Origin: Rebecca billardiae RCC1528
Taxonomy: Eukaryota; Protista; Haptophyta
Direction of reading: 5' to 3'
Assembly: GCA_965240325.2 (NCBI GenBank)
Contig: OZ251230.1
Span: forward strand, 806,001 to 870,000
Length of the DNA: 64,000 bases
Below, one piece after another: positions 1-64,000 of this stretch (within the stretch, counting starts at the first letter, position 1; each line of letters begins with the position of its first letter). A program made the position numbers and the translations under genes. Below the pieces are notes generated by a model. It was not told where the DNA came from and made no database searches. It saw only the letters and a program-made list of their open reading frames with translations.

Positions 1-2
1 CA

Positions 3-1319
3 GCAGACCAGGTCGAGGACTGGCTCAAAAACGGATGGGCGGTGCAAGCTGAACCAGATCGCTCTGTTTTTACGCCCCTCCCCGACGGCTCAGTCAGGCA
101 CGACCTGCTCTGTGTCACACCACTCGGGGTAGTCCCGAAACACGGCTCGTACGATGAAATCCGCATGATATTTGACTGTCGGCGCTCCTGGTTGAACGAA
201 ACTATACCCGATATTCCGTTTCGCTACCGCGAAGTGAATCACGCGTGTAAGGCTCTGCAGCCAGGTTATTGGATGGCGAAGGTGGACATTGAAAGTGCGT
301 TCCCACACATTCATCTCCGTCCAGACGACTGGCGACACTTGGGCTTTGCCTGGCAGGATGGGTTCTGCCACATGACTCGCATGCCTTTCGGGGCAAAGAG
401 TGCGCCGTATGTATTTTCACTGGTCGGAGATGCAGTTCGCCAGGCCTTCATGGCAATCGCTCCCGACGGGGTAGTGGCACTAGTCAACTACCTCGACGAT
501 TTTCTACTGATCTGCAGAGACAAAGCCTCGTGTGAGGCGGCACTGGAGGCTTTTCACGCGCTCCTGGCCAAACTCGGCCTGGTCGTGAGGGAGGATAAGA
601 CAGTACCGCCGACCCGTCGCTGTGAGTTTTTAGGAGTCGTCCTCGACTCGGTGAAGTGCGAGCTGACAGTCACCAGGGAGCGGCTTACCAACGTAAAAAT
701 CGAAATCGACAGTATTTTGCGGCGGCGGACGGCGGCGTCAGTGGCTCAGCTTGAGTCCCTGTGCGGCCGACTAGGCTGGCCCGCGCGAGCCAACCCTCGG
801 TGCCGTCCGTACCTACGCCGCTTGCTCGTGCTCGTGCACGCGCGCGCGCGCGACGCGAGTCAGCAGACGACGACGAAAATAGCGAAGCGGCGTGACGGCG
901 CGGCGAGGAGGGGGACCAAAAACCTGCCCGTGCGCTTGTCCGCAACAACAAAAGACGATCTGCGCTGGTGGGCGCGCGCGGTGCGCCACTGGCAGCCGCG
1001 CACATTGTTTTTAGAAGAACGACCTAAGCCTTGCGTAGCCGTTTTCTCGGACGCCTCGGACAATGGCTGGGGCGCCACTGCACACGGCGAAGATACATTT
1101 GGCACTGGGTTCGCACAACATTCCTTTTCACACATCTACCCAAAAGAATTATACGCGGTAGTCCGCGCCGCACAACGCTGGGGGCCGAAGTGGAAGGCCC
1201 AAAGGGTGCTTGCCTTTGTGGATAAAACTCTGCCCTGGCGGGCGGGGGGGTCAGCGGGCCGTGCCAGTGCTGTCGCAATATTTCCCCAGCGGGTTCGCGC
1301 CTTTTATTTAGCGGTTTGA
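3..1319 (+). mobile_element. DIRS/Ngaro-type (tyrosine-recombinase) retrotransposon pol fragment: reverse transcriptase + RNase H, 5'-partial, 3'-degenerate
   Basis: The frame is open from the window start. RT motifs: KVDIESAFPHI, MPFGAKSAPYVF, YLDDFLL, FLGVVLDS, LESLCGRLGW. DIRS-like RNase H motifs: FSDASDNGWGA, HIYPKELYAV, AFVD. Similarity is lost after AFVDKT. No tyrosine recombinase ORF was seen downstream. GC is lower than in host genes. Confidence 0.85.
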
Positions 1320-2525
1320 CGGGCAGGATGACGAATAACAATGCGACACACAGATGATGGTGAGCTACCTGACTCACTGACGAATCATAACGCGACAGAT
1401 GACTCTGGTGATCTCACCGACAGTGTGATTGCGCGTGTATTCGTGCACCCACTGCGCTACTCGTCATCGTGCCGAGCCGTCGACTGCGCGCACGCACTGC
1501 CAACTGATTGGCGTGCGACGGCGGCTTGCTTGTGACGCCTGACGGTGACGGTTCAATGTCCTCGGAGCTAAACAGTGGTGGCGGAGTGTGATGTCATGTT
1601 TCATGACATCGCCTGACTCCGCCGACCGCACAGCGGCCCGCGCCCGCGCGAGCTGATGACAGTTGGCTGCGCGCACGGCTGGCGCTCGTGCACGCGTGCG
1701 CGTACGCGCTGGCCTGAGACGAGGCGAACGTGGCGCGAGCGAGGCGCGCGGCATGGGAGGGCGCCGCGCGCTCTCTCGCGGCTGCCCAGAGGCGGCTTCG
1801 GCCTGCACGGCCGCATCCACGGCCGTACGAGCGCGCGCTGTGCGCGCCCCCAGCGCCGCCAGGGCTGCGTCCCAGGAGACTTAGGCTCTGCAGCAGCGGC
1901 GCAAGGCCAACTCTCAAGCTGCTCCCCCAACCTGCACGCCGCCGACTGCTCGGCGCCCCCACGGATCTGTTCAGCGAGCATACGCACATCTGCAGGGCAA
2001 GGCGCGCGCACAGGCTCGAGCCCTCTGCGTCGGGAGATGGATGGCAGCGCGAGAAGAGCACACGCGTCGTGTTGCGCTGCGCTGCTCAGTGCGTGCGCAC
2101 GCGCGTGCTTGTGGTGGCCACGCGCGAGAGGGCTCCAAGGCGATGAAAGCAAACATCGGATTCGTCTCATCTTGCGAGATGCGAGCCACCGCGCTGGTCA
2201 GCATCAAGGCAGTGCTCTCGCGTGCGTACATCAGCTTTGCCGGGCGGCGGCTCTTGAGCATGCGCGCACGCGCGCGCGCGGCACCACAGGCGCGAGCGAG
2301 CGAGGCGCTGCCCAACGTAGAGCGTCCATGGCGCTCAACACGCGAGCTCGTGCACCAGCGCGCTTCAACGCGGGGTGGGCGGGCCGGTATCGCGCTTGGC
2401 GGAAAGCGTCGCACGCGAGTAGCGGAGCCGTCGCCCGTCGGAGCCCACGGGCAGCCTGCCGAGACGAGACCGAGAGGTCAGGGCAGCCGCCTTGGGCTGG
2501 GTAGGCGTTCTGGGGGTCCCCTCCC

Positions 2526-3345
2526 GGCGCGCCGCAGGCGCGCCGCAGGCGCGCCGCAGGCGCGCCTCCCGGCGGCCGGAGGCCGCCGAGGCGCCGTAGG
2601 CGCCTTCCACGGCGCCGCAGGCGCCGCGCCGCGCAGCGGCGCGCCGCGCCGCAGGCGCGTGGCAGCGCGCCGCAGGCGCGCGGCAGCGCGCCAAGCGGCG
2701 CGCAGCGCCGCAGGCGCGCGGCAGCGCGCCGCAGGCGCGCCGCAGGCGCGCCGGAGGCGCGCCGGAGGCCGCCGAGGCGCCGTAGGCCCCTTCCACGGCG
2801 CCGCAGGCGCCGCGCCGCGCAGCGGCGCGCCGCGCCGCAGGCGCGTGGCAGCGCGCCGCAGGCGCGCGGCAGCGCGCCAAGCGGCGCTGGCGCGCGCCGC
2901 GCCGCAGGCGCGTGGCAGCGCGCCGCAGGCGCGCTGGAAGCGCGCCGGAGGCCGCCGAGGCGCCGTAGGCGCCCTCTGTGGCGCCGCAGGCGCCGCGCCG
3001 CGCAGCGGTGCGGCGCGCGCCGCAGGCGCGCGGCAGCGCGCCTGCGGCGCGCCGTGCGCCGCAGTCGCGCTGCGTGCCTCCTGCGTGCCTGCTGCGCGCC
3101 GCAGGCGCAATGGCGGCCAGAGGCAGGCGGCCTTCCACTGCCGCTGCGCCGCAGGCGCCCTGCGTGGTGCAGCCGTCGGCGCGCCGCGCAGTGGCGCCGC
3201 GCGCCGCAGGCTCGCCCGGTGTCCCAGGCCCGCGCTGCAGCCACAGCATGCAGCAGCGCTCTGCAGCACTCCTGCGGCGCGTGCCGCGCCGCAGGCGCGT
3301 GCCGCGTTGCGTTGCAGGTGCGTGCCGCGCCGCAGGCGCGCTGCA
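2526..3345. repeat. Low-complexity higher-order tandem repeat built from GCGCCGCAGGC units
   Basis: Dozens of GCGCCGCAGGC(GC) units. A ~127-bp block at ~2575-2702 recurs at ~2761-2887 and partly at ~2943-3010. Confidence 0.85.
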
Positions 3346-4075
3346 GGAGCGCCGATGGCGCGGCTCCCAGCCGCTCCCGGCGGACGACGGCTGCTGAGGC
3401 GCTAGAGGCACCCTCTGCGGCTCCGGGGGCGACGCGCCGTGCAGCTGCGCGCCGTGCGCGGCAGTTGCGCCTCGTGCAGCAGCTGATGCATGCGGTGGCG
3501 CAGCGCGTGCTGATGACCGATCGCGTCCGTCTCGAACGTTGAACGAGTCTGATGTCGCTTATTCGCGATGAGCGCGGCCATAGCCGTCGTGAAAGGTGCG
3601 CAACGCGACTGCGATTGCAGCCGTCCAATCCGCAGCTTAATTCGAGCTGGTTTCGGCAAGTTATTATTATTATTAAATATATATATGATGGAGTGATGGG
3701 CGACTACGAGGGGGGGGGGACGACGGCGAGGAGCGCTCGCTGATCCTGGTGTTTGTCTCTGCTGCTCGATCTGCTGCTACTGCTTGCTGACTCTGACGCC
3801 TGCCCGTTGCATATACCACGTCGTTATAATTAATATATGATATAATGATGATGACGATATGTAATTCGTCGGGCTCGCGCGATCGTCATATCTGAATCTG
3901 AAATCATCATCATCAGCAGCAGCCAGCATGTCGTTGCGCGCGTTCACGGTCACGCCGACTCATCGTCAAACCGCGCGATGAAGTCAGCGACTGCGCGCTG
4001 CCGCTGCTATTCATATTCGTCGTCATCCATCGATGACGATATCTCGTCGTCATCAGGATCTGGCGACGGTGAAGC

Positions 4076-7000
4076 TTAAAACGCCGCCGGCGCCGGCACC
4101 GGCGCCGGCGCCGGCGGCTTGATAGTGAACTCTGCGACGTTGTTGGTGCTGAAGTACTCAGCGATACGGGTCTTGGTCGATTCGAGGGTGCTGGGAGTGC
4201 CGACTTGCATCTGTTTGGCCCACGCTCTCGCCGGGTAGTAACGGAGGCTCGCCACCTCATCGCGATGCAAGGTGCCCTTCTCGAGCACAGCCGCTGCGGC
4301 GGCGTCAGCATCGCCGGTGCGACGGCGCTTGCGACCGCCTGTCGCGCTGCTTGCCGCTGCTGGAGCAGCTGCAGCTGGAGCAGCTGCGGCGCGACTGGAC
4401 ATCCCCAGCGAAGAGAGCACGTCCAGAGCGCAGAGCCGCTCGTCGAGCGCCGACCCGTAGTCAGCAGCAGCTGGCGCAGCAGCAGGCAGGGCGGCCGGTG
4501 CGGCTGCCGGCGCAGAATGAGCGCGCGCGCCCGCCAAGCTTGCGCGCTTCGCGTCCAGCTCCTTGTGCTGCGCCTGGAAGAACTTCCTCAGCAGCGGCGC
4601 CGACGTCGGCGCGGTAAGCCACTCGTCGCGGGCAGCGTCGGCTGTGGCAGGCTGCTGTTGCTTGTAGTACAAGCCGTTGTAGCGTGCGGCCAAATTGACA
4701 TACACAGCTTCGCGCTGCTGTGCATCGAGCACGGGCGCATCCTGCAAGAGCCGCCACGCCACCTCCTTCTCATGAGTCGAGCGAGGCATCTGCGCTGAAG
4801 TCACAGCGCTGCCAGCGGTCTTTTTCATGCGCTTGGCCGCGGTCGCGGGCTGCTTTCCTGCGCGAGCGGGCGGAGGCGAAGGCGAGTCGACCTGGGGCGA
4901 TGGGCACGGCGAGTTGCAGGTACGGTCAGAGAGTGCGTGGTGCACTGTGGCGTGGCGCGGCGCGCGAGCCGCTTGCACGACGCGTGTGCGCGCGCGTGTG
5001 GGGCGGCGCAGCGCGCCGCACACACTGTGGAAGCATCTAGGCCGAGAGCGGAGCCGTCGCCGGGGCTCCAGAGTTGCGACACAGGACTGGTGATGTCCAC
5101 AGGTCGCGCACCGGTTCCGACAATCGTCGAGTCGCCGGTGAAGGTGGGCAGAGGCTCCGCCGTCGGCGCCGCGCCACTGCAGAGGTCGGCGTCGATCGAG
5201 CGCGCAAGTTGCTCGATCTCCGCCAGGCGCGAGGCGCCCGACAGCACGTCGTCGAGCTTCTCGTGCTTGTAATGCACTCGATAGAAGTTGTTGCCGAACA
5301 CCTCGCGCGCGCGCCCATCGCGCGCAGCCGCCGGCTGCTCTTGCCGCCGCTGCATGCGGACAGGATACGGCACGGGCACGGCACACCTGCCTTAGCCGCA
5401 AGGCTGTTCGCCCGCACCTCCTTCCACCAGGGCAGGTACGAGTGCGCATCACGCCTGCCAAGCTTGCGGTCGGCAGCTTCGTTCCGCTGCGCGACGAAGA
5501 GCGCGGTGCGCGCGTGGAAGATGTTGTCGCCCAGCTGGGTGCTCTCGTCGAAGGCGGCGTTGTACGGCCGATGCGTCGCCTCATTCTTGGCCGTCATGCC
5601 CTTGAGCGCGTACAGGTTGAGGCGCGTCTCCGGTCCGATGCCGACGCGGATGTACATCTTCTCGACGGGGAGCGGGTCGGTGTAACATCCCTTCCGCGCG
5701 CAGTCGATCAGGTTCTCGAGAGCGGTGAGCGTGCCCGGACCGTTCGTCGTCGACGGCACGCAGACGCCCGCCGCCTGCAGGATGTCCGCCTTGAGCTGCT
5801 CGAGCTCGGCCACAAGCACCTCGGGGGCCGCGCCGACCTGCGCGCGCGCGCGTGGTGAGGGGTGCGTTGGACTAGGTCAGCTCGCGCCGACGCGGCAGTA
5901 GCGCGCGCGGTGCGGTGAGGAGCGGTGCGGTACGGCGTACCTTGCGGATGTGCTCGCGGTAGCTGCTGCCGAGCGCTTTCAAGCGAGCACCTTCTTGGCT
6001 CTTGAACACCTCAAGGTGCGAGTGCCTCCGCCGCTCGGGGTCCATCAGGTACTTGACGACCTCGTCCACGTCGTCCTCGTGCGGCCTCCGCAGGATGCGG
6101 CCAAGGCGTGCCATGAAGTGGGCAGCAGAGCTGTGTGCCTGGTTGAACGGCACCCGCTGCACACCGTGGAAGCCGTCAGCAAGATCCGCTCCGCGCACGT
6201 TCTCGAAGATGGCCTGCAGCTCGGACTTGCTCACGTCTGTTGCCTTCCTGCAGCACGTGTCGCTGTACACGAACTGCACAGCGCGATCAGCGCGGACGAG
6301 AACGTTCTCGTACCTCACGTTCATCTTCTGGAGGCGCACAGAGAGAGCTCTGAAGAGCGACATGAGGTGCTTCATGTGGGTGCTGGGCACGCGCGCGTAC
6401 GAGACGATGTCGTTGTACTCGCCCATGAGGAAGACCATCGCTCCGCCCTCGCTGGTCTTCAGCGCCGCCTCGAAGGTGTGGTCGTAGCTCAAGAACATGC
6501 CCGGCACGCGGTCGGCCACATCGGCGTCGAGCAGAGACTCGAGGTCGTCGTAGAGCTGCAGCAGAAACGACTTCACGGAGTCGATGCTCGGCGGGCCGAG
6601 GAGGGAGCCTGCCTTGGCCCACACCCACTGCGGAAAGTCTAGCTGCTGTAGTGGCGCACCGAACGCCGAGAAGGGATCGACGGGCCGCGGCGACGAAAAC
6701 GAGAGGCCTTTGGCCTTCAAGCGCTCGGCTGCCACAAATGTGTAGTACGCCTCCATTCGCTTCGAGAGACGGTCCTCGAACTGCAACTTGACCGAGTGAG
6801 CGACCGAGGTGAGCGTGTCTGCCGTCTGCACGAGCACCGAGAGCACGTCGTCGCCTACCCCGCCCTTGGAGAACAAGGTGAGAGGATATTTGACTGCCAC
6901 CTCGCGCGGCAGCACCGAGATCAGCTTGTCGTTCCACGAGTCAAACACAGCAGCGCAGCTCTCAGGCACTAGTACGCCGCTCTTGATGGTGATGTTGTTC

Positions 7001-8086
7001 TTGTCGCACTTGGCCAGCACATCGGGGCAGGCCGGGTTGTAGCAGGCGTACGTCACTCAGATCGGGCAAGCGTGGAAGCCCATGCAGTGCACGAGGCGAA
7101 TATACTTGGTGTACGAGAAGCCATTGCCGCGCATCTTCACGTACTTGTTGGTGAGGCAGCCCGGGCAGATCATCCGCACGCCGGTGTTGGTGCGGACGAA
7201 GCTGCAGAGCGTGCTGCGCGACGTGGCGTCTGCGAGGCCCGCCTCGAGCAGCGAGTGGTCCGTGAGCACGTGCAGCTGATCAGGCTGAGCACATCCTGCG
7301 CGGCGCAGATACTGCGGAGAGCGAGCGGCAGCATAGGTGCAGCGCACGAGCACATGTGAGAGCTTGCGCGTGTGTGTGTGCGGGCGCGCTCGCCAAGCGA
7401 GCGCGCATGTGCCTCACCTCTGCCAAATCAGGCGAGAGGCCGAAGCTGCTGAGCATCTCGTCGAGCGTGTTCCTCGTGTTGATCGTGCAGCGGAACTTCA
7501 CGTGCTCGAGCAGCTCCTGGCGCGAGACCCACTCGTGGAGGTACAGCACGACGAGCACATCCGCGAACAAAAAGCAAGACCGCGCGGACTCCATGGTCTT
7601 TGCTGTCCACTGGCCATCTCCCTTGAGAGTCAGCGCCAGCTTCTGCGGCGGCGGCAGGTTGACGAGCGGCGCGCGGGGGAAGTCGTTCTCGAAGTTCGCA
7701 GCTGTGTAGCGCGTTGCCGGCCATCGGATGCCGCCACCAGTCTGCGGCACTGGAAGCTTGCCGCCAAGGAGGCCGGTGATGATGCCCTTCAGCAAAAGGC
7801 GCAACTCGTCCGCTTCCAGCGTGGCCATGTCGAGCTCCGGCGGGACGTAGGTCGAGTCGCGCAGCTCGAGTGCGGCGCATGACTGCGCGATCGCTGGCAC
7901 AGCCGACGGCGACTCGGCGGCAGTGCCTGCTGCGGCAGGAGAGCTGGGCACCAATGCCTTGAATGCAGCGACGCTCACCGCCGCCGCGCGCTTGGCGAAG
8001 CTCCTCGCCATCTGCAAGAAGCCGCCCGCCTGGCCGCTAGCTCGCGCGCCGGCGGCGGCGGCAGCGGCGGCGGCGGCGGCGGCGGG

Positions 8087-8151
<65 letters not shown>

Positions 8152-8866
8152 ACGTGCTGCCGCCAACCATGCTGCCACCATTTGACAGCAGCTCCAGCGG
8201 CGCTGCCGGTGGGAGCGGCGGCGTAGCCCGCGACAGCGCAGCTGTGCGGCCTCCGCTGCCTCCGCCTCCATCGCCTCCGCCAGTGCCGGGGCCACCGTCG
8301 GCGGCGGTGGCGCCATCAGCAGCGGAGGCGGGGATGGCGGGGGCGGTGCCGCCGCCCCCGCCGCCGTCGCTTGCTGCGCGACTGCGTGTCCGGCTCGAAG
8401 AGGAGCCGCTGCTCGCCGCTGGGCCGGTGGCGCCACCGCCACCGCCGCCGGGCGAGAAGTAGCCCTCGACCTCGTTGCCGCCCTTGTCGCGCCCGCCGCT
8501 GCCGCCGCCGCCGCCACCGCCGCCGCCGCTGCCGCCACTGCACGCCACGCGCGTTGGCGAGTAGCTGCTGCTCGTCGGCCGCGCAGTAGGCGGAACAGGA
8601 GCGGCGAGTCGGTGGCCCTCCTGGTGCAGCTTCGACTGCCTGTAGTAGTTGGCCCTGAGGTTCGCGCACGCGCGTGAGCACGATTGTGCCCACATGGTGC
8701 CCTGTTTTCGTGAGTCGGCTTTCAGGAGTTCTGCGGCCTCGGCCCACTGTGGGCGCCAGAACGAGACGCGCATTTGCCCGGCGAAGACCCACGTGCCACA
8801 CTGCTCGCAGTGGAAGGGCATCCCCGCGCGCGCCTCTCTCAGCTCGGGCGCCCACGGCGTCGCCAT
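4076..8866 (-). pseudogene. Zisupton/KDZ-like DNA transposase, 4 exons (8866-7418, 7311-5941, 5837-5026, 4891-4076), disabled by one nonsense codon and one frameshift
   Basis: GT-AG phase-0 introns join the ORF pieces. Motifs in order: N-terminal CxxC...CSxxC finger, Cys cluster CPGC...YACYNPAC, FLSYDHTF, MGEYNDIV, FVYSDTCC, LADGFHGVQR, GCYTDP, TAKNEATHR, EVFGNNFY, and a C-terminal SAP-like LRYYPARAWAKQMQVGTPSTLESTKTRIAEYF. This matches the motif order of Zisupton transposases as I recall it. In-frame TGA at 7057-7059; 5-bp GTGCC duplication near 5375-5385 shifts the frame. Confidence 0.75.
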
Positions 8867-8963
8867 GGAGCTCGCGCGTGGGCTCGCTAGCTGCTCCGCC
8901 TGCTCGCCCCTGGGAGCCGTCCCCCTGTCCGCCGCCTTTGCGCGGCCGCCCCACCGGACTCCG

Positions 8964-9018
8964 CCAGTGTGTGCCACCTGCGCCCCAGTGTGTGCCACCC
9001 GCCCCAGTGTGTGCCACC
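8964..9018. repeat. Three direct copies of CCAGTGTGTGCCACC upstream of the transposase start
   Basis: Copies at 8964-8978, 8985-8999 and 9004-9018. Confidence 0.85.
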
Positions 9019-9076
9019 CCCCACGAACGCTTTTGGACCCTCCTGGCCGCGCCCCAGTGCGGGCCGAAACGCGGCG

Positions 9077-10097
9077 CCTGGGGGTCAGGGCAGTATCTCT
9101 TTGTTGGCCGAAGATACGCTAGCGTCCTTCCGACCACAAAACCGCGAAAAACGCCGCAATCGCTTGGTTTTCAGACCTCGGCCCCAGCGGCAAATGCGTT
9201 CAGCGACCTCGAAAACCTTGGGACCCGCTCGGGTTTGGGCGTCAGGTGCCGCAGGCGACCGTCCGACCGCCGGAACCGTCCAAAAGTCGAAGGACGCTAG
9301 CGTATCTTCCTTTTGAGGGTGCCGGTAGTACGCTTGCGCCGGCTATGTTCGAGACTTCAGAGGCTAAGACTTCAGCCAGAGGTGCCCCAGGAGGTGCCCA
9401 ACATGATTGACTTAATGGGCAGCAAGCGCCGCGCACGTCAGAGAGCTCCACGACTGACGTTTTGAGCGACACGCTCAGCGACGCGCTCGGCAGCTCGTCG
9501 TCGGACGACCAACAGCATTGAGGGGTCACGGCGACAGCACACAGGGCGGGCTAGTCGGCGGGACGTACGCCATTCGCGACTCCATCAACTGTTGACGAGC
9601 GCGCGGTGGCAGCGGCGCGCTGGTCGCACCTGCAACGCCCTGCTCAGGCACCGCGGCCACCGCGCTGCTGGCCACGCCCCCGGCTCGTGCCGCAGCGGCC
9701 GCGCGTAGCTTGCACTGGCGCAACTGGCGTGGCGTGCGGCAGCGCGGTGGCACTCGGGGCGATGGCGTTGACGATGATAAGTTGCTCCATCGCCACAGCC
9801 CGCTCGAAGCCCTGCGCCGCGCCGCTTTCCTCCGCCTCACGCCGCGCAGCGCCGCAGTCGTCCAAATCACGACCGTCGTCGAGCGCGGTCGCCTCTGGAG
9901 GGCCGTCATCGGCATCAGAAGAGAAGGTCTCGTCATGTGAGTTGTCGTTGAGGTCCCAGGCATCAATCGCGCCCGCGGCCGCCCTCGCGCGCGCCTCCTA
10001 CGCGCCGTCAGAGCTCACGCGCGCCGGGGCGCCATCGAAGATACGCTAGCGTATCTTCCCCGCGGCTAACAAAGAGATAAGCCCCGTTGCCCTCAGG
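9077..10097. mobile_element. Putative ~1-kb non-autonomous element with imperfect long inverted ends containing a 22-bp palindrome
   Basis: TATCTCTTTGTTGGCC-GAAGATACGCTAGCGT (9094-9125) is mirrored by ACGCTAGCGTATCTTC...GGCTAACAAAGAGATA (10043-10079). A third copy of the palindromic core lies at 9289-9309. No TSD identified. Confidence 0.5.
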
Positions 10098-10155
10098 CTT
10101 ATCTCCTAAACCCCTGGACGGGTAAATCCAGGTCCCCCGCCCCCCCCCCCCCCCC

Positions 10156-11816
10156 CCCTGGAGTCCGGGAGGCCGCGACCAGTGTCGACGCTGAGTCCGG
10201 GCGGGCGTCGCCAACTCGCCAAGCGGCGGCTGGAGGAGCGACGGGTGCGTGAGCGTGGCGGCTCGCGGGTATCACCGGCCTTGTGGCACGTAGTCGCGCG
10301 TGTGCGCGCCGTCGCATTGCGTGTACAACACCAGACGCTGACTCCCATGCCATTGCCACGCCCTGAAGACTGCCTCGGCACCTTGTGTCTGCGTTCAAAT
10401 GCTCACGAAGCTGGCTCGCGGCGCTTGTGGCAGTGCCTAGCGTGCAAGAAGCTGCTACGAGTGGCGCCATAGCACTCAAGACCCGGCCGTGACGCATGGG
10501 GCGAGTCGAATAGGCTAATCTGTGCTATGGGCGACCAGAAAAACAGCTCGATCAGTGATCCGTGTCTCTGGAAATGTCGTGCGGCACACACCGTTTGAAA
10601 CGCGAGAGCGCGGCGCGTGCCTAACGTGACCTCTTTCAGGCGGCGTGCGGGGTCGGAAGTCCAGCGCGCGTGTACGTATACATTGTGCATACATACCGCC
10701 ACCTCCCCGAGCCATCACATCGCGCCCAGGCTCCCCACATGTCGAGTCGGCTGGCAGGAAGTGACCGCTCGGCACAAGCTCAAGCCCGCAAGTGGTTGCG
10801 CGCGCCAACCGCAAGGGCGACGAGCGAGGAGAGACATCAGCGGGCTGGTTTGTCGACGTTCCCCGACGTCTTGGGGCCCGCCCCGCCAAGCGTGCCGCCA
10901 CGGAACGCCCCGCAATCGACCGCTAGGACGCTCGGCGAGCACGCACCCACCGCCGCCACGGCAGCCGTCCCCCGAGCCAGGGGTGTACTGTAGGGGACAA
11001 GCCTCAGGCTTGTGACTCAAACCCCTGAAGGGCGACACCGTGCCCCCGGTGCCGCTGCTAGCGTACCTCGCGAGCGTCGGTGCGGACGAATACGGCCCGT
11101 GCGCGCGGACGCGACGAGGCTGGTAGTCGACCAAGGTCATACGTAGTCCCCAGGTACGCGTCGGCGGTCGCTCCTCGCCTCTCTCCGCCAACGCGAGCAG
11201 CGCGCGCAAAGGCGTCGCGGCTTGGATGCAACTCGCACCGCGCACGCACGTGCACTGCGCCCACCTGATGACCGTGCAGGACCCAAAATCGTTGGTGTCG
11301 GGTAGGCCTATGATTACTGCGACCAGGCGCGCGCGTGCGCCCGCAACCTGAGGACGTACACTGCCCACGCACGGGCATGACAGAGTGCGTCGACACGCGC
11401 AATTCAAACGCAGTCGTGTAGCAGAGCCAACAACTCACTCTAGAGACGCCTCGAGACAGACCACTGAGCGCGGGGAAGACGCATAACATCCATGTGCACG
11501 CTGCCCACCGGGCGCACCAGGGGCTAGAGCGCAGCTCGGCCTCTGGGTGCAGCTTCTCATCCGGCGTGTGCAAGCTGAGTCACGTCGCCGGCGTCGCACG
11601 GCGCCCGCGCGGAGCAACGCGGGTGAGATGAGGTGACGAGCGGCGGCAGAGGGCGGCAGTACACGTGCTCTGGCTCGGCGCACCACGCGCCGCGCGCGCG
11701 GGGACGTCCTCGCGGCCTACGTCGCGTTCTCGCGCGGCGGCGCGACGTGGGAAGGGCGACCCGGACTCAAACCTCGCAGCGCCCGCGGCAGCGGCGGCCG
11801 CGCCCGGACTCCAGGG
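10156..11816. mobile_element. Putative 1.66-kb non-autonomous TIR element
   Basis: Perfect 14-bp inverted repeat CCCTGGAGTCCGGG (10156-10169) / CCCGGACTCCAGGG (11803-11816), plus an inner pair TGAGTCCGG (10192) / CCGGACTCA (11761). No credible ORF and no TSD seen. Confidence 0.5.
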
Positions 11817-11853
11817 ATTGCTTAGGAGGCCCCCCCCCCCCCTCCTAAGCAAT
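11817..11853. other. Perfect 13-bp hairpin with a poly-C loop
   Basis: ATTGCTTAGGAGG (11817-11829) + C11 + CCTCCTAAGCAAT (11841-11853). Confidence 0.85.
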
Positions 11854-11981
11854 TCGCTTCACGCGTTTGTCTCAGAAGCCGGTCAGGGCAGTCTAACGCC
11901 GGGGGGCGCAAGCACCGGAACTCCGGAAGGCATCGGCCATCGGCCATCGCCGCTCTCGGAGGGCGCCCAAAGCGCGAGAGC

Positions 11982-14900
11982 ATGGCTGATGGCGTGGACG
12001 CGTCCCCGCTCGCGGAGCTCGCCAAGCTGTGGGGGAAAGGCGACGTGGCGGCGCTGCTCGAGGCGAGCGAGGTCAACTTTAATGGCAACGCGGCTGTCTC
12101 CCAGGGCGTGCCGTGGCAGGGCGTGCTCGAGCTGCTCCTCAGGTCCACACGCCTTGAGAAACTCCGCCTCGGGTGTGCGCAGAGCAGTGGGGCGGGCAGG
12201 TGGCGGCGCCACGTGGCGCGTGCAGACGGAGGCGCATGGGCACACAATGTCGTGCATGTGGCTGGCCCATCGCCACGTGTCAGCGCCGCTCCGGGTGCCG
12301 CGACACCGCCGCCGCGTACGCCGCACGCGGTGCTCTCAGCAGCACGTGCGCGCGAGCACACAGGCGGTGCACGCGCGGAGATGCGTGCGCGGGGGGGGGC
12401 GTGAGCTTGCGGCGCGCGCGTGGATGCTGCATCGCGTGTGCCATCGCACACGCCGCTCAGCCGCGCCCCGCCCCGCGACCTCCCCTGCGCGCAGTCAGAC
12501 CGGCGTGGGTGACGAGGGTGCCACGCAGCTCGGCGCCGCCCTCGCGTCGGGCAAGACGCGCCTGCGGGAGCTGTACCTCCAGTGAGCGCTGGGGTGGGCA
12601 CTCGGCGCGGCACGCGGTGCGCGGACGGTGGGCGGCGGGGGAGGAGGGTGAGTGGCGTGCGTTGTCACGGGCATCGATGCGCACGAGCCCGGGCTGCCGC
12701 GCACGCCCCGCGCCGAGCGCCGTGCCCCCGCCGCCGCGCGCACAGCACGCGGCGGCGGCGGCGGCGCGCACACGCGAGCGCGCGCGCATCGGCGCACGCG
12801 CGCCGATGCGTGCGCGCGAGACGGGCGGGCGGGAGCTTGCGGCGCGCGCATGGATGCTACATCGCGTGCGCCATCGCACACGCCGCTCAGCCGCGCCCGC
12901 CCCGCGCCCTCCCCTGCGCGCAGGTGCACCGGCGTGGGTGACGAGGGTGCCACGCAGCTCGGCGCCGCCCTCGCGTCGGGCAAGACGCGCCTGCGGGTGC
13001 TGGACCTCTAGTGAGCGCTGGGGTGGGCACTCGGCGCGGCACGCGGTGCGTGGACGGGGGGCGGCGGGGAAGCAGGCTGGGTGGCGTGCATCGTCACGGG
13101 CATCGATGCGCACGAGCCCGGGCTACCACGCGCGCGCCGCGCCGAGCGCCGCGTCGCCGCCGCTGCTCGCGCCGCGTGCTGCGGCAGCTGCGCGCACACA
13201 CGAGCGCACGCATCGGCGCACGCGCGCCGATGCGTGCGCGCGTGACGGGGTCGCGGGCGCTCGAGGCGCGCGTATGCATGCTGCATCGCATGCGCCATCG
13301 CACACGCCGCTCAGCCGCGCCCCGCCCCGCGCCCTTCCCTGCGCGCAGTTACTGCCGCGGCGTGGGTGACGAGGGTGCCACGCAGCTCGGCGCCGCCCTC
13401 GCGTCGGGCAAGACGCGCCTGCGGTGGCTGAGCCTCTTGTGAGCGCTGGGGTGGGCACTCGGCGCGGCGCGCGGCGCGTGGACGGTGGGCGGCGGGGGAG
13501 GAGGCTGGGTGGCGCGCATTGTCACGGGCATCGCTGCGCACGAGCCCGGGCCGCCACACGCGCACCTCGCCGAGCGCTGCGCCGCAGCCACCGCGCGCGC
13601 CGCACGCTGCGGCAGCGGCGCGCACAAGCGAGCGCGCGCGCATCGGCACACGCGCGCCGATGCGTGTGCGCGTGACGGGCGGGCGGGAGCTTGCGGCGCG
13701 CGCATGGACGCTACATCGCGTGCGCCATCGCACACGCCGCTCAGCCGCGCCCCGCGCCGCGCCCTCCCCTGCGCGCAGTCACACCGGCGTGGGTGACGAG
13801 GGTGCCACGCAGCTCGGCGCCGCCCTCGCGTCGGGCAAGACGCGCCTGCGGGAGCTGAACCTCGGGTGAGCGCTGGGGTGGGCACTCGGCGCGGCGCGCG
13901 GCGCGTGGACGGTGGGCGGCGGGGGAGGAGTCTGGTTGGCGTGCGTTGTCACGGGCATCGATGCGCACGAGCCCGGGCTGCCGCGCGCGCCCCGCGCCGA
14001 GCGCCGTGCCCCCGCCGCCGAGCGCGCCGCACGCGGCGGCGGCGGCGGCGCGCACATGCGAGCGCGCGCACATCGGCACACGCGCGCCGATGCGTGTGCG
14101 CGTGACGGGCGGGCGGGAGCTTGCGGCGCGCGCATGGATGCTACATCGCGTGCGCCATCGCACATGCCGCTCAGTCTCGCCCCGCCCCGCGCCCTCCCCT
14201 GCGCGCAGGGACACCCGCGTGGGTGACGAGGGTGCCACGCAGCTCGGCGCCGCCCTCGCGTCGGGCAAGACGCGCCTGCGGGTGCTGAACCTCTTGTGAG
14301 CGCTGGGGTGGGCACTCGGCGCGGCGCGCGGCGCGCGGACGGTGGGCGGCGGGGGAGGAGGGTGGGTGGCGCGCATTGCCACGGGCATCGATGCGCACGA
14401 GCCCGGGCTATCACGCGCGCGCCACACCGAGCTCCGCGCCACCGCTGCCGTGCGGGCCGCACGCGGCGGCAGCTGCGCGCACACGCGAGCGCGCGCGCAT
14501 AGGCGCACGCGCGCCGATGCGTGCGCGCGTGACGGGGGCGCGGAAGCTTGCGGCGCGCGCGTGCATGCTGCATCGCGTGCGCCCTCGCACACGCCGCTCA
14601 GCCGCGCCCCGCCCCGCGCCCTCCCCTGCGCGCAGTTGCACCGGCGTGGGTGACGAGGGTGCCACACAGCTCGGCGCCGCCCTCGCGTGGGGCAAGACGC
14701 GCCTGCGGGAGCTGAACCTCGGGTGAGCGCTGGGGTGGGCACTCGGCGCGGCGCGCGGCGCGTGGACGGTGGGCGGCGGGGGAGGAGTCTGGTTGGCGTG
14801 CGTTGTCACGGGCATCGATGCGCACGAGCTCGGGCCGCCGCGCGCGCGCCGCGCCGAGCGCCGCGCCGCCGCCGCCGCGCGCGCCGCGCGCTGCGGCAGC

Positions 14901-17900
14901 GGCGGCGCGCACACGCGAGCGCGCGCGCATAGGCGCACGCGCGCCGATGCGTGCGCGCGTGTCGGGGGCGCGGGCGCTCGAGGCGCGCGCGTGCATGCTG
15001 CATCACGTGCGCCATTGCACACGCCGCTCAGCCGTGCCCCGCCCCGCGCCCTCCCCTGCGCGCAGTACCATGCACACGTCTAACAGGGTCCGGGCACGCG
15101 TCAATCAGGCCGTGAAGGCGAACAGTGCGCGGCTGCAGCAGGAGCCACCCAGGTGCAAGCGGCGGGGGGGGGCACAACGCGACGCGCCCGTGCACACGCG
15201 GGGCGGGCGGGAGAGGGAGCAGTGGGTTGCGATGATCGGCCGCCAGACGCGCGGCGCACCCCTGCTATGCCACCGCACGCCCCTGGCACGCGCTTCGCCA
15301 CCGCTCACGTGCGCGCCTCGCCCACCACCTGCCTGCGCGCGCAGTGATGACTCTGCTGATGACTCTGCTGATGACTCTGCTGACGACTCTGCTGACGATT
15401 CGGCCTCTGGCGACGAGGCAGAGGCAGCGGAGGAGGCGCAGGCCGCGCTCGACGCGCTCGCAGAGCGTCAGCGCGCGGCGGACGCCGCGCGCGCCGCGCT
15501 CGGCGCCGAGCAGGCGGCCATCCGCGCCGCCCTCGGCCGCGGCGGCGTGGACGAGGCGCGGCTGGCGCGGCGCGACGCGCGCCGTGCCGAGCTGGGCGCC
15601 GCGCTCGAGGCGCTCGGCGCGTGCGCGCTCGACGTGCACGCGGACTCGCAGCAGCGCGCGGCGGCGCTGCGTCGCGAGGCGCGCGCGTTGCGCGCGGCGC
15701 TCGAGCGCGCGGGCACGCCAGAGCAGCCGCGCGAGCCAGCCGGCGACGGGTCCGCTCCGGCGCCCCTGCCGCCGCCTCGCGCGCTCGAGCGCGCGGTGGG
15801 CGCGGCGGTGCGCGCGCACGACGCCGCAGCGCCGCCCTCCGGCGCGGGCGGTGGCGGCGCGGCGCTCGCTGCCGCGTGGGCGGAGGTCGCGCGCCAGGCC
15901 ATCGCCCTCGCGGCGCGCGGCACGTACGCCGACGCGGACGACGGCGCGTGCGCCTCGGCGTGGGCGCTCGCCATGCCCGGCCTGTGCGACGCGGCGCGCG
16001 CTGCCGCCACAAGCGGCGGTGGCCTGACCGACGCGGCGCGCGCGCGCGCGGCCGCGTGCGACGAGCTCGCCGCAGTGGCCGAGCGCGCGCGCACGATCGC
16101 GCGCGAGGCGGAGGCGGAGGCGCGCGAGCTCCGCGCGCTGCCGTCCGCCGAGCGCGCGCACGGCGCGCACGAGCTGCGCGAGCGCGAGGAGGCGTGCAGG
16201 GCGGCTGCGCGCGCGCTGCGCCTCGCGCGCCGCGCTCTAGAAGATGCTCAGGACGACGGCGGCGACGTGGACGGCGCACAGCGCGCGCTCGTCGACGCGC
16301 AGCGGCGCGCGCAGCGCACGCAGCGCGCGCGCGAGCGCTCGCTCGACCGCCTGTACGAGCTGGCGGGCGGGCCGTTCCCCGAGCTGCCCGCCATGCTGCC
16401 CGAGGCGTTCGACGGCGCGGGCGCGCTGCCCGCGGGCGCGCGGCCCGCGTGGCTGCACGGCCGCACGCTCGCGCAGTACGAGCCGTGCGAGTGGCCCGAC
16501 GGCGCGGCGCCCGGCCGCGCGCGGCACGAGGTGCTGCTGCGCACGTTCGCGGGCGAGCGCGTCGTGCTCAAGGTGTACCCGCTGGCGAGCGACACGGAGC
16601 GCCGGCTGCTCGGGCGCGAGGTGGAGTTTGCGCGGGCGCACGCGCACCCACACCTCGCGCGCGTGGCGGGCGTCTTTGTCGACCAGCCGCGCGGCGCGCG
16701 CTGCGCGCTCGTGCAGACGCCGCTCTACTCGGGCGGCACGCTGCGCGGCTGGCTCGAGCGCGACGAGGCGGCGGCGGGCTTGCCGCCCGAGGCGGTGCGC
16801 GGTGGCGCGGCGGGCGCGCGTATGCTCGAGCCGGCGCACGCGCGCGTCGCGCCCGTGCGCGTGCGCGCGCTGCGGCAGCTGCTGGGCGCGCTCGCGCACC
16901 TGCACGCGCGCGGCGCGGTGCACGGCGACGTGAAGCTCGAGAACGCGTTCGTGCAGCTGCCGGGCGACGACGCGGCGGAGCGGCCGCTCGGCGCGGCCGA
17001 GCCGTTCCGCGTGCTGCTCGGCGACTTTGACCTGGCGCGCGTGGAGGAGGCGCTGCAGCACGCGGCTGGCGGCGGCGTGCCGAGCGCGACGACGCGCGCG
17101 GGCGCGGGCACCGAGGGCCACATGGCGCCCGAGCTGCTCGTGCCCGGCGCGCGCGCGAGCGCGGCGTCGGACGTGTTCGCGTTCGGCGTGTGCGTGCTGC
17201 GCGCGCTCGCGGCCGACGAGCCGACGCGCGCCGCGCTCGTGGGCTCGGTGCAGGGCGCGCGCGCCGCGGCGGCTGCGCTGGGCGAGCCGCTCGTCGTGGC
17301 CGCGCTGTCGGACGCGCCGGGCGCGCGGCCGAGCGCGGCGCAGCTCGAGGGCGCGGCGCTGTGGGCGGCGAGCGACGAGGCGCTGCGCGCGGCCGAGGCC
17401 GAGCGCGAGGCGGCGGCCGCGAGCGCGCGCGCCGCGCTGCGCACGTGCGCGGTGTGCTTGGACGAGGAGGTGCCGCCGGACGAGTGCGCCGAGTGCGCGG
17501 GCGGCGGGCACGCGGTGTGCTCGCTCTGCCTCTCCATGCACGTGCAGGTGTGCGCGCAGCCCGACGGCGGCGGCGGCGCGGCGCTCGACGCGGACGGGCG
17601 CGTGCCGTGCGTCGAGGCGGGCAGCGGCTGCGCGCACGCGTACCTGGACGGCGAGCTCGCGCGCCGCACGACCGCCGCGGCGTTCGGCGCGTACTGGCGC
17701 GCGCGCGAGCAGCACGCCGAGGCGCGCGGCGAGGAGCGCGCGGCCGAGCGCGCGCGCGCCGAGGCCTTGCGCCTCGCTGCGCTCAGCGCGGCCGAGCGCG
17801 TGCGCGAGCAGCGGCGCGCACACATCATCGATCATATCCTCACGCTCAAGTGCCCGCGCTGCGGCATGGCGTTCGCCGAGTGGCTCGACGGCGCGCGCGG

Positions 17901-18210
17901 CTTCGACGGCTGCTGCGCGCTGCAGTGCGCGCGCGATCGGTGCGGCTGCCACTTCTGCGCCTACTGCCTCGCCGACTGCGGCGCCGACGCGCACCCGCAC
18001 GTGCGCGGCTGCGAGCACGGCAACGGCACGTACTTTGCGCAGCGCGGCGAGTTTGAGGCGGCGCAGCGCGCGCGGCGCGAGCGCGCGCTGCGCCGCTACC
18101 TCGCCGACGAGGCGGGCGCGGACGGCGCGGCGCGCCAAGCGATCGTCGCGTCCGTCGAGCGCGAGCTGCGCGACCTCCGCATCGACCCAGACGCACTCGC
18201 GCGCGAGTGA
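11982..18210 (+). CDS. LRR-kinase-RBR-like E3 protein, copy A (6 LRR exons, ~1222 aa). Exons 11982-12172, 12495-12581, 12924-13010, 13349-13438, 13779-13865, 14209-14295, 14636-14722, 15066-15152, 15345-18210
   Basis: All introns are GT..CAG and phase 2; the spliced frame is open from ATG to TGA. RI-type LRR unit xxGVGDEGATQLGAALASGKTRLRxLxL. Kinase motifs VVLK, REVE, HGDVKLEN, DFD, GTEGHMAPE, SDVFAFG. RING1 CAVC..C..H..CxxC..C..C and Rcat CPRC..FDGCCALQC..CGCHFCAYC. Confidence 0.9.
12495..15065 (+). repeat. Exon+intron tandem array A, six ~430-bp units
   Basis: Each unit is an 87/90-nt LRR exon plus a ~340-nt intron that starts GTGAGCGCTGGGGTGGGCACTC and ends in ...CCCTGCGCGCAG. Confidence 0.95.
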
Positions 18211-18489
18211 CCGGTGGGCCCCGGGGGCGTCGGCTGCGCGCAGTGTCAGGCGCGGGCGGGCACGTGGGCACGAGCTGAGCGCGATGATGCTCGGCGGGGG
18301 CCACGTGCGCGGATGCACCGCCACGCTGAACACGCTGGTGCCGAATCGCACGTGGCGGCTGGGGGCGCTCACCCAGCTCCGCGCCGTCGAGAGCTCCGAG
18401 CCGGAGCTACGCCGGCCGCTGAGGGGCGTCGGGGAGAGGGACGAGACGGAGGCGCGCGCCGCGACGATGCGCGGCTCGGTGGCTACGCG

Positions 18490-20115
18490 CTCCAGTGAAC
18501 GGCGCACGGTGAACGAGTTGGCGACCTTCTCCTTCGTGCTGACGAAATCGCTCAGCTTGCCGAGAGGAGGATCCCCGCCCACTTGTGCGCGTACCCGCTC
18601 GACGCGTCCACGGCGACGGCGGCGTCGGCGAGCTCGATCCCCGATCGGATCAGCTCCTCGCGCCGCGCCGCGTCGTCGGCCGCCTGCTCGGACAGCTCGT
18701 AGCACGCGCGCGCACGCCGCCAGCGGCTATGAGCTTATCAGTACTATAAGTACTCGTCTTATAAGTACCTCGTAATACTGATAAGCGCTGTCGTCCACGG
18801 CGCGATCGCTCGCGGCGAGCCCTTGTGTTCGGGCGTCGAGCGGCCTTGACGCTGGGGCGTGCAGGGACGGGCGTGGGCACCATCCGGCGCCATCATTGCC
18901 GGCCGAGGGCGGTTTTTGGCGCGCTGCTCAGAAGCGGTACAGACGTTTAAGGCGTGATTTACTACTGCACAAAGACACCGCCACAAAACAGACCGGCGCA
19001 GGCAGGTGAGGGGCGCGTTGCCGCACCTCATCGAGGCGGCCATTGCAGCAAGCGGCCGCCCCGCGCTCGGAGGCACGCGCTCGAGAGCGCGCTCTGACAC
19101 CACACAGTACTGTGACAGCAGCCGGATTTCAGCATGGCTGTCGCCTCGGCTGGCGGAGCTGTCGCCCACGATGGCGTGCACGAGTCAAAACACCGAGCGG
19201 ATTTCGCGGCATGGTGCTGTGAGCCAGCCCTGCCGAAGGTAGGAGCCGCCCTGTGAACGCGCAGAGCCGTCAGCGACCCCGTTGTGAGCGTGTGCACGCG
19301 TGCATTGCACCCGCGGCGACCGTACTTATGATGGACGTTATCAGTCGTATAAGTTATCAGTACGCGTACGCGTGTGCGCGCGCGCGCGCGCGACGCCACC
19401 ACACTGTGACACTCACTCACAGGACCACACCGGGTGACGTCGGGTTGGGAAGAGGTCCATGCCCTTCCTGGGTCCATTTGCGACGACGCAAGCGTTCGTA
19501 GCTTCATTCATGTGATCATCATTCTAGCGCGTCTGCAGGAGTAAACGCTATCAGTACCGCGTACTGATTGTACTGATAAGGAGCTCATCATGGTCGCCAG
19601 AGGAGCTCGACGTCGTCAGCCGCGGGTGCAGCGGAGGCCTCCTGCTCGAGCAGTGCGTACAGCGCTTCGTATTCGCCCGCGGCGTGCATCTCGTCCGCGC
19701 GCGAGAAGCGCGCTGGGCTCTCTTCGAGCGGCGGTGCCATCTGCCCACTCGGCCTCTCGAGGCTGGTCGCACTCCCGGCGTCAGGTGAGGCCGAGCCGTC
19801 CAGTGCAGCCCGCGCTGCAGCCTCGCCCGGGGCGGCGGCATCGGGTTTGCGGCGGCGAAAGAGCCGCAGCGGCGAAAGGCGCGAGAGTACCCGACGTACG
19901 CGGCCAGGCGGCGCTGAAGCTCCCTCCTCACGTTCCTCCTCGCAGGACGAATCAACCATCATGGCAACCGACACGACACACGTGCGTGCAGGCGAAGGCG
20001 GCAGGAGCTTGCATCTGGGCGCGAGGGTCGGAGACGAGCCTGGCCAGTGCGTGCGAGGAATGTGGGCACCACCAAAGGGCACGGCGGCGAGCACTAGCAC
20101 GACGGCCAACCGCAT
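18490..20115 (-). pseudogene. RMDN/RMD-1 (regulator of microtubule dynamics, TPR) 5' fragment, interrupted by a MITE and frameshifted
   Basis: Reads ADEMHAAGEYEALYALL...DDVELLWR, then after the insertion RARYELS...SGYAHKWAGI...LSDFVSTKEKVANSFTVR, which are typical RMD-1 motifs. A 2-bp insertion lies at ~18563, and the gene is truncated at the duplication junction. Confidence 0.7.
18724..19594. mobile_element. 871-bp MITE-like insertion with a 6-bp target-site duplication
   Basis: Absent from the paralogous site at ~27475 (CACGCCGCCAGAGGAGC). Flanked by CGCCAG at 18718-18723 and 19595-19600. Imperfect inverted ends ATGAGCT(CCT)TATCAGTAC with repeated TATCAGTAC/ATAAGTAC motifs. Confidence 0.8.
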
Positions 20116-20315
20116 TACGCGGCCGTCCACCGCCGCGGGAGATTGGGCAGCCATCAAGACGACTCGCGCTCGTCACGAAAAGCTGAGACGAATAAATGAA
20201 AGGCGCCAAAGGCGCTTTCAGCTTCGCATCCGGACCAGAAAGCCACCGGAACTCCGGAAGGCATCGGCCATCGCCGCTCGCTCTCGGAGGCCGCCCAGGC
20301 GCCCAGTGCGACAGC

Positions 20316-23300
20316 ATGGCTGATGGCGTGGACGCGTCCCCGCTCGCGGAGCTCGCCAAGCTGTGGGGGAAAGGCGACGTGGCGGCGCTGCTCGAGGCGA
20401 GCGAGGTCAGCCCTCATGACAACGCGGTCTCCCAGGGCGTGCCGTGGCAGGGCGTGCTCGAGCTGCTCCTCACGTCCACACGCCTCGAGGAACTCCGCCT
20501 CAGGTGTGCGCAGAGCGGTGGGGCGGGCAGGTGGCGGCGGCACGTGGCGCGTGCAGACGGAGGCGCATGGGCACACACTGCCCTGCATGTGGCTGGCCCA
20601 TCGGCACGTGTCAGCGCCGCTCCGGGCGCCGCGCCGCCGCCGCCGCGTACGCCGCACGCGGTGCTCTCAGCAGCACGTGAGCGCGAGCACACAGGCGGTG
20701 CACGCGCACCGATGCGTGCGCGCGTGACGGGCGGACGGGAGCTTGAGGCGCGCGCATGCATGCTGCATCGCGTACGCCATCGCACACGCCGCTCAGCCGC
20801 GCCCCGCCGCGCGCCCTCCCCTGCGCGCAGTTTCACCGGCGTGGGTGACGAGGGTGCCACGCAGCTCGGCGCCGCCCTCGCGTCGGGCAAGACGCGCCTG
20901 CGGGTGCTGGACCTCGGGTGAGCGCTGGGGTGGGCACTCGGCGCGGCGCGCGGCGCGTGGACCGTGGGCGGCGGGGGAGGAGGGTGGGTGGCGTGCGTTG
21001 TCACGGGCATCGATGCGCACGAGCCCGGGCTGCTGCGCGCGCCCCGCGCCGAGCGCGGCGCCGCCACCACCGCGCACGCCGCACGCTGCGGCAGCGGCGG
21101 CGCGCACACGCGAGCGCGCGCGCATCGGCGCACGCGCGCCGATGCGTGCGCGCGTGACGGGGGCGCGGGAGCTTGCGGCGCGCGCATGCATGCTGCATCG
21201 CGTGCGCCATCGCACACGCTGCTCAGCTGCGCCCCGCCCCGCGCCCTCCCCTGCGCGCAGTTTCACCGGCGTGGGTGACGAGGGTGCCACGCAGCTCGGC
21301 GCCGCCCTCGCGTCGGGCAAGACGCGCCTGCGGGAGCTGAACCTCTAGTGAGCGCTGGGGTGGGCACTCGGCGCGGCGCGCGGCGCGTGGACGGTGGGTG
21401 GCGGGGGAGGAGGGTGGGTGGCTTGCGTTGTCGTGGGCATCGATGCGCGCGAGCCCGGGCTGCCGCGCGCGCGCCGCGCCGAGCGCCGCGCCGCCGCGGC
21501 CGCGCGCGCCGCACGCTGCGGCGGCGGCGCGCACACGCGAGCGCGCGCGCGTCGGCGCACGCGCGCCGATGCGTGCGCGCGTGACGGGGGCGCGGAAGCT
21601 TGCGGCGCGCGTATGCATGCTGCATCACGTGCGCCATCGCACACGCCGCTCAGCCGCGCCCCGCCCCGCGCCCTCCCCTGCGCGCAGTGGCTGTGACGGC
21701 GTGGGTGACGAGGGTGCCACGCAGCTCGGCGCCGCCCTCGCGTCGGGCAAGACGCGCCTGCGGAAGCTGAACCTCGAGTGAGCGCTGGGGTGGGCACTCG
21801 GCGCGGCGCGCGGCGCGTGGGCGGTGGCTGGCGGGGGAGGATGCTGAGTGGCGCGCATTGTCACGGGCATCATTGCGCACGAGCCCGCCCCGCGCGCGCC
21901 GCGCCGAGCGCGGCGCCGCCACCACCGCGCACGCCGCACGCTGCGGCAGTGGCGGCGCGCACACGCGAGCGCGCGCGCATCGGCACACGCGCGCCGATGC
22001 GTGTGCGCGTGACGGGCGGGCGGAAGCTTGCGGCGCGCGCATGCATGCTGCATCACGCGCGCCGTCGCACACGCCGCTCAACCGCGCCCCGCCCCGCGCC
22101 CTCCCCTGCGCGCAGTGGCTGTGACGGCGTGGGTGACGAGGGTGCCACGCAGCTCGGCGCCGCCCTCGCGTCGGGCAAGACGCGCCTGCGGAAGCTGAAC
22201 CTCGAGTGAGCGCTGGGGTGGGCACTCGGCGCGGCGCGCGGCGCGTGGACGGTGGGCGGCGGGGGAGGAGGGTGGGCGGCGCGCATCGTCACGGGCATCG
22301 ATGCGCGCGAGGCCGGGCCACCACGCGCGCGCCGCGCCGAGCGCCGCGCCGCCGCCGCCGCGCGCGCCGCGCGCTGCGGCAGCGGCGGCGCGCACACGCG
22401 AGCGCGCGCGCGCCGATGCGTGCGCGCGTGACGGAGGCGCGGGCGCTCGAGGCGCGCGCATGCATGCTGCATCACGTGCGCCATCGCATACGCCGCTCAG
22501 CCGCGCCCCGCCCCGCGCCCTCCCCTGCGCGCAGTGGCACCCGCGTGGGTGACGAGGGTGCCACGCAGCTCGGCGCCGCCCTCGCGTCGGGCAAGACGCG
22601 CCTGCGGGAGCTGAACCTCGAGTGAGCGCTGGGGTGGGCACTCGGCGCGGCGCGCGGCGCGTGGACGGTGGGCGGCGGGGGAGGAGGGTGGGTGGCGCGC
22701 ATCGTCACGGGCATCGATGTGCACGAGCCCGGGCTACCGCGCGCGCCCCGCGCCGAGCGCCGCCCCGCCGCCGCCGCGCGCGCCGCAGGCTGCGGCAGCG
22801 GCGGCGCGCACACGCGAGCGCGCGCGCATCGGCGCACGCGCGCCGATGCGTGCGCGCGTGACGGGGGCGCGGGAATGTGCGGCGCGCGCTTATGCATGCT
22901 GCATCGCGTGCGCCATCGCACACGCCGCTCAGTCGCGCCCCGCCCCGCGCCCTCCCCTGCGCGCAGTCGCACCGGCGTGGGTGACGAGGGTGCCACGCAG
23001 CTCGGCGCCGCCCTCGCGTCGGGCAAGACGCGCCTGCGGGAGCTGAACCTCCGGTGAGCGCTGGGGTGGGCACTCCGCGCGGCGCGCGGTGCGTGGACGG
23101 TGGGTGGCGGGGGAGGAGGGTGGGTGGCGCGCATTGTCACGGGCATCGATGCGCACGAGCCCGGGCTACCACGCGCGCGCCTCGCCGAGCGCCGCGCAGC
23201 CGCCGCGCCGCGCGCCGCACGCTGCGGCAGCGGCGGCGTGCACACGCGAGCGCGCGCGCATCGGCGCACGCGCGCCGATGCGTGCGCGCGTGACGGGGTC

Positions 23301-26300
23301 GCGGGCGCTCGAGGCGCGCGCATGCATGCTGCATCGCGTGCGCCATCGCACACGCTGCTCAGCTGCGCCCCGCCCCGCGCCCTCCCCTGCGCGCAGTTTC
23401 ACCGGCGTGGGTGACGAGGGTGCCACGCAGCTCGGCGCCGCCCTCGCGTCGGGCAAGACGCGCCTGCGGGAGCTGAACCTCTAGTGAGCGCTGGGGTGGG
23501 CACTCGGCGCGGCGCGCGGCGCGTGGACGGTGGGTGGCGGGGGAGGAGGGTGGGTGGCTTGCGTTGTCGTGGGCATCGATGCGCGCGAGCCCGGGCTGCC
23601 GCGCGCGCGCCGCGCCGAGCGCCGCGCCGCCGCGGCCGCGCGCGCCGCACGCTGCGGCGGCGGCGCGCACACGCGAGCGCGCGCGCATCGGCACACGCGC
23701 GCCGATGCGTGCGCGCGTGACGGGGGCGCGGGAGCTTGCGGCGCGCGCGTGCATGCTGCATCGCGTGCGCCATCGCACACGCCGCTCAGCCGCGCCCCGC
23801 CCCGCGCCCTCCCCTGCGTGCAGTGGCTGTGACGGCGTGGGTGGTGAGGTCCGGGCACGTGTGGATGAGGCCGTGGAGGCGAACAAGGCGCGGCTGCAGC
23901 AGGAGCCACCCAGGTGCAAGCGGTGGGGGGGCACAACGCGACGCGCCCGTGCACACGCGGGGCACGCGGGAAAGGGAGCAGCGGTCGGCGGTGATTGCCC
24001 GCCCGACGCGCGGCGCACCCCTGCTCTGCCACCGCACGCCCCTGGCACGCGCTTCGCCACCGCTCACGTGCGCGCCTCGCCCACCGCCTGCCTGCGCGTG
24101 CAGTGACGACTCTGCTGATGACTCTGCTGATGACTCTGCTGATGACTCGGCCTCTGGTGACGAGGCGGAGGCAGCGGAGGAGGCGGAAGCCGCGCTCGAC
24201 GCGCTCGCAGAGCGTCAACGCGCTGCGGACGCCGCGCGCGCCGCGCTCGGCGCCGAGCAGGCGGCCATCCGCGCCGCCCTCGGCCGCGGCGGCGTGGACG
24301 AGGCGCGGCTGGCGCGGCGCGACGCGCGCCGTGCCGAGCTGGGCGCCGCGCTCGAGGCGCTCGGCGCGTGCGCGCTCGACGCGCACGCGGACTCGCAGCA
24401 GCGCGCGGCGGCGCTGCGTCGCGAGGCGCGCGCGTTGCGCGCGGCGCTCGAGCGCGCGGGCACGCCAGAGCAGCCGCGCGCGCCAGCGGGCGACGGGTCC
24501 GCTCCGGCGCCCCTGCCGCCGTGTCGCGCGCTCGAGCGCGCGGTGGGCGCGGCGGTGCGCGCGCACGACGCCGCAGCGCCGCCCTCCGGCGCGGGCGCGG
24601 GCGGCGCGGCGCTCGCTGCCGCGTGGGCGGAGGTCGCGCGCCAGGCCATCGCCCTCGCGGCGCGCGGCACGTACGCCGACGCGGACGACGGCGCGTGCGC
24701 CTCGGCGTGGGCGCTCGCCATGCCCGGCCTGTGCGACGCGGCGCGCGCTGCCGCCACAAGCGGCGGTGGCCTGACCGACGCGGCGCGCGCGCGCGCGGCC
24801 GCGTGCGACGAGCACGCCGCAGTGGCCGAGCGCGCGCGCACGCTCGCGCGCGAGGCGGAGGCGGAGGCGCGCGAGCTCCGCGCGCTGCCGTCCGCCGAGC
24901 GCGCGCACGGCGCGCACGAGCTGCGCGAGCGCGAGGAGGCGTGCAGGGCGGCGGCGCGCGCGCTGCGTCTCGCGCGCCACGCTTTAGAAAACGCGCAGGA
25001 CGACGGCGGCGACGTGGACGGCGCACAGCGCGCGCTCGTCGACGCGCAGCGGCGCGCGCAGCGCACGCAGCGCGCGCGCGAGCGCTCGCTCGACCGTCTG
25101 TACGAGCTGGCGGGCGGGCCGTTCCCCGAGCTGCCCGCCATGCTGCCCGAGGCGTTCGACGGCGCGGGCGCGCTGCCCGCGGGCGCGCGGCCCGCGTGGC
25201 TGCACGGCCGCACGCTCGCGCAGTACGAGCCGTGCGAGTGGCCCGACGGCGCGGCGCCCGGCCGCGCGCGGCACGAGGTGCTGCTGCGCGCGTTCGCGGG
25301 CGAGCGCGTCGTGCTCAAGGTGTACCCGCTGGCGAGCGACACGGAGCGCCGGCTGCTCGGGCGCGAGGTGGAGTTTGCGCGGGCGCACGCGCACCCACAC
25401 CTCGCGCGCGTGGCGGGCGTCTTTGTCGACGAGCCGCGCGGCGCGCGCTGCGCGCTCGTGCAGACGCCGCTCTACTCGGGCGGCACGCTGCGCGGCTGGC
25501 TCGAGCGTGACGAGGCGACTGCCTTGCCGCCCGAGGCGGTGCGCGGCGGCGCGCCGGGCGCGCGAATGCTCGAGCCGGCGCACGCGCGCGTCGCGCCCGT
25601 GCGCGTGCGCGCGCTGCGGCAGCTGCTGGGCGCGCTCGCGCACCTGCACGCGCGCGGCGCGGTGCACGGCGACGTGAAGCTCGAGAACGCGTTCGTGCAG
25701 CTGCCGGGCGACGACGCGGCCGAGCGGCCGCTCGGCGCGGCCGAGCCGTTCCGCGTGCTGCTCGGCGACTTTGACCTGGCGCGCGTGGAGGAGGCGCTGC
25801 AGCACGCGGCTGGCGGCGGCGTGCCGAGCGCGACGACGCGCGCGGGCGCGGGCACCGAGGGCCACATGGCGCCCGAGCTGCTCGTGCCCGGCGCGCGCGC
25901 GAGCGCGGCGTCGGACGTGTTCGCGTTCGGCGTGTGCGTGCTGCGCGCGCTCGCGGCCGACGAGCCGACGCGCGCCGCGCTCGTGGGCTCGGTGCAGGGC
26001 GCGCGCGCCGCGGCGGCTGCGCTGGGCGAGCCGCTCGTCGTGGCCGCGCTGGCGGACGCGCCGGGCGCGCGGCCGAGCGCGGCGCAGCTCGAGGGCGCGG
26101 CGCTGTGGGCGGCAAGCGACGAGGCGCTGCGCGCGGCCGAGGCCGAGCGCGAGGCGGCGGCCGCGAGCGCGCGCGCCGCGCTGCGCACGTGCGCGGTGTG
26201 CTTGGACGAGGAGGTGCCGCCGGACGAGTGCGCCGAGTGCGCGGGCGGCGGGCACGCGGTGTGCTCGCTCTGCCTCTCCACGCACGTGCAGCTGTGCGCG

Positions 26301-26954
26301 CAGCCCGACGGCGGCGGCGGCGCGGCGCTCGACGCGGACGGGCGCGTGCCGTGCGTCGAGGCGGGCAGCGGCTGCGCACACGCGTACCTGGACGGCGAGC
26401 TCGCGCGCCGCACGACCGCCGCCGCGTTCGGCGCGTACTGGCGCGCGCGCGAGCAGCACGCCGAGGCGCGCGGCGAGGAGCGCGCGGCCGAGCGCGCGCG
26501 CGCCGAGGCCGAGCGCCTCGCGGCGCTCAGCGCGGCCGAGCGCGTGCGCGAGCAGCGGCGCGCGCACATCATCGATCATATCCTCACGCTCAAGTGCCCG
26601 CGCTGCGGCATGGCGTTTGCCGAGTGGCTCGACGGCGCGCGCGGCTTCGACGGCTGCTGCGCGCTGCAGTGCGCGCGCGATCGGTGCGGCTGCCACTTCT
26701 GCGCCTACTGCCTCGCCGACTGCGGCGCCGACGCGCACCCGCACGTGCGCGGCTGCGAGCACGGCAACGGCACGTACTTTGCGCAGCGCGGCGAGTTTGA
26801 GGCGGCGCAGCGCGCGCGGCGCGAGCGCGCGCTGCGCCGCTACCTCGCCGACGAGGCGGGCGCGGACGGCGCGGCGCGCCAAGCGATCGTCGCGTCCGTC
26901 GAGCGCGAGCTGCGCGACCTCCGCATCGACCCAGACGCACTCGCGCGCGAGTGA
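20316..26954 (+). CDS. LRR-kinase-RBR-like E3 protein, copy B (7 LRR exons, ~1247 aa). Exons 20316-20503, 20831-20917, 21261-21347, 21688-21777, 22116-22205, 22535-22621, 22967-23053, 23397-23483, 23824-23913, 24104-26954
   Basis: Same architecture and motifs as copy A. All introns are phase 2 and the spliced frame is open. Confidence 0.9.
20831..23823 (+). repeat. Exon+intron tandem array B, seven ~430-bp units
   Basis: Same unit as array A. Confidence 0.95.
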
Positions 26955-27239
26955 CCGGTGGGCCCCGGGGGCGTCGGCTGCGCGCAGTGTCAGGCGCTGG
27001 CGGGCACGTGGGCACGAGCTGAGCGCGATGATGCTCTGCAGGGGCCACGTGTGCGCATGCACCGCCACGCTGAACACGCTGGTGGCGAATCGCGCGTGGC
27101 GGCTGGGGGCGCTGACCCAGCTCCGCGCCGTCGGGAGCTCCGAGCCGGAGCTACGCCGGCCGCTGAGGGGCCTCGGGGAGAGGGATGAGACGGGGGCGCG
27201 CGCTGCACTGGCGCGTCGGCTGGCAGCAGCTCAGCCGCG

Positions 27240-28003
27240 CGCTCCAGTGAACGGCGCACGGACGGTGAACGAGTTGGCGACCTTCTCCTTCGTGCTGACG
27301 AAATCGCTCAGTCAGCTTGCCGAGGAGGATCCCCGCCCACTTGTGCGCGTACCCGCTCGACGCGTCCACGGCGACGGCGGCGTCGGCGAGCTCGATCCCC
27401 GATCGGATCAGCTCCTCGCGCCGCGCCGCGTCATCAGCCGCCTGCTCGGACAGCTCGTAGCGCGCGCGCGCACGCCGCCAGAGGAGCTCGACGTCGTCAG
27501 CCGCGGGTGCAGCGGAGGCCTCCTGCTCGAGCAGTGCGTACAGAGCTTCGTATTCGCCCGTGGCGCGCATCTCGTCCGCGCGCGAGAAGCGCGCTGGGCT
27601 CTCTTCGAGCGGCGGTGCCATCTTGATCTGCCCACTCGGCCTCTCGAGGCTGGTCGCACCGTCCCGCCCCCGGTGGCACGGGTGAGGCCGAGCCGTCCAG
27701 TGCAGCCCGCGCTGCAGCCTCGCCCGGTGCGGTAGCATCGGGTTTGCGGCGGCGATAGAGCCGCAGCGGCGAAAGGCGCGAGAGAAGCCGACGTACGCGG
27801 CCAGGCCGCGCTGAAGCTTCCTCCTCCCGTTCCTCCTCGCAGGACGAATCAACCATCATGGCAACACACGTGCGTGCAGGCGAAGGCGGCAGGAGCTTGC
27901 ATCCGGGCGCGAGGGTCGGAGATGAGCCTGGCCAGTGCGCGCGAGGAATGTGGGCACCACCAAAGGGCACGGCGGCGAGCACTAGCACGACGGCCAACCG
28001 CAT
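27240..28003 (-). pseudogene. RMDN/RMD-1 5' fragment, second copy, frameshifted and truncated
   Basis: MAPPLEESPARFSRADEMRATGEYEALYALLEQ...DDVELLWRRARARYELS...YAHKWAGILLGKL. A 4-bp TCAG duplication at ~27308-27315 shifts the frame. Confidence 0.7.
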
Positions 28004-28180
28004 TACGCGGCCGTCCACCGCCGCGGGAGATTGGGCAGCCGTCAAGACCGAAGACGACTCGCGCTCGTCACGAAAAGCTGAGACGAAATGAAAGGCGCTT
28101 CGCATCCGGACCAGCAACCACCGGAACTCCGGAAGGCATGACGGCCATCGCCGCTCTCGGAGGCCGCCCAGCGCGAGAGC

Positions 28181-31100
28181 ATGGCTGATGGCGTGGACGC
28201 GTCCCCGCTCGCGGAGCTCGCGGAGCTGTGGGGGCAAGGCGACGTGGCGGCGCTGCTCGAGGCGAGCGAGGTTCGCCTTCATGACGACGCGGTCTCCCAG
28301 GGCGTGCCGTGGCAGGGCGTGCTCGAGCTGCTCCTCACGTCCACACGCCTCGAGAAACTCAACCTCGGGTGTGCGCAGAGCAGTGGGGCGGGCAGGTGGC
28401 GGCGCCACGTGGCGCGTGCAGACAGATGCGCATGGGCACACACTGCCCTGCATGTGGCTGGCCCCGCGGCGCGTGTCAGCGCCGCTCCGGGTGCCGCGCC
28501 ACCGCCGCCGCGTACGCCACACGCGGTGCTCACGGCGGCACGTGAGCGCGAGCACACAGGCGGTGCACGCGCGGAGATGCGTGCGCGCGTGACGGGCGGG
28601 CGGGAGCTTGAGGCGCGCGCATGCATGCTGCATCGCGTGCACAATCGCACACGCCGCTCAGCCGCGCCCCGCCCCGCGCCCTCCCCTGCGCGCAGTTTCA
28701 CCGGCGTGGGTGACGAGGGTGCCACGCAGCTCGGCGCTGCCCTCGCGTCGGGCAAGACGCGCCTGCGGGGGCTGGACCTCACGTGAGCGCTGGGGTGGGC
28801 ACTCGGCGCGGCGTGCGGCGCGTGGACGGTGGGCGGCGGGGGAGGAGGGTGGGTGGCGTGCGTTGTCACGGGCATCGATGCGCGCGAGCCCGGGCTGCCG
28901 CGCGCGCCCCGCGCCGAGCGCCGTGCCCCCGCCGCCGCGCGCGCCGCACGCGGCGGCGGCGGCGGCGCGCACACGCGAGCGCGCGCGCATCGGCGCACGC
29001 GCGCCGATGCGTGCGCGCGTGACGGGGGCGCGGAAGCTTGCGGCGCGCGCGTGCATGCTGCATTGCGTGCGCCATCGCACACGCCGCTCAGCTGCGCCCC
29101 GCCCCGTGCCCTCCCCTGCGTGCAGTGCCTGCCACGGCGTGGGTGACGAGGGTGCCACGCAGCTCGGCGCCGCCCTCGCGTCGGGCAAGACGCGCCTGCG
29201 GGTGCTGAACCTCTGGTGAGCGCTGGGGTGGGCACTCGGCGCGGCGCGCGGCGCGTGGACGGTGGGTGGCGGGGGAGTAGGGTGGGTGCCGCGCATTGTC
29301 ACGGGCATCGATGCGCGCGAGCCCGGGCCACCACGCGCGCGCCGCGCCGAGCGCCGCGCCGCCGCCGCGCCGCGCGCTGCACGCTGCGGCAGCGGCGGCG
29401 CGCACACGCGAGCGCGCGCGCATCGGCACACGCGCGCCGATGCGTGCGCGCGTGACGGGGGCGCGGAAGCTTGCGGCGCGCGCGTGCATGCTGCATCGCG
29501 TGCGCCATCGCACACGCCGCTCAGCTGCGCCCCGCCCCGTGCCCTCCCCTGCGTGCAGTGCCTGCCACGGCGTGGGTGACGAGGGTGCCACGCAGCTCGG
29601 CGCCGCCCTCGCGTCGGGCAAGACGCGCCTGCGGGAGCTGCACCTCTAGTGAGCGCTGGGGTGGGCACTCGGCGCGGCGCGCGGCGCGTGGACGGTGGGC
29701 GGCGGGGGAGGAGGCTGGGTGGCGCGCATTGTCACGGGCATCGATGCGCACGAGCCCGGGCTATCGCGCGCGCCCCGCGCCGAGCGCCGTGCCCCCGCCG
29801 CCGCGCGCGCCGCACGCGGCGGCGGCGGCGGCGCGCACACGCGAGCGCGCGCGCATCGGCACACGCGCGCCGATGCGTGCGCGCGTGACGGGGGCGCGGG
29901 AGCTTGCGGCGCGCGCATGCATGCTGCATCGCGTGCGCCATCGCACACGCCGCTCAGCCGCGCCCCGCCCCGCGCCCTCCCCTGCGCGCAGTCAGACCGG
30001 CGTGGGTGACGAGGGTGCCACGCAGCTCGGCGCCGCCCTCGCGTCGGGCAAGACGCGCCTGCGGGAGCTGCACCTCGGGTGAGCGCTGGGGTGGGCACTC
30101 GGCGCGGCGCGCGGCGCGTGGGCGGTGGGCGGCGGGGGAGGAGGGTGGGTGGCGTGCGTTGTCACGGGCATCGATGCGCGCGAGCCCGGGCTGCCGCGCG
30201 CGCCCCGCGCCGAGCGCCGTGCCCCCGCCGCCGCGCGCGCCGCACGCGGCGGCGGCGGCGGCGCGCACACGCGAGCGCGCGCGCATCGGCGCACGCGCGC
30301 CGATGCGTGCGCGCGTGACGGGGGCGCGGAAGCTTGCGGCGCGCGCGTGCATGCTGCATCGCGTGCGCCATCGCACACGCCGCTCAGCCGCGCCCCGCCC
30401 CGCGCCCTCCCCTGCGCGCAGTCAGACCGGCGTGGGTGACGAGGGTGCCACGCAGCTCGGCGCCGCCCTCGCGTCGGGCAAGACGCGCCTGCGGGAGCTG
30501 CACCTCGGGTGAGCGCTGGGGTGGGCACTCGGCGCGGCGCGCGGCGCGTGGGCGGTGGGCGGCGGGGGAGGAGGTTGGGTGACGCGCATTGTCACGGGCA
30601 TCGATGCGCGCGAGCCCGGGCTGCCGCGCGCGCGCCGCGCCGAGCGCCGCGCCGCCGCCGCCGCGCGCGCCGCACGCTGCGGCAGCGGCGGCGCGCACAC
30701 GCGAGCGCGCGCGCATCGGCACACGCGCGCCGATGCGTGCGCGCGTGACGTGGGCGCGGGCGCTCTAGGCTAGGCGCGCGCATGCATGATGCATCGCGTG
30801 CGCCGTCGCACATGCTGCTCAGCCGCGCCCCGCCCCGCGCCCTCCCCTGCGCGCAGTAACACCCGCGTGGGTGACGAGGGTGCCACGCAGCTCGGCGCCG
30901 CCCTCGCGTCGGGCAAGACGCGCCTGCGGGGGCTGAACCTCCGGTGAGCGCTGGGGTGGGCACTCGGCGCGGCGCGCGGCGCGTGGACGGTGGGCGGCGG
31001 GGGAGGAGGCGGGGTGGCGCGCATCGTCACGGGCATCGATGCGCACGAGCTCGGGCCGCCGCGCGCGCGCTGCGCCGAGCGCCGCGCCGCAGCCGCCGCG

Positions 31101-34100
31101 CGCGCTGCACGCTGCGGCGGCGGTGGCGCGCACACGCGAGCGCGCGCGCATTGGCGCACGCGCGCCGATGCGTGCGCGCGTGACGGGGGCGCGGGAGCTT
31201 GCGGCGCGCGCATGCATGCTGCATGGCGTGCGCCATCGCACACGCCGCTCAGCCGCGCCCCGCCCCGCGCCCTCCCCTGCACGCAGCAACGCCAGCGTGG
31301 GTGACAAGGGTGCCACGCAGCTCGGCGCCGCCCTCGCGTCGGGCAAGACGCGCCTGCGGGTGCTGTCCCTCGAGTGAGCGCTGGGGTGGGCACTCGGCGC
31401 GGCGCGCGGCGCGTGGACGGTGGGCGGCCGGGGATGAGGCTGCGTGCTGCACAGCGTCACGGGCATCGATGCGCGCGAGGCCGGGCTACCGCGCGCGCCC
31501 CGCGCCGAGCGCCGCGCCCCCGCCGCCGCGCGCGCCGCCTGCGGCGGCGGCGGCGGCGCGCACACGCGAGCGCGCGCGCATCGGCACACGCGCGCCGATG
31601 CGTGTGCGCGTGACGGGCGGGCGGGAGCTTGCGGCGCGCGCATGGATGCTACATCGCGTGCGCCATGGCACACGCCGCTCAGCCGCGCCCCGCCCCGCGC
31701 CCTCCCCTGCGCGCAGTTACTGCCGCGGCGTGGGTGACGAGGGTGCCACGCAGCTCGGCGCCGCCCTCGCGTCGGGCAAGACGCGCCTGCGGGTGCTGGA
31801 CCTCTGGTGAGCGCTGGGGTGGGCACTCGGCGCGGCGCGCGGTGCGTGGACGGTGGGCGGCGGGGGAGGAGGGTGGGTGCTGCGCATCGTTACGGGCATC
31901 GATGCGCACGAGTCAGGGCTGCCGCGTGCGCCCCGCGCCGAGCGCCGCGCCGCCACCACCGCGCGCGCCGCACGCTGCGGCAGCGGCGGCGCGCACACGC
32001 GAGCGCGCGCGCATCGGCACACGCGCGCCGATGCGTGCGCGCGTGACGGGGGCGCGGGAGCATGCGGCGTGCCCATGCATGCTGTATCACGCGCGCCATC
32101 GCGCACGCCGCTTAGCCGCGCCCCGCCCCCGCGCCCTCCCTTGCGCGCAGGGGATGCCGCGGCGTGGGTGACGAGTGTGCCACGCAGCTCGGCGCCGCCC
32201 TCGCGTCGGGCAAGACGCGCCTGCGGGAGCTGATCCTCGAGTGAGCGCTGGGGTGGGCCCTCGGCGCGGCGCGTGGTGCGTGGATGTTGGACGGCGGGGG
32301 AGGAGGGTGGGTGACGCGCATCGTCACGGGCATCGATGCGCTCGAGCGCGGGCCGCCGCGCGCGCGCCACACCGAGCGGCGTGCCGCCGCTGCCGAGCGC
32401 GCCACACGCTGTGGCAGCGGCGCGCACACGCGAGCGCACGCATCGGCGCACGCGCGCCGATGCGTGCGCGCGTGACGGGGGCGCGGGAGCTTGCGGCGCG
32501 CGCGTGCATGCTGCATCGCGTGCGCCATCGCACACGCCGCTCAGCCGCGTCTGGCCCCGCGCCCTCCCGTGCGCGCAGTGGCACCGGCGTGGGTGACGAG
32601 GGTGCCACGCAGCTCGGCGCCGCCCTCGCGTCGGGCAAGACGCGCCTGCGGGAGCTGAACCTCCGGTGAGCGCTGGGGTGGGCCCTCGGCGCGGCGCGCG
32701 GCGCGTGGACGGTGGGCGGCGGGGGAGGAGGCTGGGTGGCTCTCATGGTCACGGGCATCGATGCGCACGAGCCCGGGCTACCACGCGCGCGCCTCGCCGA
32801 GCGCCGTGCCCCCGCCGCCGCGTGCGCCGCACGCGGCGGCGGCGGCGGCGCGCACACGCGAGCGCGCGCGCATCGGCGCACGCGCCGATGCGTGCGCATG
32901 TGACAGGGTTGCGGGCACATGCACGCGCGCATGCATGCTGTATCGCGTGCGCCATCGCACACGCCGTTCAGCCGCGCCCCGCCCCTCGCCCTCCCCCGCA
33001 CGCAGTCTCACCGACACGTCTGGCGAGGTCCGGGCACGCGTCAATCAGGCCGTGAAGGCGAACAGGGCGCGGCTGGAGCAGGAGCCACCCAGGTGCAAGC
33101 GGCGGGGGGGCACAACGCGACGCGCCCGTGCACGCGCGGGGCGGGCGGGAAAGGGGGCAGCGGTCGGCACTGATTGCCCGCCCGATGAGCGGCGCACCCC
33201 GGCTCTGCCACCGCACACCTGTGGCACGCACTTTGCCGCCGCTCACGTGCGCGCCTCGCCCACCGCCTGCCTGCGCGTGCAGTGACGACTCTGCTGATGA
33301 CTCTGCTGATGACTCTGCTGACGACTCTGCTGACGACTCGGCCTCTGGCGACGAGGCGGGGGCGGAGGAGGCGGAGGGGGTGGAGGAGGCGGAGACCGCG
33401 CTCGACGCGCTCGCGGAGCGGCGGCGCGCTGCGGACGCCGCGCGCGCCGCGCTCGGCGCCGAGCAGGCGGCCATCCGCGCCGCCCTCGGCCGCGGCGGCG
33501 TGGACGAGGCGCGGCTGGCGCGGCGCGACGCGCGCCGTGCCGAGCTGGGCGCCGCGCTCGAGGCGCTCGGCGCGTGCGCGCTCGACGCGCACGCGGACTC
33601 GCAGCAGCGCGCGGCGGCGCTGCGTCGCGAGGCGCGCGCGTTGCGCGCGGCGCTCGAGCGCGCGGGCACGCCAGAGCAGCCGCGCGCGCCAGCCGGCGAC
33701 GGGTCCGCTCCGGCGCCCCTGCCGCCGTCTCGCGCGCTCGAGCGCGCGGTGGGCGCGGCGGTGCGCGCGCACGACGCCGCAGCGCCGCCCTCCGGCGCGG
33801 GCGGTGGCGGCGCGGCGCTCGCTGCCGCGTGGGTGGAGGTCGCGCGCCAGGCCATCGCCCTCGCGGCGCGCGGCACGTACGCCGACGCGGACGACGGCGC
33901 GTGCGCCTCGGCGTGGGCGCTCGCCATGCCCGGCCTGTGCGACGCGGCGCGCGCTGCCGCCACAAGCGGCGGTGGCCTGACCGACGCAGCGCGCGCGCGC
34001 GCGGCCGCGTGCGACGAGCTCGCCGCAGTGGCCGAGCGCGCGCGCACGATCGCGCGCGAGGCGGAGGCGGAGGCGCGCGAGCTCCGCGCGCTGCCGTCCG

Positions 34101-36198
34101 CCGAGCGCGCGCACGGCGCGCACGAGCTGCGCGAGCGCGAGGAGGCGTGCAGGGCGGCGGCGCGCGCGCTGCGTCTCGCGCGCCACGCTTTAGAAAACGC
34201 GCAGGACGACGGCGGCGACGTGGACGGCGCACAGCGCGCGCTCGTCGACGCGCAGCGGCGCGCGCAGCGCACGCAGCGCGCGCGCGAGCGCTCGCTCGAC
34301 CGCCTGTACGAGCTGGCGGGCGGGCCGTTCCCCGAGCTGCCCGCCATGCTGCCCGAGGCGTTCGACGGCGCGGGCGCGCTGCCCGCGGGCGCGCGGCCCG
34401 CGTGGCTGCACGGCCGCACGCTCGCGCAGTACGAGCCGTGCGAGTGGCCCGACGGCGCGGCGCCCGGCCGCGCGCGGCACGAGGTGCTGCTGCGCGCGTT
34501 CGCGGGCGAGCGCGTCGTGCTCAAGGTGTACCCGCTGGCGAGCGACACGGAGCGCCGGCGGCTCGGGCGCGAGGTGGAGTTTGCGCGGGCGCACGCGCAC
34601 CCACACCTCGCGCGCGTGGCGGGCGTCTTTGTCGACGAGCCGCGCGGCGCGCGCTGCGCGCTCGTGCAGACGCCGCTCTACTCGGGCGGCACGCTGCGCG
34701 GCTGGCTCGAGCGCGACGAGGCGACTGCCTTGCCGCCCGAGGCGGTGCGCGGCGGCGCGGCGGGCGCGCGAATGCTCGAGCCGGCGCACGCGCGCGTCGC
34801 GCCCGTGCGCGTGCGCGCGCTGCGGCAGCTGCTGGGCGCGCTCGCGCACCTGCACGCGCGCGGCGCGGTGCACGGCGACGTGAAGCTCGAGAACGCGTTC
34901 GTGCAGCTGCCGGGCGACGACGCGGCCGAGCGGCCGCTCGGCGCGGCCGAGCCGTTCCGCGTGCTGCTCGGCGACTTTGACCTGGCGCGCGTGGAGGAGG
35001 CGCTGCAGCACGCGGCTGGCGGCGGCGTGCCGAGCGCGACGACGCGCGCGGGCGCGGGCACCGAGGGCCACATGGCGCCCGAGCTGCTCGTGCCCGGCGC
35101 GCGCGCGAGCGCGGCGTCGGACGTGTTCGCGTTCGGCGTGTGCGTGCTGCGCGCGCTCGCGGCCGACGAGCCGACGCGCGCCGCGCTCGTGGGCTCGGTG
35201 CAGGGCGCGCGCGCCGCGGCGGCTGCGCTGGGCGAGCCGCTCGTCGTGGCCGCGCTGGCGGACGCGCCGGGCGCGCGGCCGAGCGCGGCGCAGCTCGAGG
35301 GCGCGGCGCTGTGGGCGGCGAGCGACGAGGCGCTGCGCGCGGCCGAGGCCGAGCGCGAGGCGGCGGCCGCGAGCGCGCGCGCCGCGCTGCGCACGTGCGC
35401 GGTGTGCTTCGACGAGGAGGTGCCGCCGGACGAGTGCGCCGAGTGCGCGGGCGGCGGGCACGCGGTGTGCTCGCTCTGCCTCTCCATGCACGTGCAGGTG
35501 TGCGCGCAGCCCGACGGCGGCGGCGGCGCGGCGCTCGACGCGGACGGGCGCGTGCCGTGCGTCGAGGCGGGCAGCGGCTGCGCGCACGCGTACCTGGACG
35601 GCGAGCTCGCGCGCCGCACGACCGCCGCCGCGTTCGGCGCGTACTGGCGCGCGCGCGAGCAGCACGCCGAGGCGCGCGGCGAGGAGCGCGCGGCCGAGCG
35701 CGCGCGCGCCGAGGCCTTGCGCCTCGCGGCGCTCAGCGCGGCCGAGCGCGTGCGCGAGCAGCGGCGCGCGCACATCATCGATCATATCCTCACGCTCAAG
35801 TGCCCGCGCTGCGGCATGGCGTTCGCCGAGTGGCTCGACGGCGCGCGCGGCTTCGACGGCTGCTGCGCGCTGCAGTGCGCGCGCGATCGGTGCGGCTGCC
35901 ACTTCTGCGCCTACTGCCTCGCCGACTGCGGCGCCGACGCGCACCCGCACGTGCGCGGCTGCGAGCACGCGCCGACGCGCACCCGCACGTGCGCGGCTGC
36001 GAGCACGGCAACGGCACGTACTTTGCGCAGCGCGGCGAGTTTGAGGCGGCGCAGCGCGCGCGGCGCGAGCGCGCGCTGCGCAGCTACCTCGCCGCCGAGG
36101 CGGGCGCGGACGACGCGGCGCGCCGAGCGATCGTCGCGTCCGTCGAGCGCGAGCTGCGCGACCTCCGCATCGACCCAGACGCACTCGCGCGCGAGTGA
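28181..36198 (+). CDS. LRR-kinase-RBR-like E3 protein, copy C (10 LRR exons). Exons 28181-28368, 28696-28782, 29126-29215, 29559-29648, 29992-30078, 30422-30508, 30857-30943, 31287-31373, 31717-31806, 32151-32240, 32579-32665, 33006-33092, 33283-36198; a frameshift after Rcat extends the ORF to 36739
   Basis: Same architecture as copies A and B. A 38-bp tandem duplication (35931-35968 / 35969-36006) shifts the frame before the homologous stop at 36196-36198. Confidence 0.85.
28696..33005 (+). repeat. Exon+intron tandem array C, ten ~430-bp units
   Basis: Same unit as arrays A and B. Confidence 0.95.
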
Positions 36199-38359
36199 CC
36201 GGTGGGCCCCGGGGGCGTCGGCTGCGCGCAGTCAGGCGCGGGAAGGCACGAGGGCACGAGCTGAGCGCGATGATGCTCTGCAGGGGCCACGTGCGCGGAT
36301 GCACCGCCACGCTGAACACGCTGGTGGCGAATCGCGCGTGGCGGCTGGGGGCGCTCACCCAGCTCCGCGCCGTCGAGATCTCCGAGCCGGAGCTACGCCG
36401 GCCGCTGAGGGGCGTCGGGGAGAGGGACGAGACGGAGGCGCGCGCCGCGACGATGCGCGGCTGGGTGGTGGCGCGCGTCGCAGAGGTTGTCCGGGCGGCG
36501 CTGGGCGCGCTGCCGCCGGTGGCGCGCCCGGCGCTTGGCGGGCTCGAGGCCGTGCGTGCAGCGCGCCTCGCCGCGCGGCGAGCACGATTTCCTCCCGAGT
36601 CACCTCTGCACAGCACGCTGGTGAGCGCCCGCCGCCGCTCGCCGCCGGCAGCACCATCATCGGCAACAACGTGCCGATGATGCCGCTGCCGGGTGCAGCG
36701 GCAAATCCGGCGCCCCGGGCGGCGGGCCGTGCGTGTTGACGCACGACGCGATCAAGGATGAGACATGAGTCGCTGGGCGGGATGGCGTTCTTGGTCAGAA
36801 TCATCGCGAAGACTCGTCCTCAATACCCTCATACAAGCACTCTATGTTCTTCATCAGATGACTATGATATGGCGGGCCGTATTTCTCAATCGGCGCGCTT
36901 CGACGATTACAAATACGACGGAGCCGAAGGTTGACGAAGGTCCTGGATCCTGTCTGTTTACCGGTCGGGAGAGCTCCCGGACTGCAGTCAATCTGAATAA
37001 ACCGGACCACATTCGTCAACTTCTTAGTTCTGTGGCTGCCGATCGCGATGGCAGCCGGCGCCCCGCCAACTATTAGTGCGTGCGCGGGTGTGGTGGACAC
37101 CCACGTGTCCACCACGTAGGCCTGGCAGGTCCGCATGTGCCTTACTGTAATCGATCCCCGGGCGCGTTTGAGCAGCCCTCATCTCCGGCGTCTGAGGCAC
37201 CACACAGGCTGGCGATCAAACGTCTTGGGGGAGGGGTTGCGCGGCTGTGCACGCGCCGGTACGGCGGAGTGGTGCACATGGAGAGAGAGACCAAAAAGGG
37301 GTGGCCTGCATTCCCTCAAGTCTGATCACCACTGCCGCGTCTAGCACCTGAGGTGCTTCGAGGGCTGGACGCGGGGTTCCCTTGAAGAGATAGGCGATCC
37401 GACGCTGTAGGCAGAAGTTGGCTGTCTCGGCCGGTGGCAGTCAAGTGGTGCGCACAAGCGGAGAAGATGCTGAGGCGTCACGTGTCTGCGGAGCAGCCGG
37501 ATGTCCCTTGAGCGGGTCTTGACAGGATGGGCACGATGCGCGGTTGCTACGGCCATGCCTGCCGCCGCATACTGTACGTCTACGAACGCGTGCGACGAGC
37601 GCCGCGACTGGTCTCGGCGCCCTGCCCTCCTCCTCCCAGGACCTGGCACTCTCGGGCCTCAGACAGGTGGCTAGGCCTGGCGACTGGCACTTGCAATGCA
37701 CCGCGAGCTGCTGCCGGCAGCCCCTCCTCCTCCCACTTGCCACATCATACTGGCCGAGGCATATTACTGTCTCGGCGGTCGGACTGGCGGCGCCGGTGTC
37801 GATCGTCTCTCGTCTCGGCCGCGCGTGTCAAGTGCTGTCAACGTAGCCTGTCACTTGGTCACTGGCATCACAACGTCTGATGAGAGGCTCACTGAGCCGG
37901 CGGCCGGCCGGCCAGCCCGGCGCCATGATTCGCGCGCCCGAAGCTGCGCACTGCCCTCGACGATTCGAATTTCATCGATCGATGCGACGAATGCGTCGAA
38001 TGCTGAGTATGCTGATGTCCAAGTGACGCACATTGCTGTCCGGACGACTGCATGATGTGACCTTGTCGTGTCTGCTTGCACTATACGGTTCGTGGCCACC
38101 ACTGCATGTTCACGACCTCGGACTCGCGGGATGAGCGCTCGCCATGTTATTGCCATGTATTCATGTAAGCCGTGTTTACAAGCGGCGGATGTTACGAGTG
38201 ACGACTATATACTTTTTAAAACATATATATTATAAATATATATAAATATTATACGGCCCGCCATATATATAATAACTGTGAGTATCTGTGACACAGCCAC
38301 AGGGGACCGAGGCTTCACACGTGTGCAGCGGCCGCTGGCGCCACCGAGCGTCAGCCTGT

Positions 38360-39031
38360 TCAGCGGCGCTTACGCTTGTTGAACGAGCCCTTTGCCTTGG
38401 GCTTGTTAAACTTGCCACCACGCCCGCGCCCGCCGCGTCCACGCCCACCGCCTCCCCGCCCGCGGCCGCGGCCGCCGCGGCCGCCACCGCCGTCGCGGCT
38501 TTCGGAGACAAGCTTGTCGTAAGCCGCAGTGCGCGCAGACGACTTGATCTGCTCGACGTCCTGCGAGTCGATCTTCAGCACGCCGCCCGTGAACTTGCCC
38601 ACGCTGGCCGACACGCCAAGGTCTCTGGGCTTCTCCTTGGACGCCTTCGCCAGCTTGCGCTTCTTGCGCAGGTGGAGGTGGTCACCTGTGCCGCTCTCGA
38701 GCGCGGCCGCCTCTGCCTGCGCGTCGCGCTTGTGCTGCATCTTGCGCATGCCTGCGAGCATCGGGAGCGGCGTCTTAATTCCCTTACGTTCGCGGATCCC
38801 CATCGACTTGACCTCCCTCTTCTCCCACGCCTTCTTGGCGCGGCCCTGCAGCTGCGCAGCGCCGAGCTGCTCGACCTCGCGCTTGATCGCGCGCAGCTGC
38901 GGGTTGGAGAGCGCGGCCTGCTCGAGGGCGAGCTCAGTCTCGCTCGCAGTGCGCTCGTTCGGGGTGGGCTCTGCCCGCGGCGCGCGCCTGCGCACCGCGG
39001 CGGGCTCTGAGTACTGCACCTCCACCACCAT
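38360..39031 (-). CDS. C1orf131/DUF4602 (Faf1-like) small-subunit ribosome biogenesis protein with a C-terminal RGG tail
   Basis: EVEQLGAAQLQGRAKKAWEKREVKSMG...KTPLPMLAGMRK...SVGKFTGGVLKID. Basic, nucleolar-type composition and strong GC3 codon bias. The ATG at 39031 is preferred over the GTG at 39040. Confidence 0.7.
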   Translation of the reverse strand: MVVEVQYSEPAAVRRRAPRAEPTPNERTASETELALEQAALSNPQLRAIKREVEQLGAAQLQGRAKKAWEKREVKSMGIRERKGIKTPLPMLAGMRKMQHKRDAQAEAAALESGTGDHLHLRKKRKLAKASKEKPRDLGVSASVGKFTGGVLKIDSQDVEQIKSSARTAAYDKLVSESRDGGGGRGGRGRGRGGGGRGRGGRGRGGKFNKPKAKGSFNKRKRR

Positions 39032-39391
39032 GCGAAGCACGTAGACACGCTACCGCTCGCTGCGCTGCGCCATGATGACGCGCCCCAGCCTTTTTATTAG
39101 GGTCTACCGCGGAAAATCGATCATCGATCGATCAATAATTATTGAAGCCGCGCGTTTTTTTTCCTGCTCATCATCATTCTGGCGCGCCTGCAGGCTGCAC
39201 CCAGCACGCCGCGAGTAGACTCAGGTGAGTCCCAGGCTCCGTCGATGTGCATCCACGCTGAGCTTGCACCTGCGGCGGCTCTGAGGCGGTGCCAACCGGC
39301 GTGGTCCATCAGCCCATGCTGATCCTCTCGGGAGGTCCAGTGTCCGCCCAGCCAGCACGCGAAGCACAGTCATTCACATTTCACTACATTG

Positions 39392-41014
39392 TCACGGCCC
39401 GGTCGAACGAGACGCAGACTTCGGCTTCAACGCGAGCGCTCGCCGCTCGAGCTCTGCCCAGAGCACGTCGAATGCACCACCGTAGACACCGCCAGTCAGA
39501 CACGGCTCGCCCGTCTCGCCGTCACTCGCTGTCGTCGGGCGCGGCGGTTCGAGGGCCCGCGCTCCAGCGGCCGCGTGATCGGGCTGACGACCGCCCGCGT
39601 CGCGATCGGCGGTGCTCCCTGAGTGCTGCAGCGATGTCGCCTTGCGCTGCTCAGCGGCAGCGGCCGCGGCGGCGCACGCCGGCCGCGCCCGCGCCCGGTC
39701 TGGCAGCGCGCGCGCCAGCTCGTGCATTTGGCCCGAGAGCCGTCCGAGGGCGTGCGGGAAGCGCGCCTCGCCCACGCCGTGCGCGTCCGGCCACTCCCAC
39801 CACGTGAGCTGGCGCGCGCGGCGCACGCCCGCGCGCAGCCTGCGGAGCTGCTTGGCGGGCACGGCGCGCAGATCGCCGACGAGCTGGCCCGCCATGAGCC
39901 GTGCATCGGGCACCGACAGCGTCCACTCGTGCGGCGCCAGCGCCCAGCCGAACGGCAGGAGCAGCTCGTGGGGCGAGCCGAGCAGGACGGGCACACACCC
40001 GGAGAGCACGGCCGCGTACAGGCGGCGCGAGTTGCGCGTGTCGCCGCCGACGACCGGGCAGAAGACGCTCTGGCCCATGCGCTCGCGCCAGCTCGGCGTC
40101 CGCGCGTGCACGCTGCCATTCGCCACGCCGAGCCGGTTCGCAAACCGGACGAACACGCAGTCCGGCTCCGCGCGCAGTGCGCGGAAGAGCACGCCGCGGA
40201 AGCGCTTGCCAAACGGGCCGTGCACGGCGCCGTAGAAGAAGGCGAGCACGGGGCGCGTGCTCGGCGGGGCGGCCGGCGCAGCTGCCGGCTCGTGCGGGGG
40301 GCGGCGCGCGAGGGCTGCCCAGTGTGGGCCGAGCTGCGGGTACGGGAGCACCACGTGCCGCGCCGTGTCCGCGCCCGGCGGGAGCTCAGTGGCGAGCAGC
40401 TGCGCACCGACCGCTCCGTGCAGCTGCAGCCAGTCCGGCGGCGGCGCGGGCTGCTCGCGCCCGTCGTCCGGGCGCATGGTGCTGCTCGCGCCGGCCGAGC
40501 TCGGGAAGATGGTCACCATGCACAGCGCGCAGTGCTGGTCCGGCTCCTTGGCGAGCACCAGCACGTGGTCCTGCCCCCCGCGGCGGGCCCACCAGCGCTC
40601 GGGCAGCTCGGTCGCGTTCGCCCAGCCGTCGTACCGCCGGTGCGCGACGGCGGCGAAAAGGGCGTCGTGGGCGGGCGACGCCAGCGGCAGGTCGGTCGAG
40701 CTCGAGATGCGCCTGTCCAAGGCCGCATAATACGGCACGAAGAAGAGGTCCGCCTCCTCGGGGTCGAGCGTGCGCGCGGGGTGCTGCAGCAACCACGCGT
40801 GCACCATCACCTCGGCCGCCCACTGCGACCACGAGCAGTCGTTGTCGCACAGCACGTTGCGACCCCGGCGGATGTCAGCGTCGAGTAGGTCGAGGTTGAA
40901 TGAGCGCGGCAGATCGTACACGAACACGCGCACACGCGGCGGCGCCAGGCTTGCCACGGCGATGCCAAGCGCGAGCGCTGCTCGTAGCGCCGCGCTGGCG
41001 CCTGGGCGCCGCAT
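39392..41014 (-). CDS. Exostosin-family (GT47) glycosyltransferase
   Basis: N-terminal signal/anchor, then VFVYDLP, RTLDPEEADLFFVPYY, GGQDHVLV, SVFCPVVGGDT..SRRLYAAVLSGCVPVLL, LPF. Confidence 0.9.
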   Translation of the reverse strand: MRRPGASAALRAALALGIAVASLAPPRVRVFVYDLPRSFNLDLLDADIRRGRNVLCDNDCSWSQWAAEVMVHAWLLQHPARTLDPEEADLFFVPYYAALDRRISSSTDLPLASPAHDALFAAVAHRRYDGWANATELPERWWARRGGQDHVLVLAKEPDQHCALCMVTIFPSSAGASSTMRPDDGREQPAPPPDWLQLHGAVGAQLLATELPPGADTARHVVLPYPQLGPHWAALARRPPHEPAAAPAAPPSTRPVLAFFYGAVHGPFGKRFRGVLFRALRAEPDCVFVRFANRLGVANGSVHARTPSWRERMGQSVFCPVVGGDTRNSRRLYAAVLSGCVPVLLGSPHELLLPFGWALAPHEWTLSVPDARLMAGQLVGDLRAVPAKQLRRLRAGVRRARQLTWWEWPDAHGVGEARFPHALGRLSGQMHELARALPDRARARPACAAAAAAAEQRKATSLQHSGSTADRDAGGRQPDHAAAGARALEPPRPTTASDGETGEPCLTGGVYGGAFDVLWAELERRALALKPKSASRSTGP

Positions 41015-41308
41015 GTGGATCTGCTGTGAGTGTGGGTGCTCGCCGGCGATGCGATCAGCTGGGCACAGCGGCGATTGCCCTCACCTCATCGGCCGCGCGG
41101 CGAGTCGCGCGGGAAGCCCTTGCTCAAGCCGGCTCGTTGAGTGAGGCCTCAGCTCGGCGCCTGGACCGCCGCCGCCATGCTGATCGGCGCGCACGACTGC
41201 AACCGGTGGGCACTTGGCGCCACGGCGCGGCGGACGCGCGGGCACACTCGCACGAGCGCTCGTTGGCGCACATCGCGCCAACGCTCGGCGGCGTGCGCGC
41301 TGCGCCCG

Positions 41309-42478
41309 ATGACCAGCCGCGACAAGGTGGTCGTCTGTGACAATGGCACGGGCTTCGTCAAGTGCGGCTTCGCCGGCGACAACTTCCCGCGGCACATCTT
41401 CCCGAGCATGGTCGGTCGGCCGATCCTGCGCTCGGACGAACACATCGCGGACGACGTCGTCATGAAGGACCTGATGGTGGGCGACGAGGCGGCGGCCGCG
41501 CGCGCGATGCTCGAGGTGAGCTACCCCGTCGACAACGGCATCATCCGCTCGTGGGAGGACATGCAGCACGTCTGGGACTACACGTGGAACGAGAAGCTCA
41601 AGATCGACCCGACCGAGTGCAAGGTGATGCTGACCGAGCCGCCGATGAACCCAAAGTCGAACCGCGAGAAGCTGGTCGAGGTGATGTTCGAGACGTACGG
41701 GTTCCAGGGCGTGCACGTGAGCATCCAGGCCGTGCTCACGCTGTACGCGCAGGGCCTCCTCACCGGCGTGGTCGTCGACCCGGGCGACGGCGTCACGCAC
41801 ATCGTGCCCGTGTACGAGGGGTACGCGCTGCCGCACCTGATCAAGCGGCTCGACGTGGCGGGGCGGCACATCACGCAGTACCTGATCAAGCTGCTCCTGC
41901 TGCGCGGGTACGCGTTCAACCGCACCGCCGACTTCGAGACCGTGCGGCAGCTCAAGGAGAAGCTGTGCTACGTGTGCTACGACCACGAGCTCGAGAAGAA
42001 GCTCGCGCTCGAGACGACCACGGTCGTGCAGGAGTACACGCTGCCGGACGGCCGGCCGATCAAGGTGGGCGCCGAGCGCTTCGAGTGCGCCGAGGCGCTG
42101 TTCAACCCGGGGCGCATCGACGTCGACTCGAAGGGCGTCGCCGAGCTCATCTTCGAGGTGATCCAGTCGTCGGACATGGACTGCCGCCCCGAGTTCTACA
42201 AGCACATCGTGCTGTCGGGCGGCTCGACCATGTACCCCGGCCTGCCGTCGCGGCTGGAGAAGGAGATCACCGCGCTGTACAAGGAGAAGGTGCTCAAAGG
42301 CGACGAGTCGGGCCTCGCGCGCTTCAAGCTGCGCATCGAGGACCCGCCGCGCCGCAAGCACATGGTGTACCTCGGCGGCGCCGTGCTCGCGGACATCATG
42401 AAGGACAAGGACTCGTTCTGGATGAGCAAGGCCGAGTACGAGGAGCAAGGGCTGCGCGTGCTCGAGAAGTGCTTCTGA
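41309..42478 (+). CDS. ARP2: Actin-related protein 2 (Arp2/3 complex), intronless, 389 aa
   Basis: [85 protein letters not shown] are ARP2-specific. Confidence 0.96.
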
Positions 42479-45400
42479 TGACGATGACCGCGCGGCAGGC
42501 GGAGTCATAGTAGCAGCAGCACAGCAGTAATGTAGTCGTACTCGCGTCGCCGCCGTATGTATATCACGACAGTGCGTAGACCGTACTGCGGTAGCCGGTA
42601 CCGAGTGTCGTGTCAGGGATTTGATGCGCACGCAACGCGTACTGGCCGCAGAGTGGCCAGAGTGGCAGACAACTGGCCGGTCACTGTCAGAAGCATCAGT
42701 GCACTGACGATGCCACGACTCGGACTCTTCCGAGGACGATGCATGACGATGCCCGATGAACGCCGAAATATATATATATCGCCTTAGCTAGCAGCAGCTA
42801 CTATATCGGCACCGCCGACCACGTTGCATGCCTGGCTCCGCTGGATGATGCATCGGCTGCTCGCGCCGCTCGCGGCCAGCAGCATGAGCAGCCAGCTAAT
42901 TTGCGCTAGTCCGCGGGGCGCGCACTCTGATCCGAGGTCGGTTGTAACGCGTAAGCTAGCGGCTGACATTAGGCATAGCGCCCGGGGGCCGTGCCGCGCG
43001 AGACTGCATGATGCTAATAATGCGACGACGAATAAGTCGGATGACTCTGACGAGTGAGTAAGATCGACAACTCGACCGCGCACGCGCAGTTACTTAGACG
43101 CGCGCGACCAAGATATTGACGAGTTGACGACGCGAGACTTCATCCGGTCTAATAGTAATGATGCTGATGCTGACGCCTCATGCAGTGCGCAGCGTTTCTG
43201 TACCGCTTGCCAAACTAACGTGCGAGATCGGCACGCCGAGGCCCCCAAAAAAACATTTTCTGTGCTTCGTCGGACCAATAGACTAAACGAAGATCGGCTA
43301 GGAGATCGGAAGAGAATCAGCTTTGCAGCCGAAGGCCCTCTTGGGAGTCGGAGCTCCTTCCAAGCAGGGCGGCGCGGCCTCACCGCCGCCGCCGCGTCTG
43401 GGAGAGGAATCTCGGAATTCCTCAACGACACCATGAGCACGCTGCCCGGCGTCGCCGGCGCCGCGCACGTGGCGTTGCCCTCGGCGCGCTCCTCGGGGGA
43501 GCACGACGAACACGCGCTGCCCGCACCCGTCGACGCCTTCCTCTTCGCCTTGGGCGCGCTCGTGCTATGGAACCTGCGAGTGCAGGAGCAGAAGCTCTTT
43601 ATCTAAATGTCGTGCGGCACCCGTTGGCCCGAGTGCACGCCGCGCCGCGCCGTGCTGAGGGGGCAAGCATGCGCGGCTGGGCGCCGCTCGGCCGGCTGCT
43701 GAGGTCGCGCAAGTCGGTGAATTCGGCGCGCGACCCGAGGCTCCCCAGCGAGGAGTCGAGCAGATGGATGTCCCATCTGCGGCTTACGGAGAGGCTGAAC
43801 CGTTATGCGGTACGATGACGAGCACGCATGGCGATGTTTACAAGGTCGTCGACACCCAGGGTGGGCTGGCTATGGTGAAGCTCACACGACGCGCGTCCGC
43901 CGAGAACAGCACAGCCCGATGCAAGGCCCAGCTTCTCAGGAAGCTCAGGTACGCGTCCGGCGCGCTGCCTGGATGCAGCACGCACATCACAGTGCCCCTC
44001 GTCGCCCGCCGCCGTTCGCTTGTACGCCTGCAGGTGGAGGTGTCCACTGCGTACCAGTATTCATTGGGACGGGCGACGCCCGAGGACAGAGGGCGATGGG
44101 CATATCCTGGCACGGCAGGGTTCCATTCCAATTCAGCCCTCGCGGCACGCGCGCGCGCCGTACGCGCGCGCAGTTCTTCACGATCACCTCACGGCCGGGG
44201 CGCGACGCGCGCGCGCCCGGCGGCCTTAGTCAGGAGGCGGCGTGACTCTGACGATCGTGGAGACGGACTTTGTATACCTCTGTGGATGGCGGCATCGGAC
44301 GCAGCTGAGTGACTTCAAGGTCCGGACCCGGGCGCCGAGACCGCGGACAGACTCGTAGATTTTGGACGCCGGACGCGGTCCTGACCGCTGACACCCTGAC
44401 GAGTGACGGCTGACCTGCACCGGCCGCGCCGGAGCCGGGTGCCGGGCGCGGCAGCGCCGGGCGCGCCTCAGACAGGAGTCAGCTGGCATCAGGCTCCCGC
44501 TCAGGGCCGCGCAGGCGGCCTACATCAGCCTTACTGCTGCGGTACGGCTGATGCTATCTATATACTTATATGATCAGCATGCTGCTATATATGAATATGA
44601 TGCCATCTGCTCAGTCTCAGTAAGTCAGATCAGATCCGCGCCGGCGTCTTCTCACGACTTCTGTCTTGCGCGGACCGACTTAGGCCGGGCGTCACGGTGT
44701 AACTGCTCGGACCCGCGTGCCACTCGGACAGCGGCTCCGGCTCCCGCCCCGGTGCCGCACTCGACTGGCGACCGACTGGCGCCGCTGTCTCGTCACTGAC
44801 GCGTACGGCGGACGGTCTGACGGACTGACACGTCGAGTCCGACTGTCCGAGCCCTCGTCGGCTACTACGGAGTACGGTGCTATGACTGTCTCACGTTATC
44901 GAACTGACGCGTGTCTCAGTCTGGCTCTCCTGTCTCCGTCGATCCGACTCGTCTGTCGGACCGTGCGGTCATCCGTGCCGGTCCGGAGAGTACAAGTCAC
45001 GCACTGAGTCTGAGTCCGGCGGTCCCGGAGTGACCGTCGGACTGACAGTCTGACTGCTGGAGCAGTATCTGAGCGGTACTAGCCGACGGTACGGACGTAG
45101 TTTAAGTTTTGAATAAGTTTGCAATGGCGACGGCGCCCGTTTAGATTATTAATCGATCGACGACGATAATATTTAGCGCGCGCGGCATGACAGCCGGCAT
45201 GACGATCGAGCCCGACGCGCCGAACTTCTCGGAGGAGGCCTGAGCACTGTCGTGACCGTTGCCAACGGTCACGACTCCGGACACCCTGGGACTGGCTGGG
45301 TGGGCGGCCGCGGGCCAGCCCGGTCATTACGCGGCAGCCGTCGTCCGTGTGTGACTGAACGACGCGGACTCGTCAGCCGGACGACTGACTGGCGGCGGCA

Positions 45401-45619
45401 CCGCGTCCCGCACTCCGCCGCGCCGGCGGCGCGTCGGCGCGCGGCGACGCAGGCTTGGTGCACGACCGCGAAGGCACGGCAGCCGAAGCCAGTTGCGTAG
45501 GCGACTGCGTCAGCACGTGTGCGCCCCGGACTCGACCGTCTGCCGCACAACGGAGCCTGTTGCCGCCACGCAAGCCCAGCGGCGCGCGCTGCGCACGCTC
45601 GGACCGCGCGGGCTGGCTT

Positions 45620-46030
45620 GCCCTCAGCTGTCCTCGCGCATCGCCTGTCCCAATCAATACGGGTACGCCGTGGACGCCTCCACAAGCCGAAGGCGAAGGG
45701 CGTGATCATCGAGTGCCTCGGATGCCAGCAGAAGGAGTTTGGCATCGGCACGGACGTCGGTGGGTGGACGTTCGACGGCACCGACAAGCACTCCATGACC
45801 GAGTCTGCCAGCTTCATGTACCGCCGCTTCTGCTTCGGCCCGATGCGTGAGACGACGTACGTGCTGAGCGGGCCGCAAGCCACTCGGCGGCCGGTCCACG
45901 CCGCACGCGGGGTGCGGCCAAGCTCGGCCTGACGGCGGTGTGGTTGCCAGCGGTCGGGCGTCGTGTGAGTTTCACCGCAGGCCGCCCACCCTGCGCATTG
46001 ACGACCATGCAAACGTCGCCGTACGCGCCC
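45620..46030 (+). pseudogene. Possible phospholipid-scramblase-like gene relic, with a diverged inverted partial copy at ~43810-44100
   Basis: SPVPINTGTPWTPP, then in another frame KGVIIECLGCQQKEFGIG...TESASFMYRRFCFGPMRETTYVL, with coding-like GC3 bias. The reverse strand at 43987-44187 reads SPVPMNTGTQWTPPPAG. The family call is weak. Confidence 0.3.
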
Positions 46031-46670
46031 GATCCCGCACGAGTTGCCTTGCACAGTAAGCCGTATGGCCCATCGTGGACGCCCTTCGCAAGCTGTCGCC
46101 ACTTCGCCGCGGTCTCCTAGTTTTCCGCTCCCGCAAGCCTTCAACTTTGCTTGAGACCCCTTCGACCGCTGAGAAACCCGCACAAATCCAGCGAACAGTG
46201 GCCGAGATGCTAACAAGATTGCAGCTAGGCCGAATCGGCATCATCGTGCCTTTCGGGATGACGATTGGCTCTTTCAACTTTGATTCCAAAGATTCATAAA
46301 GATGCTATTGAGATAATATGTCTCACTTTGTCCCGGGAGAAGTTGAGATGATCCATCGACCGACCAATGGGAAGGCAGAACCGCGGGCATCGCGAAAAAA
46401 AGCGTGAATTGTTCGCGGGTTGCGGCCCAGGCCCGACAAAAAACGCAGCGAGTCACGCGGCTGTCACGCCCGACGACCGCGGGACGCGATTGCGGATTGA
46501 ACTGCTCGACGGTGCCCAATTGCGCCCCGCGCCGCATGGGTGCTGGCATTGGCGCAGCGCGCACTGCTGCGGCGGCATAGCGATTAGCGGGCTGCGGCCC
46601 GGCGCTGCGGCCTGCGCAGCCAGCCTGCAGCCGAGTCAGCCGCCGAAGTGTCTGAGTCACAGAATCGAGA

Positions 46671-48359
46671 CAGGTTGCACGGAAAAATGACCGCCCGCGA
46701 CTGACAGATGTTACATTCCCAGTGGACGCGACCTGTCCACCCGTCTTTCGGTACATGGCGCCGTCGCCGTGCGCCCGGAAGCGGCGCGCGCTCTCGCGCG
46801 CTGCACGATGCCCGCTGTTGCGGGTGCAGCGCGCCACTCCGCGCCTCGATCGGCCTCTTCCTGCTTGAGTAGCATGTACCGAAAGTCAACCACCCTTGAG
46901 CTCCAATCGCGACATCGCGCAGCCGCGCGGCACGTTCGCGCGGCATCTGAGTCACAGAGGGCAGCAGAGCAGGCCGTCTCAGCCTGGAAGAGTCCCAGGC
47001 CCGGTGTGAAGAGGCGTAGCAATGCAAGGTGGATACGTGCCGTGCACGTCGCAGTCTGGCCGCACACGACGTTCGCAGCCTACGACTCGCGCGTGCGTGC
47101 TTGCGCTCGGCCACGTCCATTCATCAGCCGTGCGTGTATTGGATGGAGCGCGCGCGCGACTGGTCTTGCACATCACGTTGCGCAGCAACAGTCGCGGGAA
47201 GAGACACGCGACACTCATAGTATGCGACAACCTTGCAATGTTCATCCAGCGCGTGTTGGTGAGGGTCGAAAAGCTGGCGGCGGCTACCTCTCAACCGCTC
47301 GGTTGCACTTGATGGTGCGCATGCGCGCCGGCCGGAGCGCTGAAGTGTCAGAGTCGTGGCATGCTCGAGGCTCTTGGATGAGGAGACGGCCGCTACGCAG
47401 TCTATCTATGTCGTCAGCATGAAGAACGGCATCCACGCACGACGCCTCGCGAACGCACACCTGCTTCCGCGCTGTGACACGCATCGACAAGAACCGCTCA
47501 GCAGGCTGACGAGGCACCACGCCTCACTCACGCCCAAGAACAGCAGGGCGAGTGCTAAGAAGCGGGCGAAGGAAGCTGTCGCTCGCTGCGGCAAGGACGC
47601 TCTCACTGTATAAATGCCGTTGAGCCCTACATAGCCTTCTTTGTCTCGCGTGAGCTCAGCATCAAGGGTGAGGCGTGAGGTGTTGCGCAGACGGTCGCAC
47701 AGGCTCACGTAGACAGCTCGATGGTGATGATCGAGAGCTTCTATCAAGTGTTCAGATGCAGAGCGCGTGCGTACACCGAGCAGGAGCTGACGACCTACAT
47801 GGTATCTATGCCACGCGTGGATCTCCCCGCCGGCCCACAAGTCGCTGACGACTTATTGTCGAACTCGACGAATGCTCGCGCGCGGCATTGCGGGCGAAGG
47901 CTGCACTCGGGCGACGAGCTCGGTCCGATCATGACGGTTTGCCATACTGCGCGTGGTGACGGGCGTTGGGCTCGAGACGGATGGCGCGGGCGGTGTGACG
48001 CAGATAGAGCTGGGCGTGTGCGCTCGCTCCGAGACGCGTCGAAGGGAGGACTGTCTCCAGCTGCCTGATGATCCTGGACGAGAGGGTGATGCTGCTGTGG
48101 CTGTTTGCCGTCTCACGCGACGTGTGATGGGATGATGACAGTCACTGCCGACGGCGAGGGGGTCCCGGCTGTGCTAGCTCAAGGGATGTAGCGCACGCGG
48201 ACAAGTCCTGACGACACGCGCATTCAGCTAGTCATGATGCGGGGCTGCATCGACACGCGAGGCGCGCGCCACCCACGAGCGGCGAGTGGGCGGGCGCCAT
48301 CCTTCAGAGGCGCCGTCTCTCAGAAATGTAACACCAAGGACAGTTTCCTGTGCAACCTG
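46671..48359. mobile_element. Putative degenerate 1.7-kb TIR element
   Basis: CAGGTTGCACGGAAA...TGTTACATT (46671-46717) is mirrored by AATGTAACA...TTTCCTGTGCAACCTG (48325-48359). Flanks TCGAGA / TCAAGA are a near-match 6-bp TSD. The interior is lower in GC with only broken ORFs. Confidence 0.5.
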
Positions 48360-48556
48360 TCAAGACATGTCACAGCTGTGATGTGTGATGTGCCGGCTCA
48401 ATGGCTCGTAGTCGTAGTCATCAGCAGAATAGTTACTCAGACGATAGAGTACGTAGTGTGCTTAGAACGATGACATGACGATGGCACAATAGAGGTTGAC
48501 TCACGCCGCAGGTTCGTTCTGATGGTGCGGCATCGGCGTAGCTACTGGCGTAGCAG

Positions 48557-50776
48557 CTACTGCTGCAGCCTGTCGACGTCGATGAGGCGCATGCGCGCGG
48601 AGGCGTTGTCGTCGATGGCCGAGAGCGCGCTCCCGCCCCCGCTTGTGCCGCCCGACCCGAGCCCATGCGCCGCCCGAGCCCACGGCCCCTCTGCGCGCGC
48701 GAGCCGCGCGCGCGTGCGGCGCGCGTACGCTGCGGCGAGCGCGGCCACGGTCAGCGCCGCGCCCAGCGCCACCGCCGCCGGGTGGTTGGCGATGGGCGAT
48801 GCCCCGTGCAGGCAGCCGCGCAGCCGCGACGGGGCGGCGGGTGCCGGCGGGCGGGCGTCCCGCGCCATCGACAGCCCGCCGCGGTCCACCGACCTCGCCC
48901 ACGCCGGGTCGGGCTCCAGGTCGACCAGCTGCGCCGTGCCGTTGAAGTCGCACTGCGCGCCCGACGCGTGGCCCGCGCGCCACCACGCGGCGAACACGTC
49001 GGTGGCGAGGGCTCGGAGCTGGTCGGTGGAGGCGTTGGCGCCGAGGCCGCCCTCCGCGGCGGCGCACGCGTGCGTGAGGTTGAGCTCGGCGCGCTGGAGG
49101 CACGCCACCCCCACCGCCTTCTGCAGCTCCGCGCGCGAGGCGCGCGGCTTGGCCTCGCAGATGAAGGCGGCGCGCTCCTCGTCGTCACACGCCGCCTGCA
49201 CCTCGGGCGTGTCCATCGCGCCGAGGGCGTCGTGCGGCAGCCAGCCGCGCTCGGCGGCGCGGATGTAGTCCCACTTGGGCTCGAGCTCCGTCTTGAAGTT
49301 CCAGAAGAACCAGCCGTGCCCCTTCGAGAACGCGTGCACCTTCTTGTACCCGAGCGCGCGCGTGACGTTGTCGTCGTCCGCCCACGACTTGTCGATCGGG
49401 CACATGGCGTGCGAGGGCGTGGACTGGCCCGAGCCCGAGGGGCCCTGCGGCGGGAGCACCTTGGAGGGCGGCGCGCCGGGCTGCTCGGGGCCCATGTACG
49501 GCTCGGGGCACGGCACGTAGTCGCACTGCACCAGCGGGTACCCCGGCAGGTTGTCGTTGAAGCCGTTGAGCCACATCGCGCAGTTGTCGGTCGCCAGGCT
49601 CCACTCGCCCACGACCAGCGGCATCGCGCGGCGCTCGTGGCCCTTCACGCCGCGCCGCGCCTCGCACGCGTGGAGGTAGAAGTCGCCCTCGTGGGTGGGC
49701 GGGTCCCACGCCTGGTAGATGTGCGTGTCCATCAGCACGGCGGGGCAGCCCTCCATGAACGTCGCCCACTCCGCCGCCCACAGCCGGAACGAATCGTGCA
49801 TGAAGAAGGACCAGTGCGGCGCGCGCCTCGCCACCACCTTGTACGCCTCCCAGTAGTAGCGCATCAGCGGGCCGAGCGGCGTGAACTGCCACGGCTCGTT
49901 GAGCGGCTCGAAGCCCGCGACCGCCGGGTGCGCCTTGTACGCGTCGACGATCTCGCGCACCACGTCCAGCGTGTGGTGCACCCGCCCCCAGTCCAGCTCG
50001 GTGTAGGCGAGACGGTCCGCGTCGAAGGCGCCGATCCACTCGGCGGCGCGCCGGTCCCAGTGCGAGAACGCGGTGATGCCGATGGGCGGGCGCGAGGCGA
50101 CGGAGGTCCAGTGGATGTTCGCCGCGCGGCCCGAGTTGTCCAGCCCGTTCTGGCTCCCCTCCACGCCGTGCACGTCGAGCAGCACGCGCATGCCGTACCG
50201 CGCGGCCAGCTCGAGCAGCCGGTCGAGCTCGTCGACAGAGCCGTCGGTGCAGCCCACGTAGGGCCCGTACGGACGCCACATCCAGTCGGCGACGGGCACG
50301 CGGAGCCAGGTGATCTTGAGCTCGGCGAGCTTCTTGATGTCCGTCTCGTTCACCCACGCCGCCCAGTGCCGGCGCAGCTGCTTGTTCGCCTCCTGCGCGC
50401 CGAGCACCTGGCAGAAGGTGTACGTGTCGAGCGCGGTGTGGTTGGGCGCGGCGTCCCCGTGCCGCTTGTCCGCGCCGAGGAACTGGTAGAAGAGGGAGGG
50501 CGTGATCCACGGCTCGAGCACGAGGAACCCGCCCATGTTCACGCCGCGGATCCGCCGGTCGATCGACGCGCCGCGGAATCCGTCGCCGACGGCGCACGTC
50601 ATGTCCTCGTCGGAGAACGTGATGCCGGTCGGCGGCGAGGCGCGCAGGGGGTCCTTGTACGTGAAGTGGCTGCCGCCGCTGTAGAAGGCGTCGAAGATGC
50701 CGGGCTCGACCCAGCGCGCGGCCGACGCCGCCGTCGCGCCGGCGAGCGCGAGCGCAATCACCGCCGGGGCCCGCAT
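48557..50776 (-). CDS. GH5 exo-beta-1,3-glucanase-like protein with signal peptide, C-terminal X8 (CBM43)-like domain and a transmembrane helix
   Basis: IRGVNMGGFLVLEPWITPSLF, LLDVHGVEGSQNGLDNSG, LNEP (acid/base), DTHIYQ, VGEWSLA (nucleophile), GWFFWNFKTE. X8-like CEAKP..LQKAVGVAC...CDFNGTAQLV. Hydrophobic AAVALGAALTVAALAAAY. Confidence 0.92.
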   Translation of the reverse strand: MRAPAVIALALAGATAASAARWVEPGIFDAFYSGGSHFTYKDPLRASPPTGITFSDEDMTCAVGDGFRGASIDRRIRGVNMGGFLVLEPWITPSLFYQFLGADKRHGDAAPNHTALDTYTFCQVLGAQEANKQLRRHWAAWVNETDIKKLAELKITWLRVPVADWMWRPYGPYVGCTDGSVDELDRLLELAARYGMRVLLDVHGVEGSQNGLDNSGRAANIHWTSVASRPPIGITAFSHWDRRAAEWIGAFDADRLAYTELDWGRVHHTLDVVREIVDAYKAHPAVAGFEPLNEPWQFTPLGPLMRYYWEAYKVVARRAPHWSFFMHDSFRLWAAEWATFMEGCPAVLMDTHIYQAWDPPTHEGDFYLHACEARRGVKGHERRAMPLVVGEWSLATDNCAMWLNGFNDNLPGYPLVQCDYVPCPEPYMGPEQPGAPPSKVLPPQGPSGSGQSTPSHAMCPIDKSWADDDNVTRALGYKKVHAFSKGHGWFFWNFKTELEPKWDYIRAAERGWLPHDALGAMDTPEVQAACDDEERAAFICEAKPRASRAELQKAVGVACLQRAELNLTHACAAAEGGLGANASTDQLRALATDVFAAWWRAGHASGAQCDFNGTAQLVDLEPDPAWARSVDRGGLSMARDARPPAPAAPSRLRGCLHGASPIANHPAAVALGAALTVAALAAAYARRTRARLARAEGPWARAAHGLGSGGTSGGGSALSAIDDNASARMRLIDVDRLQQ

Positions 50777-51020
50777 CGGACAGTCGTCGCTGATTCCGAT
50801 TAAGAAGATTCGTTTGGAAATTCTGAGCGGCCTTCCGCCGCCGCCGCCGCCGCGCGCCCGCCGCCTCTGCCAACGGCAACGGTCGGTAGCTTACAGCAGT
50901 TTACCTGTATTTTTTTAAAAAGGAATGATATAGTTAGCAAGTGACGCACAGGACACAGCTCAGGCATCAGGCGAGTCTTAGTCTGAGTTGGCGGCGACGC
51001 GCGCTGCGGCAGTGCCGCGG

Positions 51021-54000
51021 CTACTCGTAGTCGTACACTTCATGCAGGTCGTAGCGGTAGCCATCGCCGTGCGACTGCGCGTGCTGCAGGCCCTCGTCGT
51101 GCGCGGAGCCGCCCCAGGCCCAGCCGCCCGCCCAGCCATCAGCGCTGAGCCTGAGTGACCCGCTGACAGCGCCGTGCGCCGCGGCGGCGTGCGGCTGAGC
51201 CGACGCGGCGGCTGCCCACACGGCCGCCGCCCACACTTCGAGCGCGCGGCGCAGCCGGAGGAACGCGCTGCGCTCCGCATTCACGGCGGCGAGCGCCGCG
51301 CCGCGCATGCGCATCATCACCACCGCGGGGTCAAAGCGCGCGGCCGCGTGCGGCGCGGCCGGGCGGCCCGGCGAGGCCGCGGCGCGGCCGGGGGCGCGAG
51401 GGGCGGCGCGCGGCGCTGCGCCGGCTGCGCTGCGTGGGCCGCCGTCTGCGCTCGCGGGCGGCGCCCACGGCCGCTCGCCGCTCCTGTGCTGCGCGACGCC
51501 CCGAGCCGCGCGCGCCGCCGTCGCCTGCACCGCCGCGTCGGCGAGCTGAGGCGCCGCCGCCGGCGCCGGCGCCGCGCGCGCGCCCAGCTCGACGGCCAGC
51601 GCGGCGCGGCGCCACGCGCCCACCGCTCGGCCGAGGCTTGCGCGGCGGAGCGCGCGGCGCGCGGCCGAGAGCGCGCTGATGCGCGCGGCCGCCACCTCGG
51701 TGAGCGCGCGGTCCCGCTGCGCCGCGACCGCGTGCACCGCCGAGAGCGGGGCGAGCGTGTGCAGCAGCGCGCGCACGCGCCACGCGCCGAGCGCGCGCGC
51801 CGCAAGCGCCGCGTCCACCGAGCGCAGCGCGCAGCGCAGCAGCGCGGCGCGCGTGCGCGCGACCGCGACGACGGCGTCGTCGGCGCGCGCGGCGCGCGCC
51901 CACGCGCGCAGCGCGTGCGCAAGCCTGGTCGCCCGCCCGCCCGCCGCGGTGGCGAGGGCGAGGGCGAGGGCGGCGGTGCGCGCGCCGGCCTTGCGCGCGC
52001 GAGCCAGCGCGCGCTCCGCCGCGCGCGCGCGCCGCTCCGCAGCGCTCGCCGCCTCCGCGCCCGCGTCCGCGCCGGCTTCGGCCGAGCCGCGCGCCGCGTG
52101 CCCCGGGCCCGCGGGCGAGCGCGCGCCGCGCGACGCCGCCGCCGCCGTCTGACTTGCGTGCAGTCGGCTGTGCACGCCGCCCGCGGCGCGCGCCGAGGCG
52201 GCGCGCCGCGCGGTGGGGCTCGGCGTCGCGCCGCGCGCCGGCGACGGCGCGGCGGCGGTGGCGGCGCTCCGCGCGGCCGCAGCGTCGGGCGGCGCGCACG
52301 CCACGCCCGCGCCGTGCGGCGCGCGCCCCTCGGCGCCCGCGCGCCCACCGAGCAGCGCGCCCGCCGCGGTGTCGAGGACGCGCCGCGCCGCGCGCTCCGC
52401 CTCCGCCTCCGCCTCCACCTCGGCGTCCACGCCCGCCTGCACCGCGCCCAGCCGCTGCTGCCGGTACGCCAGCAGCACCGCGCGCTCCGCCTCCAGCGCC
52501 GCGCAGCTCGACTCGAGCGCAGACACGCGCGCGCGCAGGCCCGCCGCCTCCGCGCCCGCACCCGCCGAGTCGGCGGCCGCTCGTGCCGTGGCGGCGCCTG
52601 GCGGAGCGCCGCCGCCGCCGTCGGGGTCGGGCACGGCGGCGCTCGGCGGCGGCGCGGGCGCGTGTGAAGCGGGCGGCGTGTGAAGCGCCTCCGCCTCGGC
52701 GTTCGGCCCAGCCCTCGGCCCCGGCCTCGGCCCGCCGCGCGCCTTTGGCCCCGACCCCTCCAGCGCCATCCTTCTGCGCTCCGCCGCGCGCGCGCGCTCG
52801 TCTGCCGCGCGCGCGTGCGCCGTCGCGCGCGTCGCCACCAGCTGCGCCTCCGCCAGCGCGGCGGCGAGCTCGTCGCGGGCGAGCGTCGCCGCGCTCACGG
52901 CGGAGGCGGCGCGCGCGCGCTCGCGCGCCGCGCCCATCGAGCGCGCCGAGCGGAGCGCGATCGCGCTCGCCTCCGCGCCCGCGGCCGCGTGTGCGAGCGC
53001 CGCGCGCCACGTGATGAGGGCGGCGAGCGCGGCGGCGCGCGCGCGCGAGCCCGCCGCCGACGCGGCGCGCATCGCGCCAAAGCGCGTGCGCAGCGTGCCG
53101 AGCATGGCGTGCAGCGCGCCCACGCGGCTGCTCAGCGCGTCGTTGGCGCGGATCGCCGCGGAGAGGGCGCCCGCCGCGTCCGCTCCGCCGGCGTGCGCGG
53201 GCGCCACACCCGCCGCACCCGCGGGCACGGCAGCCATTGTCGTGCCAGCTGCTGCCGTGCAAGCGCCGCGGCCGCACCCGCACCCGCCGCCGCCGCCGCT
53301 GCCGCCGCCGCGCTCGGCCTCAGGCTCGGCGGCCGCCGCGATGGCGCGGCCGCCGCCCTCGCCACCGTCCGTCGCGGGCGCGGAGCGCGCGCACGACGCG
53401 CCCTCGTCGGCGGCCACCGCACCGCCGCCCAGCGCCACCGTGCCCTGCTCGGCGGCGGGCAGCCCGCCGGCGCGCGCGGCCGCGCCGGCGGCGTGCGCGG
53501 CCGCGGCCGCGACGACGGGTGCGGCCGCGGGCAGCGCGGGCGCGGCGTGCACGCGCCCGGGCCTGGGCAGCTCGACCCAGCCGCCGCCGCTGTTCGCGCG
53601 CCCGCGCCGTGCCGCGCGGGCTCCGCCCGTGCCGCGCTCGGCGGGGCCCACCCCCGCCACGCTCGGCGCGGCGGCCCCGACCGCCGCCGCCGCGCGCCGC
53701 CACGCCGCGAGGGCCGCGCACAGCGCCCACGCGCTCGCGCCGCGCGTGAGCGCGCGCACGCGCTGCGCGGCCGCCCACGCGCGCGCGTGCTCGACGGCGG
53801 CCTTGAGGTCCTCCGCCTCGGCGCGCCACACGGCCGCGTCCGCGCGCGCGCGCTCCGCCGAGCCCGCGCCCGCGCGCTGCGCGCCCTCCGCCGCCGGCGG
53901 CGCCACCGCAGTCGCGCGCGCCGGCGGCGGCGAGCGCGCCCGCGCGCCGCGCTCGCGCGCGCGCGCGCGCGCGCCTGCGCCCGCGAGCGAGAAGGCGCCA

Positions 54001-56583
54001 TCGTGCAGCTCGGCGGGCGCGCCCGGGCTGCCGGGCCCGAGCTCGCGCGCGCGCGCGGCCGCGGCGCCGAGCTCGGCGCGCACAGCGCGCGCCTCTTCGC
54101 GCGCGCGCTCGGCCGCGCCCTGCGCGCGCGCGAGCGCGGCGCGCAGCCGCGCGGCGCGCGCAGCCGCTGTGAGCAGCCGCCAGCGCCAGAGCACGCGGCC
54201 GCTGAGGAGGCGGTGCGCGCGCAGCGCGAGGCGCAGCTCGGACAGCTCGGCGACGAGCGCGCGCTCGGCCGCGCTCGGGGGGCGCGCCGACGCCGCCGCG
54301 CCCGCCGAAGCCACCGTCGCGCCGCGCGCGCGCGCCGCCCCCTGCCCCGCGCCGCGCGCCGCCTCTCGGCACGCCGGCTGCGCCGCGCCCACTGCGGCAC
54401 CGGCGGCGGGCGGCGACGCGGCAAAGTGCGGCGCGCTGGGCGACGGGGCGAGGGCCGCGTTGCCGCCGCCGCCGCGCGGCGAGAGCGGCGAGCGCTTCTC
54501 CGCACTGCGCGCCGCCGCTACCGCCGCCGCCACCTTCGCCTTCACCGCGGGCGAGGCCAGCTCGTGCGTCCGCACCGCGCGCGCGGCCGCCTCCGCCTCC
54601 GCCGCCTCCGCGCGCGCGCGCAGCCGGCCCGCGGAGGCGACGGCGCGCGCCTCGCGCGCGCGCGACGCCTCGACCGCGGCGCGCAGCACGGCCAGCTCGT
54701 CCTCTGCCGCCTCCGCCACGTCGGAGCGCCGCGTTCCCGCCGCGGAGCGCGCGCCGCGCCCGCCGCCCCGGCCGATCTCGTCGTCCTCCCGGCCGCTGCC
54801 GCCGCGGCGCTCGGCGGCGGCAGCGGCGCCGCCGGCGCGCGCCGCCGCGGACGGCGGCGTGGGCGGCGGACCGCCGAGCGCGCGCGCGACGGTGCGCGCG
54901 CGGTCGCGCGCGCTCGACGCCGCGGTGGGCGAGGTGGGCGCGCTCGGCCCGCGCAGCACCAGCGCCATCCGCACGATGGCCGACGCCTCCCGCCACGCGC
55001 TCAGCGCGCGCGCGGCCGCGTGCGCGCCGCGCGCGCCGAGCGCGCGCTCGAGCGCGCGCGCGCGCTGCGCGGCGGCGGCGCGCTGCGCGGCGGCGGCCGC
55101 CGCCTCGCCGATGCGGCCCTTGCGCGGCGGAGAGGCGGGCGCGGCGCTGAGCGCGGCGCGCCTCGCGCTCGCGCCGTCGAGCGCGCGCGCCGCCTCCGCG
55201 CGCGCAGCCCCCGCGGCCGCGCGCGCCTCCGCCGCGTCCGCGCGCGCCGCGGCCGCGTCCGCCAGCGCGGCGTCGCGGTCGGCGCGCGCGGCGTGCGCCT
55301 CAGCGCGCGCGGCGCTCGCTGTGCGTGCCGCCGCGTCGGCCTCGGTCGCCTCGTGCGCCGCGTGCTCGCGCGCGCTCGCCAGCTCCGCGTCCGCCACGCC
55401 CCGCCGCCGCTCCGCCTCGGCAAGCTCCGCGCGCGCCGCGGCCGCCTGCTCAGTCAGACTCTGAGCGGCCGCGCGCGCCTCGGCCGCGCGCTGCGAGGCC
55501 GAGGCGGCGTCGGCGCGCGCGCGCGCGGCCGCGCTCGCCGCGCTGCGCTGCTCGTCGCGCATCTGCTCGAGCGCCGCCTCAAAGTCTCGCAGCGCCTCGA
55601 GCTGCGAGCGCGCGTGCGCGGCGGCGGCGTGCGCCTCCGCCGCGCCCGCCGCGCCGTCGCCGCCGCCCGCGGGCGCGGGCTCGCGCGCGCCAGCCGCGGC
55701 GGCGGGCGCGGCGGCCACAGCCGCAGGGCTGGCGGCGGGCCGCGGCCGCGGCGGCGCGCTCGGCGGCGAGCTGCGCGCGAGCAGGCGCGAGGTGGGCTGT
55801 GGCGGGCGCGGCGGCGAGCTCGCGGGGGGCGGCGGAGGAGGAGGCTGCGGCTGCGCGCCCGGCTGCGCCGCCGCGCCCTCACCGCTCGCACAAGCCGACA
55901 CGCCCGCAGCCGCGCCCGCGACGTCGGCGGCGGCCCGCGCCGACGCCGCCGGCGCCGCGGGCAGCTCTGCGATCAGAGCGCCGTGGCCAGTCGAGCACGC
56001 CACGGCGGTCGCGCGCGCGCCCGGGGACGCGCCGAGCGCAAGCCGAGCGGGCGGCGCGCCCTCTGCGAGCCACGCGTACGCGGCGCCGTCCTCGCGCAGC
56101 GCGACGACGCCCGCCGCGCCGCACGCCACCGCCGCCGCGCGGTCGCCCTCCGCTGGAAAGGGCCGCAGCCGCGCAGGCGTGAGCTGCGCGCGCGCGCCGT
56201 CCGCATCCGCGAGCGCGCGCGGTGTGCGCGGCTCGAAGACGCCGTCGGGCGGGGCGTCGCCCTGCGTCGGCCCGCCGCGCACGCCCATCCGCCCCCACGC
56301 GAACACGCCGCCGTCGGCCGTCACCGCCGCGGACGAGTGCGGGCCGCACGCGACGCTGAGCACGCGCCGCCCGCTGAGTGCGACGATGGGGGTGGGCGTG
56401 GCGCGGTCGTCGGCATCGCCAAGCCCGAGCTGGCCGGAGGCGCCGCAGCCCCAGGCGAGCACGTCGCCGCGCACGCTGAGCGCGAGGCAGTGGTGCCCGC
56501 CGCACGCGATCGAGTCGACCAGCCCAGCCGCGGCCTCGCGCACCCACGGCTGCGCGCCGCCGCCGCCGCCGCCGCCGCCGTCA

Positions 56584-56623
<40 letters not shown>

Positions 56624-57359
56624 CAGGCGGCTCCGTCGATTCTGCCGCCGGCGGCGCGGCGGGCTGCAGCCGCACGCGCACGGGCGCGCTGGCGGATGCG
56701 CCGGCGCCGGCGTTGCCCAGCTGCCCATACTTTCCCCAGCCCCACGCGTACACGTACCCCGCGCGGCTGAGCGCCGCCGAGTGATGCGTGCCCGCGGCGA
56801 CCTGCACACATCGCGCGCGCGCGCGCACGGGCACGCGAGGGCGCGCTGCCGGCGTGAGCGTGCGCACGGCTGGGTGCGGCGCGTGCGCCGACGGCGCGCG
56901 GTGCGCAGGGGCCCACGCGCGTGCCTGGATCACGCTCTCCGCGCGCAGGCTCTCGACGAGCTGCGGCAGCAGCTCGTCGTCGGGCTCGGTGCCGCCGAGG
57001 CCGTGCGCTCCAAAGCTGCCGGCACCCCACGCGCGCACGCGCCCGTCTATGCCGGCGGCGAGGCAGTGGTGCGCGCCGCACGCGATGGAGATGAGAGGCG
57101 AGGGCTGGAGCGCATCCACTCGCCGCGGTGACGGCTCGGAGGCGCGCGAGCCGTGCCCGAGCTGGCCGCTGTCGCCCGCGCCCCACGTGAGCACCGAGCC
57201 GTCGACGCCGAGCGCCGCCGTGTGCTGCTCGCCGCACGCGACGCGGCGCACGACGAGTCCGTGCGGGAGCGAGCGCACCAGCTTGGGCGCGGGCTCGTCC
57301 TGCTCGAGCCCGTGCCCGAGCTGCCCTTTCCCCCCCACGCCCCAGCAGAAGAGCGACAT
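51021..57359 (-). CDS. RCC1-repeat beta-propeller protein with a long Ala/Arg-rich helical C-terminus; probable in-frame GC-AG intron at 56802-56924
   Basis: Repeated WG.G..GQLG and VACG..H motifs in the N-terminal ~450 aa. Removing 56802-56924 (CAG|GCACGC...GTGCAG|GTC) restores VIQVAAGTHHS. The C-terminal structure is uncertain and further introns are possible. Confidence 0.75.
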
Positions 57360-58311
57360 GTGGAGACGGTCGCCGTGGCGCTTAGTGCGGCATGGCGTGC
57401 GACCGTGCGTCGGTTCAAACGGCGCCTTCGCGCCTCGCGCGGGCTTTTGCCTTTTGGCTTGTCGGTCGTCGCTCGATTTTGAGATTATCATTGTCGGCCC
57501 TCCGGAAATAAATGGGTCCGGCCGATGTCCGGCCAGCCGGATTTGCGGACCTAAGGTGGAGCCGGATAGTTAACCTGTACATTATGAATGAGGGATCATC
57601 AATCAACGTGGCGTATAGTTTTTACTCTGATTTCACGTGCACACTTGTTTAAGGCGTGATTGACGCCATCCCAGGACTTGTCAACCATTAAAACTTGACA
57701 TTCTGATCATCAACGCGGCGAACCCGAATGCACATGAATATGATTTCCATACCCATACGCGGAGAACATATTATGGTTGATTGCCACGTCTATTTTGAGC
57801 GAAAGAGAAAATTGCAAAACATGCAGGAGAAGATCCTCATCAGCACATGAAGGCGGGTGATATTTTGAGAGTTCGGCCAAAGTTCGGCGCTCAGATATGA
57901 CGAGACACGTAAGTGCTTAACTACTTTTTGACGATTTGAGTGTATCATACGGGCATTCGACTCCCTATGTAATCACGTCAATGAGCCCGCCAGAGTGATG
58001 AGTATTGCGGGTGCATATTGAGTTCGAATTCCAACGCTTCACCATGTCGAGATTACTGCGACAGTGTTGCGATCCCTATGATCAGACCCTTACACATATG
58101 TTCGTGTGCATAGTGTTTGATACATCAAAAACCCTGGGGCGAACCTCCACGAAGTTTTGTGTGTGCTAAAGCCTCGGGGCAAAGGGAGATCTTATCGCAG
58201 ATAGAATCATCACTGCAAGATGAGCGGGTTCCGCGCGCCGTGCAAAACTTTGTGCTGGTTCGCCGGCGCATCTTCGCTTTCGGTCACGCCTTTCTCGGCA
58301 ACACTTGGCGG

Positions 58312-61300
58312 ATGAGCCCGCCCGGGCCACCACACCCGCCGCACGTCCGTGAAATGGCCGTGAGCCCGCCCCCCACAGTACCGCCCGAGATGTTGACGTC
58401 GTCGTCATCGACCTCGGGCTCGAGCGAACGATCGGACGTCCCCGCGAGCACCATTGGACTGGCGCCGACCGCCGGCTCGGTGCTCACGTGCGCCGATATC
58501 ATCCGCGCCACGCAGTTGGCCCGGCCGTCCCTCTCTTGGCGCTTCACGTACCAGGACGCGGCCGAGGAGGCCCGGCAGGTGGCGGACGAGCTGCTGCCCA
58601 TGACCGCGCATCGGTTGAAGCTGGTGGGCGCCGTCTTCGCCGTCCTCACGGCGCAGGTCCTCCTCATCGAGCTGTGCGCCGCGCGCGGCGCGCCGTCAGC
58701 GTTTGCGGCGTGTCTGCTCGCGCTGCTCGGCGCGCACGTGGCGATGGCTGTCGTCGGCGCGCGGTACGAGCGCTGGCAGCTGCGGCTCCGCGTGCTCGAG
58801 GCGACCGTCGTCGCCGTGATGAGCGCCCACGCGCTCGTGGTCTCCGTCGCCTTCCTGCCCGCGCGCCTCGCCGGCCTGCTCGGCGGCGCGCCCGCCGCGG
58901 CGCCGTGCTTCTCGCTCGGCGAGGCGGACAGCTACCTGCAGCTGGCGCTCGTGCTCGTGGCGTGCTGCGTGTTCGTGCCGGTGCAGCCGCCGGCGTTCGT
59001 CGCGCTCTGCGCCATCGTGCTCGCGCAGCAGCTGTGCCTCCAGCACGCGTTCCCGCCGCCGGCGGACGGCGGGCAGCAGCTCGTGTCCCTGCTCACGCTC
59101 GTGCTCATCGTGGGCTCTGCGGTCTCGTGCCGCGTGTACGTCGTGCTCTCGCGCCGCGGGCAGTGGCACTACAAGCACGACGTGCAGCGCGCGCTGCTGC
59201 AGGCGATGGAGGCCGTCACGGCGCAGCGCAAGGCGGAGGACGCGCTCCTCACCTCCGTGCAGAACGCGCGCTCTCGGCTCATCCGCATGGTGCGAACGGG
59301 CGCCGCGGACGCGCGGACGCGCGGCGCGGGGCGCGGGGCGCGACGCGCGCTGGCGCGGCGCCGCAGCGCGCGCGCGCACGGCCCCGGCGCCCGCGGCACA
59401 CGCGGCCACTCGCCGTCTCACGCCCCGCCCCTCCTTCCCCTGGCTCTCCGCCGCCCGCCTCCGCCTCCGCCTCCGCCTCCGCCTCCGCCTCCGCCGCCTC
59501 TGCGCGCGCCCAGGTGATGCACGACCTGCGCAGCCCGCTGCTCTCCATCTCGAACATCGCCGCGATGATGGCCGAGCTGGACGAGAACGCGCGCGTGCGC
59601 GACGTGGGCCTGCGCGACGAGGCGCAGTCGCTCAACACCAACGCCAAGCTGATGGAGCACATCGTCTCGGACATGCTCGGTGCGGCGCGCGCGCGCGAAA
59701 ATTTGCACGCGCGCGTGCGCGCGAGCGCACGCGCCCGGCTGCGCCGCCCTCGCGCCGCCCTCGCGCCGCCCTCGCGCCGAGCGCTCCGACGCTCACGGCT
59801 GTGCCGTCGTGCTGCGCCGCACCCGCGCGCGCAGACTTTGAGCGCATCGACAGCGGCCGCCTCGTGCTCGTCCCCGCGCCCTTCGTCTTCTCCCGGCTGA
59901 TCCGCGACGCACTGGCCATCTTTGCCGGCATCGCGGACAGCAAGGGCATCGAGCTGAGCGCCGAGCCGCTGCCCGCCTCGCTGCGCCGGCACGCGTTCGT
60001 GGGCGACGTGCGCCGGCTGCAGCAATGTGCGCGCGCGCGCGCGCTCTTCCCGCCCCATCGCGCGCGCGCCGCTCGCGCCGCCGCCGCCGCCCGCGCCGTG
60101 CGCCGCGCGGCGCGCCGTGCCTCCGGCCGCGCGCAGACCCGGTGTCGCCGCGCGCCCCGCGCCGCACGCCCGTGGCGCGCCCCCGCCCGCAGGCCTGAAC
60201 AACGGCATCTCGAACGCGGTCAAGTTCACCGAGCGCGGCGGGCGCGTCGCGGTGCGCGCGTGGGTGGTCAAGACCGCGCCGCCGCGCGGCGCCGACGACT
60301 CGCCCTCGCCCACCACGCTGCCGGCGTGCTCGGAGCACGGCGCGGACGCGGCCGAGGCGGAGCGCCTGTGGCAGGTCCACGTGGCGGTGACGGACTCGGG
60401 GATCGGGCTGGACGCGAGCGAGCTGCAGACGCTGCAGGACGGCGACCTGTTCCAGCAGGTGGGCAAGGGCCAGCTCCAGGGCAACGGCGGCACCGGCCTC
60501 GGCCTCAGCATCACGCGCCAGCTGCTCGCCCTGCACAACAACTCGACCCTCGAGATCTCATCTCCGGGCGCGCGGTGCGGCTCCACGTTCGAGCTGCAGC
60601 TCAGGCTGCACGAGGCGGAGGACGCGACGCTGCTGGCGCCGTCGGAGGCGGCGAGCCCGGCCAACCTGCGCAGGCCGAGCTTCGGCCCGGGGCCCAGCCT
60701 GCTCTCCTGCTGGAAGTCGCCCTCGCCCAAGACCGTGCGCAAGCTCGTGCGCAACGAGGCTGACGACACGGACGCTGCCGGGCCGGCGCCCGTGCCGCCC
60801 GCGCGCCCGCGCGCGCGCCACCCGTCCGAGCTCAGGCTCCCGCCGGGCTTCCGCGTGCTGTACGTCGAGGACGACCGCTTGCTCCGGGTGCGCGCCGCGC
60901 GCGCGAGTTGCGCGCGCGCGCCCACCGCCCCAAGCGCGCGCCCGACGGCTCACCCCCCACGCCCCGCCGCCACCGCGCACCGCGCACCGCGCAGGCGAGC
61001 ATGCGCGTGCGCGTGTTCAAGCCCTTCTCCGTCGACGTGGACATCGCGGAGGACGGCAAGGTGGCGGTGGAGATGATCGAGGCCGCGCCCGACAAGTACG
61101 CGTTCGTGCTCATGGACAACCAGGTGCGTGCGTGTGTGCGTGCGCGCGTGCGTGCGTGCGTGCGCGTGCGTGCGTGTGTGCGCGCGCACTGCGCATGGCA
61201 GACGCGCGTCGCCGCACACGCGCGCCCGCGCGCCGTCGCACGCGCGCCGCCCGCGTGCCCGCGCGCGCACCCGTGCACCCGTGCTCACCCCGGGCGGCGC

Positions 61301-62344
61301 GCGCGCGCGTCCGCTCCCTCCCCGCCGCGCGCGTGGGCGCAGATGCCGCGCATGAACGGCATGACGGCGACCCGGCTGATGCGCGCCGCGGGCTTTGTCG
61401 GCACGATTGTGGGCATGACGGGCGACCCGTCGGGCTGCCCCGAGCGCGCAGAGTTTGAGGCGGCCGGTCTGGACAAGTGCCTGGACAAGGACAGCACGGG
61501 CGTGAAGGCGGTGATCGAGGCGCTGTGGGAGTTCAACACGCACGACACGGACAACGAGGAGGAGGAGGACGCGGGGAGCACGCCGGCCTCGCCGGCCCTC
61601 GCCTCCAGCGCCGCGCCGGCGCCGGCGCGCTCGCCCGGCGCGCCCGCCAGCCCGCGCGGCGGCCCGGTGGCAGACGCCAAGCTGCCGCCTGTCGCTGAGG
61701 CGCGCGTGGAGGAGCGGGGCAGTCGGCACGGCAGCACGAGCAGCACGGGCAGCGGCGGCGGCGGGACGGGCGCGGAGCACGACTCGGCGCAGCCCAAGCA
61801 GCCGCTCTCCCCCGGCCGCGCCTCCCCCGGCCGCGGCTCGCTCCCGCGCAGCCCCCTGTCCTCGCCCCTGTCCTCGCCTCTCTCCTCGCCGACGACCACA
61901 CCGCACCGCACGGGCTTCTTGGAGCCGACGGACGCGGGCGCGGCCGAGCGCGCGGGCCAGGCGAGCCCTGCCGCGTCGGTGCCGGCGATGCGGGCGAGCC
62001 CCGCGGCGGCGAAGGCGATCGCCTCCGCTGCGTCGGCACGCACGCCGCCGAGCTCGCCCGCCGGGCGCTCGCGCCTCACGGTCAAACGGCACGCGCTCGC
62101 GCAGTCGCCCGCCAGCCGCGATCGCTTTCAGCGCAGCTCGCTCTTCGAGGCGGGCCGCGAGGAGGAGCCTCCGCCGGTGGACGACGACCCGGTGACCTCG
62201 CCCGTCTGCTCGCCCGCCGCCGCGCACCGCTCGTGCCTTTCGGACATCCCCTCGTCCGCGTGCGCGTCCACGTCGGATCTGGTGGGCGCGCTCAGCCCGC
62301 TGAGTCGCTCGAGGGTCATCTGCTCTGGCGCCGCGGACGATTGA
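58312..62344 (+). CDS. Membrane-bound hybrid sensor histidine kinase (TM helices, HisKA, HATPase, receiver). Exons 58312-59289, 59514-59679, 59835-60026, 60193-60887, 60995-61123, 61343-62344
   Basis: About 6 hydrophobic segments; H-box RMVMHDLRSPL; N-box LNNGISNAVKFT; G1 VTDSGIG; G2 GGTGLGLSI; receiver VLYVEDD, LMDNQMPRMNG, VGMTG. GT-AG introns restore each motif in frame. Confidence 0.92.
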
Positions 62345-62581
62345 GCCTGAGCCAGCAGCTAGCACTTTGACAAGTCCTGATGTTAGGACCGTCTGTGGCC
62401 ATGTCCGACCGACGACGGCATGGGGCATCAGCTCGAGGATCGACGACTCTACCCGTGGCAGCTCTCGCAGTCTCACAGACTATGACACTCACTACAGTTT
62501 ACTATGATTTAACGTGCACACAGTACACCGGTATACAAGTACCCCCATTAACTAGATAGTACCTGCGTCTTGGCTCGCGCC

Positions 62582-63826
62582 ATGAGCGTCGTCATCGTCC
62601 TCGTCGTCCTTGCGGCGGCGCCGCGCGCGAGAGACCCTCACTTCATAGCACCCGGCCAGGTCACACAGGCCGAGCACGACGCTGGGCTCATCGCGGTGAC
62701 GAGCCGTTCGGCGCTTGCTCTGTACCGCGGCTGTGTGGCCGGGCCCAGCCCGCGGCGCGAGGTGTGCAAGCACCACGTGTGCAACATGTTGCCGCATCTG
62801 CTGGTCGCCGGCGTGCAGAAGGGCGGCACATCGACGCTGATGCATCGCTTCCGAGTGAACGCCACCGCGCTGCGTACGTGCACGTCCGTGCGCGAAGCCC
62901 ACTTCTTCGACCAGCCTCGCTGGCAGCACGCAATGGTCCACGCGGACGCGCTGAGGCAGTACACCCACGCTCGCCTCTCACACTGCCGCAGCGCGCGCGC
63001 GCGCATGCTCGTGCGCATCGAGAAGACGCCGGCGTACCTGGACAACCCGTGGACGCCGCGCCGCGTGTGCGAGGCGTACGCCTCCGCCGGACGGCCGGTG
63101 TTCGTCGTGATCATGCTGCGCGAGCCCGTGGCCAGAGCGTACTCGGCGTACGGGATGTTCCGCGAGTTGATCCTGCCCGAGCTCGGCATGAACGCCTCGG
63201 CGGTGGTGGCCGATGGGTTCGACGTGGTCGCACGCGTCGACATGGCCATCGCGCGCGCGTGCGACGAGCCGCCTGCCGCCTCGTACCACCAGCCGCGCGC
63301 ATCCGCGGCCGCGCAGCGACTCAGGCGGTGCTGCGAGGTGGCCGCGTGCGAAGCGCACCCGCCCCTTTGCGGGCGCACCGGCTGGCGAGGGTGCCGCATG
63401 GAGACGCACATGGCGCTCCAGTTCCTGCCCGTGCGCCGCGGCATGTACGCACGATTCCTCCCGGGCTGGCTGCGCTACCACCGCGCCGCCTCGATCCGGC
63501 TCGTCGACTTCTCGCGCTGCGTGGGGCGTGACGCGCTCGCATGCGCAGAGGCCATCGCCGCGTGGGTGCGGCGCGAGCAGATGGGCGCGAGGGCTGACGG
63601 CGCCGCGATTGCCGATGCGGACGCAAACGTCACGGCGGTCCGCCTCCAACACCAAGCTCCGGAGGCGCCCATGGCCAACCACACGCGCACCGCCCTCCGC
63701 GAGTTTTACGCCCCGCACAACGACGCGCTCTTCGCCCTGCTGGGCGTGGAGCCGCTCGCGGGCTGGAGCACCGTTATTGGGTCGGCTGGGCTGGATGCAA
63801 CTCGGCGCGACGCAGGACCACGGTAG
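62582..63826 (+). CDS. PAPS-dependent sulfotransferase (heparan-sulfate 3-O/N-sulfotransferase-like), signal-anchored
   Basis: 5'-PSB motif LLVAGVQKGGTSTL, EAHFFD, EKTPAY, 3'-PB motif MLREPVARAYSAY, C-terminal LREFYAPHNDAL. Confidence 0.9.
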   Translation: MSVVIVLVVLAAAPRARDPHFIAPGQVTQAEHDAGLIAVTSRSALALYRGCVAGPSPRREVCKHHVCNMLPHLLVAGVQKGGTSTLMHRFRVNATALRTCTSVREAHFFDQPRWQHAMVHADALRQYTHARLSHCRSARARMLVRIEKTPAYLDNPWTPRRVCEAYASAGRPVFVVIMLREPVARAYSAYGMFRELILPELGMNASAVVADGFDVVARVDMAIARACDEPPAASYHQPRASAAAQRLRRCCEVAACEAHPPLCGRTGWRGCRMETHMALQFLPVRRGMYARFLPGWLRYHRAASIRLVDFSRCVGRDALACAEAIAAWVRREQMGARADGAAIADADANVTAVRLQHQAPEAPMANHTRTALREFYAPHNDALFALLGVEPLAGWSTVIGSAGLDATRRDAGPR

Positions 63827-64000
63827 CACGGTAGACAGTAGCACGCGCGCGCAAGCAGCTCGTCACTCCAGGACCAGGTGGGGTCGTGGCCATGGGCATG
63901 GCCGTCACAACTCCACCGCACCCGCCGTCTGACTGAGTGACAGTCTGACCGTCTGTCTGACAGGCCACCCAACGGACCCAACAGTCTCAAAGTCCTCATC

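Follow-up and report, generated by a model that had tools for sequence, protein, structure and literature searches.

Our analyses have identified three tandem paralogous genes of a very GC-rich eukaryote on the + strand of the window (viz. the whole 64-kb stretch of DNA that was analysed), whose predicted spliced proteins of 1222, 1247 and 1537 aa join an array of RI-type LRRs, encoded at one repeat per exon, to a protein kinase and a RING1/Rcat-like module on the last exon of each gene. We consider it fairly probable that these genes represent a fast-evolving LRR-kinase-ligase recognition family, in which conflict-driven sensing of ligands is wired to phosphorylation and ubiquitin tagging. 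The structure of the repeat cassettes, the pattern of selection acting upon them and the relationships of the kinase-ligase exon are described below.

Gene models and domain organization

The features identified in the three genes are as follows.

11982–18210, + strand: gene 1, in-frame spliced model of 9 exons encoding 1222 aa (exon 1, 11982–12172)
12495–14722, + strand: gene 1 LRR cassette array, 6 exons, each 87 or 90 nt and phase 2-2 (12495–12581, 12924–13010, 13349–13438, 13779–13865, 14209–14295, 14636–14722)
15066–15152, + strand: gene 1 cap/linker exon, 87 nt, phase 2-2, degenerate and LRR-derived
15345–18210, + strand: gene 1 last exon (translation, Pfam, structure models)
16552–17229, + strand: gene 1 protein kinase domain (Pfam Pkinase)
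17446–17655, + strand: gene 1 RING1, C3HC4-type (alignment A1, Foldseek)
17851–18015, + strand: gene 1 Rcat-like zinc finger, with candidate catalytic Cys codon at 17911–17913
20316–26954, + strand: gene 2, 10 exons encoding 1247 aa (exon 1, 20316–20503)
20831–20917, 21261–21347, 21688–21777, 22116–22205, 22535–22621, 22967–23053, 23397–23483, + strand: gene 2 LRR exons
23824–23913, + strand: gene 2 cap exon
24104–26954, + strand: gene 2 last exon
28181–36739, + strand: gene 3, 13 exons encoding 1537 aa as the sequence stands (exon 1, 28181–28368)
28696–28782, 29126–29215, 29559–29648, 29992–30078, 30422–30508, + strand: gene 3 LRR exons 1–5
30857–30943, 31287–31373, 31717–31806, 32151–32240, 32579–32665, + strand: gene 3 LRR exons 6–10
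33006–33092, + strand: gene 3 cap exon
33283–36739, + strand: gene 3 last exon
35931–36007, + strand: exact 38-bp tandem duplication in gene 3 (Tandem Repeats Finder: period 38, 2.0 copies, 100% matches)

The spliced models of all three genes are in frame and contain no internal stops, and no further gene copies were found within the window. The last exon of gene 1 encodes, in order, a DDSA acidic repeat, an Ala/Arg/Glu-rich helical region, the kinase, RING1, a hairpin, the Rcat-like finger and a helical tail. The last exons of the three paralogues share 98% protein identity, in agreement with an earlier, sequence-only reading of this DNA, which had described a nearly identical constant exon carrying kinase and RING/Rcat domains. 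One correction applies to gene 3, whose end is unlike those of genes 1 and 2: the 38-bp duplication shifts the frame past the Rcat, so that the open reading frame extends to 36739, and the conserved tail sits in another frame (35974–36195). The cap exon of gene 2 still resembles the start of a cassette. As had been noted earlier, no signal peptide or TM helix is visible, because the N-terminus is acidic and the highest Kyte-Doolittle mean over 19 residues, which falls within the kinase, is 1.53; the three proteins are soluble and probably cytosolic.

One-repeat LRR exon cassettes

On the + strand there are 23 occurrences of a 20-nt core motif, in clusters of 6, 7 and 10, and on the - strand there are none; together with the exon table this count upholds the earlier description of 23 LRR exons of 87 or 90 nt flanked on both sides by phase-2 introns. 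The length is 87 nt in 16 of the 23 exons and 90 nt in the other 7; every LRR exon is preceded by AG and followed by GTGAGC (four of the splice acceptors were set by eye), and all introns are of phase 2 and of the GT..AG type. Since all of the exons are symmetric (phase 2-2) and their lengths are multiples of 3, the gain, loss or skipping of a cassette retains the reading frame, as the earlier reading had proposed. The exon and intron together form a unit of approximately 430 bp (in gene 1, the period is 430 bp according to Tandem Repeats Finder, with 6.3 copies and 89% matches), and the repeat introns, 322–348 nt long, are indeed near-identical repeats, their pairwise identity averaging 87%. 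The idea that the repeat intron forms a structured RNA was rejected, as folding of the whole intron was no better than that of shuffles (z = -1.18), and a 16-bp palindrome of the repeat intron showed no compensatory changes.

At the protein level, each gene is predicted to encode a solenoid of 7–11 LRRs, one per exon, whose repeat table fits the RI type (28–30 residues, LxxLxLxx(N/C/T)x(L/V)G..GA..L). Pfam searches with single 28-aa LRR exons gave no match, because the exons are too short, and the other exons tested, the last exon apart, gave nothing significant (one STN match, E 0.1, fell below the cut-off). A BLASTP comparison of a window protein with the LRR_6 region of P0132, a protist protein described below, gave an E-value of 1.5e-11.

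Diversifying selection and exchange among cassettes

Selection on the repeats can be gauged in these arrays against the introns, which serve as an internal neutral standard and make the locus a clean natural experiment. Nucleotide diversity (pi) is 0.006 in the exon core, 0.087 in the introns and 0.36–0.41 in six hypervariable codons, which lie on the beta-strand face of the LRR (the LxxLxLxx strand); variation in these codons stands five times above the intron level and is confined to codons of the ligand face. In these codons pN is 0.43 and pS 0.08 (the latter drawn from few synonymous sites), compared with a pN of 0.005 in the core. The six strand codons are under diversifying selection, over a scaffold that is homogenised. 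The ratio of transitions to transversions is 11:21 in the variable codons versus 102:71 in the introns, a pattern that fits the retention of any amino-acid change and not a mutational bias; deaminase-type mutation at these codons was rejected, as an excess of transitions is absent.

The cassettes also carry signs of unit duplication and recombination, in support of the earlier suggestion that the LRR array is recombinable. Three pairs of exons are identical, two of them neighbours (g2c3/c4 and g3c4/c5, i.e., cassettes 3 and 4 of gene 2 and 4 and 5 of gene 3) and one not (g2c2/c7); in four cases one 5' end is joined to differing 3' ends; positional orthology is absent among the internal cassettes; and at least 13 recombination events (Rm) are indicated, with p = 0.02 in a PHI-like permutation test. 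The arrays evolve via duplication and exchange of the 430-bp exon-plus-intron units.

Two other accounts of the arrays bear upon these observations. That they are an assembly artefact, or that the genes are decaying pseudogenes, is the least probable of the explanations considered here: assembly is difficult across arrays of 430-bp repeats, and the exact 38-bp duplication might have arisen in gene 3 through faulty assembly or polishing, or might be a mutation that disables the gene, but the introns of the units differ pairwise by 2–29%, 20 of the 23 LRR exons are distinct, the design is common to three independent copies, the reading frames and splice sites are all intact, and the last exon (pN/pS 0.24–0.35) is under purifying selection. 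It is also very improbable that diversity is generated somatically or at the transcript level, by the skipping, swapping or rearrangement of cassettes within an individual in a Dscam- or VLR-like manner, yielding many receptors per genome. Any skip would keep the frame, and alternative splicing is reported for the LRR exons of the brown-algal ROCO genes (PMC11378527). However, a core-motif search of the window found no orphan or inverted cassettes; all 23 cassettes lie in complete, intact genes with canonical AG/GT splice sites, unlike a VLR-like assembly, in which an incomplete germline gene is accompanied by donor cassettes without splice sites; and the variable sites lack a deaminase-type transition bias. 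A search of metagenome contigs for further strains or orphan cassettes, in which exact copies of the 41-nt exon core and a degenerate pattern of 14 codons were sought, likewise gave no match.

The kinase and the RING1-hairpin-Rcat module

The kinase of the constant exon, as read earlier, is borne out by a Pfam match to Pkinase (PF00069) above the cut-off (E 5.3e-14, 52.7 bits versus 31.7) and by its catalytic residues. The motifs VVLKVY (with the beta3 Lys), the HGDVKLEN loop, DFD and APE are all present, and the H, D, K and N of the catalytic loop and the Asp of DFD are invariant across 18 relatives. A GxGxxG glycine-rich loop is absent upstream of the beta3 Lys, where the consensus of the family is degenerate. 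A PINK1-like kinase was not supported, the best matches among solved structures being a MAP kinase kinase-like protein, followed by IRE1, WNK and RIPK.

Judging from sequence profiles and a structure model, the RING1-hairpin-Rcat-like module is related to RBR ubiquitin ligases. The RING1 ligands C6, C9, C22, H27, C30, C33 and C60 are invariant in alignment A1, and Foldseek matches this domain to RING1 domains of RBR ligases (1wim, TM 0.68, and HOIP RING1, 7v8g). The A1 profile matches the Rcat of parkin (E 4.7e-4) and RING2 of ARIH1 (E 8e-4), with an invariant GC aligned to that of the parkin/ARIH1 Rcat motif GGC(M/N)HM, and the candidate catalytic Cys is invariant in 43 relatives. For the AF2 model of the ligase module (pLDDT 90), the top 50 Foldseek matches are nearly all RBR ligases (RNF216, HHARI, parkin, HOIL-1 and HOIP). 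No relatives of the module were found among the viruses in IMG/VR.

The earlier designation of the module as an RBR ligase holds for RING1 and for the Rcat-like finger with its invariant Cys, but not for the IBR or the catalytic His. Between RING1 and the CPRC motif there is no Cys or His cluster of an IBR/BRcat, whose place is taken in the model by two long helices (residues 82–137), and the His two residues past the candidate catalytic Cys, on which parkin and HHARI rely, is absent, an invariant Ala occupying this position (A163 in A1, A699 in A2). Because the Rcat lacks this His and the IBR is absent, thioester catalysis from E2 to Cys is not assured.

Relatives with the same architecture

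The sequence-only reading had proposed an independent solution. As worded, this does not hold, the architecture being neither independent nor unique: complete transcripts encoding RI-type LRRs, a helical region, a kinase and RING1/Rcat are present in Euglena gracilis (P0083) and in the protist of MMETSP0960 (P0132/P0162). These proteins share the domain order LRR_6, helical region, kinase, RING1, hairpin and Rcat and are of similar length (1240 aa), the LRR_6 match in P0132 having an E-value of 1.4e-33. A genomic copy of the MMETSP protist gene (L001) likewise has one LRR per phase-2 exon, of 84 nt, followed by one large exon. They differ from the window genes in that the constant part is only 25–30% identical, the 84-nt LRR exons are old (50% nucleotide identity), the introns bear no relation to those of the window, and the codon that is split falls two codons earlier in the repeat. 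The earlier reading knew of no described family with this architecture, and we likewise found no paper on an LRR-kinase-RING1/Rcat family; the architecture itself is nonetheless present in these uncharacterised transcripts.

The relatives are also pertinent to another explanation, which we regard as rather unlikely, namely that the window genes encode ordinary regulatory ligases whose LRRs would serve as substrate adaptors for endogenous targets (cf. F-box/LRR proteins), the variable codons reflecting sub-functionalisation of recent paralogues, or mating or self/non-self recognition. Consistent with this explanation, the kinase-RING1/Rcat module carries many non-immune heads in relatives (viz. 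ankyrin, ubiquitin, UPF1-like helicase, SAM and PARP), the LRRs of L001 are old and diverged with no signs of rapid turnover, and no immune or defence genes were seen in the flanks of the cluster, where GT47, GH5, RCC1 and an RT fragment are found. However, variation limited to the ligand face over a homogenised scaffold, and in such excess over the introns, is the pattern of a conflict-driven receptor, and cassette number varies among paralogues that are nearly identical elsewhere.

Proposed mode of action and significance

If the genes are a conflict-driven recognition family, the concave LRR face would bind a fast-changing protein ligand, most plausibly derived from a virus, a parasite or another genetic conflict. 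Binding might turn the kinase on, either through release of autoinhibition or through clustering via the helical region; ubiquitin would pass from an E2 on RING1 to the Rcat Cys, and the tag would then be placed on the bound ligand or on a downstream target. The diversity of the receptors would be germline and evolutionary, not somatic. We also put forward, tentatively, the broader possibility that these proteins constitute a hitherto undescribed class of intracellular immune receptors of protists, in which a re-targetable LRR head, a kinase and an RBR-type ligase lacking the IBR are combined in one chain and do the job of an NLR without a NOD, with the kinase-RING1/Rcat part acting as a portable effector cassette across eukaryotes. 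Recognition would then lead directly to phosphorylation and ubiquitin tagging of the invader.

To our knowledge, the recognition of viruses and parasites by unicellular algae and other protists is poorly understood, and classical NLR repertoires are missing from most of these organisms. The present locus unites two known hallmarks of conflict-driven receptors, viz. cassettes of one repeat per exon, and repeats that are nearly identical but hypervariable at residues of the binding face, and the pairing of a kinase with a RING1/Rcat ligase lacking an IBR is an effector new to description. The kinase-RING1/Rcat module occurs widely among protist sequences and none of its members has been studied; hence, a single biochemical study would allow thousands of proteins to be annotated.

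Comparison with known systems

Kinase and E3 ligase occur in a single chain in Arabidopsis KEG (RING-kinase-ankyrin) and in the U-box kinases, and the Dictyostelium protein Q8SSY6 is a kinase/NEDD4-like HECT protein. These proteins resemble the window genes in uniting kinase and ubiquitin ligase, sometimes with a repeat domain, but their ligase is of the RING-HC, U-box or HECT type, their domain order is different and they have no hypervariable LRR array. With the RBR ligases (parkin, HHARI/ARIH1, RNF216, HOIP and HOIL-1) the module shares the order of RING1 and then an Rcat-type finger, in which the Cys at the catalytic position is conserved; it differs in its Cys-free helical hairpin in place of IBR/BRcat, its Ala in place of the catalytic His and its fused kinase. 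RI-type LRR sensors (ribonuclease inhibitor and animal NLRC/NLRP proteins) have the same 28–30-residue repeats with a GDEGA-type motif, whereas in the window genes NACHT is absent and the effector is enzymatic.

Shuffling of one LRR per exon is described for the ROCO (LRR-ROC-COR) candidate receptors of brown algae (Zambounis et al., 2012, PMC3341825; Teng et al., 2024, PMC11378527). The likeness extends to frame-preserving exons, tandem clusters and positive selection at residues of the concave face. However, the LRR exons of the ROCO genes are of the plant type and 72 nt long, their effector is a ROC-COR GTPase and their introns contain orphan or inverted LRRs, whereas the window genes have 87/90-nt RI-type exons, a kinase plus RING1/Rcat effector, no orphans and introns homogenised with the exons; no Pfam match to a ROC-COR core was found in them, the kinase being the sole Pfam domain of the last exon.

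High internal repeat conservation is known for fungal NLRs, viz. the HET-E/HET-D NWD family (Dyrka et al., 2014, PMC4986451). In fungal NLRs the repeats are of the WD, ANK or TPR type, are attached to a NACHT/NB-ARC core and usually lie within one exon, whereas the window genes have LRRs, one exon per repeat and no NOD domain (neither NACHT nor NB-ARC gave a Pfam match in the window proteins). The two systems are alike in their near-identical repeats, concerted evolution, differing repeat number and hypervariable sites on the binding face, and the mean amino acid identity of the window repeats, 85.2% over 174–290 aa (88.7% in gene 2 and 83.3% in gene 3), lies on the threshold of high internal conservation applied to the fungal proteins (>85% over at least 100 aa).

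Organization of the three genes

The three tandem paralogues of the window (genes 1, 2, and 3) lie in a region of 75–80% G+C with a tandem period of 430 bp, and GT47 and GH5 genes flank the cluster. A 20-nt core motif is present 23 times in the window, exclusively on the + strand and in clusters of 6, 7, and 10, which bears out the number and arrangement of one-LRR exons (cassettes) proposed in a sequence-only reading. The other exon properties described there also hold for all 23 cassettes, which are 87 nt (16 cassettes) or 90 nt (7 cassettes) in length, are preceded by AG and followed by GTGAGC, and are bordered on both sides by phase-2 introns of 322–348 nt. Upstream of each array is an exon of 188/191 nt that carries the ATG; downstream come a cap exon of 87/90 nt, which is in turn a degenerate cassette, and then the last exon (about 2.9 kb), of which no further copies are found elsewhere in the window. 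The three predicted spliced frames are open without internal stops (1222, 1247, and 1537 aa), and the cassettes continue in frame into the kinase and ligase exon, as had been claimed.

Features of the window (coordinates in nt)
42-1319: retroelement fragment at the start of the window; the ORF encodes a reverse-transcriptase domain (RVT_1, E 8.8e-17)
2525-3299: tandem repeat of 186/369 bp; overlapping long ORFs on both strands have no Pfam matches
11982-18210, 20316-26954, 28181-36739: genes 1, 2, and 3, + strand
13207-13242: example of the mid-intron palindrome
15345-15395 (gene 1), 24104-24148 (gene 2), 33283-33339 (gene 3): DDSA repeat opening the last exon
35931-36007: exact 38-bp tandem duplication in gene 3
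51021-57491: ORF of 2156 aa with RCC1-like repeats (WD40_RLD, E 3e-84), - strand; local G+C content 86%

Owing to the 38-bp duplication, gene 3 changes frame just past the Rcat-like finger, and the helical tail conserved in the family consequently lies in another frame and is lost from the ORF. If the duplication is not a very recent mutation that disables the gene, it stems from an error of assembly or polishing.

Diversity, exchange, and selection in the arrays

Diversity was calculated per column from an alignment of all 23 units (exon plus intron). The introns were indeed near-identical repeats (pi = 0.087 over the 20 internal introns), the 69 positions of the core exon were almost invariant (pi = 0.006), and six codons (repeat positions 27, 29, 1, 2, 4, and 5) reached pi values of 0.36–0.41. 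These six codons encode the x residues of the LxxLxLxx motif plus the next turn. In LRR proteins the x residues of this motif line the concave binding face. Such a face formed by these residues has been described for Ectocarpus (PMC3341825). At the six codons pN is 0.43 vs. a pS of 0.08, and in the core pN is 0.005. A deaminase-like mutation bias is argued against by the transition to transversion ratio of 11:21 at the variable codons vs. 102:71 in the introns, and the former ratio fits selection for any amino acid change. The constant kinase-ligase exon evolves under purifying selection, with a pN/pS of 0.24–0.35 (pS 0.024–0.038); the non-repeat introns differ by 6–13%.

Of the 23 cassette exons, 20 are distinct, and the three identical pairs are both adjacent (cassettes 3/4 of gene 2 and 4/5 of gene 3) and non-adjacent (cassettes 2/7 of gene 2). 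Four types of 5' end are each joined to differing 3' ends, internal units lack positional orthology across the paralogues, at least 13 recombination events are required, and compatibility between neighbouring sites is above that of shuffled data (p = 0.02). The arrays thus carry signs of unit duplication and exchange. Somatic diversification of the cassettes has no support.

Synonymous sites of the core exon are about 10 times less diverse than the adjacent introns (pS 0.008 vs. pi 0.087; window 12495-32665). Codon bias alone may be insufficient to account for this, and the cause may lie in conversion tracts that have the exons at their centre. A GC-rich palindrome (16-nt arms, 4-nt loop) is conserved in 21 of the 26 repeat introns scanned; it lacks compensatory changes and the whole intron folds no better than shuffles, and it might favour recombination or pausing.

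Domain composition of the encoded proteins

The cassettes code for LRRs of 29/30 residues of the ribonuclease-inhibitor (RI) type. Single LRR exons gave no Pfam match because they are too short; once spliced, the protein can be aligned to a relative's LRR_6 repeats (E 1.5e-11). The last exon opens with an acidic DDSA repeat, followed by about 330 Ala/Arg/Glu-rich residues without a Pfam match; the 12-nt repeat varies in copy number between the paralogues (4.2, 3.8, and 4.8), making a variable acidic linker. Downstream of this helical region is a protein kinase domain (Pfam 52.7 bits, cut-off 31.7) with the beta3 Lys, an HGDVKLEN loop, DFD, and APE. The residues of the catalytic loop and the Asp of DFD do not vary over 18 relatives; the glycine loop of the kinase is degenerate. 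Hydropathy gives no sign of a membrane helix, in agreement with the earlier reading, and the N-terminal end is acidic; on these grounds the proteins are probably cytosolic.

An alignment of the C-terminal 260 residues with eight homologues served as a profile, which matches the parkin Rcat (E 4.7e-4) and ARIH1 RING2 (E 8e-4). A family-invariant GC aligns with the GC of the GGC(M/N)HM motif of both Rcat domains, the motif that carries their catalytic Cys. An AlphaFold model of the module (pLDDT 90) retrieved almost exclusively RBR ligases from the PDB with Foldseek (RNF216, HHARI, parkin, ARIH2, HOIL-1, and HOIP). However, true RBRs have an IBR between RING1 and Rcat, where a long helical hairpin without a Cys/His cluster is found here, and the His two residues after the Rcat Cys is replaced by an invariant Ala. 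The proposed kinase and RING/Rcat exon stands as regards the kinase, RING1, and an Rcat-like finger (Pfam, profile, Foldseek); because the IBR and the Rcat His are both missing, the predicted module is labelled RBR-like (RING1-Rcat), outside the RBR family proper.

Relatives of the family

A word-indexed search gave only nine matches, the top one an MMETSP transcript of 48% identity without LRRs, and an exhaustive search gave 3324 representatives (E <= 0.001). Of the 150 best, most align to the ligase module alone. Among 43 long relatives, we found kinase (35), UPF1-like helicase (5), ubiquitin (4), ankyrin (2), and LRR_6 (2) domains, and Pfam IBR_1 was reached in 2. Transcripts combining LRR_6, kinase, and ligase come from Euglena gracilis (P0083) and MMETSP0960 (P0132/P0162, 1240 aa, marked complete), and kinase-ligase relatives with ankyrin or ubiquitin-ankyrin heads from Pigoraptor and Paulinella. 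The P0132 gene is also represented by a genomic contig (L001, 46% G+C), with the following locus:

L001 1912-6799: LRR-kinase-RING1/Rcat gene of the MMETSP0960 transcript; nine 84-nt LRR exons, all phase 2-2, then one large exon; introns of 83–102 nt, GTAAGT type

The joined translation of these exons is the transcript's protein, and hence in this relative the one-repeat exons are joined by splicing, both among themselves and with the kinase-ligase exon. The one-LRR-per-exon design is a family trait that was not invented at this locus, and the earlier suggestion of an independent solution is contradicted by these transcripts and the exon design of L001. In L001, however, the split codon occurs two codons earlier in the repeat, and the LRR exons share only 50% identity and have unrelated introns between them; homogenised and hypervariable cassettes are the special feature of the present locus. 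The cassette was not found in other strains or species (exact 41-nt exon core and degenerate 14-codon pattern; metagenome contigs). AlphaFold DB clusters match uncharacterised protist entries only, in Swiss-Prot it is only the kinase that finds matches (in first place a Dictyostelium kinase/HECT fusion), and no description of an LRR-kinase-RBR-like family was found in the literature.

Possible function and comparison with known systems

What is observed at this locus is the set of domains, the pattern of selection, and the way in which the arrays change; an immune role of the genes is argued by analogy to the ROCOs of brown algae and the NLRs of fungi. The LRR face would bind a fast-changing ligand, binding would switch the kinase on, and RING1 would bring in an E2, with ubiquitin passing via the Rcat Cys onto either the ligand or a target further downstream. 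The flanks (RT fragment, GT47, GH5, and giant RCC1 gene) hold no support for the immune reading, and a regulatory or self-recognition role is a serious rival to it. High internal conservation is a pattern named for the repeats of fungal NLRs (PMC4986451). Taken together, the diversity, exchange, and selection data amount to this pattern, and the arrays here are alike, with a mean cassette identity of 85%, at the threshold of that study.

Follow-up and report, generated by a model that had tools for sequence, protein, structure and literature searches.

Three tandem LRR-kinase genes and their repeat exons

Within a 64,000-nucleotide stretch of the very GC-rich DNA of the haptophyte alga Rebecca billardiae RCC1528 (the window), we identified three neighbouring sensor-like genes, A, B and C (Table 1), which are three of the eight tandem paralogues of one cluster (C13:746977-838665 of the assembly). 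The cluster contains 74 LRR exons on the + strand only, and its paralogues carry between 4 and 15 repeats; 23 of these exons lie in the window (6 in gene A, 7 in gene B and 10 in gene C). The collinear models are all open, encoding 1222, 1247 and 1537 aa for A, B and C, respectively, and the usual stop position in gene C would be at about 36198. Judging from their sequences, the encoded proteins would combine an array of ribonuclease inhibitor (RI)-type LRRs with a coiled-coil-like stretch, a protein kinase and a Cys-rich RING/IBR-like tail. These proteins look cytosolic and may act as cytosolic sensors. The kinase domain of the large exon is detected by Pfam. The sole reverse transcriptase match in the window (42-1316) resembles a retroelement fragment.

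Each LRR sits on its own near-identical exon of constant length, both in the window and across the cluster. All 23 window exons measure 87 or 90 nt, with a layout of 1 + 3n + 2 bases and phase 2 introns throughout, and each forms, together with an intron of about 343 nt, a repeat unit of about 430 bp. In every unit, the intron falls after the second base of the codon at position 7 of the LxxLxLxx strand. Given that the phase is the same at both exon ends, any exon skip, deletion or duplication keeps the frame. The repeats span 29-30 residues and follow the pattern LxxLxLxx(N/C/T)x(L/V)GDxGA...L...L, which places them in the RI-type class of 28-29 residues. When a single LRR exon was compared with the PDB using phmmer, only ribonuclease inhibitor was matched (1dfj_I, E = 0.0018), with the exon end aligning to the RI strand. 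Pfam returned no match for single LRR exons, as expected for a 28-aa piece cut in mid-repeat, and the exon core gave no match in a metagenome scan.

The introns are copies of one another with identical splice sites, the donors being the same in 73 of the 74 cluster LRR exons and the acceptors in 61. The donor, GTGAGC followed by a run of G, is strong and invariant, a feature that would let the two exon-end bases vary, although C is depleted at exon position -1 (1/74, compared with 11/74 for the second base in head codon 1; p = 0.0045). The intron fold is unremarkable (z = -1.18). A search of 144 kb for spare, silent or inverted cassettes, allowing up to 8 mismatches, gave neither minus-strand matches to the core nor extra plus-strand ones beyond the arrays.

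Table 1. Genes and exons in the window. For LRR exons, remarks give length and first base / last two bases; + within a codon marks the splice junction.
Feature	Position	Strand	Remarks
Gene A	11982..18210	+	exon 1, 6 LRR exons, cap exon, large coiled-coil/kinase/Cys-rich exon
A exon 1 (N-terminal cap)	11982..12172	+	ends with LRR-like tail and GG
A LRR exon 1	12495..12581	+	87 nt, T / CA
A LRR exon 2	12924..13010	+	87 nt, G / TA; CA+G = Q
A LRR exon 3	13349..13438	+	90 nt, T / TT; Cys-type head
A LRR exon 4	13779..13865	+	87 nt, T / GG
A LRR exon 5	14209..14295	+	87 nt, G / TT
A LRR exon 6	14636..14722	+	87 nt, T / GG
A C-terminal cap exon	15066..15152	+	87 nt, end AG
A large exon	15345..18210	+	acidic repeat, Ala-rich coiled-coil-like stretch, protein kinase domain, Cys-rich RING/IBR-like tail
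Gene B	20316..26954	+	exon 1, 7 LRR exons, chimeric cap exon, large exon
B exon 1	20316..20503	+	end AG (AG+T = S)
B LRR exon 1	20831..20917	+	87 nt, T / GG
B LRR exon 2	21261..21347	+	87 nt, T / TA
B LRR exon 3	21688..21777	+	90 nt, T / GA; sequence = B LRR exon 4
B LRR exon 4	22116..22205	+	90 nt, T / GA; sequence = B LRR exon 3
B LRR exon 5	22535..22621	+	87 nt, T / GA
B LRR exon 6	22967..23053	+	87 nt, T / CG
B LRR exon 7	23397..23483	+	87 nt, T / TA
B cap exon	23824..23913	+	90 nt, chimeric: LRR head fused to cap body, end AG
B large exon	24104..26954	+	kinase; RING match weak
Gene C	28181..36739	+	exon 1, 10 LRR exons, cap exon, large exon with frame-shifted end
C exon 1	28181..28368	+	end GG
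C LRR exon 1	28696..28782	+	87 nt, T / AC
C LRR exon 2	29126..29215	+	90 nt, T / TG
C LRR exon 3	29559..29648	+	90 nt, T / TA; head as C LRR exon 2, tail different
C LRR exon 4	29992..30078	+	87 nt, T / GG
C LRR exon 5	30422..30508	+	87 nt, T / GG; sequence = C LRR exon 4
C LRR exon 6	30857..30943	+	87 nt, T / CG
C LRR exon 7	31287..31373	+	87 nt, C / GA; CG+C = R
C LRR exon 8	31717..31806	+	90 nt, T / TG
C LRR exon 9	32151..32240	+	90 nt, G / GA; TG+G = W
C LRR exon 10	32579..32665	+	87 nt, T / CG
C cap exon	33006..33092	+	87 nt, end AG
C large exon	33283..36739	+	38-nt tandem duplication (35931-36006) shifts frame within last Cys-rich block

Hypervariable codons in mosaic repeat units

Variation among the repeats is confined to a small part of the exon. 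Nearest-neighbour units differ by 43% at nine hypervariable nucleotides, by 3.6% in the intron and by 0.2% in the rest of the exon (Fisher p = 2.5e-142). Likewise, pi rises from 0.003 in the 63-nt core to 0.083 in the intron, and reaches 0.57-0.71 at seven of the nine hypervariable nucleotides and 0.31-0.37 at the other two. Some pairs of units show 0-2 differences in the intron, a few of them none at all, yet differ at 6 of the 9 hypervariable sites. Mapping by the LxxLxLxx motif and the RI alignment suggests that the variable positions are concentrated on strand residues of the concave face. The third bases of x3 (G) and x5 (C) are invariant and nearly every amino acid is written by a single codon, so that essentially no synonymous change accompanies a saturating non-synonymous one. 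The amino-acid alphabets are restricted, with E/V/K and never D/N/H at x3, and N/D/Y/H/S/G and never K/E/Q at x5.

The repeat units are, moreover, mosaics of past recombination on a fine scale: tail, intron halves and the head that follows show no mutual correlation (Mantel r <= 0.115), and all four gametes occur in 42% of informative intron site pairs. These observations, together with the range in repeat number, uphold over evolutionary time the earlier suggestion that tails and heads are re-paired at the DNA level. The identical LRR exons 3 and 4 of gene B lie in units that are, as wholes, just 88% alike. However, such re-pairing is not the main source of diversity: the hypervariable codons are unlinked even 3 nt apart, which indicates that diversity arises codon by codon rather than mainly by pairing whole tails with whole heads. 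Additionally, variability at the 17 fourfold-degenerate sites of the core is 26-fold lower than in the intron, and protein-level selection does not explain why these sites are frozen.

The split codon and its contribution to diversity

A preliminary description of this DNA had proposed that the most variable binding residue is assembled across the splice junction, with any tail able to join any head. Its inventory agrees with ours. At all 23 window exons a codon of the variable strand is split; they begin with T (19), G (3) or C (1); LRR exons end in CA, TA, TT, GG, GA, CG, AC or TG, and the AG ends that were also listed belong to exon 1 of gene B and the three cap exons. The residues formed at adjacent joins are Q, Y, F, G, D, R, T, C and W, with no stop among them, and the S likewise claimed comes from AG+T after exon 1 of gene B and where the caps join the kinase exon. 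The junction residue is not the most variable one, though, as its 3.30 bits across the cluster rank second to the 3.70 bits of the next exon's first full codon (2.90 vs 3.12 bits in the window alone). Nor is the lack of stops, including the absence of TA+G, more than chance would give (P ~0.6): shuffling the first bases over the junctions leaves 56% of trials stop-free for the cluster and 60% for the window.

That the residue is assembled across the junction is formally true, but the downstream exon contributes next to nothing to its identity. The first base of each exon completes the split codon, and in 68 of the 74 cluster exons it is T, so the upstream exon sets the junction residue in 63 of 66 joins and only 3 depart from the tail dinucleotide plus T. 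Free pairing of tails and heads is sound as far as the frame goes, 284 of the 287 possible in-gene skips being free of stops, but it mostly leaves the junction residue as it was, with a change in just 16 of the 287. Therefore, the junction codon itself is not a source of diversity. The stop-free skips would yield 167 strand combinations that are adjacent nowhere in the cluster.

Proposed origin of the array and comparison with other receptor systems

Setting out from the anatomy, rates, mosaic structure and fixed third base described above, we propose that the LRR array expanded through successive tandem duplications of a single ~430 bp unit, in which an ancestral intron happened to fall after the second base of the position 7 codon. 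Every copy would have inherited this split, in which case the uniform phase reflects common descent and did not evolve to create diversity. Units would then be kept near-identical by recombination or gene conversion at a sub-unit scale together with purifying selection. The codons that face the ligand, five or six in number (x3 and x5, the junction codon, and head codon 1 with the head positions after it), outpace the introns about 12-fold, and their codon-by-codon change would be due to diversifying selection. The role of selection is suggested by rate contrasts among paralogous repeats. The junction residue is set by the final two bases of the upstream exon, and the downstream exon adds a near-constant T, which leaves each tail/head pairing stop-free and its junction residue unchanged. 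Collinear constitutive splicing is the likely main product, as the open frames and uniformly strong splice sites suggest. Taken as a whole, we consider this explanation to be well favoured.

Diversification by splicing is a rather improbable alternative, in which stochastic or regulated skipping of cassette exons would give extra isoforms with new tail/head strands and other repeat numbers. The shared phase, the interchangeable splice sites of all LRR exons, the near-absence of stops and the many new strand combinations speak for it, and skipping has been reported for brown-algal (Ectocarpus ROCO) genes (PMC11378527) and human NLRP3 (PMC6642158). However, the ~343 nt introns have uniformly strong sites, with no LRR exon weakened. 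Short introns with such sites favour collinear, intron-defined splicing, and skipping would scarcely alter the junction residue in any case. Docking or selector-like unique elements are not apparent from the intron copies and their fold. With uniform splice sites, an ordinary intron fold and no spare cassettes in the 144 kb, nothing points to the Dscam-like or programmed splicing suggested earlier. Mutually exclusive splicing of the Dscam type also does not match the gene models, where the exons follow one another as repeats of a single solenoid and a model that includes all of them is open.

We find it very hard to credit that tails and heads are still being re-paired in cell lineages by DNA rearrangement, perhaps a programmed one, in the manner of lamprey VLRs or antigenic variation, with units or paralogues undergoing unequal crossover or gene conversion. 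The mosaic units, the variable repeat number and the identical neighbouring exons and chimeric cap exon of gene B would all fit such a process. Nevertheless, ordinary recombination between tandem repeats, meiotic or mitotic, leaves just such a mosaic in the course of evolution, and cassette exchange would not unlink codons 3 nt apart. Moreover, all three genes are complete in the germline and have open frames, and the 144 kb contain no silent, inverted or intronic donor cassettes, unlike the lamprey VLR and Ectocarpus ROCO loci; assembly of the V(D)J or VLR type with junctional diversity is likewise at odds with these complete genes and the prevailing T. Even less credible is a targeted mutational process, deaminase- or template-driven, acting on the strand codons in place of selection on ordinary mutations. 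It could account for unit pairs that differ at hypervariable sites and hardly at all in their introns, for the NNC/NNG codon pattern with its fixed third base, and for flanks frozen even at synonymous sites. Yet the restricted alphabets at x3 and x5 point to selection on the protein, every type of substitution occurs rather than just C-to-T or A-directed ones, and the window contains no identified dedicated machinery, its reverse transcriptase match looking like a retroelement fragment. A 12-fold rate excess is also within the range seen for positively selected sites. We would be surprised if a sizeable fraction of transcripts or cells in a clonal culture carried non-collinear LRR exon joins, within or between tandem paralogues; if they did, single cells would express differing sets of binding strands, a Dscam/VLR-like diversification in a protist built on stop-proof, T-initiated exons.

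Algal immunity is poorly understood, above all that of haptophytes against their giant viruses, and a clustered LRR-kinase-E3-like family with a near-invariant scaffold and hypervariable contact codons provides good candidates for intracellular sensors. The useful result here is a negative one: the split codon, inherited from one duplicated intron, generates no diversity, and with a near-constant T at the start of its exons the array tolerates any tail. Whether splicing or somatic change diversifies such receptors, a question previously raised for brown algae, may be asked of these genes too.

The gene design itself is already known from brown-algal ROCO genes and vertebrate NLRs. In vertebrate NOD/NLRC and NLRP genes and the ribonuclease inhibitor gene, the LRRs are of RI type, 28-29 aa long, with the exon-exon border at a constant place inside the beta-strand, and NOD/NLRC genes encode one LRR per exon; the frame-preserving modularity is described as a precondition for alternative splicing, and splicing variants of NLRP3 are documented (Hoss et al. 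2019, PMC6642158). The haptophyte genes share with this group the RI-type LRRs and the fixed border in the strand, and with NOD/NLRC genes the single LRR per exon. Unlike in vertebrate NLRs, however, the array is joined to a kinase and a Cys-rich RING/IBR-like tail without a NACHT domain, and its repeats are near-identical young duplicates with hypervariable contact codons, in a haptophyte alga. The likeness to Dscam, lamprey VLRs and V(D)J extends only to the general idea of tandem arrays of interchangeable binding-module exons or cassettes: in contrast to Dscam exon clusters, the protein here needs many repeats at once rather than one chosen exon, and in contrast to VLR and V(D)J genes, the germline copies are complete, there are no donor cassettes, and joining creates no new residue, given the fixed third base.

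Brown-algal ROCO (LRR-ROC-COR) and NB-ARC-TPR proteins are candidate immune receptors whose genes lie in tandem clusters and evolve by exon duplication and shuffling, with a few concave-face residues under positive selection and recent duplicates differing in repeat number; alternative splicing and somatic recombination have already been proposed as sources of their diversity (Zambounis et al. 2012, PMC3341825; Teng et al. 2024, PMC11378527). As in those genes, each LRR in Rebecca occupies a small, frame-preserving exon of constant length. Partner domains and lineage differ, and the inactivated and inverted LRR exons found inside introns of Ectocarpus (PMC3341825) have no counterpart in the 144 kb. 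The brown-algal exons are 72 nt long and encode 24-aa LRRs with the whole LxxLxLxxN strand inside, whereas in Rebecca the intron splits the strand.

Architecture and relatives of the LRR-kinase genes

Genes A, B and C, three tandem LRR-kinase paralogues whose structures we obtained by reading the sequence and parsing it by script, lie in a window with a GC content of 62-86% per 2 kb, within an assembly of 72 Mb in 41 contigs. They share a common layout: exon 1, whose end is an LRR-like tail, is followed by a series of LRR exons (87 or 90 nt each) with ~343-nt introns between them, a cap exon of 87/90 nt, and one large exon. The large exon encodes a protein kinase domain (Pfam Pkinase, E = 1e-14 to 5e-14) along with an acidic repeat, an Ala-rich coiled-coil-like stretch and a Cys-rich, putatively RING/IBR-like tail. 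With Tandem Repeats Finder, a 430-bp period, the length of one LRR exon plus its intron (hereafter a unit), shows up in arrays at 12365-15066 and 20614-33013. Each of the three is a complete germline gene, and joined translation with a frame check by script gave open collinear models of 1222 (A), 1247 (B) and 1537 aa (C).

Pfam gave nothing meaningful for exon 1, the cap exon or individual LRR exons. A single 28-aa exon compared with the whole PDB matched ribonuclease inhibitor (RI) and no other protein (1dfj_I, E = 0.0018), with the RI strand aligned to the last residues of the exon, which identifies the repeats as RI-type LRRs with a length of 29 or 30 residues. The RING/IBR-like label is suggested by the Cys/His pattern and a sub-threshold zf-C3HC4 match in gene B, and the Cys-rich tail had no match in the PDB. 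In gene C, the last Cys-rich block contains a 38-nt tandem duplication (35931-36006), which A and B do not carry and which shifts the frame, so that the ORF extends to 36739 past the usual stop at ~36198; possible readings are a pseudogene, a gene with a damaged tail, or an error in the assembly.

Coordinates of genes and open reading frames in the window
Feature	Position	Strand	Description
Gene A	11982-18210	+	6 LRR exons
Gene B	20316-26954	+	7 LRR exons
Gene C	28181-36739	+	10 LRR exons
Open frame with reverse transcriptase domain	42-1316	+	RVT_1, E = 8.8e-17
Spacer ORF	27154-27852	-	homologous stretches at ~18230-18730/19590-19960 and 36200-36460
Exostosin GT47 glycosyltransferase-like ORF	39395-41014	-	E = 1.6e-29
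Weak GH5 cellulase-like ORF	48560-50776	-	E = 2.9e-5
Single 2156-aa open frame with RCC1-like repeat domains	51024-57491	-	WD40_RLD, E = 3e-84; 86% GC DNA

A near-invariant 63-nt part of the LRR exon, the core, occurs in 74 copies in eight tandem genes at C13:746977-838665 (C13 being contig OZ251230.1, of which the window is 806001-870000), on the + strand throughout, with 8, 4, 11, 15, 13, 6, 7 and 10 repeats per gene along the cluster. An extra family member on another contig (C25:699600-702000) carries the same core in six LRR exons, with a longer unit (~445 bp). Since a protein word search with the whole large exon gave no relatives, Ala-rich words swamping the candidates, residues 380-900 served as query; relatives of this kinase/Cys-rich part were found in Pavlovales sp. 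CCMP2436, MMETSP and JGI data, at no more than 48% identity. The LRR array is absent from all 4 relatives examined, the matches included no protein or transcript of the same species, and the LRR fusion to the kinase/Cys-rich part thus far appears lineage-specific. The alga itself is probably a pavlovophyte. A metagenome scan with a 30-nt piece of the core gave 0 matches and hence no environmental contig carrying it.

The codon split by the introns

In each LRR exon, the first base closes a codon and the last two start the next; all introns are therefore in phase 2, interrupting the LxxLxLxx strand at position 7, here called the junction residue. The preliminary description had claimed that this is the most variable binding residue and that its assembly across the splice junction creates junctional diversity. 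The details on which that claim was built are real, and its title is overstated: all of the listed exon ends, first bases and joined residues were found in the LRR exons, cap exons and exon 1, the AG end and the residue S coming from exon 1 of gene B and the cap exons. However, the junction residue is not the most variable position, carrying 3.30 bits (14 residues) across the cluster as against 3.70 bits for the first complete codon of the following exon (head codon 1), and 2.90 as against 3.12 bits in the window alone.

Junctional diversity is refuted at the level of the codon itself. The third base of the split codon is T in 68 of the 74 exons of the cluster, G in 5 and C in 1, so that the residue equals the two-base end of the upstream exon (its tail) plus T in 63/66 joins; all six exons of the member on the second contig also start with T. 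Thus, the upstream exon writes the residue and joining adds nothing new at the split codon. Among 287 possible in-gene exon skips, only 16 would alter the junction residue, 3 of them to a stop. A pyrimidine at the third base renders all tails stop-proof, and the junction is neutral to whatever is joined, the opposite of junctional diversity. The lack of TAG at TA|G joins, which had also been pointed out, is uninformative: when the first bases are shuffled among junctions, zero stops result in 56% (cluster) and 60% (window) of trials, and stop avoidance is accordingly not significant. In addition, C occupies the last exon position in 1/74 exons, compared with 11/74 at the unconstrained second base of the head codon (p = 0.0045), and donor context narrows the junction repertoire.

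Hypervariable codons and the re-pairing of tails and heads

Across 66 aligned units, nucleotide diversity (pi) is 0.003 in the core and 0.083 in the intron overall (0.009 in its first 30 nt, 0.10 in its middle), and it reaches 0.57-0.71 at seven and 0.31-0.37 at two of nine hypervariable nucleotides, located in the variable strand codons x3 and x5, the junction dinucleotide and head codon 1. Between nearest-neighbour units, differences per site amount to 3.6% in the intron, 43% at the hypervariable nucleotides and 0.2% at other exon sites, placing the hypervariable sites 12-fold above the intron (Fisher p = 2.5e-142), and in some pairs of units the introns are identical although 6/9 hypervariable sites differ. 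The third bases are invariant, always G in x3 and always C in x5, so there is essentially zero synonymous change. Each hypervariable position has its own alphabet (E/V/K at x3; N/D/Y/H/S/G at x5), which favours protein-level selection over untargeted mutagenesis. The core is frozen even at synonymous positions: across window 12495-32665 and C13:746977-796000, its 17 fourfold-degenerate sites have a pi of 0.003 vs 0.083 in adjoining introns, making them 26 times less variable (p ~1e-5). Two GGT codons of the core persist in virtually every one of the 74 copies despite GC-rich codon usage.

The same heads (exon starts) occur with differing tails, and the same tails with differing next heads, a re-pairing that the preliminary description had predicted, by Dscam-like splicing or by reshuffling of the DNA, including crossover inside introns. 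Distances of tails, 5' intron halves, 3' intron halves and next heads are uncorrelated (Mantel r <= 0.115), all four gametes are present in 42% of informative intron site pairs, and two adjoining exons of gene B are identical while the whole units are just 88% alike; units are therefore fine mosaics. In the course of evolution, tails and heads have certainly been re-paired by sub-unit recombination or gene conversion, and the part of the proposal that invoked reshuffling of the DNA stands in this evolutionary form. However, single hypervariable codons are unlinked even at 3 nt (x3-x5, z = 0.9; x5-junction, z = 1.9; junction-next head, z = 1.2), with z dropping to ~1 or less when the recent gene-4/gene-5 duplicate is left out. 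Sub-unit recombination is neither intron-specific nor the main source of codon-level diversity. The linkage we considered between tails and next heads, or between heads and their own tails, proved to be whole-haplotype linkage from recent duplicates alone. The gene B cap exon (23824-23913), which joins an LRR-exon head, the same as in B LRR exons 3 and 4, to a cap body, is chimeric and a product of recombination.

As for splicing, donors are identical in 73/74 exons and acceptors in 61/74, a GCTCAG motif lies 40 nt 5' of the acceptor in 70/74, and none of the 74 exons is marked by weak splice sites. These features permit exon skipping without predicting it. Intron RNA structure was rejected as a guide to exon pairing, as the introns contain a local palindrome but their minimum free energy is ordinary (z = -1.18). 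Our data support evolutionary reshuffling of the kind ordinary for tandem repeats, and leave programmed splicing or somatic shuffling unsupported.

The idea of splicing and shuffling is already in the literature for another algal lineage. In brown-algal ROCO genes, each LRR sits on its own frame-preserving exon of 72 nt (Zambounis et al. 2012, PMC3341825; Teng et al. 2024, PMC11378527), and reports on these genes describe shuffled exons, alternative transcripts and positive selection acting on four concave residues, with somatic recombination hypothesised (PMC3341825, PMC11378527). Vertebrate NOD/NLRC genes likewise devote one exon to each RI-type LRR of 28 aa (Hoss et al. 2019, PMC6642158), with the exon border at a constant place in the beta-strand and a modularity regarded as a precondition for alternative splicing (PMC6642158). 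In contrast to Ectocarpus ROCO loci, which hold inverted, intronic or silent spare cassettes (PMC3341825), the haptophyte cluster has no such cassettes in the 144 kb examined. What differs here from the brown-algal and vertebrate systems is the haptophyte lineage, the split-strand RI-type repeat, the kinase and Cys-rich partner, and the unusually clean pattern.

Other elements in the window

No stretch of the window was flagged as resembling human DNA. A small ORF on the minus strand, weakly matching RMD1-3 (TPR-like; E = 0.0022, below cut-off), is present in each spacer between the paralogues. The copy between A and B is broken by an AT-richer insertion of ~850 bp (18734-19580) with 23-nt imperfect inverted ends (87% complementary), which is absent from the otherwise homologous B-C spacer and looks like a small DNA transposon or MITE. 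The open frame with a reverse transcriptase domain is probably a retroelement fragment. By eye, short inverted copies of the motif gaagatacgctagcg surround a ~200-bp stretch at ~9106-9310, with the motif appearing again, in palindromic form, 900 bp onward (10039-10060); these copies may mark a small mobile element.
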